Shown here: piece by piece, positions 1 to 64,000 of the stretch
Numbering within the stretch: position 1 is the first letter of the stretch
Layout of the letters: the number at the start of each line of letters is the position of its first letter
NCBI GenBank assembly: GCA_965248925.1
Contig: CBDFLE010000006.1
Location: 3,456,001-3,520,000 of the forward strand
Reading direction: 5' to 3'
DNA: 64,000 nt
DNA from: Candidatus Multivoradales bacterium
GTDB taxonomy: Bacteria > Acidobacteriota > Thermoanaerobaculia > Multivoradales > J023
Made by a program: the position numbers and the translations under genes
Notes under the pieces: generated by a model
The model's input: only the letters and a program-made list of their open reading frames with translations
What the model was told of the DNA's origin: nothing
Databases searched by the model: none

Positions 1-250
1 AGCAGTACGACGAAGGTGAAGAAGAGCAAGCCGAAGGCGATGGATGTGTCCATCGGGATCCGGAACTGAGCCTCGACGCGCTTCTCGAGCAGCAGCGGCA
101 CGATGCCGACGAAGGCGGTCAGGACGATCGGCCGGAAGCGTTTTTTGCTGGCGTCGCGAATGGCGCTGGCCAACGGTGAGCCGCACGGGTAGGCGAGGTT
201 GACGAAATCGACCATCACCAAGCTGTCGTTGACTACTACGCCGGTGAAAG
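1..250 (-). pseudogene. Decayed 3' fragment of an RND (AcrB-family) permease gene
   Basis: DNA aligns by eye to 19245-19500 (e.g. gttgacgaaatcgaccatcacca, ttctcgagcagcagcggc). Encodes a GVVVNDSLVMVDFVN...KKRFRPIVLT...PLLLEK-like remnant with no upstream part. Confidence 0.8.
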
Positions 251-277
251 CGGGCCGTGCTACTCACCGCGGACCAC

Positions 278-568
278 CTACTTCGCGCCGAGGGCTCTGC
301 TCTCGATCGCTCTGGCCAAAGAAAAGTGCCCTTCAGTCAGCTCAGAGGCTGAATCGCCGGGCAGCCGCGGACTCAGCGAGTCGTTCTTCAGGTGCAGCTC
401 GATCGGCAGCTGCTGGTGTTCCGCCAGCTCCAGGCTTTCGCGCAGGAAGCGGACGGTTGCGGCCGAATCGACAAAGCGGTAATGACGAACGATGGCTTGC
501 TCCGTCGCGGCAGACTGGCGCCAGTGGATCAGGCTCTTGAGGCCGAGTTGAATGCGTTCGGGTTTCAT
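278..568 (-). CDS. Small pterin-4a-carbinolamine dehydratase (PCD)-like protein
   Basis: ATG at 568 with GGAGGGA RBS; pattern W...IVRHYRFVDSAATVRFL...LAE resembles the PCD/DCoH fold but lacks the HHP motif. Confidence 0.55.
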   Translation of the reverse strand: MKPERIQLGLKSLIHWRQSAATEQAIVRHYRFVDSAATVRFLRESLELAEHQQLPIELHLKNDSLSPRLPGDSASELTEGHFSLARAIESRALGAK

Positions 569-948
569 CGCGATCCCTCCTTCGAGGTGAGAGTGCCTAT
601 TCCGACGAAACTGACCAGCCATTCCGATCGAAACCGACCACTTGTCGGAGCGAAGCGACGCTGGCGCTCTCCTCAGTTGTAAGTGTCCACTTTCGCTGTA
701 GCTGGAGCCCTCCTTCCGGCTCTTCTTCTTGATTGATTGTATTCAAATAACCCGTCGTCGGGGCTGTGCGTAGCTGTGGGAAACGCAGGTTGGGGGGCAG
801 GGGGGCGTTTTCCAAGCGGTTGTGGGAATCGCAGAGCGATTTCCACAACCGCGGCAGCTTCCACAGTCCATCTTGGGTCGGGTCCGGATCGGGCCGCAGG
901 CCCGCTGATGGGTCAGGATCGGCGATCGCTTCAGCATGCTCTTGGATC

Positions 949-1713
949 TCACCTTGCCTCTCGCTGGGCGGCCTTGCGAATACCGCCGGCTCTCTTCGCC
1001 CGCATGGAGTCACCGTCCACCGCGAGCTTGTAGGCGCCGTGGACAATGCGATCGAGGATGGCGTCGGCCAAGGTCGGATCGCCGATGACCTCGTACCAGC
1101 TCTCAACCGGTAGCTGGGAGGTCACCAGCGTGGAGCGGTTGCCGTAGCGGTCCTCAAGAATCTCGAGCAGGTCGCGCCGCTCGCTGGCCCCGATCGGCGC
1201 CAGCCCCCAGTCGTCGAGGATGAGCAGGTCTGTGCGAGCATAGCTCTTGAGCAGCTTCTCGTAGCTACCATCACCCCGCGCGATGGCGAGCTGGCGAAAC
1301 AGCCTCGGCACCCGCAGGTACAAAGCGGTGTAACCCTCCCGACATGCCTTGTGCGCGAAGGCGCAGGCGAGAAAGGTCTTGCCCACCCCGGCCTTGCCGG
1401 TGATCAGCACGTTGAGATGCTCGGCGATCCACTGGCACGAGGCCAGGCGCAGGATCTGGCCTTTGTCCAGGCCCCTCTTGGCTCGCCAGTCGATGTCTTC
1501 GATGGCCGCCTGCTCGCGCAGCTTGGCTTTTCGCAACCGCGCTATCAAGCGGCGGCTGGATCGCTCGGTCGCTTCGCGCTCGACCAGCAGCCCGAGGCGC
1601 TCTTCGAAGGAGAGCTCTGAGACATCGACCATCGACAGCTGCTCCTCAAAGGCTTTGGCCATACCGTGGAGCTTGAGCGCGGCGAGTTGATCGAGCGTCG
1701 CGTGCCTCAGCAT
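949..1713 (-). CDS. istB: IS21 helper AAA+ ATPase
   Basis: Walker A GKAGVGKT, Walker B LLILDDWG, DAILDRIVH motif; ATG at 1713 overlaps the istA stop. Confidence 0.95.
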   Translation of the reverse strand: MLRHATLDQLAALKLHGMAKAFEEQLSMVDVSELSFEERLGLLVEREATERSSRRLIARLRKAKLREQAAIEDIDWRAKRGLDKGQILRLASCQWIAEHLNVLITGKAGVGKTFLACAFAHKACREGYTALYLRVPRLFRQLAIARGDGSYEKLLKSYARTDLLILDDWGLAPIGASERRDLLEILEDRYGNRSTLVTSQLPVESWYEVIGDPTLADAILDRIVHGAYKLAVDGDSMRAKRAGGIRKAAQREAR

Positions 1714-3281
1714 GGCGGCGTCTCCTCGCGGCGCGCGGCACTGTAGTAGCTGGCGCCGCGGACGTTGCGGTGCTCGATCGGCGCCGTCACTTCGGTGGGC
1801 TCGGGCGCTGCTTGCTGGTCCAGGCCGCTCTTCAGGATCGACTTCACGCTCTTGTAGGACAGGCCGTGAATGGCGAGCGCGCGGCGGCACGCAGCCTCCA
1901 AACGATTGGCACCATAGGTCTTGCCCAGGCGCATCAGCCCCAGACACGAGCGAAAGCCGTGCTGAGGATGGGAGCGGTTAAGCATGATGGTCTCCACCAG
2001 TTCGGCCGTCGCCTGGCCTGTTTTCGCCGCCCAGCTGATCAGCCGTGTCGGTGTCCACTCCAGGTACGCCTGGTGCGCTTTGGGCATGTGCTCGCTCTGG
2101 GTCGTGTGCCGACCCCGACACCGATTGCGACGATGAGCAGCCACACGCTTGCCGCGATCGAGCACCTCCACCAGTTGCGCCGTCGCCCGCAGATCGAGCT
2201 GCTTCTTGATCAGCTGGTACGGCACACTGTAATAGTGGCCCTCGAACTCGACGTGGTAGTCCGGGGCAACGCGTACCTTCTTCCATTCGGCAAGCTCGTA
2301 GGGCTGGAGCGGCAAAGCACCCAGAGCAGGACGATCGACCTGCTCGAACAGCGCTCGGCGCGAGACGCCCAACACCTTCAGCGGACGGTCGTTAAGCTCG
2401 ACCAGAAGCTTCGCGATGCTCTCGTTGAGCTCTCGCAGGCTGAAGAACTGCTGGTTACGCAGCCGGGCCAGAATCCAGCGCTCCACTTGCAATACACCGT
2501 TTTCGACCTTCGCCTTGTCTTGGGGCTTCCTCACCCGCGCCGGCACCACCGCCACGCCGTAGTGCTCGGCCAACTCCGCGTAGGTGCGATTGATCTCCGG
2601 CTCGTAGCGGCACGGGCTGGTCACGCCGCTCTTCAGATTGTCCGGCACCACCAGCTCGCTCACCCCGCCCAGAGCCGCGAAGGTCCGCACATGAGAGCCG
2701 ATCCAGTCCTCCAGGCCCTGGCTCCACGTTGATTCGGCATAGGTGTAGTTGCTCGCCCCCAGCACCGCCACGAAGATCTGCGCTTCGCGCGCTTTGCCAG
2801 TCGCCGGGTCGATCACCCTCACGGTCTGTCCGGCATAGTCGACGAACAGCTTCTCGCCCGCCCGGTAGGCTTGGCGCAGGCACACATCCAGGCGCCCTTC
2901 CCAGATCCGGTACAGCTGACAGAAGCGGCTGAGACCGTAGCCGTCAGGATGGTCCTCCCGGTACTCCTGCCACAGCAGCGACAGGGTTACGCACTTCTTC
3001 TTCAGCTCGCCATGCACCTTGGTCCAGTCGGGCAAGGCTCGCTGACCACCCCTCCGAAGCGGCTGCGGCCGAGGGTACAGGCGTTGCTCCAGCTCAGCGT
3101 CGCTCAAAGCTGCTACTTGCTCCCAGCTCAGGCCTTCAACCTTGGCTCGCAGCAGGTAGTTGCACACCGTCACGTGGCCCAGCCGAACCGACCGTCCGAT
3201 CTGGCGGTGCGACAGGCCATGCTGCCATTTCAGTCTCAGTACCTCGCGTATCTTGCGCATCGATGTCCTCACTCTCGGCAT
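1707..3281 (-). CDS. istA: IS21 DDE transposase
   Basis: N-terminal HTH, FVDYAG, VPDNLKS, KPQDKAKVE motifs typical of IstA. Confidence 0.95.
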   Translation of the reverse strand: MPRVRTSMRKIREVLRLKWQHGLSHRQIGRSVRLGHVTVCNYLLRAKVEGLSWEQVAALSDAELEQRLYPRPQPLRRGGQRALPDWTKVHGELKKKCVTLSLLWQEYREDHPDGYGLSRFCQLYRIWEGRLDVCLRQAYRAGEKLFVDYAGQTVRVIDPATGKAREAQIFVAVLGASNYTYAESTWSQGLEDWIGSHVRTFAALGGVSELVVPDNLKSGVTSPCRYEPEINRTYAELAEHYGVAVVPARVRKPQDKAKVENGVLQVERWILARLRNQQFFSLRELNESIAKLLVELNDRPLKVLGVSRRALFEQVDRPALGALPLQPYELAEWKKVRVAPDYHVEFEGHYYSVPYQLIKKQLDLRATAQLVEVLDRGKRVAAHRRNRCRGRHTTQSEHMPKAHQAYLEWTPTRLISWAAKTGQATAELVETIMLNRSHPQHGFRSCLGLMRLGKTYGANRLEAACRRALAIHGLSYKSVKSILKSGLDQQAAPEPTEVTAPIEHRNVRGASYYSAARREETPPC

Positions 3282-3593
3282 CCAATCCTCCTTTCAAGGA
3301 GGCTGGAATACCCCAATTGTGAGGAGCGCGCTACCGTCGAACTCCGCCGTGGCCAGGATTCCGATCCAATCTGACCACCCATTCCGATCGACCCGGAAAA
3401 GTGGTCACTTTCGATCGGAATCGATGGTCAGATTCCGTTGGAATCACTGGTCACTTTCAATCGGAATCGGTGGTCGGATTCCGTCGGTGCAGGCAGTGAG
3501 AGATAGAAAAAGTACCTCCGGACCGGCGACAGCAATCTCCAGCCCGGAGGGGGGAGGGACGCGGGCACCCACCTTCAGTAGTTGCCCGCTCCC

Positions 3594-3866
3594 TCAAGAG
3601 GGATCGAGGGACCGCGCGAACTCAATCTCCTTCGCATCGACCTGGACCGCCACCCGCGAACCACAGACAACGATGCCCGGCAGCAGGCCGGCCCGCTCGC
3701 CGAGGAACGACACCAACTCGACAAAATCCAGCGCTTCGCGCCAGCTGATGAAGGCGTAGTACTTGTGAATGAACGCCTCATCCCGTGCCGTGCGAAACCA
3801 GCCGGGAGGGGGGTTGGGAACTGGAGTTGAGCTGGAGGTCTTGCATGGCGATCTCGGCGTCAACAA
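3594..3866 (-). CDS. Second small PCD-like protein (start uncertain)
   Basis: PGWFRT...IHKYYAFISWREALDFVELVSFLGERAGLLPGIVV matches the PCD-like pattern; same orientation as 278-568. Confidence 0.4.
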   Translation of the reverse strand: MLTPRSPCKTSSSTPVPNPPPGWFRTARDEAFIHKYYAFISWREALDFVELVSFLGERAGLLPGIVVCGSRVAVQVDAKEIEFARSLDPS

Positions 3867-4161
3867 CCGGCCTTGAACGGCGGTCGTTCTTGCTGTCGAA
3901 ATCCTCTGCTGTGGCGCCGCCTGAGTCAGCGGAGACTCTTTCCCAAGGTGGCCGTCAGCATTGGGAGTACCGGAATCCCAGGCTTCACTCCTGTGACCTA
4001 GATCGCAGTTTGAAGTCGCAATCTGGCTGCCCCCTTCTCATTTTGGCAGCGCAATGTGGCGCTTGAGTCGCCAGGGTTCCCCCAACCGGGTCGGACAATC
4101 GGGTCATGCGGACTCGGTTTGTGCCAACCGGTAGAAGGAGTTAACTATGGGGAATTCAACT

Positions 4162-5855
4162 TCAGGTGGCGGGCGAAGCGAAGGGCCGAGACAGGGATGG
4201 GCAGATTTCGTCGCTTGCGGGTTTGCTGCAGGCAGATTGTTCCGGGGTGGTTGCTTTCTCTAGCAATGCTAGTGCCTTGCTGGCTTCGCGATCGATTTTG
4301 AGCTTCAGGAGGATAGGCAAGGCTTCGGCCAAGGCGCTCTTGACCTTTGAGTAGCGGCCTTGATCGTCGTAGAGGATTGCAAGATCCAGAGCCACTCCGG
4401 CACGAGAGCCGATATCGCCACAGCGCCGAAAACCTTCGCAGGCTAACGTCAGAAGGGCCTCTGCCTCGGTCGGAACACCCTCGGCACTGGCGACGAGACC
4501 GTCCACCCAATCCAGCGATGGGAAGACGGACAGGTCGGAGAGACTACCGGCAATCTTTTTGGCACGATCTACGGTCGAGCGAGCCAGCTCCTTCTGGCCA
4601 TTCAGAGCCTGGGCAGTTGCCAACAACGAGAGGGCGGAGAGTTCCAGCCGACTCTCCGGCTTTCTCACCAGATCCTCAAGAGCCTCGCCTAACTCTCCGA
4701 TCGCCTTGGAGTCACCGGAATAGCAAAGGATACGAGCGCGAGAGATACGCGCTTGGACGTATCGATGCAGGTTGTCTAACTCGCGGAAGATCGGCACCGC
4801 CAAGGCGGCTAGATCGAGTGCCTCCTGGAAACGTCGCTGATCGAGGCGTAAGGCAGACCGATAGTCTAGGATCTCGGCCTTGACGAAAAGTGCGCTCTTT
4901 CCAGATCGATATCCCAACTCGATCTCCGCTTGATGGAAAGCCTGCTCGGCGCCGGGAAACTCCAGGGCCAGGCGACGGGCATTGCCGATCCAGGCCCCGG
5001 CTTGGGCGCGCAAGATGCGGGCGTCGTCTTCCAGAATCTCGGTACTGACATTGACACTGTCAAGTGCCATGAGCGCGATATCGACCCCTCGTTGGCGGTC
5101 CTTACGGCCCTCTTCTCGACTCTTGCGCAGCAGCACGTCGAAAAACGCTCTAGTGTGAAACGCAACGCGGCTCACCCGTTGCGCTGCCGATCCGGCGACT
5201 GTTCGGCAATCTCCCGCCACAGCTCAGCGGCCATGATTCGTTCGTATTCACGCCCGTCATCGTACTCCACGCGGGGCTGGGATTCGTCGTCTGAATCGGC
5301 TGATCTGTGCCCCAGAGCCCGGGGGTAAATAGCTTGTAGATACTGGCCGAGTTGCTGCTGCTCCTGCTCGTCGATCTGACCGAGCACCGCTCGGCGCAAG
5401 AACGCCTTGTCCAGGATCTTCTCTGGCGATACCTCGGGGGAGCGCGAACTTGCCTTCGCCAGCGCGCGGACGGCTGAAGGATGGGTGCCATCCCAGGTGC
5501 TGAAAGCTCGGGAGAAGCTCGCCGACCGACCATACCCGACCAAATCAGAGATTTTCGCCACCGGCAAGTCTGTGTGCAGCAGCAGTCGTTTGGCGGTTTC
5601 TAGACGCTTGCCTCGGATGTAGTCCCCCAGCGGCACTCCCACCGATCTGGCAAACTCACCGCTCACCGACTTGTCCGAGATGCCACAGTCCCGCCGCAGT
5701 TGCTGGACATTCAAGCCGGGATCGAAGAGATACTCTTTCAGATGCGCCAGCAACTGCTGGGGCCTTCCTTTGGCCTCCGCCAAGTCACTTCTGATCTGCT
5801 CCAGACTGGCTTCGGCAGCGTCATTGAGCAAGTTGTGGTCTTGGTCGAGTCCCAT
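4162..5855 (-). pseudogene. AraC-HTH plus TPR-like helical regulator split by a frameshift near 5180
   Basis: 5172-5855 has an AraC double HTH (RLETAKRLLLHTDLPVAKISDLVGY..ASFSRAF). 4162-5220 is TPR-like. The two ORFs overlap in different frames with no evident RBS for the second. Confidence 0.65.
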
Positions 5856-6198
5856 GCTGCTCCTCCCCAGGATTGCGATATCTTTGCAGTTGCGCGACCT
5901 ACCTTACCAGAAGCCTTGCCCTTCCAATCTGCGCTTTCGAGCCCTCTAGAGCGACGCCGGCCAGCCATCCTCCGTCGCTGCTCGACTTCTCATTTCGGCG
6001 TAGCATTTCGCCGGTGGCTTCTCATTCTGAATGTGCAATGTGGCAGTTCGAGAGCTGGGTTCTCCATGCTTCGCCGCAGCAATCCCCTGGCTAGGGGAAG
6101 AGGCTAAGGGGGCCAATTCGTCGCTATCGCGGCTATGGAGAGGGTGGTTGAAATCTCCGCAGGTAGAGATATCTCTTCATTTCTGAGCACTATTATTC

Positions 6199-6227
6199 TT
6201 GACAACAACTCTTCAGCTCCCTATGGT
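6199..6227 (+). promoter_or_regulatory. Sigma70-type promoter TTGACA-17bp-TATGGT, probably leaderless
   Basis: TTGACA 6199-6204, TATGGT 6222-6227, ATG at 6234. Confidence 0.6.
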
Positions 6228-6233
6228 TTTAAG

Positions 6234-7298
6234 ATGCCACAGGCACTTCAGTCATTTTTGGGCGGATTGGTTACGGTGATCTTCGCGGGGCTGGGCGCGT
6301 CGGCAGTGGTGGCGGACGCACCCAGCTGGAAGCTCGCGCACCGGGCGGAGCTAACACCAGACACAACAGGAATTGTCGTCTGGGACGAGCAGACCTTCGG
6401 TCTCTGGAATCCCGGCGCTGGCCGGGTTCAGCTGATGGCGCCGAGTGGTGAGCTGGGCGCGGTGGTGCAATTCGATCGGTTGCTGAGCCCAATCAAGAGC
6501 CAGGGTCCCCAGTTCCCGGATCCGCTGCTGCGAATTGGACGTCGGGTCTACTGGTTGTCGCGGCCGACAGGGACCGTGGCGGTGTTCGACCCTACGGGAT
6601 CTTTTGTCGAGTTGCTCGCAACTCCCGCCAGCGTAGTGACCTCGATCGCTCGCGCAGACGACGGCAGTGTTGAGGTGTTCGGCTTCCGCCCAGAGTCACT
6701 CTATGCCGGGGCCGAGAAGTTCTCTAGCAGCGGTCGCCGGTCGGGATTCATCCCTTCGTGGTTGCAGGCACAGGTGACGACTTTGCCTACTTACCTGGAA
6801 ACGCATCTGGCCCGTGTCGGCGGTAGCCGGTTCGAGGTCTTGGCGCATTTTCCCCATGCCCGGGTGACCCGAGGCGACTCCAGCCGCGTCGTCGACCTAT
6901 TGGCGACTTGCCCGACCCACGAGTTCCGTATCCTTTTTGAGCAGCACTACGAAAAGCTGCGACAAACGCGGGGCTGGCCCGAACCTCTCGGTCCAGGATT
7001 CGACCCCGAAGGGCTCTTGTATATGGCTGCTCTGGAGTTGACCGAATTGCCGCAAGGGGTCTTGGCGTTGGTCAATGGGGGGTTTCTAGTTTTTCTGCCG
7101 AGTGATCTTGCCGCGTCAATCAGTTGCTTTAGAACGCCGACATCCAACCCCACCGGCGGAGCGGTTTCACTCGCTTGGACTGGCCGAAGGCTCGGGTTGG
7201 TTCTAGTCGGGCCTGGCACCACGCCGGTCGTAGAGCTGTGGGATGTGGCTGATCACCAGGAGTTCTCTGGCGGTACTTTAGTTTTAGGAGAGAGGTAA
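6234..7298 (+). CDS. Secreted protein, possible 6-bladed beta-propeller
   Basis: Signal-like N-terminus (MPQALQSFLGGLVTVIFAGLGASAVVA); NHL-like strands (GRVQLMAPSGEL, TVAVFDPTGSFV, EKFSSSGRR). Confidence 0.6.
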   Translation: MPQALQSFLGGLVTVIFAGLGASAVVADAPSWKLAHRAELTPDTTGIVVWDEQTFGLWNPGAGRVQLMAPSGELGAVVQFDRLLSPIKSQGPQFPDPLLRIGRRVYWLSRPTGTVAVFDPTGSFVELLATPASVVTSIARADDGSVEVFGFRPESLYAGAEKFSSSGRRSGFIPSWLQAQVTTLPTYLETHLARVGGSRFEVLAHFPHARVTRGDSSRVVDLLATCPTHEFRILFEQHYEKLRQTRGWPEPLGPGFDPEGLLYMAALELTELPQGVLALVNGGFLVFLPSDLAASISCFRTPTSNPTGGAVSLAWTGRRLGLVLVGPGTTPVVELWDVADHQEFSGGTLVLGER

Positions 7299-7552
7299 TG
7301 AAACGTCTTCTAGCAATCACAGTGCTCATCATCGTCTTGTCTAGCATCTTTGTCAACGAGACCAATGGCTACATTTGGGACTGCGAGACTCCGACAGCTT
7401 GCCCTCACTGGGCTGCCTGCGAGGGAGACATTGTGTACGCCAGTGGGTGTGACTATCAGTGCTACTACTTCTTCCTTGGTGGATGGTTTCCGGCCGGTTC
7501 GGCCAGGTGCTCTTCCGGCGGCGCTGGACCCATACCAGATGTCAAGTTTTGA
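7298..7552 (+). CDS. Small secreted Cys-rich peptide (84 aa, 6 Cys)
   Basis: AGGAGAGAGG RBS, TAATG coupling, MKR plus hydrophobic signal, six Cys in the mature part. Confidence 0.7.
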   Translation: MKRLLAITVLIIVLSSIFVNETNGYIWDCETPTACPHWAACEGDIVYASGCDYQCYYFFLGGWFPAGSARCSSGGAGPIPDVKF

Positions 7553-7564
7553 CCCTGCTGATGG

Positions 7565-9658
7565 ATGCATGTGAAGCTAACCGATCAGGCAATCTTGCTG
7601 CTAGCTCTGGCATTGGCCTGCGGCTCTGCTCTTGCTGAGGATTGGCAGGACTTCGAGATCGCCCGTTGTCAGGTCGAGGCGGCGGCTGTAGTTGGACCGC
7701 TGCCGGGTTCCGAGACCGGCAAGTGGCGAACAGCGCAACTCGGCGGAATCGGTGAAGTTCAGTGCTCCGGGCCGGATTTCGAGCCAGTCGATATCTGTCT
7801 CGGCGGTTCCGAGGTATGTCCCCTGGCGGCCGAGCCGGAGATCGATCTCATTGAGCTACGGCCCGCTAGTCAGCAGCGCTGGCGTTTGGCGGACGGGCAA
7901 CAACCAACAGCCCTGACTGTCGAGTGGCGCCAAGAGGCGGCAGCGCGCTCCCACCGGCTAGCGAAACGTCGCGTGATGTCGACGGCGGCCAGCTTTTCCT
8001 TGCCGGTGGCCTGTGGCGAGGCTCGCATCCTTAGAATTCACCGGCCGGGCTGCTCGCCCCACTCTTTCTACTTCGCGGGGGAGAGAAGAGCAACCGAGCT
8101 AGTCCTTCCATCTTGCCAGATTGGTGGCGAAATCTCCGGCTTGCTGCCGCGGGAGATCTTCGTTCCGCAGAGTTTTCGCCTGGCATCTGGCGAGCTTCTG
8201 CAAGTCGACAGCTCGGGTTGGTTCGCGGCTGCCGGGCTCGCTCCGGGTGAGCACTCGTTGCTACCGATCTATCGCGGTGGGGTCGCAGGGTCGCCAATTG
8301 AGGTCGTAGTCAAGACCGGTGAGACCCGCGAATTGCTGCCCCTACCCTTGCCACCGGTCGGAGCCCTGGACCTCGCTCTTGACCCAGCCCTCTGCGCCGA
8401 GACTCTCGGCATGAAAAGGCGGGTGGAGTTGGTGCGCTTGGTGCTGGCGGATGAGGGAAGGAGCGAAAGCTACGAGCCGCTGCACAGGCTGCCCTTGCCG
8501 AACGGAGCATGCCACCTGTGGCTCGAAGGGCTGTCGGTGGGTAGCTTTGATCTCCGCCTAACCGCCATTGGCAACGGGCAGCCGACCCAGCTTTCAAAGT
8601 CTTTTGACGTTTCAGTTGGTGAGGTGACCACTTTGCTACTCGGCGACCAACCAGTGGTGGTTGCCGGCCGAGTGGTGACGGTGGACGACGAGCCGGTGCC
8701 TGACGTTGGGCTAGAGTTCGCCCGCCACAGCTCGGCGGATCGGCTGCGGGTGCGCAGCGACGCCAATGGCGAGTTCGAGGCACGGCTGCCCGCGGCCGGC
8801 AACTACTCAGTGCTTGTCCTAACCACACCTTACCTGCCCACCCACAGCCTGACTCGCACCTTCCCCCCCGGTCACCACCAGCTCACCATCGAGATCCCAG
8901 GTGGTGTTATTCACCTCAGCGTCGAGCGCGCCGACGGGGCCGAATTCGATTCACCTGTCGAGCTGCGATTCGATCCACTAGGTAGTAATGACCTCTTCGG
9001 CGGGTTTCTACTACCGGAAGAGGACAAGGAGATCGATCTGCTCGGTGTCACCCTGGGCCGCTACAGTATTTCAGCCACATCAGATCAGGCTTCGACCGAC
9101 GATCCCACCGTGATCGAACTGAGCGAAAAGTCACCGATTGCCCATGTTGAACTGCTGCTGACATCGCGCAGCTATAGACTGCGTTTGGTCGACGGGCAAG
9201 GAAGGCAGGTAGCTGGCGCCAGGGTGGTGATCACCGGTCGTCATCAGCTGGAGCTAGGTTCTGGAATCTTCGACCTGGCAGGCACGGCTCCCGGACGAAC
9301 CTTGCGGATTAATCCGCCGGCCGGCTATCTGCCCGTTTGTAGAATTCTGACCCGCCAGACCAACTTGACGGTCGAGCTGAGAGCCACCACCGCTCAGGCG
9401 GTGATCGTCCTGCCTGCTGAAGCTCGGCCCACACCTCGCCAGATTGTAGGCAGCCTCAGTGGCCTGCCCGGCTCGAATTGCCCGGTGTGGGTTTCGGCCC
9501 CTCCTGGAGGGCACTACGATGAGCGCGGGCTTCGTCTGGAGCTAGCATTGATGCCTGGAGTCTTCGTTTTCCGTGCTTTCGGCAAGGAGCACTCGCTGGC
9601 GGTGCCTGGCCCTCCACTGATTCTCGGTGGCACCGTTGACGCCGGGGAGAACAAGTAG
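7565..9658 (+). CDS. Secreted carboxypeptidase-regulatory-like (beta-sandwich) repeat protein
   Basis: Signal peptide; motifs VAGRVVTVDDEPVPD...SDANGEFE...GNYSV and LVDGQGRQVAGARV. Confidence 0.75.
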   Translation: MHVKLTDQAILLLALALACGSALAEDWQDFEIARCQVEAAAVVGPLPGSETGKWRTAQLGGIGEVQCSGPDFEPVDICLGGSEVCPLAAEPEIDLIELRPASQQRWRLADGQQPTALTVEWRQEAAARSHRLAKRRVMSTAASFSLPVACGEARILRIHRPGCSPHSFYFAGERRATELVLPSCQIGGEISGLLPREIFVPQSFRLASGELLQVDSSGWFAAAGLAPGEHSLLPIYRGGVAGSPIEVVVKTGETRELLPLPLPPVGALDLALDPALCAETLGMKRRVELVRLVLADEGRSESYEPLHRLPLPNGACHLWLEGLSVGSFDLRLTAIGNGQPTQLSKSFDVSVGEVTTLLLGDQPVVVAGRVVTVDDEPVPDVGLEFARHSSADRLRVRSDANGEFEARLPAAGNYSVLVLTTPYLPTHSLTRTFPPGHHQLTIEIPGGVIHLSVERADGAEFDSPVELRFDPLGSNDLFGGFLLPEEDKEIDLLGVTLGRYSISATSDQASTDDPTVIELSEKSPIAHVELLLTSRSYRLRLVDGQGRQVAGARVVITGRHQLELGSGIFDLAGTAPGRTLRINPPAGYLPVCRILTRQTNLTVELRATTAQAVIVLPAEARPTPRQIVGSLSGLPGSNCPVWVSAPPGGHYDERGLRLELALMPGVFVFRAFGKEHSLAVPGPPLILGGTVDAGENK

Positions 9659-9671
9659 GCTGCTGCGAGCC

Positions 9672-9916
9672 TCATGCGCTGGTGCTGGGTTCCTCGTTCC
9701 AATCTTCGAGCCTCAGACCTTCAATGCGCTGAAAGTGCCGCGTGTTATGGGTTACCAGGGTGGCACCGAGGCTCAGCGCGTGGGTGGGGGGCTGGGCCTG
9801 GACGCTCTTCTCAAGCAGCAGCGGTGCGAGGCCGACGAAGGTGGTCAGCGAGGTCAGCAGGATGGGGAGGAAGCGCTTCTTGCCGGCTTGGCGAATGGCT
9901 CGGGTCAGCGGCCGCC
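9672..9916 (-). pseudogene. Chimeric remnant: RND 3' fragment (about 9792-9916) joined to a VapC/PIN C-terminal fragment (about 9672-9785)
   Basis: [36 protein letters not shown] nearly matches the RND at 19146-22331; [28 protein letters not shown] is a typical VapC end. Confidence 0.8.
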
Positions 9917-10134
9917 ATCGCGGTGATGGGTGGTGAGCCCGCAAAGTTCTCTCCCGCACCCTGGCGGCGGTGACCGCCGATTCCCGCTAGCCGGGGTTCG
10001 ATACCGGCGTGTTGCAAACCTGAAACGTCTGGGCGATACCCAACCTTCGCTGGACAGACCGCGACCTGCTGCGGTTGCTAAGCCGAAGCCTGCCGGACAG
10101 GCTCCGCGGCGGTGATCGAGTGGCCGAGTGTTGC

Positions 10135-11994
10135 CTAGGATTCGCCTGTTTCGGATTCGACGCAGACGTCGATCGCCGGCCCGAAGCCGAACTCCGGACC
10201 AACGTTCTGAGCACAGACACTGCCGGGAACACAATCTTGGTCGCTGTCGCAATCGCCTTGGCCAGGCTGGCAGGGAGCGCAATCGCGGCAGAAATGACCG
10301 TGGCCGGCGGGCCGGCTACACATCTCGGTCTCACCGGGTGCGACGCAAACATCGACCCTGGGGGCGAATCCGTGGCTAGCCCCCAGGTCATTCCCGCACA
10401 CGGCCCCAGAAGCACAATCTTGGTCGCCGTCGCAGTCACCTTGGCCAGGCTGGCAGGGACCACAATCGCGGCAGAAATGACCGTGGCCAGGCGGCCAGGC
10501 ACAGTCGGATTCAGTCCCTGCCCCAATCGGTGTTCGCTGTGGGATGGCCTGTGCACCGACCGCTAGACGGCGAAAGGACTGCGGGATTCGAGCGCTACCC
10601 GTGTTGGCGAGGCTGAGGCTTGCGATGTCGGTCCGAGGCTGCCCTTCGGGGTCGTTCCAACTCCGAGTGTAAACCAGAGCTTGGGCTGGATCCGGCTCTC
10701 GCCGGAGGGCCACGAAGTCTGGTAGCGGGGTAGATTCAGGGGGGGTCCTGGTGGTCTCGATCGGCCAGGGCTCACTCTCACACCGGCGGTCCGATGCCAG
10801 TCGACATAGGTGAGTCCAGCGCAGTCCTTGACCGCTGTAGGGGTCGGTTGGGGTAGTGAGATGCAAATGAAAAGCCGCACAGCTATCTTCCAAGTCACCT
10901 TCGGGGTCCCCCTGATTGGTGGCCATGGCGATCAGTTTTCCATCGGGGCTGATCGCCGCCAACATATCTCCCCATTCGGCGATCTGACCCATCTGGCGAT
11001 GGACCGGAGTGTCCGGTGGCTGCCGTACCGGCTTCAGTTCTTCGAAGGCTTGCCGAGGCCGACAATGTCTGTTGAGCTCCACGACATAGACTCGCAGCAC
11101 CGGAACTTCTAGCGGCTCCGCGCCCGCGATGCAGGTGCCGCCGCCACCGTCGAATCCGTGACTGTTCCACCACGCCCAGCCAGAGGGACGACGGGGCTCG
11201 TCATAGCACCGTCGCACGATGCTCAGACGCTGGCCTGGCGTACATCCTCCGGGTCGCGACGAGAGCTGCGCCGAAACTCGCCCGGTGAGGCAATTCTCGC
11301 GCCAGAGTTCGGCTGGGGCGAACGCTTCGACGGTGATATCGCCGTGATTGGAGAACTCAAGTGAGTAGATCTGCGCCGCGTTCTTTTCCTGCTCATAACC
11401 TGTCGCCGGGGAGGAGTACCAGCCGCCGGCATCGGGAAACACCAGGGCGTTGAAAAGAGCCCGGTCCTCGTGTAGCCAAGTGGACCAACCGTGGACTTCC
11501 GAGTTCTGGCCAAGGAACCGCCGGGTCAGGTTGGTGTGAACCCAAAGGTCGTCGGTGGGGTCATCCTCGTCGTTTCGCCGGTGCTCGGCCAACCAAAGGG
11601 TCGGCCGCCCGTAGCTGCATCCGAGACCAGCTCCTCGAACTCCGTTCCAAGCAGGACATGAAGGTTTGGAGCGAGCGACCAACAACCGATCGAGTCCCGG
11701 TGCGACCGACGCGACTCCGGGAGTCCAACCAAGGTCGACAAAGGGCTCGAGAATGAGCCCGGCAGGGCGGTTCGGCGCGCTCAGGTCGGCGGCCCGAGTT
11801 GCCCCAGTCCGCGTGTCGAGGAAAACGATGTTGTGTTGGTCGGGGTCGAAGGGATGGTAAGTGCAATGCACCTCTTCGTCGGGAATCACCCAATGGCACT
11901 CTGCACCAGCCTCTTGTCCACTCCCGGCCAAGTAGGCGACTGCCAGGAGAACACCGCCCGTCACTCTTGCGGTGGGCGAAAGTAGGTTTGGCAT
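10135..11994 (-). CDS. Secreted protein with two C-terminal Cys-rich repeats
   Basis: Signal-like N-terminus; duplicated GHGHFCRDCxPCQPGQGDCDxDQDCxxGxVC. Confidence 0.8.
   Translation of the reverse strand: MPNLLSPTARVTGGVLLAVAYLAGSGQEAGAECHWVIPDEEVHCTYHPFDPDQHNIVFLDTRTGATRAADLSAPNRPAGLILEPFVDLGWTPGVASVAPGLDRLLVARSKPSCPAWNGVRGAGLGCSYGRPTLWLAEHRRNDEDDPTDDLWVHTNLTRRFLGQNSEVHGWSTWLHEDRALFNALVFPDAGGWYSSPATGYEQEKNAAQIYSLEFSNHGDITVEAFAPAELWRENCLTGRVSAQLSSRPGGCTPGQRLSIVRRCYDEPRRPSGWAWWNSHGFDGGGGTCIAGAEPLEVPVLRVYVVELNRHCRPRQAFEELKPVRQPPDTPVHRQMGQIAEWGDMLAAISPDGKLIAMATNQGDPEGDLEDSCAAFHLHLTTPTDPYSGQGLRWTHLCRLASDRRCESEPWPIETTRTPPESTPLPDFVALRREPDPAQALVYTRSWNDPEGQPRTDIASLSLANTGSARIPQSFRRLAVGAQAIPQRTPIGAGTESDCAWPPGHGHFCRDCGPCQPGQGDCDGDQDCASGAVCGNDLGASHGFAPRVDVCVAPGETEMCSRPAGHGHFCRDCAPCQPGQGDCDSDQDCVPGSVCAQNVGPEFGFGPAIDVCVESETGES
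10228..10490. repeat. Direct repeat (about 80 bp x2) encoding the Cys-rich module
   Basis: acaatcttggtcgc...ttggccaggctggcaggga...caatcgcggcagaaatgaccgtggcc occurs at about 10230-10306 and 10414-10488. Confidence 0.85.
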
Positions 11995-12457
11995 AACGAC
12001 GAGACCTCCTTCTACTGCACGGTTTCCACCCGTCGAGAGTTGTACTCCCTCTCGACTGTAACACTCTAGATGTGAATGCCACGAGTGCTCAATCGGTTGA
12101 CTCGGGCCACAGCTGAGTTTTTTTGAGCCTCTTGCACCACCTCTGTGGGCGGCTTAGCCTAAGTGCCTAACACCCATCTCGGGGAGTGAGTCGATCAACC
12201 GATGGAGCTTGCGGGATCGGCGTTTTGCGGCGGCAAAGCGATCCGCCAGCAGCAATCGGCTCCGAGGTCTCTGAAGATCGAGAGTAGCCCCGTACCGAAA
12301 GGGCCGACTGGTACCACCACGTTGGCCTGGGAGTCCTTGGCCAGCTGCTGGCCAACTGTTGCCAGCTGGTGATATTTCGCCACCCTAAGCGCAGCTTAGA
12401 AACGCTGCAACTTCATTGTTATTAGCACTTGTCGTGCTTGACTGTGGGGTCTCCCGG

Positions 12458-12473
12458 TGGCTTTGGGATTGCT
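12458..12473 (+). promoter_or_regulatory. Putative sigma54 (-24/-12) promoter
   Basis: TGGCTTTGGGATTGCT has exact GG-N10-GC spacing with TGGC and TTGCT; about 135 bp upstream of 12609; a sigma54 activator is encoded nearby. Confidence 0.55.
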
Positions 12474-12608
12474 TCTACAAGGGGGCAGAGTTCTTCGATG
12501 GTCGGAGAGCGTTCTGTTCTAGATCTGGAGGTTGCCGCTGCTCTCGAACGATGCGACGTGGACTCTAACGGCCGCGGCTGCAGCCTTCTGCTTTTCAGGA
12601 GATGACCC

Positions 12609-13211
12609 ATGAAGTTGATGTTCAGATGTCTAACGTTGCTGGTTCTGCTCGCTGGGCCTATTTCTGCCGCCGGGGCGGTGGAGCCTTGCCTGCCCGACTG
12701 CGAGACCGATCTTTGGTCGGGCACTTTGACGACGATACTCGTCTTGCCTGGTGGTTGTGCGGTGAAGGTGGAGTACAAGGAGCGAACTGCCTGTGGTCTC
12801 TTCAATGATCTTTACATCGAGAGGATCGAGCCGCTGAATCCCAACGATCCGTCCTGCCGAGCGCTGGGCTTGCTGTCGACCAAACATGTGGTCGACCAGG
12901 TGGCTAAGATCCTGGTGACGATCGAATTCGACGATCCTCACAACCCGCCGCCGCCCGGCACTTGTGAGACCAATTGGCGAGTGGTGGCTGGCTGCTGGTG
13001 TCGCAAGGAGCTACCTGGTGGGGACTGCGGCGCCACCCGGCGATGGGGCCCTTGCGATAGTGGCAGCTGCTGCCTGAAGCCGTATTCCGTCTGTGTCGAC
13101 CCGATCGGTTCGATCTCGGTCACCCCACAGCCTGGTACTTCGTCGGCCGACTGTAGTACGGCGACCTCGACCTGCGGTACCGAGAGTTGCTGCGAATCGG
13201 TTTGTGACTGA
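12609..13211 (+). CDS. Secreted Cys-rich protein (200 aa)
   Basis: AGGAG RBS, signal peptide (..PISAAGA), many Cys concentrated in the C-terminal half. Confidence 0.75.
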   Translation: MKLMFRCLTLLVLLAGPISAAGAVEPCLPDCETDLWSGTLTTILVLPGGCAVKVEYKERTACGLFNDLYIERIEPLNPNDPSCRALGLLSTKHVVDQVAKILVTIEFDDPHNPPPPGTCETNWRVVAGCWCRKELPGGDCGATRRWGPCDSGSCCLKPYSVCVDPIGSISVTPQPGTSSADCSTATSTCGTESCCESVCD

Positions 13212-13516
13212 ATCGATGGCTGCCCGTGCGATCGGCTTGGCTCGGTTTGTAGCGAGCTGGTCGCACGGCCTTGAACGCTCCTCACCTGTCTGACCTACTT
13301 GGCTTCTTGCTGCCGCTAGTCTTGCCAAGCCTCGTGGGTCGCAGCCCTTCGGCTGCTCCCTCCTCCCCCTCTCAATGAGCTGTTTCGCGGACGATTGCCG
13401 CGTAATCCATGAAACTCATGGCTTCGCAGCGGTAGTATCTGCTGAGCAAAAGGAGTGCTGGATCTACTCCTTGGAAATTGAGAGGGTTGCACGGTTGTTT
13501 CTGGCGAGGGAGCTGA

Positions 13517-16500
13517 GTGGTGGCGATTGGGTCGTGGTGCAGATGGATTGGGCGCAGGGCGCAGATCCTCCTGATTTGTATTCCGGCCCCAGGTTTGGCA
13601 GTTCAGGTCTCTGGCGCAGAACCCGTGGAAGTTCATTGGGTCGTTGAGCAGCGCGAGCTACCTTTCACCGGTTGGCGGCAGAATATCGTCTATCATCCGC
13701 GGAGCGGAGTTTGGCTCGGCGGCATCGGTGAGTCTGGAAGGAACTTGCTGCGACTCGCGGCCGACGGTGGGCTGGACGATGCCGAGGTCCAGCTCGCCAG
13801 CGAGCGTTCTTACGTGCTGGATTTCGATCCCACGGGGGTCCTCTGGGTTGCCAACTATCCTGCCGTGGAAGAGGAGGTCTATCGAGGTTTCCTGCTCTAT
13901 CGCCGGGGTCTTGACGGCACCTGGACCCAGCGAAAAATTGCCCCCGGCTCGCTACCCAGACTAAGTATCTGGCCCCAGGCCATCGCCATGGTTTCGGCGA
14001 CGGAAGGTTGGTTGGTGGGCAACAACGGCCTGATGGTCCACCTGCACGAGGGTCGTTTGCGCAAGATGGAGCTGCCACAGGCAGTCGAAGACGAGAACTT
14101 TCATGCCATCGAGATGACCGGGCCGGAGCATGGCTGGGCAGTTGGCACCCAGGGCCTGGTAGCGCGCTACGAAAACGGTTTCTGGGATCGGGTGGAGGTC
14201 CCGGCCGAACTCGATGAGTGGGTTTTCCAGGGCCTCGACATGGATTCCCAAGGGGATCTGTGGGTGGTCGGAGTCGCGGGCTTGGTGGCGCGCTATCGCC
14301 GTGGCCAATGGCGGCGGTTCCCCACCGCGGTGAAAAGCAATCTGAGGGCTATCCACATGCTGTCGCCGACCTCGGGCTGGGCGGTGGGCGCGGAGGGCAT
14401 GATCCTGCGCTTTACTGGTGAGTCGTGGGCGCCGCAGCCTTCGCCGGTGAGTTCCCATCTATCGGACATCGTAATGATCTCGGAATCGGAGGGTTGGATT
14501 GTTGGTCTTGATGCCGTGTTACGGGCGCAGGTCCAGGAGCCGTTGTTTCGCGAAGCCACCGCGTCGGCGCGTTATCGCCAGCTACAGGGGATGGCCAGTC
14601 AGGTCACGGTTCTCCACCTCGATCGAGATGGGCGGGTCGACCTGGCCCGAGTCGAGCCGAGCGGTGTTGCGCTCTATTTCGACCGCGATCTTGGCGCTGG
14701 CGAGCGGATCTTCGACCGGGTCGAGTTGCCGGGTTGGGGTGCAAACGTACCACTGAATACGGTTCATGCCATGGCCTGGGGGGATGCCGAGGGTGACGGT
14801 GATATGGACTTGCTGATGCTTGCGGCTGCTTCCGTGGGCGGTGTTCAGCTGTATCTGAATGGCGGCGATGGGGTGTTGTCGGCGGCCCGGAACGGGGTGT
14901 TGGATCAGGCTGGATCATCGCGGGGCGACACCGCCCATTGGATTGATTTTGCCGGTGACGATGCTCTCGATATCTACTGGTCGCGGAGTCGCACACCGCA
15001 GATCGGATCGCAGGAGAATGAGCTTTACGTCCAAGATGGCGAGGGTGTGTTTGTGCTGTCGAAAGGGCATGGCGGCGAGCGTGGGATTGAATATTTTGTT
15101 TTGCCGGGTGACCTGGACGGTGACGGTGATGTTGATTTCGTGGTGCCCGGCTATGGTGCCGGAGAACTCTCTTTACTGCTCAACGCAGAGGGCGAGCTGG
15201 TGGACCGAACGGAGGCCTCCGGACTGGCGGCGGCAACCTTCGACGGCCGAGTTGCTCAGGGGGAGCTGGCGGATCTAGATCTCGACGGGGACTTGGACTT
15301 GCTGTTGTGCGCCGATCGACTTCTCTTCTTTCGCAACAATGGCCGAGCTCGGTTTAGCCAAATTGAACTCTTCGAGTCGTCGGTTCACTGCTCCATCTCC
15401 GCTTTTTCCGCCAATGGCAGGATGACGGCTGATCTCGACCAAGACGGTCGGTTGGAGATCATGGTCAACTCGGTCGTTGATCAGCACCCCGCGCTGCGAG
15501 TATTCGCTGCTGGCGAGCGGGGGCCGTTTCGCGACGCCACCAGGCGTCTTGGCCTCGCTGATCTGCGCGGTGATTCGTGGACGGTGGATGATCTCGACGG
15601 TGATGGAGACCTCGATCTTCAGCTCATCGGCAATATTTCCGGCGGCGCCAACCGGGTGCTGATCAACTCCAGCGACGGTACTGGATTTTTGGGTCTGCGG
15701 CTACGTGCCACGGCGGCTAATCGGCAGGCGGTGGGCGCCATGGTGAAGGTTTACGAGGCCGGTTACCCCGGTGAGGTCGAGTTCCTGCGCGCCTATGGTC
15801 AACACGGAGTCGGCTTGGCTGCTGGCGGTGCTGGCGCCGCCGAGATGTTGATCCCCGTCGCACCGGGGGCGCTCTACGATCTCGAAGTGACCTTTCCCGG
15901 CGGGCGGCGAGAATTGGTCCAGAGAGTCGCTTCGGGAAGTTGGTTGACGATCTATGAAGGGCCGCTGTCGCAGCGGCTGAAGTACGCCTTGACGGCCGCA
16001 AAAAAGCGACTTTGGCAACATTTGGACTGGCGTTGGGCGCCGCTGTTTTTTGCTGCGGTGATCGGTCTGTGGGTCCTCTGGCATCGTTTACTGCCTGAGT
16101 TCTGGGCGCCACGGCGGAGGCTGGGCTGGCTATTGGCTGGGGCGCCGCCGACGGCTGCCTGCTTGGCGGCGATGGCCGGATTGGCGGCCGCTGGTGATCC
16201 GGCAGCTTGGCGCTGGCCGTTGGCCGTATTGGCAGTGGTGTTCTTGCTGGCGCTGGCAGGCGCTGGTTGGGTCCGACGAAGGCGGGGTGATCGTCGTTTC
16301 GGGCCTTACCTGCTGCGGGCGCTGCTCGGTGAAGGGGCGATGGGCACGGTGCATCAGGCGGTTGATTTGCGCTCGGGGCGGCCGCTGGCGGTCAAGTTGC
16401 TGCTTTCGGGACGCTTGCCAAGGCTAGAGGATCGGGTGCGGATGCTGCGCGAGGCCGAGCTGCTGGCTCGGCTGGAACATCCGCAGGTGGTTCGGGTGAT

Positions 16501-17419
16501 CGATGCCGGGGCGATCAAGGGTCAGGTCTTTCTCGCCATGGAGCTACTCGAGGGCGAGAGCTTGGCGCAGCGGTTGGCGCGCGCGGGGCCGCTGCCGAGC
16601 GCTACGGTTCTGCGGCTGCTCGGCGACGCCGCCGAGGGCCTGGCCTATGTTCACCGCTGCGGCATCGTCCATCGCGATCTGAAGAGCGCCAATCTATTCC
16701 TCGCCAAGCCGCTCAGTGGCACGGGGACGAGTGCTCCCGCAGTGCTCAAACTGATCGACTTTGGGCTCGCAGACCAGGTTGGGACTCCGGCGACCAGCGA
16801 AATCTCGGCGGCCGCGGGCACCGCCGTCTACATGGCACCCGAGGTGCTGCGCGGCGCCACGGCGACCCCATGCTCGGATCTCTATTCGCTCGGAGTGGTG
16901 GCTTGGCAGGCGCTCACCGGCGAGCTGCCGCGGGCTGACTTGGCGGCGCTACTCTCTGACCGTCCTTTGCCGGCTCTTGGCGAACCAGCAGCGCTGATGG
17001 CGACGCCACTTGCTGCGATCCTTGGCAAGTTGCTGGCGCTCGATCCTCTGCATCGTCTGGCCAGTGCCGAGGAGCTGATCGCCGCCTTGCATGAGATAGG
17101 TGGTGGTCGGGAGCCCGCCCTTGCTCGGCACCAAGGGCTTGCCCTGGCGCCGGTTCCAGCATCGCTGCCTGAAGCTTGGCGGCGGTATTTTGACGAGGCT
17201 CGCGGGATGTACTCAGCGGGGCGAGGGGTGGCGGGGCAGGCTCGGATACTCGACTGCCTGAGTGCTATCGAGGAACTTCTCCAGAGCAGCCGGGCGGGCC
17301 AGGCGGCCCTACCGAATGAGCTGGAGGTGGAGCAGATTCTCACCTTGCAGCGACAGTTGAACGGAGTGGATTTGAACGGTGTGGATTTGAACACTTTGGA
17401 CCAAGGAGGGGTGCGATGA
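13517..17419 (+). CDS. Receptor-like Hanks Ser/Thr kinase with Ycf48-like propeller and FG-GAP/CRTAC1-UnbV-like ectodomains
   Basis: GWAVG repeats; many DxDGDGDxD repeats; UnbV-like NRQAVGAMVKV...LEVTFPGG; about three TM segments; kinase motifs LGEGAMG, AVK, HRDLKSAN, DFG, YMAPE. Confidence 0.9.
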   Translation: MVAIGSWCRWIGRRAQILLICIPAPGLAVQVSGAEPVEVHWVVEQRELPFTGWRQNIVYHPRSGVWLGGIGESGRNLLRLAADGGLDDAEVQLASERSYVLDFDPTGVLWVANYPAVEEEVYRGFLLYRRGLDGTWTQRKIAPGSLPRLSIWPQAIAMVSATEGWLVGNNGLMVHLHEGRLRKMELPQAVEDENFHAIEMTGPEHGWAVGTQGLVARYENGFWDRVEVPAELDEWVFQGLDMDSQGDLWVVGVAGLVARYRRGQWRRFPTAVKSNLRAIHMLSPTSGWAVGAEGMILRFTGESWAPQPSPVSSHLSDIVMISESEGWIVGLDAVLRAQVQEPLFREATASARYRQLQGMASQVTVLHLDRDGRVDLARVEPSGVALYFDRDLGAGERIFDRVELPGWGANVPLNTVHAMAWGDAEGDGDMDLLMLAAASVGGVQLYLNGGDGVLSAARNGVLDQAGSSRGDTAHWIDFAGDDALDIYWSRSRTPQIGSQENELYVQDGEGVFVLSKGHGGERGIEYFVLPGDLDGDGDVDFVVPGYGAGELSLLLNAEGELVDRTEASGLAAATFDGRVAQGELADLDLDGDLDLLLCADRLLFFRNNGRARFSQIELFESSVHCSISAFSANGRMTADLDQDGRLEIMVNSVVDQHPALRVFAAGERGPFRDATRRLGLADLRGDSWTVDDLDGDGDLDLQLIGNISGGANRVLINSSDGTGFLGLRLRATAANRQAVGAMVKVYEAGYPGEVEFLRAYGQHGVGLAAGGAGAAEMLIPVAPGALYDLEVTFPGGRRELVQRVASGSWLTIYEGPLSQRLKYALTAAKKRLWQHLDWRWAPLFFAAVIGLWVLWHRLLPEFWAPRRRLGWLLAGAPPTAACLAAMAGLAAAGDPAAWRWPLAVLAVVFLLALAGAGWVRRRRGDRRFGPYLLRALLGEGAMGTVHQAVDLRSGRPLAVKLLLSGRLPRLEDRVRMLREAELLARLEHPQVVRVIDAGAIKGQVFLAMELLEGESLAQRLARAGPLPSATVLRLLGDAAEGLAYVHRCGIVHRDLKSANLFLAKPLSGTGTSAPAVLKLIDFGLADQVGTPATSEISAAAGTAVYMAPEVLRGATATPCSDLYSLGVVAWQALTGELPRADLAALLSDRPLPALGEPAALMATPLAAILGKLLALDPLHRLASAEELIAALHEIGGGREPALARHQGLALAPVPASLPEAWRRYFDEARGMYSAGRGVAGQARILDCLSAIEELLQSSRAGQAALPNELEVEQILTLQRQLNGVDLNGVDLNTLDQGGVR

Positions 17420-19086
17420 CTCATTCGATGGACGAGACCACCGCTGACAGCGACAGCTCGCCGTCGAACTCGGCGGAGTCGCTGCGCTCCCTGGCGCGGT
17501 CGCTGGCCGACGCTCGGCGCCTGGGCGTTGCCCAATTGACTCGTCAGGCAGTGGCTTTCGAGCGTTTGTTGAAGGTCAGCCGGGAGATCGCCGTGCTCGA
17601 CCTCGAGGGCGCGCTGCGGGCGATTCTCGAGGGAGTGCTGGAGCTGACCGGGAGCTGTCGCTCGGCGCTATTCCTGACCGGTCCGGACGACCCGTTGGTC
17701 TTCCGGGCGGGGATGGAGCGAGGTCGGCTCGCGCTCGACGTGGAGGAGTTCCCGGTCAGCCGTTCGGCCCTCGAGCGGGTGATCGAGAGCGGTGAGCTGC
17801 TGGTTCTCGACGATGTACTGTCTTCCGATCTGGCCGGTCGAGCCAGCACGGTGGCACTCCAATTGCGATCGTTGATCGCTATCCCGCTGCGAACCCATCG
17901 GCGGAGCGTTGGTGTGCTTTACCTCGACAGTGATCGTCCGGCCGATCCGCAGCATTTTCGCGATCCTTCGATCCTGCTGGCGATTGGTGCGCAGGCGGCC
18001 GTGGTGATTGATAACGCTCGCATTCACGAAGATCTACAGCGAGATCATTTTCGTTTGCGCCGCGCCTTGGAACCCTCGATGCGTTGTGGTGACATTCTCT
18101 ACCGCAGTGCCCTGATGCATCGAGTTTGTCGTTTGATCGAGCAGGTGGCGGGCCGCCATCTGACCGTTCTGGTACGCGGCGAAACCGGTACCGGCAAAGA
18201 ACTGGTGGCGCGCGAGATTCACCGGCTCAGTAGGCGCTGCAAGCGGCCCTTTCTGAGTTTCAATGTGGGTGCGGTGCCCGACGCGCTGATCGAGAGCGAG
18301 CTTTTCGGCCATCGCAAGGGCTCGTTCACCGGTGCTGTCGACCATCAGAAGGGGTTGTTCGAGGCAGCCGATGGCGGCACTCTTTTTCTCGATGAGATCG
18401 GTGAGGCCTCAGCCGCCATGCAAGTGCGCCTGTTGCGCCTGTTGGAGACTGGTTCCTACCGCCGCCTCGGCGAAACCCAGCTTCGCCATGCCGACCTGCG
18501 GTTGATCGCCGCCACTCACCGAGATCTTGAGAGCGAGGTTCGCGCGGGTCGATTCCGTGCCGATCTTTACTATCGGTTGAATGTCTTTCCGCTGCGGATT
18601 CCGCCGTTGCGCGAGCGTCTAGAAGACCTGGAGATCTTGGTCGAACATTTCGTAGATCGTTCCAACCGGTCTCTCGGTACGGCGATCAAGAACATACCCG
18701 CGGCAACCCTGGAGGCCTTGCGCCGCGGTAGCTGGCCGGGCAACGTGCGCCAGCTCGACAACACCGTCCAGCGCTGGATGGTGCAAGCTCCTGGTGACAT
18801 TTTGCTAGTGCCGGCCGAGGAGCCGGTCGAAGTAGGGCCGTCGGCGATCTGTGAGCAGGTGGCCATTGACCCACCAGCTAAGGACTGTGCGACGCTAGCG
18901 ATGCCAGCGGCGGGAGAGAGTCGCGAGATCCTACCTTTGGCCGAAGTGGAACGCCGCTACCTCCGTGCCGCCCTGGTGGCGACGAACGGCAACCAAAGCG
19001 AAGCGGCCCGCCGCTTGGGCCTCAAACGAGGCACCTTACGCCACCGGCTCAGCAAGCTTGGGCTGGCTACGCCGCCGGTCAGGTAG
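17416..19086 (+). CDS. GAF-domain sigma54-dependent Fis-family activator
   Basis: GAF (VGVLYLDS), GETGTGKE, ESELFGHRKGSFTGA, LFLDEIG, WPGNVRQL, C-terminal HTH; ATGA overlap with the kinase. Confidence 0.93.
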   Translation: MTHSMDETTADSDSSPSNSAESLRSLARSLADARRLGVAQLTRQAVAFERLLKVSREIAVLDLEGALRAILEGVLELTGSCRSALFLTGPDDPLVFRAGMERGRLALDVEEFPVSRSALERVIESGELLVLDDVLSSDLAGRASTVALQLRSLIAIPLRTHRRSVGVLYLDSDRPADPQHFRDPSILLAIGAQAAVVIDNARIHEDLQRDHFRLRRALEPSMRCGDILYRSALMHRVCRLIEQVAGRHLTVLVRGETGTGKELVAREIHRLSRRCKRPFLSFNVGAVPDALIESELFGHRKGSFTGAVDHQKGLFEAADGGTLFLDEIGEASAAMQVRLLRLLETGSYRRLGETQLRHADLRLIAATHRDLESEVRAGRFRADLYYRLNVFPLRIPPLRERLEDLEILVEHFVDRSNRSLGTAIKNIPAATLEALRRGSWPGNVRQLDNTVQRWMVQAPGDILLVPAEEPVEVGPSAICEQVAIDPPAKDCATLAMPAAGESREILPLAEVERRYLRAALVATNGNQSEAARRLGLKRGTLRHRLSKLGLATPPVR

Positions 19087-19145
19087 AGGCTGACTCAGAG
19101 GTTGTCACCAGATTTTGTAGGGGTGCCGGCGTGCGCCCGGACGCC

Positions 19146-22100
19146 TTACCCTTCTAGCAACACCTCGGCTCGCGGCCCATCGACCCACCGGCGCCAGCCG
19201 GCTTTGAGGTCTTCAAGAATGTAATAGGTCACCGGCACCAACACCAGCACGATGCCGGTGACGAAGAGCACGCCGAAGGCGATGGAGGCGGCCATCGGGA
19301 TCAAGAACTGAGCCTGGACGCTTTTCTCGAGCAGCAGCGGCGCGAGGCCGACGAAGGTGGTCAAGGAAGTCAGGACAATTGGCCGGAATCGTTTCTTGCC
19401 GGCGTCGCGAATGGCGATGGCCAGCGGTGAGCCGCCACGGTACGCGCGGTTGACGAAATCGACCATCACCAGACTGTCGTTGACCACCACGCCGGTCAAA
19501 GCCACCATGCCGATGCCCGACAACATGGTCAAGCTGATGCCGATGATCATGTGGCCCCAGATCGCTCCCATCAGGCCGAAGGGAATCGCCGTCATGACAA
19601 TCAACGGCTGGACGTAGCTCTTGAACGGCACGGCCAGCAGGGCGTAGATCATGAACAACGCCAGCACGAAGCCGCGCAGCAGGCCGCCCATGGTGTCGCG
19701 CTGTTCTTGGCGCTCGCCTTCGAGGGTGTATTGCAGGCCGCGGTGCTGGGCCAGCAGTTCGGGGAGGAAGCCGACTTCGAGATCGGCGAGGATCTGATTG
19801 GCATTGGCCACCGCCAGGTCGAGGTCGGCGGTGACGTCGACCGTGCGGTTGCGGTCAGTGCGGGAGATCGAGGCGAAGCCACGGCCGGTGTCGAGTTCGC
19901 CGGCCACCGAGAAAGGCACCTCGCCGCCCGCCGGGGTGCGGATCTTCATCTGCTCCAGGTTGGCCAGGGAGCGGCGCTCGGCGGCGGGATAGCGCACCAT
20001 CACCTTGATCTCTTCGCTGCCGCGCTGGATGCGCTGGGCTTCTTCGCCGAAGAATGCTTGGCGGACTTGCCGCGCCAGATCGCTCAGGGTGAGGCCGAGG
20101 GTTTCGGCCTCGGGGGTGATGCGCAGCTTGGCCTCTTGCTTGCCGGCGCGGAAGGAGTCGGCGATGTCGAAGACTCCGGGGTAGGAACGTAGCTGTTGTT
20201 TCATGCCGGCAGCGGCGGCCCGCAGATCGCTCAAGTCGGGGCCGGCCAGGCGGACCAAGATCGGCGCGCCGGAGGAGAAAATCGCTGAACTGAAGGTCAA
20301 CTCCACGGCGTCGGGTATCGGGCCGGTGAGTTCGCGCCAGCGGGCGGCGATCTGGGCGGCGGTGATCTCGCGTGCTTCGGCCGGGCCGAGTTCGATGTTG
20401 ACCTCACCGAGATGGCCGCCTGCGTAGTGGGTGCCCACTCGGGCGCCACTCTGACTTTGAACGCTGCGAAAGGGTTGCTCTCCAGCGGTGACCAAGATGT
20501 GCGCGAAGGTGTTGTGGTCGCCGCTTTGTTCGACTTCGCGGCGCAGTTCCAGGGCGCCACGTTCGAGCCGGGCCAGGGCTTCGCTGGTCACCTCCACCGG
20601 TGTGCCTTGGGGCATGGTCAGGATGGCGGCGACGTTGTCGGCTTCAACCGGTGGGAAGAAATTGAACTGCACCCGGCCGCTGCCAACCATACCGAAAGTC
20701 AGCAGCAGCAACGAGGTGGCCAGCGCCAGAGTCAGGTAGCGCCTTTCGATAGCGCGCTCCACCAGCGGTCCGTAGATTTCCTCGATGAAGCGCTCTTGTA
20801 GGTCCGAGAAGCGGCGTTGGAAGCGTTGCCAGGCACCGCGGATTTTTCCAGCCTGGCGGCGCTCGGCCGCTGCTTTCAGATGCGACAAATGGGCCGGCAG
20901 CACCAGCAGCGATTCGATCAGTGAGAAGAACAGAGTGGTGATGATGACGATCGGGATCACCCGAAAAACCTTACCCATGCTGCCGGGAATCTGGGTCAGC
21001 GGAGCGAAGGCGGCCATCGTGGTCAGCACTGAGAAGAGCACTGGCACGGCGACCTCGCGCACGCCGGCCACCGCTGCCTCTAGCCCCACCTTGCCCTCCT
21101 GGTGATGGCGGTAGATGTTCTCGCCGACAATGATCGCGTCGTCGACGACAATGCCGAGCACGGCGATCAGGGCGAAGAGCGAGATCACGTTGATCGACAA
21201 GTCGAGCGGTGGCATCAGCCAAAAAGCGCCGAGAAAGGAGATCGGAATCCCCAGGGCAACCCAACCGGCAAGGCGCAGGCGGAGAAAGAGGGCGAGTACC
21301 AGCAAGACCAAGATCAACCCGGTGCGACCGTTGCGAATCAGCGTTTCGAGACGGCTTTCGAGCACTTTGTTGTCGTCTTGCCAGATGGTCAGCTCGATCC
21401 CTTCTGGCATCCGCGCTTGGGCCGCGACGATGTAGTCGCGGACTGTCGCCGAGACTTCGGTCGAGTCTTGCTCACCAACTCTGAAGACCTGCACCAGCAC
21501 CGCCGGCCGATTGTCAAAGCGGGCGGCTTGGTCGGTCTCGGCGAAGCCGTCGACCACCGTCGCGACCTCGCTCAAGGTCAAGCGAGTGCCGTCGGGGCGG
21601 TTGATCAGCACCAAGCGCTCGAAGTCTTCGCCGCGATAGGCCTGGCCCTGGGTGCGCAGCAGGATCTCACCTCCGCGGCTGCGTACCGAGCCTCCCGGCA
21701 AGTCGAGGGAGGAGCGGCGCACCGCTTGCGCCACCTCATCGAAAGTCAGGCCGTGGCGCTGCAGGTCAAGCTCCGAGATTTCGATTGAGATCTCATAGGG
21801 CCGGGCGGCGACGAGTTCGGTGAGGGTGATGCCGTCGAGCTGCGAGATCTCGTCGCGAACCTGCTCACCGAGCAGTTTCAGAGTGCGTTCGTCGGTGTCG
21901 CCGGAGATCGCCACATTGAGCACCTGACGACGCTGGATCAGCTCTTGGACAATCGGCTGTTCGGCTTCTTCGGGAAAAGTGTCGATGGCGTCGATCCGTG
22001 CCTTGACGTCGTCGAGAGCTTGGCGCACGTCGGCATTCGGCAGCAGTTCCACCATCACCGTGCCGGCTCCTTCGGCGGCGGTGGAGGTGATCTTCTTCAC

Positions 22101-22331
22101 CGATTCCAGATCCACCAGGCGTTCCTCGATGCGCGCGCAAATCGCTTCTTCGACCTCCTCCGGGGCGGCCCCGAGGTAAGGCACCGAAATCGATATCCGG
22201 TCGCTGGAGAATTCGGGAAAAACCTCCATGCGGATCGAACTCAGATTGAGCAAGCCGCCGACCATGATCAAAGCCATCAACAGGTTGGCGGCGACGGTGT
22301 TCTTGGCGAACCAGGTGACCAGGGCATTCAT
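19146..22331 (-). CDS. RND efflux permease (AcrB/AcrD/AcrF family)
   Basis: 1061 aa; GIVVDDAIIVGENI, GVVVNDSLV, RFRPIVLTSLTT. Confidence 0.95.
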   Translation of the reverse strand: MNALVTWFAKNTVAANLLMALIMVGGLLNLSSIRMEVFPEFSSDRISISVPYLGAAPEEVEEAICARIEERLVDLESVKKITSTAAEGAGTVMVELLPNADVRQALDDVKARIDAIDTFPEEAEQPIVQELIQRRQVLNVAISGDTDERTLKLLGEQVRDEISQLDGITLTELVAARPYEISIEISELDLQRHGLTFDEVAQAVRRSSLDLPGGSVRSRGGEILLRTQGQAYRGEDFERLVLINRPDGTRLTLSEVATVVDGFAETDQAARFDNRPAVLVQVFRVGEQDSTEVSATVRDYIVAAQARMPEGIELTIWQDDNKVLESRLETLIRNGRTGLILVLLVLALFLRLRLAGWVALGIPISFLGAFWLMPPLDLSINVISLFALIAVLGIVVDDAIIVGENIYRHHQEGKVGLEAAVAGVREVAVPVLFSVLTTMAAFAPLTQIPGSMGKVFRVIPIVIITTLFFSLIESLLVLPAHLSHLKAAAERRQAGKIRGAWQRFQRRFSDLQERFIEEIYGPLVERAIERRYLTLALATSLLLLTFGMVGSGRVQFNFFPPVEADNVAAILTMPQGTPVEVTSEALARLERGALELRREVEQSGDHNTFAHILVTAGEQPFRSVQSQSGARVGTHYAGGHLGEVNIELGPAEAREITAAQIAARWRELTGPIPDAVELTFSSAIFSSGAPILVRLAGPDLSDLRAAAAGMKQQLRSYPGVFDIADSFRAGKQEAKLRITPEAETLGLTLSDLARQVRQAFFGEEAQRIQRGSEEIKVMVRYPAAERRSLANLEQMKIRTPAGGEVPFSVAGELDTGRGFASISRTDRNRTVDVTADLDLAVANANQILADLEVGFLPELLAQHRGLQYTLEGERQEQRDTMGGLLRGFVLALFMIYALLAVPFKSYVQPLIVMTAIPFGLMGAIWGHMIIGISLTMLSGIGMVALTGVVVNDSLVMVDFVNRAYRGGSPLAIAIRDAGKKRFRPIVLTSLTTFVGLAPLLLEKSVQAQFLIPMAASIAFGVLFVTGIVLVLVPVTYYILEDLKAGWRRWVDGPRAEVLLEG

Positions 22332-23521
22332 TGCTCCCCTCCCGCGGTGGTGCTCCGGGTCTGGCTCGGGATTTCTTCGTAGATGCGCACCTGCATGCCG
22401 TCGGTGGCCACCTCGAGGGCCGAGATACAGACCCGTTCGCCGGCTTCGACACCGCTGGCCAGAATCACCTCCTCGCCTACCGACCGCAGCACTTCGACCG
22501 CTCGCAACCGCAGGCGATCGTCCTCCACCACCAACACCTGCCGGCCGTTGCGGAGAGCGCCACGGGGCAGTACCACCACGTCTTCAATCTGCCGGCCGGC
22601 AATCCGTGCGGCGACGAACATGCCGGTAGACAAGGGCGGCTGTGCGGCGCCGTCAAGGCGGCCGTAAGGATCCTCGATCCGGGCCACCAAGCTCAGCATG
22701 CGACTCTTTGGATCGATCTCTCCTTCGCTGCGCACCAAGGTCGCCTTCCAGGTGTGCAGTTGGCCGGCCACCCGAGCTTGCAGGTCGACCGCCGGCTGGC
22801 TTCCCTGCTGAGCCCAGCCCGGCTTTAGATCGAGAAAAGCCAACTCGCTCTGGGCGATCGGCAAGCGAACCTCGGCGACGCTGGTGCCGTCGAGTCCAGC
22901 CACCGGGGTGCCCGGGGTCAGATACTGCCCAAGATCGGCAGCCTTCTGTCGTACTCGGCAAGCAAAGGGAGCCCGCAAGCGAGTGCGTTCGAGATCCAGC
23001 CGAGCCAGGTCGAGTTCGGCTTCAGTGGCCGCTAACTCGGCTTCGGCTTCGGCAATCTGGGGTAGGCGTAGCACCAGCGGGTCGGGGTCACCGCTGCCGA
23101 TCTCGGCCCACTCCTCAGCCGCCAGGCGCGCCTCGGCCCGTTCGCGAGCCAGCCCGGTTTGGGCGCGAGCGAGCTGAGCTTGGCGGCGCTTGACGGTGAG
23201 TTCGTAGTCGCGCCGGTCGAGTGCGAGCAAGATCTCGCCGCGACGAAAAAAGCCTCCCACCTCGAACCGTGGTGACACCCGCACCACCTCGCCGGCCACT
23301 TGGCTGACCAGCTGGGTCGAGGTCCGGGGCATGACGGTGCCTTGAGCGAGGACCTCGAGGGTCAAGTTCTGCACCGCAACCTCGGTGACCCTCACTAGCG
23401 GCGCCAGCACCAGCGGCGGAGCGGTTTCGATCTGTGGTCGCGAGCGCATCAGGCCGAATGCGCCGAGAGCGCCCAAGGCAAGGATGAGGAAAGGCAGCAG
23501 AATGCGGAGCAATCTGGGCAT
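22328..23521 (-). CDS. RND periplasmic adaptor (MFP)
   Basis: N-terminal TM, SQVAGEVV, coiled-coil hairpin, LRAPF, GMFVAARI. Confidence 0.93.
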   Translation of the reverse strand: MPRLLRILLPFLILALGALGAFGLMRSRPQIETAPPLVLAPLVRVTEVAVQNLTLEVLAQGTVMPRTSTQLVSQVAGEVVRVSPRFEVGGFFRRGEILLALDRRDYELTVKRRQAQLARAQTGLARERAEARLAAEEWAEIGSGDPDPLVLRLPQIAEAEAELAATEAELDLARLDLERTRLRAPFACRVRQKAADLGQYLTPGTPVAGLDGTSVAEVRLPIAQSELAFLDLKPGWAQQGSQPAVDLQARVAGQLHTWKATLVRSEGEIDPKSRMLSLVARIEDPYGRLDGAAQPPLSTGMFVAARIAGRQIEDVVVLPRGALRNGRQVLVVEDDRLRLRAVEVLRSVGEEVILASGVEAGERVCISALEVATDGMQVRIYEEIPSQTRSTTAGGEQ

Positions 23522-23528
23522 GACTCGG

Positions 23529-25019
23529 TTATCTCCTGAAGGCGGCTGCCGCGGCGGGGCTTGTTGCGCTGGCGGTCGCTGGGGTCGAGTGGACGGGTGG
23601 CGAAATAAGGTCGGGCTGGACGCCGCCGCCCAAAGCGAGGAAGAGGTCTACCCGCTGGTTCAGCCGCGCTTGTCTCACGGCGAGCCACTGGCTATCGGCG
23701 GTGAAGGCCTGGCGCTGGGCGTCGAGCACGGCGAGGAAGTCACCCACCCCTCGCAGGTAGCGTTCTTCGGCGAGTTCGGCAGCGGCGTTGGAGTGCTCGG
23801 CGGCAGTAGCCAGGGCCTGCTCCTGCGCAGCCAGGCGAGCCTCGGCGTGGAGGGCGGTTTCCACTTCGGCATAGGCGTTCAATGCCGCCTGGGCGAAGCG
23901 CCGTAGCGTCCCCTCGCGGTCGGCCTCGGCCAGCTCGATGGCGGCGCGCAATTGGCCGCCTCGGAACAGCGGTTGCAGCAAGCCGCCGGCGAAGCTCCAG
24001 ACGCTGAAATCGCCGTCCAGCAGGTCGCTCAGCGAATCGCTCGCCGTGCCGCCACTGGCGGTCAGCGATAGCCGGGGATAGAGCGCTCGACGAGCCTCGG
24101 CCAGGCGCCAGCCGTTGGCCTTCAGGCGGGCGCTGGCGGCGCGCAGGTCGGGTCGGCGGGCGATCAGCTCGGCCGGCAGACCAGCGGCGATGTTCGCCGG
24201 CACCGGTGGCAAGTCATCCACCGCCTGCAGCTCAGCGCTCGGATAACGTCCCAGCAAGACTTCTAGCTGACGACTGGCGGCGTCTCCGATCCGCCGTCTA
24301 TTTTCCAGGTTGGCTGCGGCGGAGGCTTGGTTGGCGCGCGCCAAACGGAGATCGACCGGACTGGTGATACCCAGCCGATAACGCCGCTCGGTGCGTCGGC
24401 TGGTGCGTTGTCGATTGCTGACCGTGGCTTCGGCCAAGGCCACCTGGCGCTGCGCCTCGACCACTGCGAACCAGGCCTTCGCGGTCTGTCCGCTGAGCGA
24501 CAGGCGAGCGGCGGCGAGATCTTCGGCGCTGGCCAAGGCGTCGCCGGTCGCGGCCTGCTGGCCGGCGCGCAGGCGGCCCCAAAGGTCGGCTTCCCAACTG
24601 ATATCGAGGGACACTCCCCAAGCGGTCGAAAGGGATTTCAGAGCCGCTTCGCCGCCGGGTATCGGCAGCCCGACAAAGACTTGCTGCCGCCGCGCACCAT
24701 TGATCCCAGCGCTGAGCTGCGGTCGCAGGTCGGCACCGGCGATGCGGGCCCGAGCAAGCGCCGCGTCAACCGCCGCTGCCGCTGCCGCCAAGTCGTGGTT
24801 GTTCGCCAGAGCTTCGAGGATCAAGCTATCGAGGTGCGGATCGGAGAAGCTCTTCCACCAGCTATCCACGGCTAGCGGGTGGTTTGCCGAGGGAGCGCTC
24901 CAGGTTGCCGGCGGCGGCGGCTCGGGAGTGGTCATGGGCGGCGCCTCGAGGCCGCCGCAGGCGCTGAGAAGGGCCGCTGTCGCCAGCAACCTGGCAGCGG
25001 GAGAAGGGGTGGAGCGCAT
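23529..25019 (-). CDS. Outer-membrane efflux lipoprotein (NodT/OprM family)
   Basis: Lipobox LLSAC, SWEADLWGR, RRPDLRAA, LFLALGGG. Confidence 0.95.
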   Translation of the reverse strand: MRSTPSPAARLLATAALLSACGGLEAPPMTTPEPPPPATWSAPSANHPLAVDSWWKSFSDPHLDSLILEALANNHDLAAAAAAVDAALARARIAGADLRPQLSAGINGARRQQVFVGLPIPGGEAALKSLSTAWGVSLDISWEADLWGRLRAGQQAATGDALASAEDLAAARLSLSGQTAKAWFAVVEAQRQVALAEATVSNRQRTSRRTERRYRLGITSPVDLRLARANQASAAANLENRRRIGDAASRQLEVLLGRYPSAELQAVDDLPPVPANIAAGLPAELIARRPDLRAASARLKANGWRLAEARRALYPRLSLTASGGTASDSLSDLLDGDFSVWSFAGGLLQPLFRGGQLRAAIELAEADREGTLRRFAQAALNAYAEVETALHAEARLAAQEQALATAAEHSNAAAELAEERYLRGVGDFLAVLDAQRQAFTADSQWLAVRQARLNQRVDLFLALGGGVQPDLISPPVHSTPATASATSPAAAAAFRR

Positions 25020-25696
25020 TAGGATCCCTCTTGCTTGTTGTTCTCGAGCGGCGGCGCGGCAAGTCCGGCGCCGACGAAATGAACCATCAAGTCCAGCACT
25101 CGTTGCGGGTCGGCCATGTCACAAATCCCACCGGTCATCTCTGCGATTCGGTTGCTGCCGGAGACGATGTGAGCCATGGCGCCGATCATGAAATGAAAGC
25201 GCCACAGTCGTTCCTCGATTTCTAATTCGGGCAGCGCCTGGGCAAAGGCGGCTTGGAAACGAACCATCACTCCCTGCAATTGTTCCCGCAGCAGCTTACG
25301 CAGAGTGGCTTCAGGGGCGGTGAAAGAGCGGCCAAAGAGCTGTGCGATGTGCTCGCGCCAGGCGACCTCGTCTTGGCCGATCTCCAACACTGGCCGCACA
25401 AAGGCGCGTACCAAGTCGGCAGCCGCTGGCGGCTCATCGGCGGCTTCTAGCGCATCGAGTAGTGCCAGCCGGCGCCTGTTCACAGGTTCCAGCCGGCGGC
25501 GGATCACCTCCCGCGCCAACGCCTCCTTGGAGCCGAAGTGATAGTGCGCCGCAGCCAAGTTGGCTTGTGCTGCCGAGGTGATGGCACGCAGCGAGGCACC
25601 GGTCAAGCCGCGCTCGGCAAACAACCGCTCGGCGGCATCCAGCAGGCTCGTCTTGGTGTCGGTGGAGGGTGTCGCAGACTGGCTCAGGGGCGTCAT
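25019..25696 (-). CDS. TetR-family regulator (PsrA-like)
   Basis: LLDAAERLFAERG...SLRAIT...YHFGSKEAL; first gene of the efflux operon. Confidence 0.9.
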   Translation of the reverse strand: MTPLSQSATPSTDTKTSLLDAAERLFAERGLTGASLRAITSAAQANLAAAHYHFGSKEALAREVIRRRLEPVNRRRLALLDALEAADEPPAAADLVRAFVRPVLEIGQDEVAWREHIAQLFGRSFTAPEATLRKLLREQLQGVMVRFQAAFAQALPELEIEERLWRFHFMIGAMAHIVSGSNRIAEMTGGICDMADPQRVLDLMVHFVGAGLAAPPLENNKQEGS

Positions 25697-25716
25697 GATG
25701 GGCTCCTCGACAGGTC

Positions 25717-25749
25717 TCGAACGATCGTATCAATCAAACGTACGTTTGA
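25717..25749. promoter_or_regulatory. Tandem TetR operator
   Basis: Perfect 16-bp palindrome TCAAACGTACGTTTGA (25734-25749) beside an imperfect copy TCGAACGATCGTATCA (25717-25732), directly upstream of tetR; fits the PsrA-type CAAAC-N4-GTTTG motif. Confidence 0.75.
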
Positions 25750-25935
25750 ATCGTGATTGGGTTTCAAGCTCGTGACCAGAACGCTCGATCTGCGATTCTC
25801 TGACGTAGCTTCCGACAAGTGCCGATGAAGTCGGGGGGGGAGTCCATCCCATCATGGCTACTGCGGGCATCCGATATCTAGTCAGAGCGGTTGATGAGTT
25901 CTTTCGAGGAAGCTGGCGAGATGCCGTCTACTAGG

Positions 25936-26631
25936 CTAATCCTGGTGACCGGGCGGTTCCGCTCGCTCTGCTTCAAGCCGACGGAGGGCCTCCTCCGCTT
26001 GTTCCCTCTGCTGCTTCTCCGCCAAATACTCGTTGAGGAATTCGTCAGTCAGATCTTTCACCGCGTCTCGGATCGTCTTGCGTGGGTTTTTCGACACTCC
26101 GATAACTCCAGTTACACCTCGCCTCCAAGTGGTAACAACTTCAGAGAAGGACAGATTAAATAGAAACTCAGTGTCAAGCTGCCCCTCACCCTCGCCGAAG
26201 TCCTGCCAAAACAGCATCGCTGCTTTTCGATCCTCGGCCCACTTGAGATTCAGAAAAGCCTCTGCTCGCAGTAAGGCTTGTTGTCGGGCCTCTATAGAAA
26301 TCGAGTAAGCGAAGAGGTTGTCGGTCTTGACGTTCGTAACGTTGACATAGAGATAACAGTCGGCATCGTCGGAAACCCGTAGCCCCGCGAGCCGAAGCTT
26401 CAGCTCGACATCGGTTCTTATTCTTTTCTCCGACAACCCGATTTCTTCAAATTCCTTACTGAGGCTCTCCACAAGTACTTGTGCTGGATTCATATGAATG
26501 AGTGTGTCCCGAGTGTCGCCGTGAGAAGGTGAGGGGAAGATCGAGAGTACGGCGGCCAGGACTATAGGCAGGGGATGGCTCGGATGAGGGAGCATATTTG
26601 AGATTCCTTTTCGCACAGGCACCTTCGCCAA
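25936..26631 (-). CDS. Hypothetical exported protein (start uncertain)
   Basis: Long ORF with lower GC and a hydrophobic N-terminal segment; no family recognised. Confidence 0.6.
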   Translation of the reverse strand: MAKVPVRKGISNMLPHPSHPLPIVLAAVLSIFPSPSHGDTRDTLIHMNPAQVLVESLSKEFEEIGLSEKRIRTDVELKLRLAGLRVSDDADCYLYVNVTNVKTDNLFAYSISIEARQQALLRAEAFLNLKWAEDRKAAMLFWQDFGEGEGQLDTEFLFNLSFSEVVTTWRRGVTGVIGVSKNPRKTIRDAVKDLTDEFLNEYLAEKQQREQAEEALRRLEAERAEPPGHQD

Positions 26632-26734
26632 GTTGGGCAGCCTTCTGAAGCGAGATTATACCTCTGCGCAGTGATCTGGCGGCTCAGGGAGAATCATGAC
26701 CGGTTTGACCATAGGTGACACCGATCCTGTGGAT

Positions 26735-27097
26735 TCAGATCGGCAAGATTCGGGCTCTCGATGTTGCGGCATCGACCACCACAATCGCTCCATCTTGGAG
26801 TGCGTTGGCGTGTTGACGCAAGACCCGAGCTACGAGGTTTCCGATCGCAGATGGCAACACGTCTTCGGTTCGGACTTGCAGGACACTGGGGCCTGAAGCA
26901 CTTGTCAGTGCAAGGATGCGCGAGAAGTCGAGATCGTGGGTGAAGACGATGTGGCCGTGCTCGAGAGCCCAGGCCAGGATCTCGGTATCAGGGGCCCGCG
27001 GGTTTCCGATCTCAGACCAGTGGACGGCGGTGTAGCTTTCTCGGTGTAGCCATGTTGCCCACTGAGGAGAAAGATTGATGTCGATGACCAGCTTCAT
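26735..27097 (-). CDS. DUF5615 PIN-like toxin (VapC45-like)
   Basis: MKLVIDINLSP...DTEILAWA...IVFTHDLDF. Confidence 0.88.
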   Translation of the reverse strand: MKLVIDINLSPQWATWLHRESYTAVHWSEIGNPRAPDTEILAWALEHGHIVFTHDLDFSRILALTSASGPSVLQVRTEDVLPSAIGNLVARVLRQHANALQDGAIVVVDAATSRARILPI

Positions 27098-27328
27098 TCA
27101 GGAGCTGCTCACCAGGACTTCTCGCTCCTCGACCCGCCAGGTGGCGTAGGTGAGAGCAGCCTGGATGTCTTCCCCCTCGATGTACGGGTAAGCCTCGAGA
27201 ATCTCCTCTTCAGACCGGCCGGCGGCCAGTAGCCCGAGGATCGTGCCGACGGTCAGCCGGAGGCCCCGAATGCAGGGCTTGCCTCCCATGACTTCGGGGT
27301 CGAGAGTGATGCGATCTTGGCCTTTCAT
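27098..27328 (-). CDS. DUF433 antitoxin
   Basis: RITLDPEVMGGKPCIRGLRLTV...EEILEAYPYI..EDIQAALTYA; ATG at 27328 with GAGGAG RBS. Confidence 0.9.
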   Translation of the reverse strand: MKGQDRITLDPEVMGGKPCIRGLRLTVGTILGLLAAGRSEEEILEAYPYIEGEDIQAALTYATWRVEEREVLVSSS

Positions 27329-27638
27329 GAGATTCTCCTCGTGGGGGAGCTTATTGAGGCGACTTCCCACCTGGACATACTATACAAGCGGTGGAGCCGC
27401 GGGGGGATTGCTCGCCAGTGCCCAATCTCCCGGCTCCCGCTCCGTGGAACTTTTTTCGCCCCTCTCGCGTAAGAATAGGCATCGGCCAGCGTTGTATTCT
27501 AGAGGTGCACGATCCATGGAATCCGCCCAAGGAAGCCGGTAATCTGCGTCATTCCAGGGTCCTTGAGGGACCCGTTCGCGCCACCAGGTCAGGGGACGCC
27601 CGCCTCGGCGCTGTACCGCCTGCTTGAGAGAAGAAGAG

Positions 27639-28760
27639 ATGACAATTCAATATCCACGCCGGAGAGCGCTGAAACTCTCCTTGCCAGGGCTTGCGCTGAT
27701 CATGATCGGAGGGCTGCTCGCCGGCTGTACCCCGGAGGGGCAGGCCGCGGAGCGCACCGCTGATTCGGAAGTTGCCGCGGTCGAGCAGGCAAAAAAGGAC
27801 ACCGAACTCGTGCCGGTGGAAGTGGTCGCGCTCGGCCGTGGCCCGATCGAGGCATTGCTGCGGTCTTCGACCAACCTGGAGGCCGAGAGCGAGGTGCAGG
27901 TGTTCTCGCAGGCGGCTCGGCTGGTGCGGGAGCTGCGTATCGAAGAGGGCGATCGGGTGCGCCGCGGCACCGTGCTGTTGCGATTGCAGGACGAGGAGCA
28001 ACTCAGTCGATTGGCGCGGGCCGAGAGTCAGCTGGCGAAGTCGCGCCGCGAGTACCAGCGCCAAGACAGTCTATGGCGACAGCGGTTGATCAGTGAGCAG
28101 GCTTTCAACGAAGCCACCTATGAGGTCGAACAGCTCGAGCTGGAGGTGGCCGATGCTCGCCGCGAGCTGGCGTATACCGAGGTGCGAGCGCCAATCGCCG
28201 GCACCATCACCAGCCGCTTGGTCAATCTTGGCGACACGGTGACGGTCAACCAGCATCTCTTCGATCTGATTGATTTCAATACTTTGGTGGCGCGGATCTT
28301 TGTCCCGGAGAAGGAACTCTCTCGGCTCCGACCGGGCCTGCCGGCACGGATTTATTCGACTTCGCTGGGGGGCGGGCCGCGCAGTGGCCGGGTGCAGCGC
28401 ATCGCGCCGGTGGTTGACGCCCGCAGCGGCACGATCAAGGTGACGGTGGCGATTGCTGCCAACCAGGGTCTGCGGCCAGGCATGTATGTAGAAGTCGATT
28501 TGATCACCGCGGTCCATGAGGATGCGCTGCTGGTACCCAAGCGAGCGGTGGTTTGGGACGATGATCAGGCCTTTGTTTTTCGCCTGGGTAAGGACGATAT
28601 TGTCGAGCGCCTGCAATTGCAGGTGGGGCTTGAGAATAGTGAGCATGTCGAGCCGATCGCCGGCTCGACGGATCTCGAAGCCGGTCAGCAAATCATCATC
28701 GCCGGCCAAGCCGGGTTGAAGACCGGAACCCAGGTTCGCCGGGTGGGTGTGACCGGTTGA
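27639..28760 (+). CDS. RND periplasmic adaptor (lipoprotein MFP)
   Basis: LLAGC lipobox, EEGDRVRRG, VRAPIAG, LRPGMYV. Confidence 0.92.
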   Translation: MTIQYPRRRALKLSLPGLALIMIGGLLAGCTPEGQAAERTADSEVAAVEQAKKDTELVPVEVVALGRGPIEALLRSSTNLEAESEVQVFSQAARLVRELRIEEGDRVRRGTVLLRLQDEEQLSRLARAESQLAKSRREYQRQDSLWRQRLISEQAFNEATYEVEQLELEVADARRELAYTEVRAPIAGTITSRLVNLGDTVTVNQHLFDLIDFNTLVARIFVPEKELSRLRPGLPARIYSTSLGGGPRSGRVQRIAPVVDARSGTIKVTVAIAANQGLRPGMYVEVDLITAVHEDALLVPKRAVVWDDDQAFVFRLGKDDIVERLQLQVGLENSEHVEPIAGSTDLEAGQQIIIAGQAGLKTGTQVRRVGVTG

Positions 28761-31700
28761 GCGACGAGTCGCCAGCGGCCAGGCCGCACTCGCCGGTCGC
28801 CGACGCTGGCGCCGCCGTTGCCGGTGCTCCTGGCACTACTGCTGGGCCGCCAGCCTCCATGAACTCCTCGAGCTTTGTCACCCGCCGGCCGGTGGCGGTG
28901 CTGATGGTGGTCTTGGCGGCGGTGGTCTTTGGTCTGTTCTCCTACCGTCAGCTGCCGGTGACGCTGATGCCGGAACTCAGTTACCCCACCCTGACGGTGC
29001 GCACCGAATATCCTGGCGCCGCTCCGGAAGAGGTCGAGAACGACATCAGCCGGCCGGTCGAAGACGCCCTTGGGGTGATCGGTGGCTTGTCCAAGATCAG
29101 CAGTGTGTCGCGGGCCGGGGTCAGCGATGTGGTGCTGGAGTTTGGCTGGGACAGCGATATGTCCGAGGCGCTACAGGACACCTTGGAGAAGCTCGACCTG
29201 GTGTTCTTGCCGACTGCCGCTGAGCGACCGTTGATTTTGCGCTTCGACCCTTCTCTCGATCCGGTCTTGGAACTCAGTCTGTCGGCCAGCGACGCCCACT
29301 TCGAGGGCGACGTGGGGCTTCGCCGTCTGCGACGAATCGCTGAGTTGCAGGTGCGGCGGGCACTAGAGCCGGTGCCAGGGGTGGCGGCCGTGCGCTTGCG
29401 CGGCGGCTTGGAGGAGGAGATTCAGGTGTTGGTCGATGACGAGTCGCTCAGGCGTAGCGGCTTGCCCATCGACCGCCTAGTCGAGCGTCTGGCGCAAGAG
29501 AATGTCAATGTCGCTGGCGGCACGATTCGCGAAGGACGCACCGAGTACATGGTGCGGACCCTCAACGAATTCCAGAACCTGACGCAGATCGGCGCCACCA
29601 TGATCGCTCTCGATCACGGCCGCGAAATCCGCGTTCGCGACGTGGCACGGGTGGAGAACGGACATCGGGAACGGCAGATCCTGACCCGCACCGATGGCGC
29701 CGAGAGTGTCCAGGTCGATATCTACAAGGAAGCCGACGCCAACATGGTGGCCTTGTCGAAGGCCATCCGTGCGCGGCTCGGCGATCTCGAGAGCGAGCCC
29801 AAGAAAGCTGCCAAGCGCCAGCCTCTCGGCGCTGATAAGCAGCCGCAGGGCAGCCGCGTTCCCGGGGCCGGTGAAGGCTTGGCCGCCGAGCTGCTGCGCA
29901 CTGAGGGGGCGCGACTCGAGGTGGTTGCCGATCGTTCGTTGTTCATTGAAAGCTCGATCAACGAAGTCAAGAGCACCGCTCTGTTTGGCGGTTTGTTGGC
30001 GGTGCTGGTGTTGCTGCTCTTTTTGCGCAGTCTGAAGAGCACGGTGATTGTGGCGCTGGCGATTCCGATTTCCTTGGTGGTGACCTTCGCGCCGCTGAAG
30101 CTGCTCGGGGTTTCACTCAACATCATGTCCCTCGGTGGATTGGCGCTGGGGGTTGGCATGTTGGTGGACTCTTCGATCGTCGTTTTGGAGTCGATTTTTC
30201 GCTGTCGTGAGGAGGGCGACGGGGTGGTGGCCGCAGCGGTGCGCGGCACCCGCGAAGTCCAAGGGGCGGTGGTGGCCTCGATCTTGACCTCTATCGCGGT
30301 GTTCTTCCCGATGGTTTTTGTCGAGGGGGTGGCGGGCCAGGCTTTTGGCGATCTGGGGCTAGCGGTGGTCATTGCTTTACTGGCTTCTCTAGTTGTCGCC
30401 TTGGCCTTCATTCCGATGCTGGCCAGCCGTCAGGGGCTAGATCGTGGCGGCGCTCGACAGCGTCGGATCAGCTGGCGATTCGGCGCTTGGCAGCAGCTGC
30501 GCCGAGATCTGAGGGCGCTGCGCGCCTGGCGCCGGCGGGGTGGTCTGCCACGGGCCTTGGCGCCGCTGGCCGTGGTGCCCTATCTGCTGTTTCGCGGCTT
30601 GCTTCAGGCCCTGCTAGAGGGGGTTGGCAAGCTGATCTTGCTGGCTCTCTTCGCCTCGCTTGGGTTGTTGGCTGTTGCCCTTCGGCTTGCCGAACCGGTG
30701 CTGTTGCGCCCCGGGCGTGCCCTGGCGGCTGTCGCCGAACGCCTGCTGCTGGCTGGCGAGCATTTCTACTCCAGACTGCTGCGCCGGATCTTGGCTCTGC
30801 CGCTGACGGTCTTGGTGCTGGCCCTGCTGCTGTTGGGGATGACCGCCTGGCTGGCGACTCGGCTCGATAGTGAGTTGCTACCCGAGGTTCATCAAGGAGA
30901 GTTGACGGTGGAGGTGGCGCTGCCGGTGGGAACGCCACTCGAGCAGACCGATGCTGTCTTGCGTCCCGTGGAGCAGGCGATCCTGGCTGAGGAAGAAGCA
31001 ATCCGTAGTCTGCTGCTGACCGTCGGTTTCGATCCGGCCAACTCGCAGCGCTCGGACGAGGGTGAGCATACGGCGCGTTTTAAGGTGCTGTTGCAATCGG
31101 CCGATCCACGGCTCGAAGATCGCGTGGTGGCTAGTCTGCGGCGGCGCTTCTTGGCAATTCCCGATCTCGAAGCACGGGTTGTGCGGCCGGTTCTGTTTAG
31201 TTTCCGCACCCCGATCGAGGTCGAGGTGCATGGTGACGACCTGGGGGAACTCAGACGCTGGTCGGAACGGGTCCGCGAGCAGTTGACGGCTCTGCCCGAG
31301 TTGGCCGATGTCGAGAGCACTCTGCGGGCGGGCGCGCCCGAGGTGCAGATCATCTACGATCGCGACCAGCTGGCCCGCTATGACCTCAACATCGCGCGGG
31401 TCGCAGAGCAGGTCAAGAACGCTGTCCAAGGCACTGAGGCTACCCGCTTCAACCTGCGCGACCGGCGTATCCCTATTGTCGTGCGACTCGACCAGGAAGA
31501 TCGGGCCTCGGTGGACGACGTGCGCCAACTGGTGGTCAATCCCGGGGGTGAGCGGCCGATCTCGCTCGATGCGGTGGCCGCGGTTATCCTGGGCGAGGGT
31601 CCCAGCGAAGTACGTCGGGTCGATGGTCGCCGGGTCGCCTTGGTGCGCGCTAGTCTGGCCGGTGGCGCCCTCGGTGGCGCGGTGGTGGCCATCGACGGTA

Positions 31701-32353
31701 AGCTGCGGCAGCTCGATTGGCCAGCGCGGATGACCTACTTGCTCAGCGGCCAGAGTGAGGAGTGGCAGAACAGCCGCTCTAGCTTGCTGCTGGCGCTGGC
31801 GCTGTCGATTTTTCTGGTCTACGTCATCATGGCAGCGCAGTTCGAATCGCTGCTGCAACCGCTGGTGATCATGCTCAGCATTCCCTTGGCATTTCTCGGA
31901 ACGGTGCTGGCGCTCTACGGACTTGGCATCAGCCTGTCGATTGTTGCTTTTCTGGGGATGATCATGCTGGCGGGTATCGTGGTCAACAACGCCATCGTGT
32001 TGGTCGACTACATCAACACTCTGCGCCGCCGCGGCCTGGCCTTGGAGCGGGCGGTGCTTGAAGCCGGGCGGGTGCGGCTGCGGCCGATCCTAATGACCAC
32101 CGCCACCACCGCATTGGGCTTGGCGCCGATGGCTGCGGGCCTGGGCGATGGCGCCGAAATTCGCCGGCCGATGGCGATCGCGGTGATCAGCGGACTGGTG
32201 GTCTCGACCCTGCTGACGCTGGTGGTGATTCCGTCGTTCTACACCTCGATCGGCCGTTTACAAGCCCGTTGGCTGGGGCCTGGCGCGCTCGAACCAACCA
32301 CTGCACCGGCGGCCGATCCGGCTCGGAGAAAGCTAGATGCAACCAGCAACTGA
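28757..32353 (+). CDS. RND permease, subunit 1
   Basis: RRPVAVLM, YPGAAPEEVE, GMLVDSSIVVLE, RLRPILMTT. Confidence 0.93.
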   Translation: MSDESPAARPHSPVADAGAAVAGAPGTTAGPPASMNSSSFVTRRPVAVLMVVLAAVVFGLFSYRQLPVTLMPELSYPTLTVRTEYPGAAPEEVENDISRPVEDALGVIGGLSKISSVSRAGVSDVVLEFGWDSDMSEALQDTLEKLDLVFLPTAAERPLILRFDPSLDPVLELSLSASDAHFEGDVGLRRLRRIAELQVRRALEPVPGVAAVRLRGGLEEEIQVLVDDESLRRSGLPIDRLVERLAQENVNVAGGTIREGRTEYMVRTLNEFQNLTQIGATMIALDHGREIRVRDVARVENGHRERQILTRTDGAESVQVDIYKEADANMVALSKAIRARLGDLESEPKKAAKRQPLGADKQPQGSRVPGAGEGLAAELLRTEGARLEVVADRSLFIESSINEVKSTALFGGLLAVLVLLLFLRSLKSTVIVALAIPISLVVTFAPLKLLGVSLNIMSLGGLALGVGMLVDSSIVVLESIFRCREEGDGVVAAAVRGTREVQGAVVASILTSIAVFFPMVFVEGVAGQAFGDLGLAVVIALLASLVVALAFIPMLASRQGLDRGGARQRRISWRFGAWQQLRRDLRALRAWRRRGGLPRALAPLAVVPYLLFRGLLQALLEGVGKLILLALFASLGLLAVALRLAEPVLLRPGRALAAVAERLLLAGEHFYSRLLRRILALPLTVLVLALLLLGMTAWLATRLDSELLPEVHQGELTVEVALPVGTPLEQTDAVLRPVEQAILAEEEAIRSLLLTVGFDPANSQRSDEGEHTARFKVLLQSADPRLEDRVVASLRRRFLAIPDLEARVVRPVLFSFRTPIEVEVHGDDLGELRRWSERVREQLTALPELADVESTLRAGAPEVQIIYDRDQLARYDLNIARVAEQVKNAVQGTEATRFNLRDRRIPIVVRLDQEDRASVDDVRQLVVNPGGERPISLDAVAAVILGEGPSEVRRVDGRRVALVRASLAGGALGGAVVAIDGKLRQLDWPARMTYLLSGQSEEWQNSRSSLLLALALSIFLVYVIMAAQFESLLQPLVIMLSIPLAFLGTVLALYGLGISLSIVAFLGMIMLAGIVVNNAIVLVDYINTLRRRGLALERAVLEAGRVRLRPILMTTATTALGLAPMAAGLGDGAEIRRPMAIAVISGLVVSTLLTLVVIPSFYTSIGRLQARWLGPGALEPTTAPAADPARRKLDATSN

Positions 32354-35300
32354 TCGTCGGCCGGACTCAGGTGAGGCCGTCCTGCCCCGCTTTTCCCTCG
32401 ATCGGCGGGTCACCATCTTGGTGCTGTTGGCCACCTTTCTGGTGCTGGGTTCGCTGGCCATGTGGAATATCCCGCTGGAGCTGATCCCGCGGGGCTTTGA
32501 GGAAAGTTCGCTGCAAGTGCGAGCGATGTGGAAAAACGCCCCGGCCCAGGAGGTGCTCGACAAGCTCACCTTGCCGCTCGAGCAAGAACTTTCGACCATC
32601 CCCGGCATTCTTAATCTCAACACCTTTACCACTACCGGCTTGTCGCGTTGCTTCATCAGTTTCAAACATGGTAGCGACATGGGTGTGGTCTACCGCGAGG
32701 TTCGTGACCGCATCGAACGGGCCAAAGCGAGGATGCCCGAAGACCTCGACCGAGTGTTGATCTCCAAGCAAGACTCCACCAGCATTCCGGTCTTCGCCAT
32801 GGGGCTGACTATCGACCCCGAGCTGACTGACGCCTACAACTTGATTCAGACCGAGGTGCTGCTGCCCCTACAACGCATCGACGGGGTTGCCGCGGTCGAT
32901 ATCCAGGGGCTGGCTGAGAAGGAAGTGTTGATTGAACTTGATCGCGAGCGCACCGCCGCGGCCGGTTTGAACATCTATCAGATCGGTCTTGAGCTGGGCG
33001 ATGACAACTTCACTTTGGCCAGTGGCACGGTGCGTTCGGCAGGCAAGAAGATGCTGCTGCGTTCGGTCGCCCGCTTTGTCGACCTGGAGGCCATCAAGCG
33101 TCGTCGGGTCGGTGGTCAAACTCGCCTTGAGGATATTGCCAGGGTGAGCTATCGCGAGCCCGAGGTCAGGTATCGGGCGCGGGCCAACAGTCAGCCGGCG
33201 GCCTTCTTGGTGATCTTCAAAGAGGGTGAGGCCAACGCCCTGGAGGTCGGCGACAAAGTGGCGGCGGCGGTCGAGCGAATGCGCAACAACCCCCGCCTCG
33301 ACCGCCTTGGCATGACCGATTTCTTCAATCAGGGCTCGACTATTCGCGATTCGCTGGGAGTGATGATCGACAGTGGTCGGATAGGTGCTTTGTTCGCCGC
33401 ATTGGTGCTGTTTTTCTTTCTCCGCCGATTCCGCATGACCCTGATCATCAGCCTGTCGATTCCGCTTAGCCTGTTCATCGGCATCACCGCTCTTTACTTC
33501 GCCGGCGAGACCTTGAATGTGCTGTCGTTGCTCGGTCTGATGATCTCAGTGGGCTTGTTGGTGGATAACTCGGTGGTGGTGGCGGAGAACATCTTCCGCC
33601 TGCATCGCCGGGGGCTCGATCGTCGGCAGGCGACGATTCGTGGTACTGGCGAGATCTCGCTGGCGGTGTTGATGGCTACCCTGACCACCATCGTCGTCTT
33701 TCTACCGGTGTCACTGGTCGACGGCAAAGCCCGCTTTCTGATGATGCGCCTGTCCTTGCCGATCACCGCTTCGCTCTTGGCATCATTGGTCGTAGCGCTG
33801 ATCTTTGTGCCGTTGGCGGTTTACTTGACTTTGCCGAGCAAGGCTGGCAAGGGTTCCTCGGGGCGGCTCGGGAGCCGATCTCAAGAACTCTTGCGGCGGC
33901 TCTATGAGCACACGGTAGGGCGGATCAATCGAGCCTACACCAGCTTGCTGGCGGTTTTTCTCGGCCGCCGGTTCGATCTACTGCTGGTGGTCATGGCGAT
34001 CTCTGTGGCCACCTTTTTGCTGCCAATGCAGCAGGTCGAACTCACCGATGTGCAAGAACAAGAAGGGGGTTTTGTCGAGATTGACATGGTGATGCCGCAG
34101 GGCAACACCCTCGAAGACTCGGACGCGTACTTTGCCATCGTCGAACAACGGCTCGAGGAAAACCTCGAACGCCTCGATCTCGACGGTTATTTTATTTTCC
34201 ATCGCGCCCATCACGGTGAGGTTCAGGGTTGGTTCAACAAGCCGCGCAACAACGAGTTGACGCCGCGGCAAGTGACCGAGGAGATCCTTGCCCTGATGCC
34301 TGAGAAAGCCGGTGCCAAGCTTTACACCGGACTTGAAAGCGACGATGAAGAGAGCACCGAGAAAGTCGAAGTGATGACCTTGGTGGGCACCGATGCGGCG
34401 GAGCTCGACGTTATCGCGACGCGTTTCGAAGAGGTCTTGGTAGCGGTGCCCGGCGTGCTGGGGGCGAAGCGCAGCGGCGAACTCGAAGCCAGCGAGCTGG
34501 GGTTGGTGGTCAACCGCGACCTCGCTCAACGGCTCGATCTCAGCCCGGCGGCGGTGGCTGGGGTGGTGCGCAACGCTATCGGTGGCCGTTCGTTGCCAAA
34601 GATCTATCGCGATGGGCGCGAGATTCCGGTGCGGGTACAATTTCAGCAAGCCGATCGCGAACGGCTCGATCAACTGTTCGATTTTCGGGTACCCGCTAGT
34701 AACGGCGAGTTGGTGGCACTAGGTACAGTGACCGAGGCATCTCGATTGCCCGCCAACCAGCGGATTTTTCGACGCAACAAACAAGTGGCTCGCACCATCA
34801 CCTTGGAACTCGAAGAAGACGCTGGCAAGGAAACCCGTGACCAGCTGTGGGCTCTGGCCGCCAAGCTCGATTTACCGGAGGGTGTGAGGCTCAAGGGTGA
34901 GCGTCGGGGTGGTGGTCAGCAAGATGATCAGGCGGCGCTTATGTTCGCCATCTTGCTGTCGATTGCATTTATCTACTTGTTGATGGGTTTTCTCTTCGAG
35001 AGCTTCATCCTTCCTTTGTCCATTGTGCCGACCATTCCCTTGGCGATCCTTGGAGTTTATTGGATTCATTATGCCGCGGGTTACGATCTCGACATGTTGG
35101 GTATGGTTGGGGTGGTGCTGCTGATCGGTGTGGTGGTCAACAACGGTATAGTTCTGGTCGATACCATCAACCGCTTGCGCGCCGCTGGCGATTCGCGCCG
35201 CCAAGCGGTGCTCGAATCGGCCGATCGGCGCTTCCGACCGATCATGATGACCGCGCTGACCACAGTCTGTGGCATGGTGCCCCTGACCCTCGCCGGTTCC

Positions 35301-35492
35301 TCGTCCATCGGCCTGAGCTACACCAGCTTCGGCCTCACCCTGATCGGCGGCATGACCACCGCCACAGTTCTCACCTTGCTGGTGGTGCCGGTGGCCTACA
35401 CCCTCTTCGACGATTTGGGGGACGTTCTGCTGCGGGTCTTGAGGCGGGTGTTTAGCGGCGGGCGGCAGGCAGCGGACTCGATGACGAGGTAA
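32337..35492 (+). CDS. RND permease, subunit 2
   Basis: GLLVDNSVVVAENI, GVVVNNGIVLVD, RFRPIMMT; overlaps the preceding permease. Confidence 0.93.
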   Translation: MQPATDRRPDSGEAVLPRFSLDRRVTILVLLATFLVLGSLAMWNIPLELIPRGFEESSLQVRAMWKNAPAQEVLDKLTLPLEQELSTIPGILNLNTFTTTGLSRCFISFKHGSDMGVVYREVRDRIERAKARMPEDLDRVLISKQDSTSIPVFAMGLTIDPELTDAYNLIQTEVLLPLQRIDGVAAVDIQGLAEKEVLIELDRERTAAAGLNIYQIGLELGDDNFTLASGTVRSAGKKMLLRSVARFVDLEAIKRRRVGGQTRLEDIARVSYREPEVRYRARANSQPAAFLVIFKEGEANALEVGDKVAAAVERMRNNPRLDRLGMTDFFNQGSTIRDSLGVMIDSGRIGALFAALVLFFFLRRFRMTLIISLSIPLSLFIGITALYFAGETLNVLSLLGLMISVGLLVDNSVVVAENIFRLHRRGLDRRQATIRGTGEISLAVLMATLTTIVVFLPVSLVDGKARFLMMRLSLPITASLLASLVVALIFVPLAVYLTLPSKAGKGSSGRLGSRSQELLRRLYEHTVGRINRAYTSLLAVFLGRRFDLLLVVMAISVATFLLPMQQVELTDVQEQEGGFVEIDMVMPQGNTLEDSDAYFAIVEQRLEENLERLDLDGYFIFHRAHHGEVQGWFNKPRNNELTPRQVTEEILALMPEKAGAKLYTGLESDDEESTEKVEVMTLVGTDAAELDVIATRFEEVLVAVPGVLGAKRSGELEASELGLVVNRDLAQRLDLSPAAVAGVVRNAIGGRSLPKIYRDGREIPVRVQFQQADRERLDQLFDFRVPASNGELVALGTVTEASRLPANQRIFRRNKQVARTITLELEEDAGKETRDQLWALAAKLDLPEGVRLKGERRGGGQQDDQAALMFAILLSIAFIYLLMGFLFESFILPLSIVPTIPLAILGVYWIHYAAGYDLDMLGMVGVVLLIGVVVNNGIVLVDTINRLRAAGDSRRQAVLESADRRFRPIMMTALTTVCGMVPLTLAGSSSIGLSYTSFGLTLIGGMTTATVLTLLVVPVAYTLFDDLGDVLLRVLRRVFSGGRQAADSMTR

Positions 35493-35686
35493 AGCAGGTT
35501 CAATCTGTTAGGCTCCAAGCACCAACCGGAATCTGCTCAGCTTTGTCTAGAGCCGAGGGGTAGTGAATTGAGACAAGACCAAGTGGAATCAATAACCGTT
35601 CCTGCTTGCTCAGTGGTTCAGGGAAGCGATTGTCGGGCATGAGAGTCCAAGCAACTATGCGACCAAACCAACGGAAGGGTGAAGAG

Positions 35687-36388
35687 ATGCGCCGAAGATC
35701 CTGCCTCAGTACCGTATATCTCCTACCTCAGAGATGGCAGATTTTGCCTCTCGCCCTCTTCATGCTCGGCCTCTTCACGGTCCTGCCGCTGACCGCGCAA
35801 CTCCCCCCGAGCCACCAGCGCGGAGTGACCGCCGACACCGCCTACCAGATTGGCGACCTGGATCAGATCAATCTCTTCAACGGCAGCCTGACCGTATCTC
35901 TACCGATCGGCATCACCTATCCGGTCGGCCCGTCCCTGAGCTTCAGCCTGACCGCCTCGTACAGCTCCGGTGGCTGGGAGTACGATGAGAATCACCAATG
36001 TCAAGACATCAATCCACCCTTCGCGCTGCGTACCTACAGCCTGCCGATCCAGGATCTCAAGACGCAGGCCGGCTTCGGCTGGAGAGTCAGCCTCGGAGAG
36101 CTGATCGCGCCACGTAACAGTCCGACGACAACGCCTGAGATTTACGTCGATCCAAGTGGCGGCGAGCACAGGTTTTATACCGAGCTGCATCCCGGCGGTT
36201 TTCCAGCGACACCGCAGCCCAGCACCTGGTTCACCAACGACAGTACCTATTTGCGTCTACGCAAGCGCAATCCGGGGGTGTGCGAGCTGCCGTCTGGCAC
36301 CTTTGTCGATCAGAGCTGCTACACGGTAGAATTTTCTGGCGGCGAGCTGCACGAGTTCCATAACTACGCCTCAGTCGGCGATCTCTGA
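35687..36388 (+). CDS. N-terminal part of the Rhs/YD protein (signal peptide), ended by an in-frame TGA
   Basis: Signal-like N-terminus ending LPLTA; DQINLFNGSLTVSLPIG...GFGWRVSLG is a typical Rhs N-terminal region; in frame with 36401. Confidence 0.8.
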   Translation: MRRRSCLSTVYLLPQRWQILPLALFMLGLFTVLPLTAQLPPSHQRGVTADTAYQIGDLDQINLFNGSLTVSLPIGITYPVGPSLSFSLTASYSSGGWEYDENHQCQDINPPFALRTYSLPIQDLKTQAGFGWRVSLGELIAPRNSPTTTPEIYVDPSGGEHRFYTELHPGGFPATPQPSTWFTNDSTYLRLRKRNPGVCELPSGTFVDQSCYTVEFSGGELHEFHNYASVGDL

Positions 36389-36400
36389 CGCCTGACCCGG

Positions 36401-39400
36401 ATGGAGGATCGCTTCGGCAATTGGATCAATGTGCGCTATGCCAACGATGGCGACTGGACATTGACCGACAGCCAAGGGCGCACTCACACGGTGGATTTTG
36501 TCGGTGGCAGAGTCGCCACCGTGAGGCTCGAAGCCTTCGGCAGCCAAAGCAACTCGACCTTCCTCTTTCAGTACCGCACCGAAACTCTAGAACGGCAGTT
36601 CGGTTTCCGCCCCGGCTGCGTGCCGATAGCCGAGCACACCCTCACCACCCAGGTGCTCGACCGGGTGGTGTTGCCCGACGGTTCGTTCTACGAGATGGAC
36701 TACCTGACTGTCGACAACCTGCTCTCGGGCGGCTTGTCGAAGCTGCGCTTGCCCACCGGCGGCGCCTACGGCTACGACTACCAGCTCTTCCCCTTCCAAA
36801 CCCAGCTGGCCGACCTCTTCCACGCTCCCGATTGGGGCACGGTGGCGCGGGGAGTCAAGAGCAAGCATCTCTTCCTCGACGACGGCGACACCACCCCCTA
36901 CGCCACCTGGAGCTACACCTACGACACCGCAAACCCGCAAGCCCCCGGCGATCCGCTGGGCCACCCCTGCTTCCACTCGATGAAAGTGACTGATCCGCTG
37001 GGCTTCGAGACGGTGGGCTATTTCTCCACCGTCGGCGCCAACAATCGCTGGTCCTACGGCCTGCCCTACACCTACTGCGATCCCATCAGCGGCAGCTTCT
37101 CAGAAGCCGGTCCCTTCCTCTCTCAAGAGCTTTTCGACGCTGGAGGCGTCAAGCTGCGCTCCATCTTCGTCGAGTTCGACAGCGATGGCCGCGACGCCGG
37201 CAACTACAACGAGAAAGCCCACCGCTTGCGCTACCGCAAGGAGACCTTCCACGACGACGGCGGCAAGGTCCGCGAAGTCACCTTCTCGGACTTCGATGGC
37301 CTGGGCCACTTCCGCACCATGACCACCGGCGGCAGCTTCGGCGCCGCCGACGTGCGCACCAGCAGCACCACCTACAACGCCAACCCCGACGACAGCTCGA
37401 TCGACCCGGCAACCGATCTCGTGCTGCCAAGCCACAACGCGCGCTGGATCTTGGAGACCTGGGACGAGCAGTCGGTGAGCGAAGGCGGGACCACCGAGAA
37501 AGCCGAGTTCTGCTTCAGTAGCACCACCGGCTTCCTCGAACGCCGCCGCCAGCTGGCTGGCAGCAGCCGTCAGAGCCGCGACGTGGTGAGCCTCCTCACC
37601 TCGACCGACGGCTTCGTCACCGGCGAGCGGGTCTATGGCGGCGACACCCAGAACCTCGGCACCGGCTCCTTGTGCAGCCTCGGCTTGTCCGGCCCGACCT
37701 ACCGCACCGACCACGTCTACGCCAGCGGCAGCCTGCGCAAGTCGACGGCGGTGGACTGCACCGGCACCGCGATCCTCACCCTGGCCGACTACGACATCGA
37801 CTCAGACACCGGCCTGGTGGCCACCAGCCGCGACGCGGCCGGCCTGGGCACCAGCTTCACTTACGATCGCTTGGGCCGCTTGACCGGCCAGCGCCCGGCC
37901 GAGCTGGGCTGGACCCAGTGGACCTACACCCTGCCCACCACCGCCAACCCCAGTCTTGCCCCCAAGCTCACCGAGCAACAGTGCCAGCCCTTCCAGACCT
38001 CCTGCAGCGGCACCGATCTGATGAGCTTCCGCGAGCACCGCTACGACGGCCTCGGCCGGCGGCTGCAAGAAACCGTGCGCATCCCCATCGCCAACGCTGG
38101 CCAGACCGAGCTCTGGCATCGCTACACGACCTGGAACCCACGTCACTGGAAGACGGACGAGTCGGTGTGGACCACCGCCTCAGCGGCCGGCGAAAGCCGG
38201 CGCACGACCTACCTCGCCTACGACCGCTTCGGCCGCCCCGGCCGGGTCAAGCCGCCAGAACAGCCGGCGACCTTCTTCACCTACCAGGGCGACCGGGTGC
38301 AGACCCGGCGCTTCAAAGTGCAGCTGACCAGTGGCCAGCAGGACACCTACGTCACCGAGATCATGGACGGCCAGGGCCGTCTGGCCGAGGTCTGCGAGGG
38401 CAGTTCCGCCGCCTGGTCTGGCAGCTGTGGTGGTGGCGGTCTGCTGACCCGCTATTCCTATGACGATGGTGGCAGACTGACCAAAGTGTGCCAGAACCTC
38501 AGCGGCTCGACCTGCGGCCAGACCCGCTTGTTCAGCTATGACGGTCGCGGTTTCCTACTCTCCGAGACCCATCCCGAGATCGGACCCTCGGGCAACGGCC
38601 GCATCGATTACCGCTTCGACGCCGGCGGCAACGCCACCTCCAAAGATCTGATCGGCAGCACCGCCTTCGATCTGAGCTTCGATTTCGACGCCGCCGGCCG
38701 ACTGATCAGAGTCCTCGAATCGAGCAATGGCGCGGGGAGCACCCCGCGTCTGCAGAAGCAGTTCCGCTACGCCCGCACCAACTCTGGCAGCGACCACCGG
38801 GCCGGGAAGCTGGTGCAGACCGTGCGCCACAACTGGGTCGACATTCAGAGCCCCCTGGCCCCCGAGCCCGGCTCCCTCGACGTCAAGCTCTCCGAGAGCT
38901 TCCGCTACACCGGTCGTCAGGGCCTGATGTCGGAGAAGCAGACCCGCTACCAATTCTTCGCCGGCAACTACGCCTTCACCACCGGCTTCGCCTTCGACAC
39001 CCAGGGCAATTTGTCACAACTCGATTACCCCAGCTGTCAGCACGCCGACGGTGGCTGTGCCACCAACGATCCGCAGCGCACAGTGAATTTCAACTACGAG
39101 AAGGGTATGCTCAGGTCCGTGCCTGGATTCGCCAACAACCTCACCTACCAGAGCGGTGGCATGCTGCATCAGCTCGCCCACAGCGATGGTGTAGTCGACA
39201 GCCAAGAAGTCAGCAGCTTGAACGGCCTCGCCCGGCCGCACCAGCTGACCACCTCTGCGGGCTGGAGCAGCGGTAACTTCGCCTACGACGGAGCTGGAAA
39301 TATCTCCGCCATTGGCAACTTGGCGTACCGCTATGACCGCCTCGGCAGGTTGATCTCCGGCCAGACCTCCGTCGGTGCCACCCTCTTCACCCAGACCGCG

Positions 39401-40768
39401 AGCTTCGACAATTTCGGCAACATCCAGCAGCTATCAACACCCGGCTTCGCGGCTCTCAATCTCAACCCCAGCGCCACCACCAACCGCCTCGGCCTCTCGG
39501 GCGCTCAGTACGACGCGGCCGGCAATCTGACCGACATCACCCTCGGCAGCGAGAGCTTCGACTACGCCTTCGACGGCGCCAACATGATGAAGCACCTGCG
39601 CTCGAACACCGATCAAGCGCGGGTCTTCATCTACAACGCCAGCGACGAGCGGATCCTCACCTTCGACTGCTTCGGCCCCGGCGCCACCAGCACTTGCACC
39701 ACCCAGCCCGCCAGCCTCACCTGGACCCTACGCGGTCTCGGCAACGAAGTCCTGCGAGTCTACGATCAGCCAGCTGGCGGCGCCTTCAGCTGGAGTCGAG
39801 ACTACGTCCATCGCGGCGGGCAGCCCCTCGCCACCATCGAGCCCGAGGGTAGCGGTGGCGAGATGACGTCGCATCTCCATCTTGATCACCTGGGCACACC
39901 CCGGCAGATCACCCGAGGGGGTCAGCAGGTGGCGTTGCACAACTACTTTCCCTTTGGTCAAGAGGCGACCAGCGCGGAGGCTGACGAGATCCAGCTGAAA
40001 TTCACCGGTCATGAGCGGGACAAGACCGGGACCGGGGCGAGGAGCGAGCTGGACTACATGCATGCGCGGCATTGCAGTCCGGTGGTGGGGCGGTTCTTGA
40101 GTGTGGACCCGGCGAAGTCCGCCAAGCCCAGCGCGCCGGGAAGCTGGAACCGCTATTCCTATGCGGGGAACAACCCGATCAACGAGATCGACCCCAATGG
40201 GCGAGAAAGCCGTGCGGCGATGGCTCTCGAACAAGATATACAGCGCTTGATGCGGGGCGAGATCACCCAGGAGCAGTACATTGAGAACATCAATGCTCGG
40301 GGAATGGGAGCACTGTTTGCTGCCAGCCTTCTCTCGCCAGTCGACGAGACGACTCTTGTTGTCGCTGTTACTCGAAAAGCACTTCCTAGTGTTGGGTCAA
40401 AGCTGTCTGCTGTCTTTGCTCGACTTGGTAAGGTCTTTCAACGGGGATCGCGCGGAGGAGCAAAGGGGGCAGCGAGCGTTGACGACCTGCTTCGGGCTGG
40501 CCAGCAACTGGATAGAAATGGACTTAGCAGAGCTGGGCGCTCTCTACAGAAGCACGGAGACAGAGCAGACAGCGTTTTTCCACGGTCAACGGGCAATGCA
40601 GCTGCAAGGAACGATCAAGGACAACAGATCCTTGAAGAGATCTTGAACAGCTCGAACCAGACTACTCGGGCAAATCGCCTCGGTGGACGGGATATTTTCG
40701 ATACTGCCAGTGGGCGCGGAGTACGCTTCGACGGAGATGGGCAGTTCATAGGATTCCTAGATCCATGA
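36401..40768 (+). CDS. rhs: Rhs/YD-repeat polymorphic toxin, main body with core and C-terminal toxin
   Basis: Many YDxxGR repeats; core HLDHLGTPR...YFPFG...KFTGHERD...GRFLSVDP...PINEIDPNGR; tip AGRSLQKHG...GRGVRFD..GQFIGFLDP (predicted nuclease-type). Confidence 0.93.
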   Translation: MEDRFGNWINVRYANDGDWTLTDSQGRTHTVDFVGGRVATVRLEAFGSQSNSTFLFQYRTETLERQFGFRPGCVPIAEHTLTTQVLDRVVLPDGSFYEMDYLTVDNLLSGGLSKLRLPTGGAYGYDYQLFPFQTQLADLFHAPDWGTVARGVKSKHLFLDDGDTTPYATWSYTYDTANPQAPGDPLGHPCFHSMKVTDPLGFETVGYFSTVGANNRWSYGLPYTYCDPISGSFSEAGPFLSQELFDAGGVKLRSIFVEFDSDGRDAGNYNEKAHRLRYRKETFHDDGGKVREVTFSDFDGLGHFRTMTTGGSFGAADVRTSSTTYNANPDDSSIDPATDLVLPSHNARWILETWDEQSVSEGGTTEKAEFCFSSTTGFLERRRQLAGSSRQSRDVVSLLTSTDGFVTGERVYGGDTQNLGTGSLCSLGLSGPTYRTDHVYASGSLRKSTAVDCTGTAILTLADYDIDSDTGLVATSRDAAGLGTSFTYDRLGRLTGQRPAELGWTQWTYTLPTTANPSLAPKLTEQQCQPFQTSCSGTDLMSFREHRYDGLGRRLQETVRIPIANAGQTELWHRYTTWNPRHWKTDESVWTTASAAGESRRTTYLAYDRFGRPGRVKPPEQPATFFTYQGDRVQTRRFKVQLTSGQQDTYVTEIMDGQGRLAEVCEGSSAAWSGSCGGGGLLTRYSYDDGGRLTKVCQNLSGSTCGQTRLFSYDGRGFLLSETHPEIGPSGNGRIDYRFDAGGNATSKDLIGSTAFDLSFDFDAAGRLIRVLESSNGAGSTPRLQKQFRYARTNSGSDHRAGKLVQTVRHNWVDIQSPLAPEPGSLDVKLSESFRYTGRQGLMSEKQTRYQFFAGNYAFTTGFAFDTQGNLSQLDYPSCQHADGGCATNDPQRTVNFNYEKGMLRSVPGFANNLTYQSGGMLHQLAHSDGVVDSQEVSSLNGLARPHQLTTSAGWSSGNFAYDGAGNISAIGNLAYRYDRLGRLISGQTSVGATLFTQTASFDNFGNIQQLSTPGFAALNLNPSATTNRLGLSGAQYDAAGNLTDITLGSESFDYAFDGANMMKHLRSNTDQARVFIYNASDERILTFDCFGPGATSTCTTQPASLTWTLRGLGNEVLRVYDQPAGGAFSWSRDYVHRGGQPLATIEPEGSGGEMTSHLHLDHLGTPRQITRGGQQVALHNYFPFGQEATSAEADEIQLKFTGHERDKTGTGARSELDYMHARHCSPVVGRFLSVDPAKSAKPSAPGSWNRYSYAGNNPINEIDPNGRESRAAMALEQDIQRLMRGEITQEQYIENINARGMGALFAASLLSPVDETTLVVAVTRKALPSVGSKLSAVFARLGKVFQRGSRGGAKGAASVDDLLRAGQQLDRNGLSRAGRSLQKHGDRADSVFPRSTGNAAARNDQGQQILEEILNSSNQTTRANRLGGRDIFDTASGRGVRFDGDGQFIGFLDP

Positions 40769-41019
40769 AGCGGGATGAGTTCTCAGCTGGCCATTTCAGC
40801 GTGATGATTGCCAGCGATCTGGATCACGAGAAGGTTTACGCAGAGATCTACTGTGATGACAAGTTTGTGGCGCTCGTGAGCCAGGAGCATGGCCTTGAGC
40901 ACAAAATGTTAGAGGTGCCAGGGCCTGGGCTTGTGGAAGAACAAATCTCTCGGGAGGTGGATCTCAAGGGTTTTCAGCACGCTCTTGAGCTAGCCGCGAG
41001 AAAGCTGCACGGCGAGTAG
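40765..41019 (+). CDS. Putative immunity protein for the main Rhs tip
   Basis: Small acidic ORF with ATGA overlap directly after the toxin. Confidence 0.8.
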   Translation: MKRDEFSAGHFSVMIASDLDHEKVYAEIYCDDKFVALVSQEHGLEHKMLEVPGPGLVEEQISREVDLKGFQHALELAARKLHGE

Positions 41020-41057
41020 GCCGCGTTGGCCAACCTTTGACAGTAGCTCGCCATCAT

Positions 41058-41084
41058 GAGTGCCCGGTGTCCCACCGGGCACTC
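41058..41084. terminator. Hairpin between convergent genes
   Basis: GAGTGCCCGGTG-TCC-CACCGGGCACTC, perfect 12-bp stem; no clear U-tract. Confidence 0.5.
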
Positions 41085-41462
41085 TCACTGGTGGAGCACT
41101 TCTTCGATCTGGTGCTTCTTGATGTAGGCGTCGATAAGGGAGGTGACGACGTGGCGATCATCGTCGCTCATCCGCTCGACCGCTTCGAACTGGCGTAGCA
41201 ACTCCCGATCCCGCAAGGCAGCCCCACGGGCTGCATCCCCATCGAGATCATCCCGCAGTAGAAAATCGATCGAGACGTCGAGAACATCGGCGAGCCTGAC
41301 GGCAGTTTCGGCGTTGGGCATGGCTTGGCCAATCTCATACTTGCCTACATGGCGACCGTGGATGCCGACCCGTTTGCCGAACTCGTCCTGGGACCATCCG
41401 CGCTCTTTGCGCAGCTTGCGGAGCTTCTGGCCGAAGCTGGGGGCGTCTGTAGTCATCTCCAT
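41085..41462 (-). CDS. XRE-family repressor (type A)
   Basis: FGQKLRKLRKERGWSQDEFG...KYEIGQAMP...LADVLDVSIDFLL. Confidence 0.9.
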   Translation of the reverse strand: MEMTTDAPSFGQKLRKLRKERGWSQDEFGKRVGIHGRHVGKYEIGQAMPNAETAVRLADVLDVSIDFLLRDDLDGDAARGAALRDRELLRQFEAVERMSDDDRHVVTSLIDAYIKKHQIEEVLHQ

Positions 41463-41667
41463 CCGTTGCCTCTCGCTATGAATCTCCGCAAATTCTACAG
41501 CGCAAGCACCTCGCCATCAAGGGAAATGGAGTCTCGGGGCAGAGTTCTTACTTGTAAAACCACGTCTATGCGCTATATAATCGAGTCAATCGATGCGTAT
41601 GGTGCTCGCTATGAAAACGAGCCCATCAGCTACAACAGAAAGACAGAATCTTGCCGGAGGATCTCCA

Positions 41668-41964
41668 ATGACCGAGCACAAGCTAACGATCTCCGCCCTG
41701 TACCGCCCCGGCTGGCACGTCTTGCCCAGATCGGCACAGCTGCCATTGCTGCAAGTGGTCGGCCCATGGCTCCAGGACGCTGGCTTCTACCCCGGTGCGC
41801 GAGTGCGGATCGATGTGGTGGGTGACGGGCGTTTGGTGGTGACGCGGGTGGAAGAGGGCGAGGAGGAGAGGGAAATGCAGCCGGTGGTGTGGGTGCCGGC
41901 GGATCAGATCGGCCGGATTGATGAGGTCTCGGCAAGTCGCCTGGCAGGAGCAGCCTGTGTCTGA
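41668..41964 (+). CDS. SymE-like (AbrB-fold) protein 1
   Basis: PLLQVVGPWLQDAGFYPGARVRIDV...RLVVT; GGAGG RBS. Confidence 0.75.
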   Translation: MTEHKLTISALYRPGWHVLPRSAQLPLLQVVGPWLQDAGFYPGARVRIDVVGDGRLVVTRVEEGEEEREMQPVVWVPADQIGRIDEVSASRLAGAACV

Positions 41965-42181
41965 GTCGAGAGCTGAGCGGCATCTGACGATCTCTACCCT
42001 GCACGAGCCCCGCGCACCGCACTACATCAACGGTCCGTGCTCGGTGCGGCTTGTGCCGTTTGTGCGGATGCGGGGGGCTTGGCTGGAAGCAGCGGGGTTT
42101 CGCTGTGGGGAGCGGCTGCGGGTGGAGGTCGAGCAGGATCGTTTGGTGCTTACTCCGGTGGGATCGGAGGCGGCACGGTGA
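41957..42181 (+). CDS. SymE-like protein 2
   Basis: PFVRMRGAWLEAAGFRCGERLRVEVEQDRLVLT; GTG start after AGGAG. Confidence 0.8.
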   Translation: MSESRAERHLTISTLHEPRAPHYINGPCSVRLVPFVRMRGAWLEAAGFRCGERLRVEVEQDRLVLTPVGSEAAR

Positions 42182-45100
42182 GCAGGATTCCGGAAGCGGA
42201 AGTGGAGCGACTAAAGCGAGAAGTATCGGTGGAACGCCTGGTCCTGGCCCGCGGTGTAGAGCTGAAACGGCACGGGGCGGACCTGCTGGGGCTGTGTCCG
42301 TTTCACGACGACCACGAGCCGTCGCTGGTGATCTCGCCAAAGAAGAACCTGTGGCACTGCCTGGGCGCCTGCCAGGCGGGTGGCTCGGTGATCGATTGGG
42401 TGATGCGAGATCGCGGGGTGTCGTTTCGCCACGCGGTCGAGCTGCTGCGCTCGGATCTGCCGGCGGCGGCGGTCACTGAGGCGCGGCCTTCGGCGCCGGC
42501 TCTGCCTTCGCCGGTGGTGGCGGACGTCGAGGACGCGGAGTTGCTCGGCCAGGTCGTCGGCTACTACCACGAGGCTTTGAAGGAGGGCCCGGAGGCGCTG
42601 GCTTATCTGGAGAGCAGAGGGCTGAAGCACCCGGAGATGATCGAGCATTTCAGGCTTGGCTTCGCCAACCGGACGCTGGGCTATCGACTGCCATCGAAGC
42701 AGCTGAAGGCGGGTAAGGAGATGCGGGGTCGATTGCAGAAGCTCGGCGTGCTGCGCAAGTCGGGTCATGAGCACTTCAACGGCTCGATCGTCTTTCCGGT
42801 TTTCGATTCAACAGGCCAGGTGGTGGAGATCTACGGGCGCAAGATCACACTAAATCTTCGCAAGGGGACGCCCTTGCATCTCTATCTGCCGGGTCCACAT
42901 CGAGGGATCTTTAATGCGGAAGCTCTGGTGGCCTCGACCGAGATCATCCTCTGCGAGTCGCTGATCGACGCTCTGACTTTCTGGTGTGCGGGTTACCGTA
43001 ACGTCACCAGCGCCTACGGCATCCAGGGTTTCACCGCGGAGATGCTGGCAGCCTTCGGTGGCCACGGAGTCGAGCGGGTGCTGATCGCCTACGACCGTGA
43101 CGATGCCGGCGAGAAGGCCGCCGGGAAGCTGGCCGAGAAGCTGGTGGGTGCCGGGATCGACTGCTACCGAATCCAATTTCCGCGTGGCATGGATGCCAAC
43201 GAGTACGCGCTGAAGGTGACCCCGGCGGCGAAGTCGCTGGGGGTGGTGATCCGCAAAGCACAGTGGCTCGGCAAAGGCAAGCCGCCGGGCGTGAAACCGG
43301 GGTTTGGGCCAACAGCTGGCCTAATCGCGCCAACGGTACGGCCAAACACAGCCGCAGAGGCGGTAATGGCTCCACCAACAGAGCAGCTGACATCATCGAA
43401 TACCGCCGGAGAGGCGGTATTGGCACTGCCCGCCCCGGCCGAAGCCTCCCCACTGCCCGCACCGCCTCCGCCAGATATGCCGGCTGAGGTGCGCGACCAG
43501 GAGGTGGTCTTGTCGCTCGGCGATCGCCGCTACCGCATTCGCGGTCTGCCGAAGAATCTGGCCTACGACGTGCTCAAGGTCAACGTCCTGGCGTCGCGGG
43601 GCGACGCCTTCCACGTCGACACTTTCGATCTCTACGCGGCGCGGCCGCGGGCGGTGTTTCAGCGGGCGGCAGCCGCTGAGCTGGGGGTCGAGGAGCAGGT
43701 GGTCAAGAAGGATCTGGGCAAGGTGCTGCTGAAGCTCGAGGAGCTGCAGGACGAGCAGATCCGCTCAGCACTCGAGCCGCAGTCGACGGCGGTGGAGCTG
43801 TCAGAGGGAGAGAAGGAAGCGGCGCTTGAGCTGCTGCGCTCACCAGATCTCTTGGTGCGCATCCTCGCGGACTTCGAGCGCTGCGGGGTGGTGGGCGAGG
43901 AGGTCAACAAGCTGATGGGCTACCTGGCGTCGACCTCGCGTTTCCTGGAACGGCCGCTGGCGGTGGTGGTGCAGTCCAGCTCAGCGGCCGGTAAGTCGGC
44001 GCTGATGGAGGCGGTGCTGTCGCTGATGCCAGGTGAGCAGCAAGTGAAGTACTCGGCGATGACCGGGCAATCGCTGTTCTACATGGGCGAAACGGATCTG
44101 CAGCACAAGATCCTGGCGATCGTCGAGGAGGAGGGGGCCGAGCGGGCTAGCTACGCCTTGAAGCTGCTTCAGTCGGAGGGCGAGCTGACGATTGCCTCGA
44201 CCGGCAAGGATGCTTCAACGGGCAAGCTGGTGACGCACGAGTACCACGTCGAAGGGCCGGTGATGATCTTCTTGACGACCACGGCAATCGACATCGATGA
44301 AGAGCTTTTGAATCGCTGCTTGGTGCTCTCGGTGGACGAGGCGCGAGAGCAGACGCGGGCGATTCACCGGCTGCAGCGGCAGCGGCGGACGCTGGAGGGG
44401 CTACTCTCGCGCACCCGGCGCGACGGGGTGATGGCGCTGCACCAGAACGCGCAGCGGCTGCTGCGGCCGCTGGCGGTGGTCAATCCCTTTGCTCCGGAAC
44501 TTACCTTTCTCGATACGCAAATCCGCACCCGCCGGGACCACGAGAAGTACCTGACGCTGATCGACGTGATTGCTCTTTTGCATCAATACCAGCGAGAGGT
44601 GAAGCTGGCGGTGGTCGACGGGCGAGAGGTGGAGTACGTCGAAGTGGTGGCCACAGACATCGAGACAGCCAACCGCCTGGCGCACGAAGTCTTGGGGCGC
44701 TCGCTCGATGAGCTGCCGCCGCAGACGCGGCGCCTGCTGGGGCTGATCGACGAGATGGTCAGCGAAGCCTGTGAGGCGCTGGCGATGGATCGGCCGGACT
44801 ACCGTTTCAGCCGGCGGGCGGTGCGCGAGCACACCGGCTGGGGCAATACGCAGCTGAAGCTGCACCTACGCCGTCTTGAGGAGTTTGAGTATCTGCTGGT
44901 GCATCAGGGCGGGCGGGGGCAGAGCTTTGTCTACGAGCTGGTTTACGTGGCCAGCGACGAGCCGGAGCGGCCGCGACTGCCGGGGCTGATCGAGGTCGAA
45001 ACACTCAGGTACGACGAAAAGAAGTCGGGGTCTGAAGCTGAGAAGTCGGGGCCAAGTCGGCCCCAAGTCGGGGGGGTGTCGGGGGGTGGTCGGGGTGCAG

Positions 45101-45243
45101 TTTCCCAAGCAGAATCAACAACTTCGGCCGGAAATCGTGGAGTTTCGGCAAAAAACGCATATAAGGGGGTGCGAGAAAACGGCCCGTCATGTCGTAAATC
45201 TGGGCCTCGTACCGGCGGCTCGGCGGCGGTCGAGGGGGCCTGA
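42178..45243 (+). CDS. CHC2 zinc-finger / TOPRIM primase fused to a P-loop ATPase (replication protein)
   Basis: CPFHDD...WHCLGAC; ESLIDA and YDRDDAG; Walker A-like SSSAAGKS; GTGA coupling to the SymE-like gene. Confidence 0.9.
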   Translation: MSRIPEAEVERLKREVSVERLVLARGVELKRHGADLLGLCPFHDDHEPSLVISPKKNLWHCLGACQAGGSVIDWVMRDRGVSFRHAVELLRSDLPAAAVTEARPSAPALPSPVVADVEDAELLGQVVGYYHEALKEGPEALAYLESRGLKHPEMIEHFRLGFANRTLGYRLPSKQLKAGKEMRGRLQKLGVLRKSGHEHFNGSIVFPVFDSTGQVVEIYGRKITLNLRKGTPLHLYLPGPHRGIFNAEALVASTEIILCESLIDALTFWCAGYRNVTSAYGIQGFTAEMLAAFGGHGVERVLIAYDRDDAGEKAAGKLAEKLVGAGIDCYRIQFPRGMDANEYALKVTPAAKSLGVVIRKAQWLGKGKPPGVKPGFGPTAGLIAPTVRPNTAAEAVMAPPTEQLTSSNTAGEAVLALPAPAEASPLPAPPPPDMPAEVRDQEVVLSLGDRRYRIRGLPKNLAYDVLKVNVLASRGDAFHVDTFDLYAARPRAVFQRAAAAELGVEEQVVKKDLGKVLLKLEELQDEQIRSALEPQSTAVELSEGEKEAALELLRSPDLLVRILADFERCGVVGEEVNKLMGYLASTSRFLERPLAVVVQSSSAAGKSALMEAVLSLMPGEQQVKYSAMTGQSLFYMGETDLQHKILAIVEEEGAERASYALKLLQSEGELTIASTGKDASTGKLVTHEYHVEGPVMIFLTTTAIDIDEELLNRCLVLSVDEAREQTRAIHRLQRQRRTLEGLLSRTRRDGVMALHQNAQRLLRPLAVVNPFAPELTFLDTQIRTRRDHEKYLTLIDVIALLHQYQREVKLAVVDGREVEYVEVVATDIETANRLAHEVLGRSLDELPPQTRRLLGLIDEMVSEACEALAMDRPDYRFSRRAVREHTGWGNTQLKLHLRRLEEFEYLLVHQGGRGQSFVYELVYVASDEPERPRLPGLIEVETLRYDEKKSGSEAEKSGPSRPQVGGVSGGGRGAVSQAESTTSAGNRGVSAKNAYKGVRENGPSCRKSGPRTGGSAAVEGA

Positions 45244-46316
45244 TGCCGCGCCGTGGCGAGCGCAAGATCCGCCTCTTGCCGGGCAATCCAACCGACCCTC
45301 GGGGCTTCGCGGTGATGGCGGGTCAGTACCTGGAGTGGATGGCGATCAAGAACTACTCTCCACGAACCGTTGAGAACCGGCATCTATACCTCTCGTTTCT
45401 CATCGCATGGTGTGAAGAGCGTGGGGTGTCGCGGCCGTCGGAAGTGACCAAGCCGATCCTGGAGCGCTACGCCAGGTGGCTCTACCACTACCGCAAGCCT
45501 GGGGACGGGCGGCCGCTGTCTTTCCGGGCTCAGCACTCGCGGCTGGTGCCGGTAAGGGCCTTCTTCAAATGGGCGGCTCGGGCCAACCACCTGCTCTACA
45601 ACCCGGCCTCGGAGCTGGAGCTACCGAAGCTGGAGCACCGGCTGCCGGCGGCGGTGCTGACCGCCTCTGAAGCCGACCAGGTGCTCAACCAGCCCGACAC
45701 CACGGAGCCGCTCGGGATGCGCGACCGAACAATCCTTGAAGTCTTCTACTCCACGGGCATGCGCCGGGCTGAGCTGATCGGCCTCGGCCGTTACGATCTC
45801 GACATCGAGCGCGGGACGGTGATGGTGCGCCAGGGCAAGGGTAGGAAAGATTGGATGATCCCGATCGGCGAGCGGGCGTTGGCCTGGATCGATCGCTACG
45901 TCACTGCGGTACGGCCGTCGCTGGTGGTCGAGCCGGACGGCGGGCCGCTCTTTCTCACCAACCAGGGGACGCCGTTTGCGCCGTCGCGAATGACTCAGCT
46001 GGTGCGCGGCTACGTGCTCGCCGCCGATCTCGGCAAGTCGGGCGCTTGCCATCTCTTCCGCCACACGATGGCGACGCTGATGCTCGAAGGTGGTGCGGAT
46101 ATCCGCTTCATTCAGCAGATGCTCGGCCATGCCAAGCTGGAGACGACGCAGATTTACACTCAGGTATCGATCCGCAAACTGAAGTCGATCCACTCGGCAA
46201 CCCATCCGGGCGCGAAGCTAGGGCGGCGGGTGGCACCGCCGACAGAAGAAGACGGCAGCGATGAAGTGACCGCCGAGGACTTACTCGATGTAGTCGAGAC
46301 CGAGGCGGAGGACTGA
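45243..46316 (+). CDS. XerC/XerD-like tyrosine integrase
   Basis: Catalytic set TGMRRAEL, GKG, HLFRH, LGH, TQIYT; TGATG coupling. Confidence 0.93.
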   Translation: MPRRGERKIRLLPGNPTDPRGFAVMAGQYLEWMAIKNYSPRTVENRHLYLSFLIAWCEERGVSRPSEVTKPILERYARWLYHYRKPGDGRPLSFRAQHSRLVPVRAFFKWAARANHLLYNPASELELPKLEHRLPAAVLTASEADQVLNQPDTTEPLGMRDRTILEVFYSTGMRRAELIGLGRYDLDIERGTVMVRQGKGRKDWMIPIGERALAWIDRYVTAVRPSLVVEPDGGPLFLTNQGTPFAPSRMTQLVRGYVLAADLGKSGACHLFRHTMATLMLEGGADIRFIQQMLGHAKLETTQIYTQVSIRKLKSIHSATHPGAKLGRRVAPPTEEDGSDEVTAEDLLDVVETEAED

Positions 46317-46721
46317 CCCCCGCCCGAAGCGGTCCGGGTCTGCGGGTCCCGCGCTGCGGCCGGCTGCGCCGTCCTCCGTTCGCGGGCCACGCAGCCCTCG
46401 GCAGTATTTTTTCGTCACCCCAGCCCGCCCCGGCCCGAGCATCTGCGATCCACCACCTGAGCCCTCCGATCACCGGCCCGGCGCGGGGCTTCAAGTAGTC
46501 CAAGAGAAGACTCTTCGAAAGCTCACCCCAAGCTCCGCCGGGGCGTGTGTCCCTCCGGTCGCTGCGCTCCCTCCGGGCACGGGCCAGCCGCTCCGCAAGC
46601 CGCGCGCCACCTGGGTCCCTCCTCGGACCTCCCAGGTGTCACGCGGCTTGCATGGGTCGCTGTCCGATAGTGCGCGCCCTATCCGACCTGGCCCTCACAC
46701 GCCCCGGCTCCGGGCCTACGG

Positions 46722-46751
46722 CCTTTCCATAACGCGTGCATTATGGAAACT
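46722..46751. other. dif/cer-like recombination site (11-8-11)
   Basis: CCTTTCCATAA-CGCGTGCA-TTATGGAAACT; second copy at 54479-54508; absent from unit 3. Confidence 0.55.
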
Positions 46752-47206
46752 TGGGGTGAGCACTCCGCGAGCCTGCGATGGTCAGCGGCTTCGGAACCAC
46801 GCCCCGCTCCGGGCCTCCTTGCCGAGATCCACCAGCCAGCACTGCGACGGCTCGGCCCGGCCCCGTCCGCCCCCTCAAGGGGGCTCCCCATCCTCCTCCC
46901 AAGACCCGCCCTGCGTCGTGGCCTCCGTACCCTGCGCGCGGCGCCCTGCGGTCGCCGTGCTCGGCTCCGGCCCCGCCGCCACCACGCCCCCAACGTGCAG
47001 ATTGGTTTGGCGGCTGCGCCGCCGGCACCAAACTGCCGGAAAGACCCGCGCTCGCTCCGACGACCAGCCCGACGAAAACGACCTAAGAAAACACCCACTG
47101 CCCGAAGAAAGCGGCCTAAGAAAACCGCATCCCGCCTCCGCACCAACCACCCTTCCTCCTTTAGCCGCTGTCTTCGAGCGCCACCCGCGGCGTAGAATGG
47201 CCCGGC

Positions 47207-48283
47207 ATGAGGCAGGCAGCTAAAGGAAGAAGCACTTGGACGATGGCGCTCGGGCTGGTCGTCGCGCTCCTGGCGGTGACGATGCCGGCAACAGCGATCG
47301 CGCCGATCTCCGAGTCGAGCTACGCCGAAACTCGCCTCTGGACCTTCGAGCACCAAGACCCCGCCGGCAGTAGGGCCGAGCGAGGCTTAAGTAGAACAGG
47401 CATAGAGGGTTACCAGCTCTCAAGCTGGAAACCGCGTCGGGCTGTCCCCTTCACCCGAGGGGGTCAGCAGGTGGCGTTGCACAACTACTTTCCCTTTGGT
47501 CAAGAGGCGACCAGCGCGGAGGCTGACGAGATCCAGCTGAAATTCACCGGCCATGAGCGGGACAAGACCGGGACCGGCAGCCGCTCCGAGCTGGACTATA
47601 TGCATGCTCGGCATTGCAGCCCGGTGGTGGGGCGGTTTTTGAGTGTGGATCCATCTCTGGGTAGCCGGTCCTCACCACAGAGTTGGAATCGCTTCTCTTA
47701 CGTCAGCAACAGTCCAATCAACCAGGTAGACCCGGACGGAAGGCTTGGGTTTCTGGTAACTGCATTTCTTGGCGGAGTCGTAGATGTTGGGATTCAAATT
47801 GCGAGCAACGCGCTTTCAGGGGAAGAGCTCACAACAGGCGTAGCCGGGGCTTTCGTCACCGGAGCAGTGGCTGGTGCCACAGGTCTTGGGCTATTGAAGG
47901 TGGCTGGTAGGGGAGCGAAGCTCGTAGGAGCCGTAAGAAATGCAAAGAAACTGAAGAAGTCAGCTGCTGCTGCTGACGCAGCTAGAGCGGGCGCAAAGGG
48001 GGCAGCGGAGGTTTCGCAGAAGGTTGCAAACCAGGCTAACCACATCTTCGGTTCAAAGAACCTCGCAAAACATAGGCTCGGCGGGGTTCTCGACGCCTTC
48101 GGCGGAGACCAGGTCGCGGCGTTACGATCCATAGAGTCAAGTGCACAGAAGCTCGCAGCCAGCGGGGCTATCGAGGGTGTTTTCCGAACAGTGGTGAGGG
48201 TTGGAGAACAATCGGTCATGGTGAGGGGCCGTGTGATTGATGGTGTCGTGAACATCTCCACTGCCTTCATCCCGATCCCATAG
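47207..48283 (+). CDS. Signal-peptide leader fused to Rhs core and toxin tip 2a
   Basis: Leader MALGLVVALLAVTMPATA joins TRGGQQVALHNYFPFG at the 47451 junction; PINQVDPDGR; tip ending VRGRVIDGVVNISTAFIP. Confidence 0.85.
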   Translation: MRQAAKGRSTWTMALGLVVALLAVTMPATAIAPISESSYAETRLWTFEHQDPAGSRAERGLSRTGIEGYQLSSWKPRRAVPFTRGGQQVALHNYFPFGQEATSAEADEIQLKFTGHERDKTGTGSRSELDYMHARHCSPVVGRFLSVDPSLGSRSSPQSWNRFSYVSNSPINQVDPDGRLGFLVTAFLGGVVDVGIQIASNALSGEELTTGVAGAFVTGAVAGATGLGLLKVAGRGAKLVGAVRNAKKLKKSAAAADAARAGAKGAAEVSQKVANQANHIFGSKNLAKHRLGGVLDAFGGDQVAALRSIESSAQKLAASGAIEGVFRTVVRVGEQSVMVRGRVIDGVVNISTAFIPIP

Positions 48284-48287
48284 GAGT

Positions 48288-48647
48288 ATGCGGATGAGCA
48301 CGGAGAGCCTGGAATCTGCTGTCATCAGCAGAATGTTGGATGACCCTGAACTTTCACCTTGCCTTCGTTCGCTCGACCCCTTGTCACTGGTGATGTCGGA
48401 GCGGAACTTCAGCCAAGTAGGGTTCATCACCAGCTTCGCTCGGACTTCTGGAACAAAGCTGTTCGGTGACGACATCTCCATGCGGTGGGGAAAGGTTATT
48501 GTGCGCATCAATTCCGAGATTGATGTGGACTTCGTCGTCTATGTGGATGACGGATACCTGACCGGAATTGAAGGCTGCACCTTCGGCGGCGAGTTGTGGC
48601 CCTCCGAAATAGAAGCGTTCGAGTTGACTGATCTGCCGGATGGTTGA
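48288..48647 (+). CDS. Putative immunity protein 2a
   Basis: Directly follows the toxin; acidic; ERNFSQVGFITSF...FVVYVDDGYLTGIEGCTFG. Confidence 0.8.
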   Translation: MRMSTESLESAVISRMLDDPELSPCLRSLDPLSLVMSERNFSQVGFITSFARTSGTKLFGDDISMRWGKVIVRINSEIDVDFVVYVDDGYLTGIEGCTFGGELWPSEIEAFELTDLPDG

Positions 48648-48951
48648 TCGTCGTGCCGGCGGAGTGCCAGCGGTCACGCCGCTTCGAATCCAGGAGCACG
48701 ACGGTCACCTTCAAACGTTGGGCCTGTCTTCGATCGGGAAGTTGGAACTCGCGGTAGCGGTGTCGCCGGGAGTCTCGGCCGAGACAGCGCGGCAACTTCT
48801 GCACTCAGCAGCTTCCTACATGGTTTCGGTCAACTACCGGCCCGAGGCGGGGGAAATCCTGTGCTATGAGGGCCAGTGCTACCGGCTGGAGCCGGTGCGG
48901 GGTGGCCTCCTGCTGCTGCGTCCGGTGATTGGCAGTGAGGCCGCCAGCTAA
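48640..48951 (+). CDS. Hypothetical protein, possible accessory immunity
   Basis: Overlaps the immunity stop; LQTLGLSSIGKLEL motif; a variant occurs in unit 3. Confidence 0.5.
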   Translation: MVDRRAGGVPAVTPLRIQEHDGHLQTLGLSSIGKLELAVAVSPGVSAETARQLLHSAASYMVSVNYRPEAGEILCYEGQCYRLEPVRGGLLLLRPVIGSEAAS

Positions 48952-48958
48952 GCCGCGA

Positions 48959-49330
48959 TCAGGGGGCAGCGGTGGCTGATTCCTGGGTGACGAGGTCAAC
49001 GAACTTCTTCTTGGTCAGCAGGCCATCGATGATCTTGATGACGGCAGCCTTTTCCTCGGGGTCGAGGCGTTCGAGCAGCTCCATGCGCTGGGCGAGAGGC
49101 TGATCTTCGAGCCGGACGGGTCGAAACTCTCCCTCTTCTTCATTCAGCAGAAAGTCGGTCGTCACCTCGAACTCTGAGGCGAGCTTGCGCAGCAGGTCAA
49201 TGGACGGCTGGTAGCGGCCGTTCTCAAGCCGGCTGATGTGGCCAGTGCTAACCCCGAGGCGCTTGCCGAGTTCGCCCTGGGCCCACCTGTGCTCAGCGCG
49301 GAGCTTTCGGATCTTCTCTTGAAGGGTCAT
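48959..49330 (-). CDS. XRE-family repressor (type B)
   Basis: LQEKIRKLRAEHRWAQGELG...ISRLENGRYQPS; ATG at 49330. Confidence 0.9.
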   Translation of the reverse strand: MTLQEKIRKLRAEHRWAQGELGKRLGVSTGHISRLENGRYQPSIDLLRKLASEFEVTTDFLLNEEEGEFRPVRLEDQPLAQRMELLERLDPEEKAAVIKIIDGLLTKKKFVDLVTQESATAAP

Positions 49331-49428
49331 TGATCGTCGATTTCCTGGCCTCTTGGGCCGAATTTCCACTAATTCTAAGCGCATACGGTGATTTGCGCAA
49401 GTAATTCGGGCGAGAACGTACGCTCTGC

Positions 49429-49457
49429 TTGACGATGATAGGCGCATGCGTTATTAT
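49429..49457 (+). promoter_or_regulatory. Putative promoter of the symE-primase-integrase operon
   Basis: TTGACG-17bp-TATTAT; repeated in unit 3. Unit 1 has TTGTAA-18bp-TATAAT at 41552-41581. Confidence 0.5.
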
Positions 49458-49538
49458 TTGTGCATGAGAGCAGCAAGGTGCCGTGGTCGCAACCGTTAAC
49501 TGCTCCAAGCGTGATGCGAAAACTGGAGGGAAATCTCA

Positions 49539-49835
49539 ATGACCGAGCACAAGCTAACAATCTCCGCCCTGTACCGCCCCGGCTGGCACGTCTTGCCCAG
49601 ATCGGCACGGCTGCCATTGCTGCAGATTGCAGGTCCGTGGCTCCAGGACGCTGGCTTCTACCCTGGTGCGCGAGTGCGGGTCGACGTGGTGGGCGAAGGG
49701 CGCCTGGTGGTGACGCGGGTGGAAGAAGGCGAGGAAGAGAGGGAAATGCAGCCGGTGGTGTGGGTGCCAGCGGATCAGATCGGCCGGATTGATGAGGTCT
49801 CGGCAAGTCGCCTGGCAGGAGCAGCCTGTGTCTGA
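49539..49835 (+). CDS. SymE-like protein 1 (unit 2)
   Basis: Near-identical to 41668-41964. Confidence 0.75.
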   Translation: MTEHKLTISALYRPGWHVLPRSARLPLLQIAGPWLQDAGFYPGARVRVDVVGEGRLVVTRVEEGEEEREMQPVVWVPADQIGRIDEVSASRLAGAACV

Positions 49836-50052
49836 GTCGAGAGCTGAGCGGCATCTGACGATCTCTACCCTGCACGAGCCCCGCGCACCGCACTACATCA
49901 ACGGTCCGTGCTCGGTGCGGCTTGTGCCGTTTGTGCGGATGCGGGGGGCTTGGCTGGAAGCAGCGGGGTTTCGCTGTGGGGAGCGGCTGCGGGTGGAGGT
50001 CGAGCAGGATCGTTTGGTGCTTACTCCGGTGGGATCGGAGGCGGCACGGTGA
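49828..50052 (+). CDS. SymE-like protein 2 (unit 2)
   Basis: Identical protein to 41957-42181. Confidence 0.8.
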   Translation: MSESRAERHLTISTLHEPRAPHYINGPCSVRLVPFVRMRGAWLEAAGFRCGERLRVEVEQDRLVLTPVGSEAAR

Positions 50053-53000
50053 GCAGGATTCCGGAAGCGGAAGTGGAGCGACTAAAGCGAGAAGTATCGG
50101 TGGAACGCCTGGTCCTGGCCCGCGGTGTAGAGCTGAAACGGCACGGGGCGGACCTGCTGGGGCTGTGTCCGTTTCACGACGACCACGAGCCGTCGCTGGT
50201 GATCTCGCCAAAGAAGAACCTGTGGCACTGCCTGGGCGCCTGCCAGGCGGGTGGCTCGGTGATCGATTGGGTGATGCGAGATCGCGGGGTGTCGTTTCGC
50301 CACGCGGTCGAGCTGCTGCGCTCGGATCTGCCGGCGGCGGCGGTCACTGAGGCGCGGCCTTCGGCGCCGGCTCTGCCTTCGCCGGTGGTGGCGGACGTCG
50401 AGGACGCGGAGCTACTCGGCCAGGTCGTCGGCTACTACCACGAGGCTTTGAAGGACAGCCCGGAAGCGCTGACGTACCTGGAGAGTCGGGGCTTGAAGCA
50501 CCCGGAGATGATCGAGCATTTCCGGCTTGGCTTCGCCAACCGGACGCTGGGCTATCGTCTGCCATCGAAGCAGCTGAAGGCGGGTAAGGAGATGCGGGGT
50601 CGATTGCAGAAGCTCGGCGTGCTGCGCAAGTCGGGTCATGAGCACTTCAACGGCTCGATCGTCTTTCCGGTCTTCAAGGGTGGCCGGGTGGTGGAGATCT
50701 ACGGGCGCAAGATCACACTGAATCTTCGCAAGGGGACGCCCTTGCATCTCTATCTGCCGGGTCCACATCGAGGGATCTTTAATGCGGAAGCTCTGGTGGC
50801 CTCGACCGAGATCATCCTCTGCGAGTCGCTGATCGACGCTCTGACTTTCTGGTGTGCGGGTTACCGTAACGTCACCAGCGCCTACGGCATCCAGGGTTTC
50901 ACCGCGGAGATGCTGGCAGCCTTCGGTGGCCACGGAGTCGAGCGGGTGCTGATCGCCTACGACCGTGACGATGCCGGCGAGAAGGCCGCCGGGAAGCTGG
51001 CCGAGAAGCTGGTGGGTGCCGGGATCGACTGCTACCGAATCCAATTTCCGCGTGGCATGGATGCCAACGAGTACGCGCTGAAGGTGACCCCGGCGGCGAA
51101 GTCGCTGGGGGTGGTGATCCGCAAAGCACAGTGGCTCGGCAAAGGCAAGCCGCCGGGCGTGAAACCGGGGTTTGGGCCAACAGCTGGCCTAATCGCGCCA
51201 ACGGTACGGCCAAACACAGCCGCAGAGGCGGTAATGGCTCCACCAACAGAGCAGCTGACATCATCGAATACCGCCGGAGAGGCGGTATTGGCACTGCCCG
51301 CCCCGGCCGAAGCCTCCCCACTGCCCGCACCGCCTCCGCCAGATATGCCGGCTGAGGTGCGCGACCAGGAGGTGGTCTTGTCGCTCGGCGATCGCCGCTA
51401 CCGCATTCGCGGTCTGCCGAAGAATCTGGCCTACGACGTGCTCAAGGTCAACGTCCTGGCGTCGCGGGGCGACGCCTTCCACGTCGACACTTTCGATCTC
51501 TACGCGGCGCGGCCGCGGGCGGTGTTTCAGCGGGCGGCAGCCGCTGAGCTGGGGGTCGAGGAGCAGGTGGTCAAGAAGGATCTGGGCAAGGTGCTGCTGA
51601 AGCTCGAGGAGCTGCAGGACGAGCAGATCCGCTCGGCACTCGAGCCGCAGTCGACGGCGGTGGAGCTGTCAGAGGGAGAGAAGGAAGCGGCGCTTGAGCT
51701 GCTGCGCTCACCAGATCTCTTGGTGCGCATCCTCGCGGACTTCGAGCGCTGCGGGGTGGTGGGCGAGGAGGTCAACAAGCTGATGGGCTACCTGGCGTCG
51801 ACCTCGCGTTTCCTGGAACGGCCGCTGGCGGTGGTGGTGCAGTCCAGCTCAGCGGCCGGTAAGTCGGCGCTGATGGAGGCAGTGCTGGCACTGATGCCAG
51901 GTGAGCAGCAAGTGAAGTACTCGGCGATGACCGGGCAATCGCTGTTCTACATGGGCGAAACGGATCTGCAGCACAAGATCCTGGCGATCGTCGAGGAGGA
52001 GGGGGCCGAGCGGGCTAGCTACGCCTTGAAGCTGCTTCAGTCGGAGGGCGAGCTGACGATTGCCTCGACCGGCAAGGATGCTTCAACGGGCAAGCTGGTG
52101 ACGCACGAGTACCACGTCGAAGGGCCGGTGATGATCTTCTTGACGACCACGGCAATCGACATCGATGAAGAGCTTTTGAATCGCTGCTTGGTGCTCTCGG
52201 TGGACGAGGCGCGAGAGCAGACGCGGGCGATTCACCGGCTGCAGCGGCAGCGGCGGACGCTGGAGGGGCTACTCTCGCGCACCCGGCGCGACGGGGTGAT
52301 GGCGCTGCACCAGAACGCGCAGCGGCTGCTGCGGCCGCTGGCGGTGGTCAATCCCTTTGCTCCGGAACTTACCTTTCTCGATACGCAAATCCGCACCCGC
52401 CGGGACCACGAGAAGTACCTGACGCTGATCGACGTGATTGCTCTTTTGCATCAATACCAGCGAGAGGTGAAGCTGGCGGTGGTCGACGGGCGAGAGGTGG
52501 AGTACGTCGAAGTGGTGGCCACAGACATCGAGACAGCCAACCGCCTGGCGCACGAAGTCTTGGGGCGCTCGCTCGATGAGCTGCCGCCGCAGACGCGGCG
52601 CCTGCTGGGGCTGATCGACGAGATGGTCAGCGAAGCCTGTGAGGCGCTGGCGATGGATCGGCCGGACTACCGTTTCAGCCGGCGGGCGGTGCGCGAGCAC
52701 ACCGGCTGGGGCAATACGCAGCTGAAGCTGCACCTACGCCGTCTTGAGGAGTTTGAGTATCTGCTGGTGCATCAGGGCGGGCGGGGGCAGAGCTTTGTCT
52801 ACGAGCTGGTTTACGTGGCCAGCGACGAGCCGGAGCGGCCGCGACTGCCGGGGCTGATCGAGGTCGAAACACTCAGGTACGACGAAAAGAAGTCGGGGTC
52901 TGAAGCTGAGAAGTCGGGGCCAAGTCGGCCCCAAGTCGGGGGGGTGTCGGGGGGTGGTCGGGGTGCAGTTTCCCAAGCAGAATCAACAACTTCGGCCGGA

Positions 53001-53111
53001 AATCGTGGAGTTTCGGCAAAAAACGCATATAAGGGGGAGCGAGAAAACGGCCCGTCATGTCGTAAACCTGGGCGTCGTACCGGCGGCTCGGCGGCGGTCG
53101 AGGGGGCCTGA
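50049..53111 (+). CDS. CHC2/TOPRIM primase-ATPase (unit 2)
   Basis: Near-identical to 42178-45243. Confidence 0.9.
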   Translation: MSRIPEAEVERLKREVSVERLVLARGVELKRHGADLLGLCPFHDDHEPSLVISPKKNLWHCLGACQAGGSVIDWVMRDRGVSFRHAVELLRSDLPAAAVTEARPSAPALPSPVVADVEDAELLGQVVGYYHEALKDSPEALTYLESRGLKHPEMIEHFRLGFANRTLGYRLPSKQLKAGKEMRGRLQKLGVLRKSGHEHFNGSIVFPVFKGGRVVEIYGRKITLNLRKGTPLHLYLPGPHRGIFNAEALVASTEIILCESLIDALTFWCAGYRNVTSAYGIQGFTAEMLAAFGGHGVERVLIAYDRDDAGEKAAGKLAEKLVGAGIDCYRIQFPRGMDANEYALKVTPAAKSLGVVIRKAQWLGKGKPPGVKPGFGPTAGLIAPTVRPNTAAEAVMAPPTEQLTSSNTAGEAVLALPAPAEASPLPAPPPPDMPAEVRDQEVVLSLGDRRYRIRGLPKNLAYDVLKVNVLASRGDAFHVDTFDLYAARPRAVFQRAAAAELGVEEQVVKKDLGKVLLKLEELQDEQIRSALEPQSTAVELSEGEKEAALELLRSPDLLVRILADFERCGVVGEEVNKLMGYLASTSRFLERPLAVVVQSSSAAGKSALMEAVLALMPGEQQVKYSAMTGQSLFYMGETDLQHKILAIVEEEGAERASYALKLLQSEGELTIASTGKDASTGKLVTHEYHVEGPVMIFLTTTAIDIDEELLNRCLVLSVDEAREQTRAIHRLQRQRRTLEGLLSRTRRDGVMALHQNAQRLLRPLAVVNPFAPELTFLDTQIRTRRDHEKYLTLIDVIALLHQYQREVKLAVVDGREVEYVEVVATDIETANRLAHEVLGRSLDELPPQTRRLLGLIDEMVSEACEALAMDRPDYRFSRRAVREHTGWGNTQLKLHLRRLEEFEYLLVHQGGRGQSFVYELVYVASDEPERPRLPGLIEVETLRYDEKKSGSEAEKSGPSRPQVGGVSGGGRGAVSQAESTTSAGNRGVSAKNAYKGERENGPSCRKPGRRTGGSAAVEGA

Positions 53112-54184
53112 TGCCGCGCCGTGGCGAGCGCAAGATCCGCCTCTTGCCGGGCAATCCAACCGACCCTCGGGGTTTCGCGGTGATGGCCGGCCAGTACCTG
53201 GAGTGGATGGCGATCAAGAACTACTCTCCACGAACCGTTGAGAACCGGCATCTATACCTCTCGTTTCTCATCGCATGGTGTGACGAGCGTGGAGTGTCGC
53301 GGCCGTCGGACGTGACCAAGCCGATTTTGGAACGCTACGCCAGGTGGCTCTACCACTACCGCAAGCCCGAGGATGGGCGGCCGCTGTCTTTCCGGGCTCA
53401 GCACTCGCGGCTGGTGCCGGTAAGGGCCTTCTTCAAATGGGCGGCTCGGGCCAACCACCTGCTCTACAACCCGGCCTCGGAGCTGGAGCTACCGAAGCTG
53501 GAGCACCGGCTGCCGGCGGCGGTGCTGACCGCCTCTGAAGCCGACCAGGTGCTCAACCAGCCCGACACCGCCGACCCGCTCGGGATGCGCGACCGAACAA
53601 TCCTTGAAGTCTTCTACTCCACGGGCATGCGCCGGGCTGAGCTGATCGGCCTCGGCCGTTACGATCTCGACATCGAACGCGGGACGGTGATGGTGCGCCA
53701 GGGCAAGGGTAGGAAAGATTGGATGATCCCGATCGGCGAGCGGGCGCTGGCCTGGATCGATCGCTACGTCACTGAGGTACGGCCGTCGCTGGTGGTCGAG
53801 CCGGACGGCGGGCCGCTCTTTCTCACCAACCAGGGGACGCCGTTTGCGCCGTCGCGAATGACTCAGCTGGTGCGCGGCTACGTGCTCGCCGCCGATCTCG
53901 GCAAGTCGGGCGCTTGCCATCTCTTCCGCCACACGATGGCGACGCTGATGCTCGAAGGTGGTGCGGATATCCGCTTCATCCAGCAGATGCTCGGCCACGC
54001 CAAGCTGGAGACGACGCAGATTTACACTCAGGTATCGATCCGCAAACTGAAGTCGATCCACTCGGCAACCCATCCGGGCGCGAAGCTAGGGCGGCGGGTG
54101 GCACCGCCGACAGAAGAAGACGGCAGCGATGAAGTGACCGCCGAGGACTTACTCGATGTAGTCGAGACCGAGGCGGAGGACTGA
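53111..54184 (+). CDS. Tyrosine integrase (unit 2)
   Basis: Near-identical to 45243-46316; catalytic residues intact. Confidence 0.93.
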   Translation: MPRRGERKIRLLPGNPTDPRGFAVMAGQYLEWMAIKNYSPRTVENRHLYLSFLIAWCDERGVSRPSDVTKPILERYARWLYHYRKPEDGRPLSFRAQHSRLVPVRAFFKWAARANHLLYNPASELELPKLEHRLPAAVLTASEADQVLNQPDTADPLGMRDRTILEVFYSTGMRRAELIGLGRYDLDIERGTVMVRQGKGRKDWMIPIGERALAWIDRYVTEVRPSLVVEPDGGPLFLTNQGTPFAPSRMTQLVRGYVLAADLGKSGACHLFRHTMATLMLEGGADIRFIQQMLGHAKLETTQIYTQVSIRKLKSIHSATHPGAKLGRRVAPPTEEDGSDEVTAEDLLDVVETEAED

Positions 54185-54963
54185 CCCCCGCCCGAGCATC
54201 TGCGATCCACCACCTGAGCCCTCCGATCACCGGCCCGGAGCGAGGCTTCAGGTAGTCCAAGAAAAGAGTCTCCGAAAGCTCGCCCCACGCTCCGCCGGGG
54301 CGTGTGTCCCTCCGGTCGCTGCGCTCCCTCCGGGCACGGGCCAGCCGCTCCGCAAGCCGCGCGCCACCTGGGCCCCTCCTCGGACCTCCCAGATGTCACG
54401 CGGCTTGCATGGGTCGCTGTCCGATAGTGCGCGCCCTATCCGACCTGGCCCTCACACGCCCCGGCTCCGGGCCTACGGCCTTTCCATAACGCGTGCATTA
54501 TGGAAACTTGGGGTGAGCACTCCGCGAGCCTGCGATGGTCAGCGGCTTCGGAACCACGCCCCGCTCCGGGCCTCCTTGCCGAGATCCACCAGCCAGCACT
54601 GCGACGGCTCGGCCCGGCCCCGTCCGCCCCCTCAAGGGGGCTCCCCATCCTCCTCCCAAGACCCGCCCTGCGTCGTGGCCTCCGTACCCTGCGCGCGGCG
54701 CCCTGCGGTCGCCGTGCTCGGCTCCGGCCCCGCCGCCACCACGCCCCCAACGTGCAGATTGGTTTGGCGGCTGCGCCGCCGGCACCAAACTGCCGGAAAG
54801 ACCCGCGCTCGCTCCGACGACCAGCCCAACGAAAACGACCTAAGAAAACACCCACTGCCCGAAGAAAGCGGCCTAAGAAAACCGCATCCCGCCTCCGCAC
54901 CAACCACCCTTCCTCCTTTAGCCGCTGTCTTCGAGCGCCACCCGCGGCGTAGAATGGCCCGGC

Positions 54964-56040
54964 ATGAGGCAGGCAGCTAAAGGAAGAAGCACTTGGACGA
55001 TGGCGCTCGGGCTGGTCGTCGCGCTCCTGGCGGTGACGATGCCGGCAACAGCGATCGCGCCGATCTCCGAGTCGAGCTACGCCGAAACTCGCCTCTGGAC
55101 CTTCGAGCACCAAGACCCCGCCGGCAGTAGGGCCGAGCGAGGCTTAAGTAGAACAGGCATAGAGGGTTACCAGCTCTCAAGCTGGAAACCGCGTCGGGCT
55201 GTCCCCTTCACCCGAGGGGGTCAGCAGGTGGCGTTGCACAACTACTTTCCCTTTGGTCAAGAGGCGACCAGCGCGGAGGCTGACGAGATCCAGCTGAAAT
55301 TCACCGGTCATGAGCGGGACAAGACCGGGACCGGCAGCCGCTCCGAGCTGGACTATATGCATGCTCGGCATTGCAGCCCGGTGGTGGGGCGGTTTTTGAG
55401 TGTGGATCCATCTCTGGGTAGCCGGTCCTCACCACAGAGTTGGAATCGCTTCTCTTACGTCAGCAACAGTCCAATCAACCAGGTAGACCCGGACGGAAGG
55501 CTTGGGTTTCTGGTAACTGCATTTCTTGGCGGAGTCGTAGATGTTGGGATTCAAATTGCGAGCAACGCGCTTTCAGGGGAAGAGCTCACAACAGGCGTAG
55601 CCGGGGCTTTCGTCACCGGAGCAGTGGCTGGTGCCACAGGTCTTGGGCTATTGAAGGTGGCTGGTAGGGGAGCGAAGCTCGTAGGAGCCGTAAGAAATGC
55701 AAAGAAACTGAAGAAGTCAGCTGCTGCTGCTGACGCAGCTAGAGCGGGTGCAAAGGGGGCAGCGGAGGTTTCGCAGAAGGTTGCAAACCAGGCTAACCAC
55801 ATCTTCGGTTCAAAGAACCTCGCAAAACATAGGCTCGGCGGGGTTCTCGACGCCTTCGGCGGAGACCAGGTCGCGGCGTTACGATCCATAGAGTCAAGTG
55901 CACAGAAGCTCGCAGCCAGCGGGGCTATCGAGGGTGTTTTCCGAGCGGTTGTAAGGGTAGGGGAACACTCCGTCACGGTTAAAGGACGTGTGATTGATGG
56001 TGTAGTCAACGTCGGCTCTGCCTTCATCCCGATTCGATAG
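54964..56040 (+). CDS. Leader fused to Rhs core and toxin tip 2b
   Basis: Same protein as 47207-48283 except the last ~30 aa. Confidence 0.85.
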   Translation: MRQAAKGRSTWTMALGLVVALLAVTMPATAIAPISESSYAETRLWTFEHQDPAGSRAERGLSRTGIEGYQLSSWKPRRAVPFTRGGQQVALHNYFPFGQEATSAEADEIQLKFTGHERDKTGTGSRSELDYMHARHCSPVVGRFLSVDPSLGSRSSPQSWNRFSYVSNSPINQVDPDGRLGFLVTAFLGGVVDVGIQIASNALSGEELTTGVAGAFVTGAVAGATGLGLLKVAGRGAKLVGAVRNAKKLKKSAAAADAARAGAKGAAEVSQKVANQANHIFGSKNLAKHRLGGVLDAFGGDQVAALRSIESSAQKLAASGAIEGVFRAVVRVGEHSVTVKGRVIDGVVNVGSAFIPIR

Positions 56041-56050
56041 GAGTATACGG

Positions 56051-56404
56051 ATGAGTACGGAGATCCTGGAATCTGCTGTCATCGGCAGCATGTTGGACGA
56101 CTCAGAACTTTCACCTGGCCTTCGTTCGTTCGATCCGTTGGCACTCGTTGAAACAGAGCGGAACTTCAGCCAAGTAGGATTCATCACCAGCTTCGCTCGG
56201 ACTTCTGGAACAAAGCTGTTTGGCGATAACATCTCCATGCGGTGGGGGAAAGTTAGTGGACGCCTCAACTCCGAGATCGATGTGGGCTTCATCGTCTATG
56301 TGGATGACGGATACCTGACCGGAGTCGAGGGCTTCACCTATGGCGGGGAGCTGTGGCCCTCCGAGGTAAGAGCGTTCGAGTTGACGGATCTGCCGGACGG
56401 TTGA
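56051..56404 (+). CDS. Putative immunity protein 2b
   Basis: Diverged allele of 48288-48647. Confidence 0.8.
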   Translation: MSTEILESAVIGSMLDDSELSPGLRSFDPLALVETERNFSQVGFITSFARTSGTKLFGDNISMRWGKVSGRLNSEIDVGFIVYVDDGYLTGVEGFTYGGELWPSEVRAFELTDLPDG

Positions 56405-56426
56405 TTGTCGTGCCGTCGGGGTGTGA

Positions 56427-56708
56427 GTGGTGACACCGCTTCGAATCCAGGAGCACGGCGCTCACCTTCAAACGTCCGGCCTCTCATCAATCCGGAAGTC
56501 AGAACTCGCGGTAGCGGTGTCGCCGGGGGTTTCGGCTGTGGTAGCGTGGCGGCTTCTGCACTCAGCAGCTTCCTACATGGTTTCGGTCAACTACCGGCCC
56601 GAGGCGGGGGAAATCCTGTGCTATGAGGGCCAGTGCTACCGGCTGGAGCCGGTGCGGGGTGGCCTCCTGCTGCTGCGTCCGGTGATTGGCAGTGAGGCCG
56701 CCAGCTAA
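56427..56708 (+). CDS. Hypothetical protein, allele of 48640-48951 (5' end altered)
   Basis: Shares HSAASYMVSVNYRPEAGEILCY...GSEAAS. Confidence 0.45.
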   Translation: MVTPLRIQEHGAHLQTSGLSSIRKSELAVAVSPGVSAVVAWRLLHSAASYMVSVNYRPEAGEILCYEGQCYRLEPVRGGLLLLRPVIGSEAAS

Positions 56709-56715
56709 GCCGCGA

Positions 56716-57087
56716 TCAGGGGGCAGCGGTGGCTGATTCCTGGGTGACGAGGTCAACGAACTTCTTCTTGGTCAGCAGGCCATCGATGATCTTGATGACG
56801 GCAGCCTTTTCCTCGGGGTCGAGGCGTTCGAGCAGCTCCATGCGCTGGGCGAGAGGCTGATCTTCGAGCCGGACGGGTCGAAACTCTCCCTCTTCTTCAT
56901 TCAGCAGGAAGTCGGTCGTCACCTCGAACTCTGAGGCGAGCTTGCGCAGCAGGTCAATGGACGGCTGGTAGCGGCCGTTCTCAAGCCGGCTGATGTGGCC
57001 AGTGCTAACCCCGAGGCGCTTGCCGAGTTCGCCCTGGGCCCACCTGTGCTCAGCGCGGAGCTTTCGGATCTTCTCTTGAAGGGTCAT
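56716..57087 (-). CDS. XRE-family repressor (type B, unit 3)
   Basis: Identical protein to 48959-49330. Confidence 0.9.
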   Translation of the reverse strand: MTLQEKIRKLRAEHRWAQGELGKRLGVSTGHISRLENGRYQPSIDLLRKLASEFEVTTDFLLNEEEGEFRPVRLEDQPLAQRMELLERLDPEEKAAVIKIIDGLLTKKKFVDLVTQESATAAP

Positions 57088-57295
57088 TGATCGTCGATTT
57101 CCTGGCCTCTTGGGCCGAATTTCCACTAATTCTAAGCGCATACGGTGATTTGCGCAAGTAATTCGGGCGAGAACGTACGCTCTGCTTGACGATGATAGGC
57201 GCATGCGTTATTATTTGTGCATGAGAGCAGCAAGGTGCCGTGGTCGCAACCGTTAACTGCTCCAAGCGTGATGCGAAAACTGGAGGGAAATCTCA

Positions 57296-57592
57296 ATGAC
57301 CGAGCACAAGCTAACAATCTCCGCCCTGTACCGCCCCGGCTGGCACGTCTTGCCCAGATCGGCACGGCTGCCATTGCTGCAGATTGCAGGTCCGTGGCTC
57401 CAGGACGCTGGCTTCTACCCTGGTGCGCGAGTGCGGGTCGACGTGGTGGGCGAAGGGCGCCTGGTGGTGACGCGGGTGGAAGAAGGCGAGGAAGAGAGGG
57501 AAATGCAGCCGGTGGTGTGGGTGCCAGCGGATCAGATCGGCCGGATTGATGAGGTCTCGGCAAGTCGCCTGGCAGGAGCAGCCTGTGTCTGA
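57296..57592 (+). CDS. SymE-like protein 1 (unit 3)
   Basis: Identical to the unit 2 copy. Confidence 0.75.
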   Translation: MTEHKLTISALYRPGWHVLPRSARLPLLQIAGPWLQDAGFYPGARVRVDVVGEGRLVVTRVEEGEEEREMQPVVWVPADQIGRIDEVSASRLAGAACV

Positions 57593-57809
57593 GTCGAGAG
57601 CTGAGCGGCATCTGACGATCTCTACCCTGCACGAGCCCCGCGCACCGCACTACATCAACGGTCCGTGCTCGGTGCGGCTTGTGCCGTTTGTGCGGATGCG
57701 GGGGGCTTGGCTGGAAGCAGCGGGGTTTCGCTGTGGGGAGCGGCTGCGGGTGGAGGTCGAGCAGGATCGTTTGGTGCTTACTCCGGTGGGATCGGAGGCG
57801 GCACGGTGA
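57585..57809 (+). CDS. SymE-like protein 2 (unit 3)
   Basis: Identical to the other copies. Confidence 0.8.
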   Translation: MSESRAERHLTISTLHEPRAPHYINGPCSVRLVPFVRMRGAWLEAAGFRCGERLRVEVEQDRLVLTPVGSEAAR

Positions 57810-60800
57810 GCAGGATTCCGGAAGCGGAAGTGGAGCGACTAAAGCGAGAAGTATCGGTGGAACGCCTGGTCCTGGCCCGCGGTGTAGAGCTGAAACGGCA
57901 CGGGGCGGACCTGCTGGGGCTGTGTCCGTTTCACGACGACCACGAGCCGTCGCTGGTGATCTCGCCAAAGAAGAACCTGTGGCACTGCCTGGGCGCCTGC
58001 CAGGCGGGTGGCTCGGTGATCGATTGGGTGATGCGAGATCGCGGGGTGTCGTTTCGCCACGCGGTCGAGCTGCTGCGCTCGGATCTGCCGGCGGCGGCGG
58101 TCACTGAGGCGCGGCCTTCGGCGCCGGCTCTGCCTTCGCCGGTGGTGGCGGACGTCGAGGACGCGGAGCTACTCGGCCAGGTCGTCGGCTACTACCACGA
58201 GGCTTTGAAGGACAGCCCGGAAGCGCTGACGTACCTGGAGAGTCGGGGCTTGAAGCACCCGGAGATGATCGAGCATTTCCGGCTTGGCTTCGCCAACCGG
58301 ACGCTGGGCTATCGTCTGCCATCGAAGCAGCTGAAGGCGGGCAAGGAGATCCGGGGTCGATTGCAGAAGCTCGGGGTGCTGCGCAAGTCGGGTCATGAGC
58401 ACTTCAATGGCTCGATCGTCTTTCCGGTCTTCGCGGGTGGCCAGGTGGTGGAGATCTACGGGCGCAAGATCACACTGAATCTTCGCAAGGGGACGCCCTT
58501 GCATCTCTATCTGCCGGGTCCGCATCGAGGGATCTTCAATGCGGAAGCTCTGGTGGCCTCGACCGAGATCATCCTCTGCGAGTCGCTGATCGACGCCCTG
58601 ACCTTCTGGTGTGCGGGCTACCGCAACGTCACCAGCGCCTACGGCATCCAGGGTTTCACCGAGGAGATGCTGGCAGCCTTCGGTGGCCATGGAGTCGAGC
58701 GGGTGCTGATTGCCTACGACCGGGACGATGCCGGCGAGAAGGCCGCCGGGAAGCTGGCCGAGAAGCTGGTGGGTGCCGGGATCGACTGCTACAGAATCCA
58801 CTTTCCGCGCGGCATGGACGCCAACGAGTACGCGCTGAAGGTGACCCCGGCGGCGAAGTCGCTGGGGGTGGTGATCCGCACAGCACAGTGGCTCGGGAAA
58901 GGCAAGGTGCCCGAGGTGAAACCGGGGTTCGAACCCATAGTGGGCGCATTGGCACCACAGGTAGAGCAACCGACACCGCCGAATACACCCGGAGAGGGTG
59001 TATTGGCGCCACCCGCGCCGGCCAAAGCCTCGCCGCTGCCGGCTCCACCACCGCCGGATGTGCCGGCTGAGGTGCGTGAGCAGGAGGTAGTGCTGTCGCT
59101 CGGCGATCGCCGCTACCGGGTCCGAGGTCTGCCGAAGAATCTGGCCTACGACGTGCTCAAGGTCAACGTCCTGGCGTCGCGGGGCGACGCCTTCCACGTC
59201 GACACTTTCGATCTCTACGCGGCGCGGCCGCGGGCGGTGTTTCAGCGGGCGGCAGCCGCTGAGCTGGGGGTCGAGGAGCAGGTGGTCAAGAAGGATCTGG
59301 GCAAGGTGCTGCTGAAGCTCGAGGAGCTGCAGGACGAGCAGATCCGCTCGGCACTCGAGCCGCAGTCGACGGCGGTGGAGCTGTCAGAGGGAGAGAAGGA
59401 AGCGGCGCTTGAGCTGCTGCGCTCACCAGATCTCTTGGCGCGAATCCTGGAGGACTTCGAGCGCTGCGGGGTGGTGGGTGAGGAGGTCAACAAACTCATG
59501 GGCTATATGGCGGCCACCTCGCGTTTCCTAGAACGGCCCCTAGCGGTGGTGGTGCAATCCAGCTCGGCGGCCGGCAAGTCGGCGCTGATGGAGGCGGTGC
59601 TGGCACTGATGCCAGGTGAGCAGCAAGTGAAGTACTCGGCGATGACCGGGCAATCGCTGTTCTACATGGGCGAGACGAACCTACAGCACAAGATCTTGGC
59701 GATCGTCGAAGAGGAAGGCGCCGAGCGAGCGAGCTACGCCTTGAAACTGCTTCAGTCAGAAGGAGAGCTGACCATCGCGTCGACCGGCAAGGATGCTTCA
59801 ACGGGCAAGCTGGTGACGCACGAGTACCACGTCGAAGGGCCGGTGATGATCTTCTTGACGACCACGGCGATCGACATCGATGAAGAACTGCTGAATCGGT
59901 GTCTGGTGCTGTCGGTAGACGAGGCGCGGGAGCAGACTCGGGCGATTCACCGGCTGCAGCGAGAGCGGCGAACGCTCCAGGGGCTGTTGTCGCGCACCCG
60001 ACGCGACGGGGTGATGGCATTGCACCAGAACGCGCAGCGGCTGCTGCGGCCGCTGGCGGTGGTCAATCCCTTCGCTCCCGAGCTGACCTTTCTCGATACG
60101 CAGATCAGAACCCGTCGAGACCACGAGAAGTACCTGACCCTGATCGACGTGATTGCTCTTTTGCATCAATACCAGCGAGAGGTGAAGCTGGCGGTGGTCG
60201 ACGGGCGAGAGGTGGAGTACGTCGAAGTGGTGGCCACAGACATCGAGACAGCCAACCGCCTGGCGCACGAAGTCTTGGGGCGCTCGCTCGATGAGCTGCC
60301 GCCGCAGACGCGGCGCCTGCTGGGGCTGATCGACGAGATGGTCAGCGAAGCCTGTGAGGCGCTGGCGATGGATCGGCCGGACTACCGTTTCAGCCGGCGG
60401 GCGGTGCGCGAGCACACCGGCTGGGGCAATACGCAGCTGAAGCTGCACCTACGCCGTCTTGAGGAGTTTGAGTATCTGCTGGTGCATCAGGGCGGGCGGG
60501 GGCAGAGCTTTGTCTACGAGCTGGTTTACGTGGCCAGCGACGAGCCGGAGCGGCCGCGACTGCCGGGGCTGATCGAGGTCGAAACACTCAGGTACGACGA
60601 AAAGAAGTCGGGGTCTGAAGCTGAGAAGTCGGGGCCAAGTCGGCCCCAAGTCGGGGGGGTGTCGGGGGGTGGTCGGGGTGCAGTTTCCCAAGCAGAATCA
60701 ACGACTTCGGCCGGAAATCGTGGGGTTTCGGCAAAAAACGCATATAAGGGGGTGCGAGAAAACGGCCCGTCATGTCGTAAATCTGGGCGTCGTACCGGCG

Positions 60801-60826
60801 GCTCGGCGGCGGTCGAGGGGGCCTGA
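57806..60826 (+). CDS. CHC2/TOPRIM primase-ATPase (unit 3)
   Basis: Same domains; shorter, diverged Pro-rich linker. Confidence 0.9.
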   Translation: MSRIPEAEVERLKREVSVERLVLARGVELKRHGADLLGLCPFHDDHEPSLVISPKKNLWHCLGACQAGGSVIDWVMRDRGVSFRHAVELLRSDLPAAAVTEARPSAPALPSPVVADVEDAELLGQVVGYYHEALKDSPEALTYLESRGLKHPEMIEHFRLGFANRTLGYRLPSKQLKAGKEIRGRLQKLGVLRKSGHEHFNGSIVFPVFAGGQVVEIYGRKITLNLRKGTPLHLYLPGPHRGIFNAEALVASTEIILCESLIDALTFWCAGYRNVTSAYGIQGFTEEMLAAFGGHGVERVLIAYDRDDAGEKAAGKLAEKLVGAGIDCYRIHFPRGMDANEYALKVTPAAKSLGVVIRTAQWLGKGKVPEVKPGFEPIVGALAPQVEQPTPPNTPGEGVLAPPAPAKASPLPAPPPPDVPAEVREQEVVLSLGDRRYRVRGLPKNLAYDVLKVNVLASRGDAFHVDTFDLYAARPRAVFQRAAAAELGVEEQVVKKDLGKVLLKLEELQDEQIRSALEPQSTAVELSEGEKEAALELLRSPDLLARILEDFERCGVVGEEVNKLMGYMAATSRFLERPLAVVVQSSSAAGKSALMEAVLALMPGEQQVKYSAMTGQSLFYMGETNLQHKILAIVEEEGAERASYALKLLQSEGELTIASTGKDASTGKLVTHEYHVEGPVMIFLTTTAIDIDEELLNRCLVLSVDEAREQTRAIHRLQRERRTLQGLLSRTRRDGVMALHQNAQRLLRPLAVVNPFAPELTFLDTQIRTRRDHEKYLTLIDVIALLHQYQREVKLAVVDGREVEYVEVVATDIETANRLAHEVLGRSLDELPPQTRRLLGLIDEMVSEACEALAMDRPDYRFSRRAVREHTGWGNTQLKLHLRRLEEFEYLLVHQGGRGQSFVYELVYVASDEPERPRLPGLIEVETLRYDEKKSGSEAEKSGPSRPQVGGVSGGGRGAVSQAESTTSAGNRGVSAKNAYKGVRENGPSCRKSGRRTGGSAAVEGA

Positions 60827-61902
60827 TGCCGCGCCGTGGCGAGCGCAAGATCCGCCTCTTGCCGGGCAATCCAACCGACCCTCGGGGCTTCGCGGTGATG
60901 GCGGGTCAGTACCTGGAGTGGATGGCGATCAAGAACTACTCTCCACGAACCGTTGAGAACCGGCATCTATACCTCTCGTTTCTCATCGCATGGTGTGAAG
61001 AGCGTGGGGTGTCGCGGCCGTCGGAAGTGACCAAGCCGATCCTGGAGCGCTACGCCAGGTGGCTCTACCACTACCGCAAGCCTGGGGACGGGCGGCCGCT
61101 GTCTTTCCGGGCGCAGCACTCGCGGCTGGTGCCGGTGCGGGCTTTCTTCAAGTGGGCGACTCGGGCCAACCACCTGCTCTACAACCCGGCCTCGGAGCTG
61201 GAGCTGCCGAAGCTGGAGCACCGGTTGCCGGCGGCGGTGCTGACCGCCTCGGAAGCCGACCAGGTGCTCAACCAGCCCGACACCGCCGACCCACTCGGGA
61301 TGCGCGACCGGACGATCCTTGAAGTCTTCTACTCGACCGGCATGCGCCGGGCTGAGCTGATCGGCCTCGGCCGTTACGATCTCGACATCGAACGCGGAAC
61401 GGTGATGGTGCGCCAGGGCAAGGGGCGGAAAGACTGGATGATCCCGATCGGCGAGCGGGCGCTGGCCTGGATCGATCGCTACGTCACTGAGGTACGGCCG
61501 TCGCTGATGGTCGAGCCGGACGGCGGGACGCTCTTTCTCACCAACCAGGGGACGCCGTTTGCTCCGTCGCGAATGAGTCAGCTGGTGCGCGGCTACGTGC
61601 TCGCCGCCGATCTCGGCAAGTCGGGCGCTTGCCATCTCTTCCGCCACACGATGGCGACGCTGATGCTCGAAGGTGGTGCGGATATCCGCTTCATTCAGCA
61701 GATGCTCGGCCATGCCAAGCTGGAGACGACGCAGATTTACACTCAGGTATCGATCCGCAAACTGAAGTCGATCCACTCGGCAACCCATCCGGGCGCGAAG
61801 CTAGGGCGGCGGGTGGCACCGCCAGCGGAAGAAGCGAAAGACGGCGGCGAAGTGGCGGCCGAAGATCTGCTCGACACTATGGAGGCCGAAGCGGAGGACT
61901 GA
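60826..61902 (+). CDS. Tyrosine integrase (unit 3)
   Basis: Catalytic residues intact; diverged acidic tail. Confidence 0.93.
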   Translation: MPRRGERKIRLLPGNPTDPRGFAVMAGQYLEWMAIKNYSPRTVENRHLYLSFLIAWCEERGVSRPSEVTKPILERYARWLYHYRKPGDGRPLSFRAQHSRLVPVRAFFKWATRANHLLYNPASELELPKLEHRLPAAVLTASEADQVLNQPDTADPLGMRDRTILEVFYSTGMRRAELIGLGRYDLDIERGTVMVRQGKGRKDWMIPIGERALAWIDRYVTEVRPSLMVEPDGGTLFLTNQGTPFAPSRMSQLVRGYVLAADLGKSGACHLFRHTMATLMLEGGADIRFIQQMLGHAKLETTQIYTQVSIRKLKSIHSATHPGAKLGRRVAPPAEEAKDGGEVAAEDLLDTMEAEAED

Positions 61903-62576
61903 CCCCCTCCCCCCACCCGAAGCGGTCCGGGTCTGCGCGTCCCGCGTTGCGGCCGGCTGCGCCGTCCTCCGTTCGCGGGCCACGCAGCCCTCGGCAGTAT
62001 TTTTTCGTCACCCCAGCCCGCCCCGGCCCGAGCATCTGCGATCCACCACCTGAGCCCTCCGATCACCGGCCCGGCGCGGGGCTTCAAGTAGTCCAAGAGA
62101 AGACTCTTCGAAAGCTCACCCCAAGCTCCGCGAGCCTGCGAAGGTCAGCGGCTTCGGAAGCACGCCCCGCTCTTGGCCTCCTTGCCGAGATCCACCGACT
62201 TGCACTGCGACGGCTCGGCCCGGCCCCGTCCGCCCCCTCAAGGGGGCTCCCCATCCTCCTCCCAAGACCCGCCCTGCGTCGTGGCCTCCGTACCCTGCGC
62301 GCGGCGCCCTGCGGTCGCCGTGCTCGGCTCCGGCCCCGCCGCCACCACGCCCCCAACGTGCAGATTGGTTTGGCGGCTGCCCTCTGTGCCGCCGGCACCA
62401 AACTGCCGGAAAGACCCGCGCTCGCTCCGACGACCAGCCCAACGAAAACGACCTAAGAAAACACCCACTGCCCGAAGAAAGCGGCCTAAGAAAACCGCAT
62501 CCCGCCTCCGCACCAACCACCCTTCCTCCTTTAGCCGCTGTCTTCGAGCGCCACCCGCGGCGTAGAATGGCCCGGC

Positions 62577-63638
62577 ATGAGGCAGGCAGCTAAAGGAAGA
62601 AGCACTTGGACGATGGCGCTCGGGCTGGTCGTCGCGCTCCTGGCGGTGACGATGCCGGCAACAGCGATCGCGCCGATCTCCGAGTCGAGCTACGCCGAAA
62701 CTCGCCTCTGGACCTTCGAGCACCAAGACCCCGCCGGCAGTAGGGCCGAGCGAGGCTTAAGTAGAACAGGCATAGAGGGTTACCAGCTCTCAAGCTGGAA
62801 ACCGCGTCGGGCTGTCCCCTTCACCCGAGGCGGACAGCAGGTGGCGTTGCACGGCTACTTCCCGTTTGGTCAGGAGGCGACCAGCGCCGCACAAGATGAG
62901 GTTGTGCTGAAGTTCACCGGGCACGAGCGAGACAAGACCGGGACCGGGGTGAGGAGCGAGCTGGACTACATGCATGCGCGGCATTGCAGTCCGGTGGTGG
63001 GGCGGTTCTTGAGTGTGGATCCATCTCTGGGTAGCCGGTCCTCACCACAGAGTTGGAATCGCTTCTCTTACGTCAGCAACAGTCCAATCAACCAGGTAGA
63101 CCCGGACGGAAGGCTTGGGTTTCTGGTAACTGCATTTCTTGGCGGAGTCGTAGATGTTGGGATTCAAATTGCGAGCAACGCGCTTTCAGGGGAAGAGCTC
63201 ACAACAGGCGTAGCCGGGGCTTTCGTCACCGGAGCAGTGGCTGGTGCCACAGGTCTTGGGCTATTGAAGGTGGCTGGTAGGGGAGCGAAGCTCGTAGGAG
63301 CCGTTAGAAATGCAAAGAAACTGAAGAAGTCAACTGCTGCTGCTGGCGCACCAAGAGCGGGCGCAAGGGGAACAAGGGTTGTTGATGACGCCATTTCAGG
63401 CTTGCGTGCTGGGCGAAGTCCCGGTGTCAGAGTGGTTGAGTCGGCTGATGACTTGGAGGGCTTGTTTGGCCGCCTCAGTCGCGGCGGCACATCAGTCGAA
63501 GGCACAAAGTTCCCAGGCCAGCTTGTGAAGCTGCCCGATGGTACGACGGTCGGATTGCGCGCCGGCTCGAAGTCCGGGGGGCCAACCATCGACATCAAGC
63601 TGCCTGATGGAACCTTGCGCAAGGTCCATGTCCAATAA
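62577..63638 (+). CDS. Leader fused to Rhs core and toxin tip 3 (candidate displaced original rhs 3' end)
   Basis: Core diverges right after TCACCCGAGG (HGYFPFGQEATSAAQDEVVLKF); tip LPDGTTVGLRAGSKSGGPTIDIK...KVHVQ (predicted nuclease-type). Confidence 0.85.
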   Translation: MRQAAKGRSTWTMALGLVVALLAVTMPATAIAPISESSYAETRLWTFEHQDPAGSRAERGLSRTGIEGYQLSSWKPRRAVPFTRGGQQVALHGYFPFGQEATSAAQDEVVLKFTGHERDKTGTGVRSELDYMHARHCSPVVGRFLSVDPSLGSRSSPQSWNRFSYVSNSPINQVDPDGRLGFLVTAFLGGVVDVGIQIASNALSGEELTTGVAGAFVTGAVAGATGLGLLKVAGRGAKLVGAVRNAKKLKKSTAAAGAPRAGARGTRVVDDAISGLRAGRSPGVRVVESADDLEGLFGRLSRGGTSVEGTKFPGQLVKLPDGTTVGLRAGSKSGGPTIDIKLPDGTLRKVHVQ

Positions 63639-64000
63639 TGAGCTTTCGAAACTGCGTCGATGATGTCTTGAAACGTGGCTTGGATGACTGGATCCAAGCC
63701 GCTGAGATCGCTTCGATAGCCCGGACCGCCGGCAAAGCAACGAGCGAAGACGGAGTCCGTGACCTCTCACTCCGGATTTTTCGGGAGCTACTCGGGCGAA
63801 ACTTGATGGATGTCGGGATGGTTACGGAGACAGGATTCACGGCTTGGGAGATTCCTGTCGATCAGGCCCTTCAGCGGATCGAAAGTGATTGGCGAGCCTT
63901 GCCCAAGGGGCCGGATCTCGGCGAGATTTGCTGGCTCAACCTCACCGAGGAAGGGTCCGTGCAGGCGGACGAGCTTTGGTCGAAGAGCAGGTCCTCTTGA
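63638..64000 (+). CDS. Putative immunity protein for tip 3
   Basis: TAATG coupling to the toxin; GLDDWI...FTAWEIPVDQALQRIESDW...ICWLNLTEEG. Confidence 0.8.
   Translation: MSFRNCVDDVLKRGLDDWIQAAEIASIARTAGKATSEDGVRDLSLRIFRELLGRNLMDVGMVTETGFTAWEIPVDQALQRIESDWRALPKGPDLGEICWLNLTEEGSVQADELWSKSRSS

Follow-up and report, generated by a model that had tools for sequence, protein, structure and literature searches.

Can a toxin gene receive a new warhead from a mobile element that inserts, in frame, at one short site within its coding sequence? The question is raised by the window (the whole stretch of DNA analysed, 64,000 nucleotides of a Candidatus Multivoradales genome), where an initial annotation had proposed that integrase-bearing elements entered an rhs gene and exchanged its toxin tip. 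We consider site-specific, in-frame toxin replacement by a mobile element to be well supported in silico, with a probability of roughly 0.8, on the basis of the anatomy of the units, the junction pattern, the conserved arms with target-matched spacers, the linkage to Rhs, a pair of E. coli loci and a circular plasmid.

Three tandem units inside an rhs gene

The core sequence TCACCCGAGG is present in exactly four copies in the window. They start at 39909, 47451, 55208 and 62821 and share the + strand; 0.29 copies would be expected by chance, and 0 of 100 shuffles had four or more. The distances from core to core are 7542, 7757 and 7613 nt, which delimits three head-to-tail units of 7.5-7.8 kb, as the initial annotation had stated. 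The gene order of a unit is Rhs core/toxin tip, immunity gene, XRE gene, two SymE-like genes, primase with P-loop domain, XerC-type integrase and leader, with about 890 nt of non-coding DNA between the integrase and the leader ORF. The features are as follows.

35606..36388, +, rhs 5′ part with a signal-peptide-like N-terminus, ending at the TGA at 36386-36388
36401..39908, +, rhs body (RHS/YD repeats; Pfam RHS_repeat, TIGR01643) up to the junction, the B arm
39909..39918, +, junction 1 core, attL-like (rhs body / core / tip 1), from core matches and junction alignment
39909..40768, +, tip 1: Rhs-associated core domain including the DP...DPNGR motif, then C-terminal toxin
40765..41019, +, presumed immunity gene 1 (84 aa), from its position directly after tip 1
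41085..41462, -, XRE/RstR-family repressor (HTH_3, 2.2e-16; NF041951, 89.2 bits, cut-off 80)
41492..41581, no strand, divergent promoter-like pair between the XRE and SymE-like genes
41593..42181, +, two SymE-like (AbrB-fold) ORFs, 41593-41964 and 41918-42181 (PF08845, 1.3e-05 and 4.1e-12)
42037..45243, +, DnaG-type primase with P-loop domain (Zn ribbon, DnaG_N, Toprim, long C-terminal part)
45243..46316, +, XerC-subfamily tyrosine integrase (Phage_integrase; NF002331, 427.7 bits, cut-off 371)
46317..47206, +, non-coding stretch
47207..47450, +, leader (P arm): ATG and signal-peptide-like ORF, in frame with tip 2
47440..47467, +, attP-like core site GCTGTCCCCTT / CACCCG / AGGGGGTCAGC, from the inverted-repeat test
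47451..55207, +, unit 2 (backbone 98.8% identical to unit 1): tip 2 ORF 47207-48283; ORFs after the tip 48288-48647 and 48640-48951; XRE 48959-49447 (-); primase 49908-53111; integrase 53111-54184; then leader
55208..62820, +, unit 3 (backbone 95-96% identical to unit 1): tip 3 ORF 54964-56040; ORFs after the tip 56051-56404 and 56427-56708; XRE 56716-57204 (-); primase 57665-60826; integrase 60826-61902; then leader
62821..63638, +, junction 4 core (attR-like) and tip 4, likely the original 3′ end of the window rhs
63638..64000, +, presumed immunity gene 4, continuing past the window edge (ORF list, translation)

Alignment of the four junctions bore out the earlier observation that only junction 1 differs to the left of the core and only junction 4 to the right. 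On the left, junction 1 carries the rhs body and junctions 2 to 4 carry one identical leader (...GGGCTGTCCCCT); on the right, junctions 1 to 3 are the same over about 100 nt (GGGTCAGC...), and junction 4 diverges at the first base (CGGACAGC...). Counted from the ORF starts, 39909 and 62821 both lie at the second codon base, and therefore a joint of 39908 to 62821 is in frame and gives ...PRQITRGGQQVALHGYFPFG (tip 4), so that the rebuilding of an rhs gene by this joint, as first claimed, is correct. Tip 4 is the likely original end of rhs; nothing was found that contradicts this assignment, and the array does not extend past the window end by a further unit. Tips 2 and 3 are near-identical (268/276 aa), and tip 4 has its first ~170 aa in common with them. 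The proposed use of CGGACAG versus GGGTCAG as a marker of host and element was only half sustained: junction 4 does differ, but the right arms of other units in the genome read CGGACAG, TGGTCAG or TGGACAG, which are synonymous codon variants.

The description of ORF 36401-40768 as a full-length rhs had to be abandoned. The gene begins near 35690, with a signal peptide, and the TGA at 36386-36388, where all seven paralogs have TGG, splits the window copy. The rhs body (36401..39908) is 93-97% identical to those paralogs. Contigs from public runs that cover the codon read G and look paralogous; because they do not show the window allele, the TGA is unconfirmed, and it makes the function of the window rhs copy doubtful.

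Within unit 1, the core domain of tip 1 matches TIGR03696 at residues 1182-1267 of ORF 36401-40768, and the toxin appears to resemble CdiA-CT and MafB cassettes (atlas scores, 0.94 and 0.91), which we take as a lead only. Immunity gene 1 had no Pfam or NCBIfam match. The promoter-like pair at 41492..41581 comprises the only such sites in 39900-47700. The true start of the primase is probably near 42169, because homologs align only from about residue 44; its P-loop domain has the Walker A motif SSSAAGKS and its C-terminal part is similar to PF27228-bearing clusters (score 0.98), and sequence comparison of the protein gave no PDB match. The integrase translation shows the R, HxxR, H and Y motifs. 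The non-coding stretch contains a hairpin with a 21-bp stem (46595-46651), 26-nt direct repeats (47067-47125) and AAACCGCATC at 47122.

A conserved site with target-matched spacers

The junction looks like a tyrosine-recombinase core, with putative inverted arms around a 6-nt spacer. At the window site, 9 of 11 arm positions are complementary (P=0.005 versus random positions). In genome G016 the site is GCTGTTCCCCT / GTCCCA / AGGGGAACAGC, with 11/11 positions (P=0.0007), and in a second lineage, on contig C4 of the window's genome, it is GCTATCCCCTT / TCGCCG / AGGGGGGCACC, with 7/11. These three related lineages occupy three different positions in three unrelated rhs genes; their arms are conserved and their spacers differ, each being the spacer of its own target, and identity between the rhs side and the leader side begins at the spacer edge, within 1 nt. 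The inverted repeat was no better than chance at 7 of the 11 junctions tested, and the E. coli site described below scored 7/11 (P=0.18). In the leader, the arm GCTGTCCCCTT adjoins the crossover, and a conserved DNA motif, AAACCGCGTCGG, is found at 47429. The form AACCGC[GA]T[CT][AG]G precedes the crossover by 13-22 nt, both in the window and in Acidobacteriaceae lineages. Its reading frame varies, which suggests a site recognized at the DNA level.

Related elements in other bacteria

The initial annotation mentioned similar XRE/SymE/toprim/XerC gene sets beside rhs loci in other bacteria, and we indeed found homologous backbones adjoining Rhs cores across phyla, the core domains lying on the element strand in 94/94 and 19/19 cases in two surveys, with none opposite. 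The primase was directly upstream of the integrase in 32/32 loci. An Rhs core was located 0.7-4.5 kb upstream in 34 of 51 units (12 of these in ORFs of at least 3 kb). The expectation that homologs border rhs cores held in part: with NCBIfam models a core was seen downstream of 25/41 integrase ends (20/35 loci), but a purpose-made HMM found one at just 9/41 integrase ends of a metagenome set. Linkage of the backbone to Rhs is partial.

An empty site was found in E. coli, where strain JNE151685 is empty and D7 occupied at one chromosomal locus with the same flanking protein accessions. The E. coli integrase and primase are 47% and 52% identical to those of the window. The attB sequence compared with attL gave 128 matches, 3 mismatches and 1 gap on the left and 61, 30 and 9 on the right; compared with attR, it gave 53, 72 and 25 on the left and 91, 0 and 0 on the right. 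The crossover is thereby limited to a 14-nt common core, GACCCGATAGGGCT, which encodes DPIGL. At the D7 rhs-tip joint one G is missing, which shifts the reading frame by one base and ends it at the core; re-arming is, therefore, not realised at every copy. The claim that the host toxin is re-armed on entry is accordingly doubtful for individual copies, D7 and, through its TGA, the window rhs. The broader claim, that an integrase-bearing element inserts in rhs and supplies an in-frame tip with its immunity gene, is supported by these independent comparisons.

A complete circular plasmid of Lonsdalea (11,289 bp) carries xerC, primase, HTH and SymE genes with two toxin/immunity pairs and lacks any rhs body; each toxin ORF opens with an Rhs core domain tail, by matches that are weak (23 bits, below cut-off). 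Among metagenome contigs, 3 of 44 whole contigs were self-closing at unit length. The short contigs of the public runs, which break at every junction, contained no circle or excision joints.

Other copies in the genome and alternative explanations

Genome-wide, we identified 12 leader/core and 6 rhs-body/core junctions. The 12 units are spread over four of the eight rhs paralogs, all with the same leader/core boundary, and identical units are found in different rhs loci. Two diverged lineages are inserted elsewhere in other rhs genes. Classic orphan tips that carry 185-1100 nt of rhs body but lack an element are also present, and some units contain IS elements. The exact core is found in one of four empty paralogs. 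With the empty paralog C6:1743528 as reference, the 800 nt immediately left of the core show 0 mismatches in the window, and the 100 nt immediately to its right show 20.

One could envision that homologous recombination alone accounts for the array, which we regard as unlikely. Small replicons or islands carrying an rhs 3′ fragment would enter by a RecA-dependent, Campbell-type single crossover, arrays would form by unequal crossing-over, and the integrase would serve multimer resolution or integration elsewhere. The tips do have 200-540 nt of 85-94% homology right of the core. Over 7552 nt, unit 1 matches a unit of another rhs array (contig C5) at 100% identity, and this identity begins 650 nt left of the core, which indicates that duplication or gene conversion, and not integration at the core, carried unit 1 along with the rhs 3′ end. 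Flanking duplications of 2635 nt (98% identical) and 2432 nt (95.7%) accompany the lineage at C6:3620866/3629597 and the C4 lineage, respectively, and an inverted repeat is absent from the former (5/11, P=0.89), as expected of Campbell-type insertion. One of the four occupied paralogs, C6:1342651, has the junction 1 sequence TCACGCGCGG, with 2 of 10 core positions changed and no step in identity. Adjacent units are twins (C5 units 1/2, 4/5 and 6/7; G016 units 1/2 and 3/4), which fits unequal crossing-over as well as re-integration. Judging from these sequences, homologous recombination also moves or copies units. As the sole mechanism, however, it is at odds with the E. coli switch, which falls within 14 nt despite flanks that are about 67% alike (61/91 aligned positions), and with the G016 junctions, where only 11-19 nt are shared on the right side, a length of identity insufficient for RecA-type recombination. 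Moreover, the C4 and window lineages sit in different rhs genes at non-homologous positions and yet share their arms and resemble each other in the core, which is not expected of random fragment ends; the inverted repeat of G016 is perfect over 11 nt; and integrase and primase are without exception neighbours on the strand of the tip.

Alternatively, an unrelated mobile element might have landed between the tips of an ordinary orphan-tip array and been amplified along with them. The element-free orphans and the IS elements mentioned above would fit, but backbone-tip order and strand repeat across phyla, the leader/core boundary is constant in 12 units, and the Lonsdalea plasmid carries backbone and tips alone, so that this very improbable reading is already hard to hold. 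An assembly artefact, in which a single unit or circular element was wrongly expanded, can practically be dismissed: although 7.6-kb repeats are hard to assemble and every junction is a breakpoint in the public contigs, sequence differences of 1-5% separate the three units, which also have different tips and immunity genes, arrays are also found in G016 and finished E. coli chromosomes, and short contigs from X1 and X2 (146 and 126 nt, no differences) run from the rhs body across the core start, with 30 and 10 letters beyond it, below the 31 required for a bridge.

Discussion

In the mechanism that we propose for toxin replacement by a mobile element, each ~7.6-kb unit would be an integrative element whose backbone comprises an XRE/RstR-type repressor, SymE-like genes, a primase/P-loop replication protein and a XerC-subfamily integrase, the SymE-like genes and repressor probably forming an addiction module. 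Its cargo would be an rhs 3′ end, namely, the last part of the Rhs core, the toxin and the immunity gene. In the circular form, the leader end would meet the cargo start at an attP core with 11-nt inverted arms and a 6-nt overlap; attB would be the same overlap and right arm inside the rhs coding sequence, and the integrase is predicted to exchange strands within the overlap. After insertion, the resident rhs body would be fused in frame to the tip that the element brings, followed by its immunity gene, and the old tip would be displaced downstream, behind the leader. Because every insertion would regenerate the site, further elements or re-integrating copies could stack into a tandem array, and a crossover between any pair of direct cores would be expected to remove units and to switch the expressed tip. 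That this integrase catalyses the exchange, that units excise and replicate as episomes, that the repressor controls them and that immunity and SymE retain them are inferences. Elements of this kind, residing inside Rhs toxin genes at one short site, may explain how such genes gain new warheads; a full-text literature search found no description of the mechanism.

Several known systems share parts of this design. Islands in tRNA genes, and lambdoid phage 21 and e14 in icd, insert in the 3′ end of a gene and bring a replacement end. Here, too, attB would lie inside a gene that a substitute 3′ end keeps whole, but those elements restore the same function, whereas the rhs units bring a new toxin with its matching immunity gene. 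P4-like satellites, PICIs and certain small integrative elements combine an integrase, a primase-helicase and a repressor, and CTXphi/RS1 form arrays with an RstR repressor. The units resemble them in having an integrase, a primase-domain replication initiator, a Cro/CI-type repressor and tandem arrays at one site, and differ in having no evident capsid-hijacking genes and in targeting rhs rather than tRNA genes or dif. A real relative was found in just 1 of the best 80 IMG/VR loci, and none of the phage records covers more than 33% of the primase.

Koskiniemi et al. reportedly described Rhs C-terminal displacement and orphan-tip arrays in 2014. For the same phenomena, the relevant passages of Jackson et al. 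2009 (PMC2935791) invoke homologous recombination and name no vehicle. As in the arrays treated there, displaced tips with immunity genes lie behind a full-length rhs, and the swap takes place at a conserved core; unlike in that model, an integrase, a replication gene and a defined junction accompany each displaced tip here. The section of Kawano et al. 2007 (PMC1891008) on SymE neighbourhoods gives the same gene set, cHTH-SymE(-SymE)-Prim-Hel, in 'mobile islands' drawn with RHS and haemagglutinin genes, and treats the cHTH-SymE pair as a toxin-antitoxin module with SymE as the toxin; in contrast to the present array, that section names no integrase, attachment site, tandem units or toxin replacement. 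Tyrosine recombinases also adjoin toxin-related cassette arrays with conserved intergenic motifs in the polyimmunity loci with neighbouring XerC/D genes, in the part of Zhang et al. 2012 (PMC3482391) concerned with them, and in the recombinase-associated acquired interbacterial defence (rAID) of Bacteroidales. As outlined in PMC12247911, an rAID array has a single recombinase and holds orphan immunity genes that serve in defence; unlike the rhs units, it does not rebuild a toxin gene.

Integrons are named as a precedent in the passages of PMC2935791 cited above. The likeness lies in the tyrosine recombinase, the arrays of serial cassettes at a fixed site by an expression signal, and the expression of the first position. 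The window integrase scored 100.9 bits with integron-integrase models, far below the cut-off of 265. In integrons, a single intI acts on the entire array, and the cassettes are whole genes that lack promoters and carry attC hairpins, whereas the cassette here is a 3′ gene portion, joined in frame at a site in coding DNA, and most units have their own integrase and replication gene.

Junctions between the units and the resident rhs gene

The 10-nt core TCACCCGAGG, which the initial annotation had located four times, was found on the + strand at 39909, 47451, 55208 and 62821 (junctions 1 to 4), against a chance expectation of 0.29 copies; no shuffled sequence gave four. The core-to-core spacings in the window are 7542, 7757 and 7613 nt, and the three tandem units (units 1 to 3) share the following order.

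Tip: Rhs-associated core domain plus variable toxin, then one or two small ORFs
Repressor: XRE/RstR family, opposite strand, after the small ORFs
SymE-like ORFs: two, between the repressor and the primase
Primase: 1068 aa, DnaG-type, with a long P-loop C-terminal part
Integrase: tyrosine type, passing the NCBIfam XerC-subfamily model NF002331
Gene-free stretch: about 890 nt, between the integrase and the leader
Leader ORF: ATG and signal-peptide-like start, with a frame that continues into the next tip

Alignment of the four junctions, the check proposed for this array, showed that all of them break abruptly and exactly at the 10-mer. The left side of junction 1 is the rhs body, ending in CACCCCGGCAGA; the left side of junctions 2 to 4 is the leader, ending in GGGCTGTCCCCT and identical in all three. 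To the right of the core, about 100 nt are identical among junctions 1 to 3, and junction 4 deviates from the first base. The right-arm difference CGGACAG versus GGGTCAG had been taken as a marker of the last junction; it is a synonymous codon variant that also occurs in element-borne tips elsewhere in the genome. Joining 39908 to 62821 does keep the frame, as had been claimed, according to the ORF phases and the translation of the tip that follows junction 4 (tip 4). The array ends there, with no further unit past the end of the window.

The leaders (47207-47450, 54964-55207 and 62577-62820) encode a signal-peptide-like start and the motif SYAETRLW.FE ... IEGY, which is kept in the genomes G016 and G011 and in further lineages, and the frame of the displaced tip is matched in every case. 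Only two promoter-like sites were found in unit 1, in divergent orientation between the repressor and the SymE-like genes. A hairpin with 21-nt arms (90% complementary) and a 15-nt loop lies at 46595-46651, 280 nt after the integrase stop; one of its arm regions shows 77% complementarity to the att site's right arm at 47455-47476. The hairpin may be an origin or a binding site.

The window rhs gene and its paralogs

[quoted passage not shown] An in-frame TGA at 36386-36388, which is TGG in 7/7 paralogs, splits the window rhs into ORFs 35606-36388 and 36401-40768, leaving it without an intact full-length frame. Contigs from public sequencing runs that cover the TGA site read G with paralog-type differences, and none carries the window's own allele; the TGA may be real or an assembly error. 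The ORF at 36401-40768 contains the RHS/YD repeats of a shell (PF05593, 7e-18, plus TIGR01643). All four tips match the Rhs core model TIGR03696 at 57-60 bits and carry DP...DPNGR or DPDGR motifs before their variable ends, and each is followed by a small ORF. This is the core, tip and adjacent-immunity organization of an Rhs polymorphic toxin, with the toxin and immunity roles being predicted. Tips 2 and 3 share 268/276 aa, the differences being C-terminal, and their immunity genes have diverged; the first ~170 aa of tip 4 are common to tips 2 and 3, and tip 1 departs from the other tips after the DP motif. Directly upstream of the window rhs is an AcrB/AcrD/AcrF-family efflux pump gene (32337-35492), at the position where other rhs paralogs have an ORF ending in QWTETCASASC.

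The genome that holds the window (7.98 Mb, six contigs) gave 85 matches to the Rhs core model, many of them in ORFs of 1600-5100 aa, which is an unusually large Rhs arsenal. Full-length paralogs of the window rhs number eight (93-97% identical), and four of the eight are occupied at the same site. The window accounts for three units, C5 for seven, and C4 and C6:1342651 for one each; leader-core junctions total 12. Between the window and an empty paralog at C6:1743528 there are 0 mismatches in the 800 nt to the left of the core and 20 in the 100 nt to the right. One unit of the C5 array matches window unit 1 at 100% identity over 7552 nt, and the first unit of that array is identical to it too, except for a 2.9-kb insertion in the C5 unit. 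The C5 array (921908-984654), which lies in another rhs paralog, consists of seven units arranged as adjacent near-identical twins, some with insertions of 1.6-2.9 kb, one of which is within a primase gene. Classic orphan tips, with 185-1100 nt of rhs body and without the element, are present in this genome as well.

Contigs from the four public runs that contain this DNA consist, over 36000-41200, of pieces of 80-1264 nt that end at repeats and contain no joints. The single loose contig end at 39909 is a leader arm already present on contig C5, and with the 31-letter words used for this comparison, excision or circle junctions are indistinguishable from paralogous junctions.

Empty and occupied alleles of an E. 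coli locus

DNA of the xerC-primase type was found in 56 of 5426 complete E. coli genomes; the 200 places all lie on chromosomes, and the median is four per genome. In strain D7, one such locus adjoins pptA-yddH-nhoA-nar, which we take to be the classic RhsE region, and has this order.

RHS
HYD1 ADP-ribosyltransferase tip
Immunity gene
SymE/HTH
Primase
xerC
Short 'RHS core' remnant
Two small genes
ISEc1

At the same locus of JNE151685 the flanking protein accessions are those of D7 and the element is absent; an intact RHS runs directly into the tip and immunity gene of D7's remnant. Alignments of 150 columns to the left and 100 to the right (match/mismatch/gap) gave 128/3/1 left and 61/30/9 right for attB (JNE151685) versus attL (D7), and 53/72/25 left and 91/0/0 right for attB versus attR (D7). 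The only sequence common to all E. coli junctions is GACCCGATAGGGCT, which holds the DPIGL codons at the textbook core/tip boundary, and the switch is therefore confined to 14 nt. Homologous recombination does not explain such confinement. The E. coli site, GTCCCGAT-GACCCG-ATAGGG (left arm, spacer and right arm separated by hyphens), resembles that of the window, GTCCCCTT-CACCCG-AGGGGG; the integrases are 47% and the primases 52% identical.

Both rhs-tip joints of D7 (at ~26065-26085 and ~39322-39342 of the locus, L272) are one G short relative to intact genes; the D7 Rhs frame ends in TAG at the core, and RefSeq marks both genes as frameshifted. An in-frame version of the joint is present in another record. 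In M23314 (L273, 13278-13365), a core-bounded tip-Imm8 cassette lies between rhs and the element's own tip, with just a ~70-nt leader-like arm and the 14-nt core, and without the backbone. This arrangement suggests that cassettes can move without the backbone; its likeness to an integron is one of layout only.

The proposed crossover site and the part played by homologous recombination

Leader end, core and tip start of the window site read GCTGTCCCCTT-CACCCG-AGGGGGTCAGC, with inverted arms that are 9/11 complementary (P=0.005 versus random positions). G016, a genome of another genus of the family, has an integrase 82% and a primase 72% identical to those of the window. Four units, arranged in tandem, interrupt an Rhs of quite another type there (DUF6531, ten RHS repeats), 114 codons short of the stop and within the linker that precedes the toxin. 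The G016 site, GCTGTTCCCCT-GTCCCA-AGGGGAACAGC, has perfect 11-nt arms (11/11, P=0.0007), and only 11-19 nt are common to the G016 junctions on the right side. A second lineage in the window's genome (integrase 91.5% identical) lies mid-gene in a third rhs of ~2750 aa, at GCTATCCCCTT-TCGCCG-AGGGGGGCACC, and its cargo is 2.4 kb of the rhs 3′ half. In these three cases the arms are conserved, the 6-nt spacer varies and is that of the target each time, and the identity of the rhs side and the leader side starts within one base of the spacer edge. The sites of tyrosine recombinases of the Xer, Cre and lambda families have conserved arms and a spacer that matches the target, and the pattern is of that kind. 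Such an arrangement would not be expected of the random ends of captured rhs fragments.

The DNA motif AACCGC[GA]T[CT][AG]G lies 13-22 nt to the left of the crossover in the window and occurs also in Acidobacteriaceae lineages, where its different reading frame points to a site at the DNA level. Inverted arms are weak or absent at 7 of the 11 junctions tested, and those of the E. coli site are 7/11 complementary (P=0.18). A strict scan of 79 loci for CCCCT-type inverted repeats gave no match beyond G016. The arm-spacer-arm pattern, searched in 24 genomes of the family, matched in the window's genome, G016 and G010; G010, where no primase relative turned up in the primase search, has a lone match, GGGCTATCCCCCTGGGGGCAGGGG (L181, G010:C712:12169-12192).

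Homologous recombination is clearly a second process that affects the same repeats. Identity between the window and C5 loci begins 650 nt to the left of the core; in one occupied paralog the core differs at two positions and the identity step is absent; one lineage lacks the inverted repeat and has a 2.6-kb, 98%-identical duplication at its flanks; and adjacent twin units are common. A comparison of the integrase tree with junction position would not separate the two models, since vertical inheritance of the leader boundary would produce one signal under either.

What kind of element the units are

The integrase matches PF00589 (3.7e-36) and NF002331 (427.7 bits, above the cut-off), and the catalytic residues R, HxxR, H and Y were seen by eye in the translation. 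In the window, in its genome and in E. coli (the 14-nt core), the element is bounded by direct repeats of a short core that the empty target also has. The elements are small, and are best read as integrative and probably replicative. The C-terminal part of the primase resembles clusters bearing PF27228, which we regard as a lead, and a PDB sequence search with this part gave no match.

As to a phage, PHROGs yielded matches to the repressor, primase and integrase only, and none to structural or packaging genes; IMG/VR contained one true relative among the best 80 loci, and phage records gave three matches that cover at most 33% of the primase at 27-28% identity. An integron was rejected on the score of TIGR02249 (100.9 bits, cut-off 265) and on the presence of an integrase in each window unit. 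Chromosomal XerC and XerD failed on their models (TIGR02224, 220.9 bits, cut-off 335; TIGR02225, 215.6 bits, cut-off 329.6), and a single-copy housekeeping Xer acting at dif is incompatible with at least 14 integrase copies per genome, always beside the primase.

Distribution across bacteria

Primase alignment identified at least 560 relatives in species-representative genomes, and the best 79 of these loci belong to Acidobacteriota, Myxococcota, Gammaproteobacteria, Actinomycetota, Dormibacteraeota, Verrucomicrobiota and others. When the two longest ORFs of at least 150 aa within 2.6 kb of the integrase were considered, an NCBIfam Rhs core was found downstream of 25/41 integrase ends (23 above the cut-off), at 20/35 loci; the match to the core model starts at ~1, ~12-20 or ~31-34, depending on the lineage. 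Our own Rhs core HMM matched 52 of the best 79 loci, with 94 domains on the element strand and 0 on the opposite strand. Among units with at least 3 kb of upstream sequence, 34/51 have a core 0.7-4.5 kb upstream, 12 of them in ORFs of at least 3 kb. In a metagenome set seeded with the integrase, the primase is directly upstream of the integrase in 32/32, a downstream Rhs core is present in 9/41, and 19 core domains lie on the element strand and 0 on the other. The linkage of homologs to rhs cores that the initial annotation had proposed to look for is borne out by these co-oriented cores. As to the equivalent codon, which it had also proposed to check, the break falls at TGKERD, ARYY or DYMHARYY according to lineage, and each break is in frame with the leader.

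The element family is wider than its Rhs-linked members. Members like that of G016 join inside the toxin, so that no core is left to detect. Two metagenome loci (L263 and L219) have no downstream Rhs core, and ordinary host genes follow the integrase. In L219, which has no Rhs core, a DUF4329 protein (1445-2605) occupies the cargo position upstream, a hint that toxins of other types may be carried by the family as well. In an uncultured bacterium (L084, 5688-7625 and 12967-14904), every unit contains two consecutive integrase genes, and the array is followed downstream by a group II intron reverse transcriptase.

Full-length primase homologs (49-62% identity) are present in 42 PLSDB records, from carriers that include Ralstonia megaplasmids, Caballeronia, Janthinobacterium, Pseudomonas, Salmonella, Enterobacter, Providencia and Leptospira. 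Ralstonia solanacearum Po82 has the same layout of Rhs (1725 aa), small ORFs, RstR-like repressor, primase and XerC, followed by another ORF that combines a YD repeat with an Rhs core. On that megaplasmid, an XopP-family type III effector gene (L269, 21381-23798) follows the displaced Rhs tip at a distance of ~2 kb. A complete circular plasmid of 11,289 bp from Lonsdalea populi carries xerC, primase, HTH and SymE. Its cargo comprises an NTF2-fold immunity gene and an endonuclease toxin, and it also bears a partial second unit, in which the toxin is of the HNH type; each of the two toxin ORFs begins with an Rhs core tail (weak matches of 23 bits, below the cut-off). This plasmid is the best sign of what may be an episomal state. 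Among whole metagenome contigs, 3/44 close on themselves at unit length. A circular Shigella record of 8758 bp was considered as a free attP form and rejected because it contains a rhs-body-core joint besides the leader-core joint; it looks like a closed-up chromosomal repeat.

Discussion

The best explanation of these data, to which we assign a probability of about 0.8, is a family of elements that splice Rhs toxin-immunity cargo in frame onto a resident rhs gene at a short core. The initial annotation had proposed such integrase-driven replacement of the tip, and the spacer that equals the target's and the 14-nt switch in E. coli favour it. The elements would form tandem arrays at a recombinase core inside rhs.

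Few bacterial genes vary as much as those of Rhs and other polymorphic toxins, and in the accepted picture new Rhs tips displace old ones at the conserved core. To our knowledge, both the vehicle and the enzyme are missing from this picture. If integration of the kind proposed here takes place, a self-contained carrier would bring toxin and antidote between cells, and a recombinase would attach the toxin in frame to the delivery shell that is already resident. It would also represent a new target class for integrative elements, with a site inside a coding repeat family, a new cargo logic, and a natural case of protein modules being fused through site-specific recombination. A long-standing question would become open to experiment in E. 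coli, where one locus occurs in both an empty and an occupied form.

One could envision, more tentatively and with odds somewhat against it, that the family amounts to a pan-bacterial counterpart of the integron at the level of proteins, and provides the chief vehicle of Rhs C-terminal displacement in nature. Small replicating elements would encode XerC-type integrases, and these would insert, excise and reshuffle the toxin-immunity cassettes at short cores within conserved rhs coding sequence, at lineage-specific positions that would include the core-domain start, TGKExD, ARYYDP, DPxGL, the toxin linker and even the mid-body. Backbone-less cassettes (tip, immunity gene and short leader arm) would be moved in trans, and recombination between any two cores would change the toxin that the cell expresses. 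The element might be retained by immunity to the toxin fired by kin, together with the cHTH-SymE module.

The finding combines two known kinds, namely integrative elements and Rhs C-terminal displacement. In open-access full text, we found no description of integrase-borne elements that insert in rhs. The model of Rhs C-terminal displacement in Jackson et al. 2009 (PMC2935791) relies on homologous recombination and has no vehicle. Steele et al. 2017 mention integrase-like genes associated with Rhs in bee-gut bacteria, leaving open what they do, and Zhang et al. 2012 (PMC3482391) place XerC/D beside polyimmunity loci. Kawano et al. 2007 (PMC1891008) depicted a cHTH-SymE-primase-helicase neighbourhood, and also RHS neighbourhoods, as evidence of a SymE toxin. 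The rAID arrays (PMC12247911) are the nearest recombinase-linked system to the rhs elements.

Follow-up and report, generated by a model that had tools for sequence, protein, structure and literature searches.

In-frame leaders at the ends of tandem integrative elements suggest recombinase-driven exchange of Rhs toxin tips in Acidobacteriota

Polymorphic toxin loci are thought to diversify mainly through homologous recombination with promoterless orphan cassettes, and the arrival of new tips and the persistence of old immunity genes are poorly understood. Site-specific switching inside coding sequence is known from the Mycoplasma pulmonis vsa locus (HvsR) and the R64 shufflon (Rci). Integrons combine an attI site and a Pc promoter with short attI-encoded leader ORFs that aid cassette translation, and e14 and phage 21 in icd, like many tRNA-integrating elements, enter a gene at its 3' end and replace that end with one of their own. 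Orphan rhs-CT/immunity arrays lie downstream of rhs genes in Salmonella, E. coli and Serratia, according to the portions of these reports that deal with them (PMC3967940, PMC3150448, PMC7043789). The view, taken over in an earlier, sequence-only reading of the present DNA, that orphan tips usually lack translation starts is not universally valid, as Salmonella orphan Rhs tips are described as being expressed from internal promoters and internal start codons (excerpted text of PMC7043789). Both rAID systems and XerC/D genes adjoining polyimmunity loci have been described (excerpts of PMC3482391, PMC12247911).

The locus considered here lies in a window of 64,000 nt, the whole stretch of DNA analysed. 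As in the orphan arrays, to the extent that the excerpted reports portray them, secondary or silent tips with a core stub and immunity genes follow an armed gene and appear exchangeable with it. Unlike in those arrays, a complete integrative element stands between successive tips, the route of exchange would be a short site-specific core, not homologous recombination, and a start and a predicted signal peptide are encoded by the element instead of an internal promoter and start in the rhs core. While a classical orphan rhs-CT has no start of its own and directly follows the previous immunity gene, in the window an in-frame ATG and leader stand ahead of every core stub, as does a 7.6-kb element. 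With vsa and the shufflon the locus would share one 5' segment (promoter, start, signal peptide) joined in frame to alternative 3' segments across a recombinase site; those systems invert resident segments, whereas here a mobile, apparently self-replicating element would integrate and excise, and the Rhs shell and the short leader would be two 5' acceptors that trade partners reciprocally. As in integrons, a tyrosine recombinase would put promoterless cassettes after a fixed expression signal, and arrays store earlier cassettes. Here, however, what takes the place of a "cassette" is 7.6 kb long and encodes an integrase and a primase of its own, neither an IntI platform nor folded sites of attC type are apparent, and insertion is in frame inside a protein-coding gene; in place of attC-flanked cassettes at attI beside intI, the window holds 7.5–7.8 kb units, each with its own integrase. 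As with e14 and phage 21, attP would bring a replacement 3' end and the target would be intact after integration, but their replacement is a near-copy that preserves function and their displaced stub is dead, whereas here the replacement would bring a new toxin and the displaced end would be taken up by the leader. Finally, rAID and polyimmunity loci likewise tie XerC/D-like tyrosine recombinases to the accumulation of toxin-immunity genes, but, as the excerpted reports present them, they gather immunity genes for defence without an armed toxin, and an in-frame leader or tip swap does not figure in the excerpted text of PMC3482391. Neither in-frame replacement of Rhs tips by an integrase nor a leader encoded by the element was described in the main text of the open-access articles searched.

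The window contains three tandem integrative elements of ~7.6 kb each (7.5–7.8 kb), with the following features:

35687..40768, + strand: main ("armed") rhs gene; has a signal-peptide-like N-terminus of its own (MRRRSCL...LPLALFMLGLFTVLPLTAQ) and ends in tip A
39909..39925, + strand: attL core TCACCCGAGGGGGTCAG in the rhs core, at codons ITRGGQ; marks the start of the element-1 cargo (tip A)
40765..41019, + strand: presumed immunity gene of tip A, 84 aa; overlaps the rhs stop with its start; assigned solely by position
41085..41462, − strand: cI/Cro-type HTH regulator of element 1 (Pfam HTH_3, E=2e-16)
42037..45243, + strand: DnaG-type primase with zinc ribbon and Toprim, 1068 aa; copies at 49908-53111 and 57665-60826
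45243..46316, + strand: tyrosine integrase, 357 aa (Pfam Phage_integrase, E=4e-36); copies at 53111-54184 and 60826-61902
47067..47125, + strand: two 26-nt direct repeats (GCCCGAnGAAAnCGnCCTAAGAAAAC), candidate arm-type recombinase sites of a putative P arm
47152..47232, + strand: 17-nt inverted repeat CTTCCTCCTTTAGCCGC / GCAGCTAAAGGAAGAAG; the −10-like hexamer and the ATG lie between its arms
47193-47198, + strand: TAGAAT, −10-like hexamer, with 8 nt between it and the ATG; occurs again at 54950-54955 and 62563-62568 (+ strand) before leaders 2 and 3
47207..47452, + strand: leader copy 1, 82 codons
47207..48283, + strand: ORF of leader, Rhs core end (to DPDGR) and tip B, 358 aa
47439..47467, + strand: attP-like junction GGGCTGTCCCC-TTCACCCGA-GGGGGTCAG; imperfect inverted arms flank the crossover region
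48288..48647, + strand: presumed immunity gene of tip B, 119 aa
54964..55209, + strand: leader copy 2
54964..56040, + strand: ORF of leader copy 2, att core (55208) and tip B', 358 aa
56051..56404, + strand: presumed immunity gene of tip B', 117 aa
62577..62822, + strand: leader copy 3
62577..63638, + strand: ORF of leader copy 3 and tip C, 353 aa
63638..64000, + strand: presumed immunity gene of tip C; extends past the window end

Each element carries a cI-like HTH gene, SymE/AbrB-like genes, a DnaG-type primase and, at one end, a tyrosine integrase (Pfam Phage_integrase, E about 1e-36 in all three units); its cargo is one toxin tip with the presumed immunity gene, and the leaders form the integrase-proximal ends. 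By alignment, the HTH gene of element 1 is a diverged allele of 48959-49447 and 56716-57204. With only 66 nt between immunity gene A and this gene, a left end of its own would find no space. The units are mosaics that include patches of 100% identity. More than 7999 related integrases exist. No known phage or plasmid relative was found on searching the primase against phages (distant matches only, <60% identity over ~32% coverage) and the leader against plasmids (tblastn, no match).

The main rhs gene contains an in-frame TGA at 36386-36388, and Pfam RHS_repeat matches 36401-40768 (E=7e-18). In Rhs toxins, a PxxxxDPxGL core-end motif marks the start of the variable C-terminal tip. Here it occurs as a DPxGR variant, beyond which the sequences diverge: the main gene has NPINEIDPNGR, the leader-fused stubs SPINQVDPDGR; the leader-fused ORFs retain only the last ~95 core residues and have no Pfam match.

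A 17-nt att core recurs at 39909, 47451, 55208 and 62821, four matches in the window compared to 0.30 expected. When the leader junctions are compared with the main rhs gene, similarity sets in abruptly at 47451 (equivalent to 39909), inside codon F82, and the residues across the junction read ...AVPFTRGGQQVALH... The in-frame crossing noted in the sequence-only reading is confirmed; the junction therefore lies two residues further left than drawn there, at AVP(F)/TRGGQQ. The inverted core-type arms (CTGTCCCC / GGGGGTCAG) co-vary in a related locus, L004 (CTATCCCC...GGGGGGTAG). The internal junctions at 47451 and 55208 are attP-like and each link a leader to the next element's own tip, as they would on an excised circle, in line with the proposal that the circle fuses leader and own tip. 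The site at 62821-62837 has two mismatches (GGCGGACAG); being the only junction with a differing right arm, it is a candidate attR with a displaced chromosomal tip. The idea that leader-fused tips are displaced ones can hold only for the last (62821 onward); the other two are the next element's cargo.

The leaders at 47207, 54964 and 62577 share 246/246 nt, with three-way identity extending over 47072-47460, and every leader-fused ORF opens with MRQAAKGRSTWTMALGLVVALLAVTMPATAIAP. Each leader runs in frame into the Rhs core, giving ORFs of 358, 358 and 353 aa (~355 aa had been estimated), with the tip and immunity gene beyond. The leader is not a deleted version of the main-gene N-terminus, because its similarity to the main Rhs protein is not significant (BLASTP, best E=2.0). 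Querying the ESM Atlas with the leader gave small clusters labelled Rhs repeat at 0.84–0.87, below the 0.9 that is meaningful, and these hits were not used. The ORF at 46636-47223 just 5' of the leader was treated as non-coding, since its codon-position GC is flat and the ORF in the corresponding position of L002 does not truly resemble it (E=0.014 over 11 residues).

Sec-type signal peptides combine a positive n-region, an h-region of 7–15 residues and small residues at −3/−1. The hydrophobic stretch recognized earlier fits a Sec-type (type I) signal peptide as judged by sequence features: a charged n-region (MRQAAKGRSTWT, +3) is followed by an h-region (MALGLVVALLAV, KD 2.98) and a c-region (TMPATA/IAP), after which ~50 residues are predicted to be unstructured. 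In AlphaFold2 models, the leader forms a single helix at residues 9–25 and is elsewhere of low confidence; across the leader family, mean pLDDT is 54.9 and only the signal helix is confidently predicted. Gene callers place the start of database leader copies at M13, whereby the charged n-region would be lost.

A full HMMER scan with the 82-aa leader as query (E<=1e-3) returned 27 matches: five 100% identical leaders, one 71% fragment, three unrelated repeat proteins and 18 diverged homologues. The latter are small proteins of 90–262 aa with 29–58% identity that share a predicted signal peptide, SYAETRVWGFE..PAG and a P-R/K-x junction, beyond which their C-termini are unrelated; in three, the C-terminus matches toxin families (CdiA_C, E=4e-13; ribonuclease, E=6e-7; Ntox10/EndoU). 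Scored with our own script, 19 of 20 family members have an 11-residue stretch of KD >=2.0 and an AxA-like site, the sole exception being N-terminally truncated; members with an intact N-terminus have an n-region charge of +2 to +6. Frame and hydrophobic segment, whose loss had been named as evidence against the leader, are thus kept in the diverged family, and their conservation supports the structural claim that whichever tip follows receives from the element end, in frame, a start codon and a leader resembling a signal peptide.

A scan of genome contigs for the leader motif yielded four related loci (L001–L004), labelled as three Acidobacteriota or Thermoanaerobaculia MAGs and one uncultured bacterium. 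In all four, the leader follows an integrase homologue of the same strand at a distance of ~1.0–1.4 kb, and the integrase itself comes after a primase; in the three loci that extend far enough, the primase in turn comes after an HTH gene. The window integrase is 82–85% identical to these relatives, and that of L004 is split over three frames. L002 and L003 together form a tandem array of at least three elements. The frame runs into a full tip in five of the six leader copies at these loci and in 3/3 in the window; the remaining copy (L002, 9947-10189) meets a stop only 7 codons past the core, so a leader can occur without a tip.

The phase in which the leader crosses the att core differs by lineage and, by sequence comparison, matches each lineage's target gene. 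In the core alignment, window GGGCTGTCCCCTT-CACCCGAGG-GGGTCAG corresponds to the relatives' GGGCTGTTCCCCT-GTCCCAAGG-.... The core CCCRAGG is read in phase 1 in the window leader and the window main rhs gene, and in phase 2 in the leaders of L004 and L001–L003 and the main toxin gene of L001. The abandoned frame of the window leader still reads GCPLHPRG (relatives, GYPLVPRG), indicating that a 1-nt frameshift re-phased the leader to a new target.

The TAGAAT hexamer reported 8 nt ahead of the ATG is present at all three leaders. It is the only TAnAAT within 46317-47460, with eight on the + strand of the whole window. The arrangement is TAGAAT-N8-ATG in the window, TAGAAT-N9-ATG in L004 and TACAAT-N6/7-GTG in L001–L003; a −10-like hexamer adjoining the start codon is common to both clades. 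A sigma-70 promoter and terminator scan of 46200-48800 returned no promoters; the two terminator-like sites that it gave belong to the minus strand. Inspection by eye reveals no good −35, and no Shine-Dalgarno sequence precedes M1. The 17-nt inverted repeat is kept in L004 and lies ~600 nt upstream of the leader in L001–L003. The RNA of 47152..47232 folds with −37.4 kcal/mol (z = −2.4), and an Rfam scan of 40700-49600 (E<=1) gave no match. DNA conservation between the window and L004 starts abruptly ~70 nt before the ATG. Transcription would begin at the element end and translation at M1.

The same tip is found in both positions, Rhs shell and leader: residues 71–355 of P0005, a leader-bearing protein on a separate 2,357,353-nt contig, are identical to the armed Rhs end in 285/285 positions, and this identity begins exactly at TRGGQQ. 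Altogether, identical leaders are joined to about nine different tips on three contigs. A small ORF that evolves like coding sequence follows every tip; none belongs to a Pfam family. Tips B and B' differ at 4/4/15 sites by codon position, the immunity genes B and B' (48288-48647 vs 56051-56404) at 14/8/26. By these patterns, leader-fused tips and presumed immunity genes look maintained, and displaced tips probably remain genes rather than dead remnants.

With the architecture, att core, leader conservation, phase matching and shared tip observed as above, we suggest that attP lies inside an ORF, and that the circle would read leader, att core and the element's own tip, the leader contributing a start codon, a Sec-type signal peptide and ~50 unstructured residues. 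The integrase would recombine attP with the same 10–17-nt core in the 3' part of the large Rhs gene, resulting in a reciprocal in-frame swap, by which the Rhs shell would gain the element's tip and the leader the previous tip or, within a tandem array, the next element's tip. The −10-like hexamer 6–9 nt before the start codon might give rise to a leaderless transcript from the element end, and the leader fusion might keep downstream immunity genes expressed; we infer that the leader-tip product may be exported, possibly as the cage-less toxin envisaged in the sequence-only reading. That the leader is a real, conserved coding module ending a ~7.6-kb integrative element, with exchange along these lines, we regard as fairly likely.

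A fortuitous open frame, improbable in our estimate, would make the region the P arm of attP and regulatory DNA kept for recombinase or repressor binding, GC-rich DNA that stays open by chance and is then annotated by gene callers. An open 82-codon frame is by itself unremarkable in the GC-rich window DNA, occurring in 1759/20000 mononucleotide shuffles and in 334/642 windows of the gap adjoining the leader; yet an open frame with an 11-residue hydrophobic stretch near its start (Kyte-Doolittle >=2.9) arose in 0/20000. The codon-position GC of the leader (0.58/0.61/0.72) is only weakly coding-like, vs about 0.66–0.70/0.46/0.77–0.81 in the primase and integrase genes. The window-type copies, all 100% identical, are uninformative on selection, and substitutions between the window and L004 leaders are flat across codon positions (23/22/20; 9 synonymous and 37 non-synonymous changes in 77 aligned codons). 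Depletion at the second position is seen only in three within-clade comparisons, which are not independent (28/4/20 summed, i.e. 4/52 at the second position), so some of the conservation may reflect constraint on the DNA itself, e.g. P-arm binding sites. Such a role would suit the att-arm-type direct and inverted repeats that overlap the first codons, the predicted lack of structure in the mature leader, and the lack of a canonical promoter or Shine-Dalgarno sequence. Against mere chance stand the n/h/c character retained in 19/20 diverged homologues despite residue changes, the re-phasing of the frame across the att core for a different target, the scarcity of second-position changes within the clade, and the full tips entered by all but one leader copy.

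Alternatively, the leader may be translated but not serve toxin delivery: it could drive ribosomes through the displaced tip to the immunity gene, or export or anchor surplus toxin where nuclease tips spare the producer. We consider this unlikely as well. The recognisable tips are nucleases that act in the cytoplasm (CdiA_C, ribonuclease, EndoU), immunity starts adjoin or overlap tip stops (40765/40768, 63638), the mature part has no predicted fold usable as a delivery domain, and the single modelled N-terminal helix could equally be a membrane anchor. On the other hand, SYAETRVWGFE after the predicted signal peptide is the best conserved part, unexpected for a mere translational spacer, and immunity gene B has its own upstream GGAG, so coupling to the tip is not required; export for use and export for disposal look alike on present evidence. 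That homologous recombination or tandem amplification involving the rhs core repeats built the array, in the manner of classical orphan arrays, with the leader-tip genes simply the cargo of an element beside rhs, we consider very improbable. The ~200 nt of rhs core homology (88–94%) after every junction would favour it, and the mosaic units suggest gene conversion; however, similarity starts abruptly at the same nucleotide in 4/4 sites, the relatives use the same core and inverted arms with tips devoid of rhs core homology, the 66-nt gap before the HTH gene of element 1 precludes a separate left end, and the last site departs in its right arm in just the way that an attR should.

Returning to site-specific exchange, the locus probably represents real recombinase-driven toxin-tip swapping, in a probably new form. 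For the fuller picture the odds seem to us about even: an Acidobacteriota element family, probably self-replicating, that carries attP inside a short secreted-toxin gene, exchanges warheads reciprocally and in frame with a large Rhs or similar toxin gene, the two serving as expression platforms, keeps the displaced tip and its immunity gene alive, and adapted to a new target by a 1-nt leader frameshift. If true, the att core and integrase would be defined components for programmable in-frame C-terminal swapping, and a further case of site-specific recombination yielding two functional fusion genes would be added. The locus suggests a dedicated vehicle, in which a mobile element brings a tip and immunity pair, installs the tip in frame in a delivery gene and also supplies an expression platform for the tip that it displaces; the arrival and the retention of toxin/immunity modules would then be explained by one mechanism.

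The rhs locus that holds the 82-codon leaders spans 28 kb of the window and comprises:

35687-40768, large Rhs gene with RHS repeats and its own signal-peptide-like N-terminus
3' of the large Rhs gene, three tandem units of 7542, 7757 and 7613 nt
in each unit, a cI/Cro-type HTH gene, minus strand
in each unit, one or two small SymE/AbrB-like genes
in each unit, a DnaG-type primase of ~1060 aa
in each unit, a tyrosine integrase

The integrase is followed by ~890 nt without coding signal (codon-position GC flat at 0.68–0.72) and then by the leader (starts at 47207, 54964 and 62577), which leads via ~95 residues of the Rhs core end (to DPDGR) into a tip, after which comes a short gene presumed to confer immunity. 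The large, armed gene ends in tip A; tips B, B' and C follow the three leaders. Its frame contains an in-frame TGA at 36386-36388 in a YD-repeat context (..VGDL*RLTRMEDRFGNW..), at which Trp would fit; the gene may be a pseudogene, or the codon may reflect a sequencing error or read-through. The leftmost part of the window has a Mu-type transposase (rve + Mu-transpos_C_2; 1707-3281, minus strand) unrelated to the locus, from which two RND efflux operons (19146-25019 and 27624-35492) separate it.

A 17-nt sequence, TCACCCGAGGGGGTCAG, is present four times in the window (39909, 47451, 55208 and, with two mismatches, 62821), with a chance expectation of ~0.3. Immediately left of it, GGGCTGTCCCCT is common to all three leader ends, and the main gene carries unrelated rhs sequence. 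Imperfect inverted arms, CTGTCCCC and GGGGGTCAG, flank this core; in the related locus L004 both are altered together, to CTATCCCC and GGGGGGTAG. The three units are integrative elements at a site-specific att core within rhs. In unit 1 the HTH gene, a diverged allele of those in units 2 and 3, begins 66 nt past the immunity gene that follows tip A, so that a separate left end could not fit outside rhs. In our reading, 39909 is attL, and the internal sites (47451 and 55208) are attP-like joints of tandem elements; 62821, with its differing right arm, would be attR, followed by the tip that was present first. Across the units (41661-64000), segments that are 100% identical are interspersed with others at 60–96% identity, and unrelated segments follow the integrase gene (~46260-46850); this mosaic pattern indicates recombination among co-resident elements.

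The sequence-only reading had proposed that each element end supplies a start and a signal peptide, in frame, to whichever tip lies downstream. The features on which it drew were confirmed: the leaders are identical in all three copies (246/246 nt, within an identical stretch at 47072-47460), TAGAAT lies 8 nt 5' of every ATG (the sole TAnAAT within 46317-47460), and the leaders read in frame into the Rhs core, giving ORFs of 358, 358 and 353 aa. The junction does exist in frame, but its position had to be corrected by two residues to the left, as similarity to the main gene starts at 47451 (equivalent to 39909), in codon 82. An open 82-codon frame arose in 1759 of 20000 shuffles, which is not significant alone, and 334 of 642 such windows in the neighbouring gap are open; an open frame with a strongly hydrophobic 11-residue stretch near its start arose in none (0/20000). 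Given the chance-level open frame and a codon-position GC signature that is only weakly coding-like, the case rests on comparative evidence.

A word-indexed search for the leader matched nine proteins, encoded on three contigs and including two of the window's own, whose leaders are 100% identical and are joined to approximately nine different C-terminal ends. Residues 71-355 of one, P0005, are identical (285/285) to the end of the armed Rhs protein, starting exactly at TRGGQQ, so that the same tip occupies the shell position in the window and the leader position elsewhere. As identical copies carry no information on selection, the 82-aa leader was scanned against 1.8 billion representative proteins (E ≤ 1e-3). 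The 27 matches comprised five of the identical type, one fragment (71% identical), three unrelated repeat proteins and 18 diverged homologues, small proteins of 90–262 aa with 29–58% identity. Each of these 18 combines a hydrophobic segment near the N-terminus with the motif SYAETR(V/L)W.FE..PA and with P-R/K-x at a junction of the form ...VGYPLVPRG, so both the frame and the hydrophobic segment held up in homologues. Past the junction their sequences are unrelated, and three C-termini match toxin families (CdiA_C, a ribonuclease and Ntox10/EndoU). A simple script found an h-region (Kyte-Doolittle ≥2.0) and an AxA-like site in 19 of 20 family members, the exception being truncated; the N-terminal charge is +2 to +6 where the N-terminus is complete. 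AlphaFold2 on the family alignment predicted one helix (residues 9-25, pLDDT 72–84) and nothing confident past it, with an overall mean pLDDT of 54.9; this fits a signal peptide ahead of an unstructured spacer.

A genome scan with the leader motif yielded four loci (L001-L004), three labeled as Acidobacteriota or Thermoanaerobaculia MAGs and one as an uncultured bacterium. In all four, the leader lies ~1.0–1.4 kb downstream of an integrase 82–85% identical to that of the window, with a primase (72–75% identical) upstream of the integrase; the three loci that reach far enough have an HTH gene 5' of the primase. L002 and L003 overlap, with at least three tandem elements. The left end of L001 is a Rhs-type gene with the element joint ...DNVPR|WTVDPSS, and its right-end leader (...SPVPR|WTVDPSS) runs into the same tip. 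The att core lies at the toxin-domain start in these loci, as opposed to the Rhs core in the window. Of six leader copies at these loci, the one that terminates the Thermoanaerobaculia array (L002, 9947-10189) meets a stop seven codons after the core (VPRGIPEASY*); a gene for a 2001-aa surface-repeat protein comes next, with no tip. In L004, three reading frames share the integrase homologue (2097-3172), either through decay of the element or through a mistake in assembly; the downstream leader-tip ORF is intact.

The leaders of L001-L003 and L004, like the target gene of L001, read the core CCCRAGG in phase 2 (CCA AGG, P R); leader and target of the window both read it in phase 1 (aCC CGA GGg, T R G). 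The distance from IEGY to the core is one nucleotide shorter in the window leader, whose abandoned frame reads ...SGCPLHPRG (compare ...VGYPLVPRG in relatives). On the simplest reading, a 1-nt frameshift would have re-phased the leader when the family took up a target in another phase, as expected if read-through across the junction matters. We regard this phase matching as the strongest single argument for the structural claim that the element end gives a start and signal-like leader in frame, a claim also upheld by conservation, context and the same tip in both positions.

Substitutions between the window and L004 leaders are even over codon positions (23/22/20; 37 non-synonymous and nine synonymous codon changes), and second positions are avoided only in within-clade comparisons (28/4/20, the sum of three non-independent pairs). 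The even spread between clades leaves protein-level purifying selection undemonstrated for most of the leader, and some of its conservation may reflect roles of the att arm at the DNA level; 47067-47125 holds two direct repeats of 26 nt that resemble arm-type sites. Tips B and B' differ 4/4/15 by codon position, and their immunity genes 14/8/26. Judging from these counts, both evolved as coding sequences, their position meanwhile not being indicated. The functional consequences, namely expression, export and retained immunity of leader-fused tips, are putative.

Tips are themselves modular (window 47740-48000; leader-bearing database proteins P0002-P0010). DPDGR, a hydrophobic stretch rich in Gly/Ala and a linker rich in Lys/Ala are common to several, which diverge only past ..ARAGA(K/R)G; another group diverges past ..QRGSRG..(K/R)G. 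At this point P0008 carries GVPRG, the junction motif of the relatives' leaders. These patterns suggest a second, older swap point at the toxin-domain start.

A sigma-70 scan of 46200-48800 revealed no promoter, and no Shine-Dalgarno sequence was found at leader M1. In both clades a -10-like hexamer precedes the start codon by 6–9 nt (window, TAGAAT-N8-ATG; L004, TAGAAT-N9-ATG; L001-L003, TACAAT-N6/7-GTG), which is the geometry of leaderless mRNAs. Database gene calls begin at M13, with which the charged n-region would be lost. Alignability of the window with L004 begins abruptly ~70 nt 5' of the ATG, with 70–83% identity over most of the leader versus 33–57% further upstream. A 17-nt inverted repeat surrounds hexamer and ATG (window 47152-47232 and copies; L004 4183-4263), with predicted RNA folding energies of -37.4 kcal/mol (z = -2.4) and -46.8 (z = -1.9); in L001-L003 it lies ~600 nt 5' of the leader instead. 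Speculatively, the repeat folding as RNA would occlude the start on read-through transcripts of the integrase operon, but not on transcripts begun in the loop. A separate block, ~400 nt past the integrase stop, is kept in all five elements (window ~46680-46830 and copies; equivalents in L001-L004). It contains a small palindrome with paired changes (TTTCCATAACGC/GCATTATGGAAA in the window, ACATAAC..GTTATGT in L002), had no match in Rfam, and might act as an operator or form a small RNA hairpin.

The closest analogues in principle are expression-site systems such as the Mycoplasma vsa locus and shufflons, where inversion of resident segments places different 3' segments behind one constant 5' part that includes a signal peptide, with a recombinase site at the joint. 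In the present locus a mobile element makes the swap, reciprocally between a pair of acceptors. Classical orphan rhs arrays likewise have a stub-tip-immunity layout, but without the intervening element and the in-frame leader present here; in Salmonella, promoters and start codons within the core drive orphan rhs expression (PMC7043789). In the passages found of the survey by Zhang and Aravind, XerC/D genes adjoin polyimmunity loci, and in-frame tip installation is not mentioned (PMC3482391). The literature searched yielded no prior description of an element-borne in-frame leader with tip swapping. We rate the leader system as a probably novel form of C-terminal swapping by recombinases at polymorphic toxin loci, of clear interest and open to direct testing.

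Follow-up and report, generated by a model that had tools for sequence, protein, structure and literature searches.

By which route did three complete genetic elements come to lie, one behind another, inside the reading frame of an rhs gene? In the 64,000-nucleotide stretch of DNA analyzed here (the window), three tandem elements of 7.5-7.8 kb sit within such a gene, and a further rhs tip follows them. The preliminary description of this DNA had singled out a 28-base inverted repeat, hidden in Rhs coding sequence, as the core site of an integrase. We conclude that these 28 bases are very probably a dif-like core recombination site of an element-encoded, Xer-like tyrosine recombinase. So far, the new tips of Rhs and other polymorphic toxins have been attributed to homologous recombination, with orphan cassettes or imported ones as the donors. 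If our reading is true, tips are exchanged in frame and site-specifically by means of a 28-base site and a dedicated recombinase, the element supplies the matching immunity gene, and the tandem stacks of displaced tips are explained.

Elements, genes and joints in the window

Each unit carries, in this order, ~85 codons of an Rhs core end (TIGR03696, Rhs_assc_core), a variable toxin region, a presumed immunity ORF, a divergently oriented HTH repressor gene, a gene for a DnaG-type primase protein, a tyrosine recombinase gene and ~1.1 kb closing with the left arm of the repeat. Units and genes are listed below.

36401..40768, + strand: rhs gene (RHS_repeat), 1,455 aa, now ending in the tip supplied by U1
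39909..47450, + strand: element U1, 7,542 bases, with unit boundaries taken from the joints
47451..55207, + strand: element U2, 7,757 bases, bounded likewise
55208..62820, + strand: element U3, 7,613 bases, bounded likewise
41085..41462, - strand: RstR-family HTH repressor of U1 (NF041951, 89.2 bits against a cut-off of 80; HTH_3)
48959-49447 and 56716-57204: HTH genes of U2 and U3
42037..45243, + strand: protein of 1,068 aa, DnaG-type primase at its N terminus; further copies at 49908-53111 and 57665-60826
45243..46316, + strand: Xer-like tyrosine recombinase of U1, 357 aa; copies at 53111-54184 and 60826-61902
47207..48283, + strand: ORF starting in the element arm (hydrophobic leader), crossing the core and continuing through the U2 Rhs core end and toxin
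54964-56040 and 62577-63638: arm-through-core ORFs at the later joints
48288..48647, + strand: presumed immunity gene of U2, assigned by position only
40765-41019, 56051-56404 and 63638 onwards: the other presumed immunity genes, assigned by position only

The tip and the repressor of U1 differ from those of U2 and U3, and U2 and U3 diverge at the end of the toxin, in the presumed immunity gene, which is 82-89% identical, and over part of the primase, where identity is 63-90%. The primase assignment is based on Pfam Zn_ribbon_DnaG, Toprim_2 and DNAG_N and on PHROG primase families; the C-terminal 650 aa of the same protein have no assignment in Pfam or PHROG. The presumed immunity genes gave no family match in profile searches. 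An additional reading frame, orf195 (46636-47223), was not counted as a gene: it has no family and no tblastn match in G015, a genome from another genus that carries related elements.

Four joints separate the units from the rhs gene, from each other and from the tip that follows. They are listed here under the roles that we propose for them, together with the features that surround the joint of U1 and U2.

39899..39926, + strand: attL (rhs left arm CCCCGGCAGAT, core, U1 start); arms 3/11; the rhs frame reads through
47441..47468, + strand: attP-type joint U1/U2 (U1 arm, core, U2 start), at the unit boundary; arms 9/11
55198..55225, + strand: attP-type joint U2/U3, with the same 28 bases as at U1/U2; arms 9/11
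62811..62838, + strand: attR (element arm and core, then the displaced resident tip with right arm AGGCGGACAGC); arms 9/11
47451..47460, + strand: crossover interval TCACCCGAGG, in the alignment the sole stretch common to all four joints
47429..47440, + strand: conserved box AAACCGCGTCGG immediately 5' of the left arm, the family consensus in the alignment
47407..47434, + strand: second inverted repeat in the element arm, GGTTACCAGCT-CTCA-AGCTGGAAACC (DNA fold z -3.8)

The 28 bases at 47441-47468 read GCTGTCCCCTT-CACCCG-AGGGGGTCAGC. The preliminary description had reported that the 11-base arms pair at 9 of 11 positions here and at 55198-55225, that the right arm of the variant copy at 62811-62838 pairs equally well, and that the left arm at the rhs junction does not match; letters and coordinates were verified, and the recomputed complementarities agree throughout. 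A 9/11 repeat alone is not rare. Within the 64-kb window, 25 repeats of the 11-6-11 type score at least 9/11, six of them being three copies each of the repeat at 47441 and of the second repeat, which sits 34 bases upstream of it; the background arm score has a mean of 2.9 (sd 1.5), and P(>=9/11) is 3.9e-4 per position. What exceeds chance is the location: from the repeat rates in the window, we roughly estimate a probability of ~0.005 that an equally good repeat (spacer 5-8) falls within the 10-base crossover interval. The case for the site is made because of the position of the repeat, not because of its mere presence. At the position equivalent to that of the second repeat, G015 has a different inverted repeat.

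A crossover confined to ten bases

The crossover can be located by several comparisons. First, the interval TCACCCGAGG is made up of the T that closes the left arm, followed by the spacer CACCCG and then AGG. To its left, joint 1 carries rhs sequence and joints 2-4 carry the element arm, and the two are different until T 47451 is reached. To its right, joints 1-3 are identical for ~100 bases, the flank of attL being the same as the starts of U2 and U3, and joint 4 departs from them directly after G 47460, with 81% similarity in the 100 bases that follow. This pattern is as would be expected for attL, attP, attP and attR after repeated insertion. The rhs frame (ORF 36401-40768) is continuous through joint 1, and the fusion is therefore in frame; Rhs_assc_core (TIGR03696) begins ~10 residues past the crossover. 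The spacer named in the preliminary description thus falls inside the 10-base interval, and a Xer-type integrase adjoins it, as its proposal of an integrase core site would predict.

Second, the genome holds 14 element arms, 12 of which are 100% identical over 200 bases. These 12 belong to the window (three units), to G000:C6:1342651-1350252 (one unit), to C4:78756-71153 (one unit) and to C5:984654-921917 (seven units). At all 12 joints with identical arms, the same 10 bases come next and are then followed by one of four variants, namely GGGTCAGC (G..T, n=4), CGGACAGC (C..A, n=5), TGGTCAGC (T..T, n=2) or TGGACAGC (T..A, n=1). Third, the 7,542 bases of U1 have a copy with 0 mismatches inside the C5 array (G000:C5:974206-966665). 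On the left, the flanks of the two copies differ from base -1 (rhs versus element arm) and identity begins at the first base of the core; on the right, identity gives way past the core, where positions +11 and +14 are mismatched. Both ends of the transferred unit therefore lie at the core. Fourth, four lineages have both an attL and an attR, and in 4/4 the identity common to these joints sets in next to the spacer, at 0, 1, 0 and 2 bases to its left. The preliminary description had raised the prospect of crossovers scattered across the Rhs core; within each lineage, they lie at one place and are not dispersed. Finally, assembled Logan contigs from all four runs, which come from the same sample and do not constitute independent evidence, stop at 47460, as they would if the assembly branched at the base that follows. 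In this comparison of assembled contigs with 39400-48400, no joint appears at any att site, and the sole joint present skips 111 bases, from 46321 to 46433, and represents a copy variant of the variable region that follows the integrase.

All 12 element-arm joints have the same central region, as does the attL in 3/4 arrays. The exception is array B, the single-element array at G000:C6:1342651, whose attL reads TCACGCGCGG, with two changes from the core and then two more rhs-like variants. This sequence would be explained by a tolerated mismatch in the central region, if the heteroduplex segregated in either direction, or by gene conversion in which one of the many rhs paralogues was the donor; the third of the three explanations is a crossover further to the right.

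Could the arrays instead have arisen by RecA-type (Campbell) recombination over Rhs core homology, such that the joint is the left edge of the homology and the repeat is coincidental? In this lineage, ~200 bases at the element starts match rhs cores with 81-100% identity, and mosaic patterns are evident in them; homologous exchange does therefore act there, and it could account for any single event. In array B, rhs-type variants reach base 20 of the attL, and the left homology edge would appear fixed under this model as well. However, 12 joints combine an identical, non-homologous arm with the same 10 bases, and the four variants start at the very next base; homologous recombination is not expected to place a crossover within 10 bases of a homology edge. 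Moreover, every unit has a dedicated Xer-like recombinase, the arms co-vary across lineages, and G015 as well as four other tandem arrays share the architecture of the window with just 5-19 bases in common and unrelated cargo. G015 has four tandem units, with integrases ~80% identical to those of the window, that are inserted in a linker deeper in the toxin of an Rhs-like gene and not at the Rhs core end. Its joints have only GTCCCAAGGGG (11 bases) in common, and one attP-type joint is a perfect 11-6-11 repeat, GCTGTTCCCCT-GTCCCA-AGGGGAACAGC. Because the cargo past the joint is unrelated, homologous recombination cannot have built that array. For the arrays as a whole, we consider the RecA model improbable.

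The recombinase and the symmetry of its probable site

The recombinase encoded next to the site passes the cut-off of NCBIfam NF002331 (XerC subfamily; 427.7 bits, cut-off 371) and stays below the equivalog cut-offs for XerC (220.9 versus 335) and XerD (215.6 versus 330), which makes it a paralogue of the Xer type distinct from the housekeeping enzyme. Among solved structures, Escherichia coli XerD (1a0p, E 2.8e-39) is its best relative, and the alignment keeps the GMR, GKGxK, HxxRH and LGH...Y positions. The conserved R, K, H, R, H and Y correspond to the catalytic set of tyrosine recombinases. Xer enzymes act at 28-base sites of the 11-6-11 type. Among the 23 matches to the recombinase in this genome, 14 are copies with at least 81% identity.

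Two of the elements in the genome, C4div and C6div, are divergent and single and are placed elsewhere, in Rhs repeat regions. C4div has the spacer TCGCCG with arms pairing at 7/11, and C6div has the spacer TGAGCA with arms pairing at 3/11. Thus, three lineages coexist in one genome, with left arm and spacer GCTGTCCCCTT/CACCCG, GCTATCCCCTT/TCGCCG and GGTGTCCACTT/TGAGCA, and their adjoining integrases are 100%, 92% and 81% identical, respectively. If our reading of the site is correct, these lineages with their different targets form a natural series for the retargeting of a tyrosine recombinase within coding sequence.

Relatives also occur outside this genome. In the same taxonomic family, 4/23 other genomes have a relative at E <=1e-60. 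A scan of a genome collection gave 226 integrase relatives, from which 80 loci with integrases 50-85% identical were kept; the record titles name Acidobacteriota, Myxococcota, Planctomycetota, Verrucomicrobiota, Actinomycetota and Gammaproteobacteria. Since integrase relatives at this level of identity occur in several phyla, the phenomenon may be widespread. In the tandem pairs L058/L060, L084/L086, L096/L097 and L055/L094, the arms are identical and the identity stops 5-10 bases past a spacer-like hexamer; the L096/L097 joints show a spacer polymorphism, GCCGCA versus GCCCCA. In the family consensus, a box (approximately AAMYTGCGTCGG) precedes a left arm of 11 bases with TT or TA at its end; the spacer is GYCSCA in most cases, and the first two bases of the right arm are AA or AG. 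A scan of the 80 loci with the left arm of the window (at most 2 mismatches) detected the site in close relatives only (L029-L032, L036, L038 and L106), and most of the remaining matches are chance; the elements of G007, with integrases 50-56% identical, have no site recognizable by the left-arm motif of the window. The Pfam cut-off was passed by 2/33 downstream cargo peptides (CdiA_C in L050 and PT-HINT in L060). Most of the cargo outside the genome of the window and G015 thus has no assignment, and the statement that all cargo are toxins is confined to these two genomes.

Is the symmetry of the site a feature of this family? In 11 lineages, the joint was placed independently of the repeat, by array breakpoints or by left-arm similarity. 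The arms of these lineages pair with their own partners at 9, 7, 3, 9.5, 8, 8, 8, 6.5, 8, 3 and 4 of 11 positions and score higher than arms exchanged between lineages (mean 6.7 versus 5.3, permutation p = 0.003). In three of the 11, the right arm is at chance, i.e., in C6div (3/11), Conexibacteraceae (3/11) and Microbulbifer (3-5/11). Across 25 sites, covariation between the arms is 0.471 compared to 0.286 (sd 0.027) in shuffles, with 0/500 shuffles as high and values of at most 0.31 when the partners are slid, and cells changed on both sides number 50 compared to 23.7 (sd 4.5); because 13 of the 25 rows were preselected by the repeat filter, the covariation count is inflated. Matched changes are visible directly: GCTGTCC...GGACAGC in the window corresponds to GCTGTTC...GAACAGC in G015, and CCCCTT...AGGGG corresponds to CGCCTT...AAGGCG in L038. 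The preliminary description had advocated a logo from homologous elements, and these do carry the repeat at the joint, once in perfect form and with co-varying arms.

A covariance model of the site gave 16 matches (E up to 1) in 61 loci outside model building, which amount to 483,958 bases searched on both strands. All 16 lie on the strand of the integrase, 318-2,358 bases downstream of it. An ORF crosses the spacer in 35/37 sites of related elements, and the reading frames of the motif are distributed as 19, 7 and 3 among 29 sites. The motif is thus translated in all three frames and is therefore conserved as DNA and not as protein; the box AAACCGCGTCGG is retained although the site is translated in all three frames. 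These regularities provide a signature that could be searched for, namely a Xer-like integrase, the box and left arm 0.3-2.4 kb downstream, and an ORF running through.

The same symmetry would also permit that the site is used as a folded single strand, i.e., as a hairpin in the manner of integron attC or CTX-phage sites, and not as duplex. Single-stranded DNA of this sequence folds at -8.7 kcal/mol (z -2.2), and the primase encoded by the element makes single-stranded intermediates conceivable. However, this fold is modestly above shuffles, 6/200 of which equal it, and the right arm differs from joint to joint and does not exceed chance in the three lineages named above. Furthermore, the attL/attP/attR pattern is that of ordinary duplex exchange, and the recombinase reaches 100.9 bits with the integron integrase model (TIGR02249), for which the cut-off is 265. 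We give hairpin use little chance. The same score, together with units of 7.5-7.8 kb that have their own recombinase, led us to reject a classification of the element as an integron. Elements that borrow the Xer enzymes of their host are known, e.g., CTX phage and the gonococcal island, but it is very improbable that host XerC/XerD or another recombinase acts here while the element integrase has some other role, given that three lineages with different arms and spacers each have their own integrase variant, which one host pair would not explain, and that in every case the site is found on the integrase strand and downstream of the gene. PMC10210955 deals with the gonococcal island and names a 28 bp dif.

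A model for tip exchange and its relation to known systems

With exchange of duplex DNA by the element-encoded recombinase as the preferred reading, we propose the following model. The site would consist of two inverted arms of ~11 bases flanking a central region of 6-8 bases, at which the recombinase would bind and cleave. In the free, presumably circular, element, attP would comprise the element arm, CACCCG and the first codons of the carried Rhs core end. In the chromosomal rhs gene, attB would comprise the same codons (I/F-T-R-G-G-Q), ~10 residues ahead of the Rhs-associated core domain, and its right arm alone would resemble a binding site. Strand exchange within TCACCCGAGG would then fuse rhs in frame to the tip, toxin and immunity gene of the element, and the old tip would end up downstream, behind the element arm. 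A tandem array would result from repeated insertion, in whichever order the units arrived. The preliminary description had envisaged a symmetric attP and a half-matching attB, and this picture appears to apply: the putative attP pairs at 9/11, and in the putative attB, the right arm matches and the left arm is at 3/11. The attL joints of the three other lineages that possess one also have non-matching left arms.

One close parallel is Xer/dif (XerC/XerD and the single-enzyme systems XerH, XerS and XerA), with which the present system shares the recombinase family, by score, and the 28-base 11-6-11 layout. By contrast, the present enzyme occurs in 14 copies on mobile elements, one on each, its target is the coding sequence of a toxin gene and not the chromosome terminus, and only three of the four half-sites are alike. 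The IMEX, among them CTX phage and the gonococcal genetic island, also integrate through a dif-like site and tolerate degenerate arms, and the repressor of the present element belongs to the RstR family, which is named after CTX phage. Nevertheless, the element was rejected as an IMEX: each unit has its own recombinase, which IMEX do not have, and the target is the rhs frame and not chromosomal dif. Integrons likewise exchange cassettes exactly at a crossover point and build arrays by repeated site-specific insertion; however, the present elements have none of the attC hairpin logic, and every cassette has its own recombinase, primase and repressor.

Phages and integrative elements are known that insert in the 3' ends of genes, such as tRNA genes and dusA, and carry a replacement end. 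In these elements, attP likewise holds a copy of the end of the target gene, and the target gene stays intact because attP supplies this end. In the present case, the replacement end differs; it brings a new toxin domain and an immunity gene and alters the function of the target gene.

Xer-like recombinases beside stacks of toxin/immunity cassettes, with a proposed role in their accumulation, are a feature of polyimmunity loci and of Bacteroidales rAID islands. Such loci have a single recombinase beside immunity arrays and are not known to have a replication gene or in-frame exchange of tips. The nearest published statement that came to light, in a passage of Zhang et al. 2012 (PMC3482391), is that polyimmunity loci often adjoin XerC/D genes; this passage gives no defined site within a toxin reading frame.

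Full-text searches of the open literature brought up no paper on an integrase-borne site inside rhs or on elements that swap toxin tips. With clearly less assurance than for the site itself, we favor the view that the elements represent an undescribed, multi-phylum family of small integrative elements that insert in the reading frames of polymorphic toxins and swap the tip together with the immunity gene, acting as mobile, self-contained toxin-exchange cassettes. Depending on the lineage, insertion would occur at the Rhs core end, in Rhs repeat regions or in toxin linkers; old tips would be stacked behind the insertion, in arrays of up to seven units; and the arms and spacer of each lineage would have co-evolved with the recombinase and the target codons.

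The outcome that this family would produce resembles the classical displacement of Rhs tips, in which a new tip is likewise found on the main rhs gene and the old tips and immunity genes are stacked downstream. Work by Jackson in 2009 and Koskiniemi in 2014 reportedly attributes C-terminal displacement and orphan toxin arrays to homologous recombination in the core, without a recombinase. By contrast, the present tips start exactly at a recombinase site behind an element arm that is not rhs, which would represent a site-specific route. We rejected the window array as a classical orphan array: what precedes its displaced tips is the non-rhs arm, which continues to the last base in front of the core. 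The same genome also contains a classical array, in which seven core ends without elements follow one another (G000:C6:2444213-2456684).

Leader and core

The part of each element lying 5' of the core, the candidate recombination site at the element joints (47441-47468, spacer CACCCG), encodes a leader, as identified by translation.

47207-47450, leader-encoding element arm; also at 54964-55207 and 62577-62820
47407-47434, second inverted repeat, 34 bases upstream of the core, arms matching at 10/11 positions around a 4-base loop

The leader starts with a hydrophobic, signal-peptide-like stretch, MALGLVVALLAVTMPATAIA, and an AETR motif is conserved in it among the related loci compared. Its reading frame passes through the core into the tip, i.e., the Rhs core end and toxin region carried by each element, and in 35 of 37 related sites the spacer is spanned by an ORF. 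Therefore, displaced or episomal tips may be translated independently.

The second inverted repeat has a DNA fold z of −3.8. At the equivalent place in G015, a genome of another genus with four tandem elements, there is a different inverted repeat, ACCCGYC...GACGGGT. The repeat could be a site for an accessory protein or an RNA structure.

Tip boundaries and element interior

Comparison of 47760-48000 with 63130-63370 revealed a hydrophobic stretch, rich in glycine and alanine and following a DPDG motif, that is common to the U2 tip, the U3 tip and the resident tip displaced beyond U3, and these tips begin to diverge only past this stretch. The insertion point of the G015 lineage is a lysine-rich linker of its toxin, and this linker resembles the boundary at which these tips start to differ.

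The stretch 46225-46760, which separates the integrase from the conserved arm, is mosaic, with many indels and 38-87% identity among units. Contigs from all four sequencing runs of one sample skip 111 bases here (46321 to 46433). In the primase protein (42037-45243), the C-terminal ∼650 residues had no family match except a weak one, at residues 609-791, to a PHROG of unknown function.

Other arrays and the rhs neighborhood

Two further arrays lie elsewhere in this genome.

G000:C5:984654-921917, seven-element array in one rhs gene
G000:C6:2444213-2456684, seven Rhs core ends within 12.5 kb, outside the window

In the C5 array, one of the seven units is 12.2 kb (spacing 959182 to 946949), and its first unit and U1 are identical over 4,516 bases but differ thereafter. 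The left flanks of the C6 core ends are all rhs-type, and element arms and integrases are absent; the genome that contains the window therefore also has an orphan array of the classical kind.

Upstream of the rhs gene, 28757-35492 carries two AcrB-type RND transporter genes side by side (1,198 and 1,051 aa).
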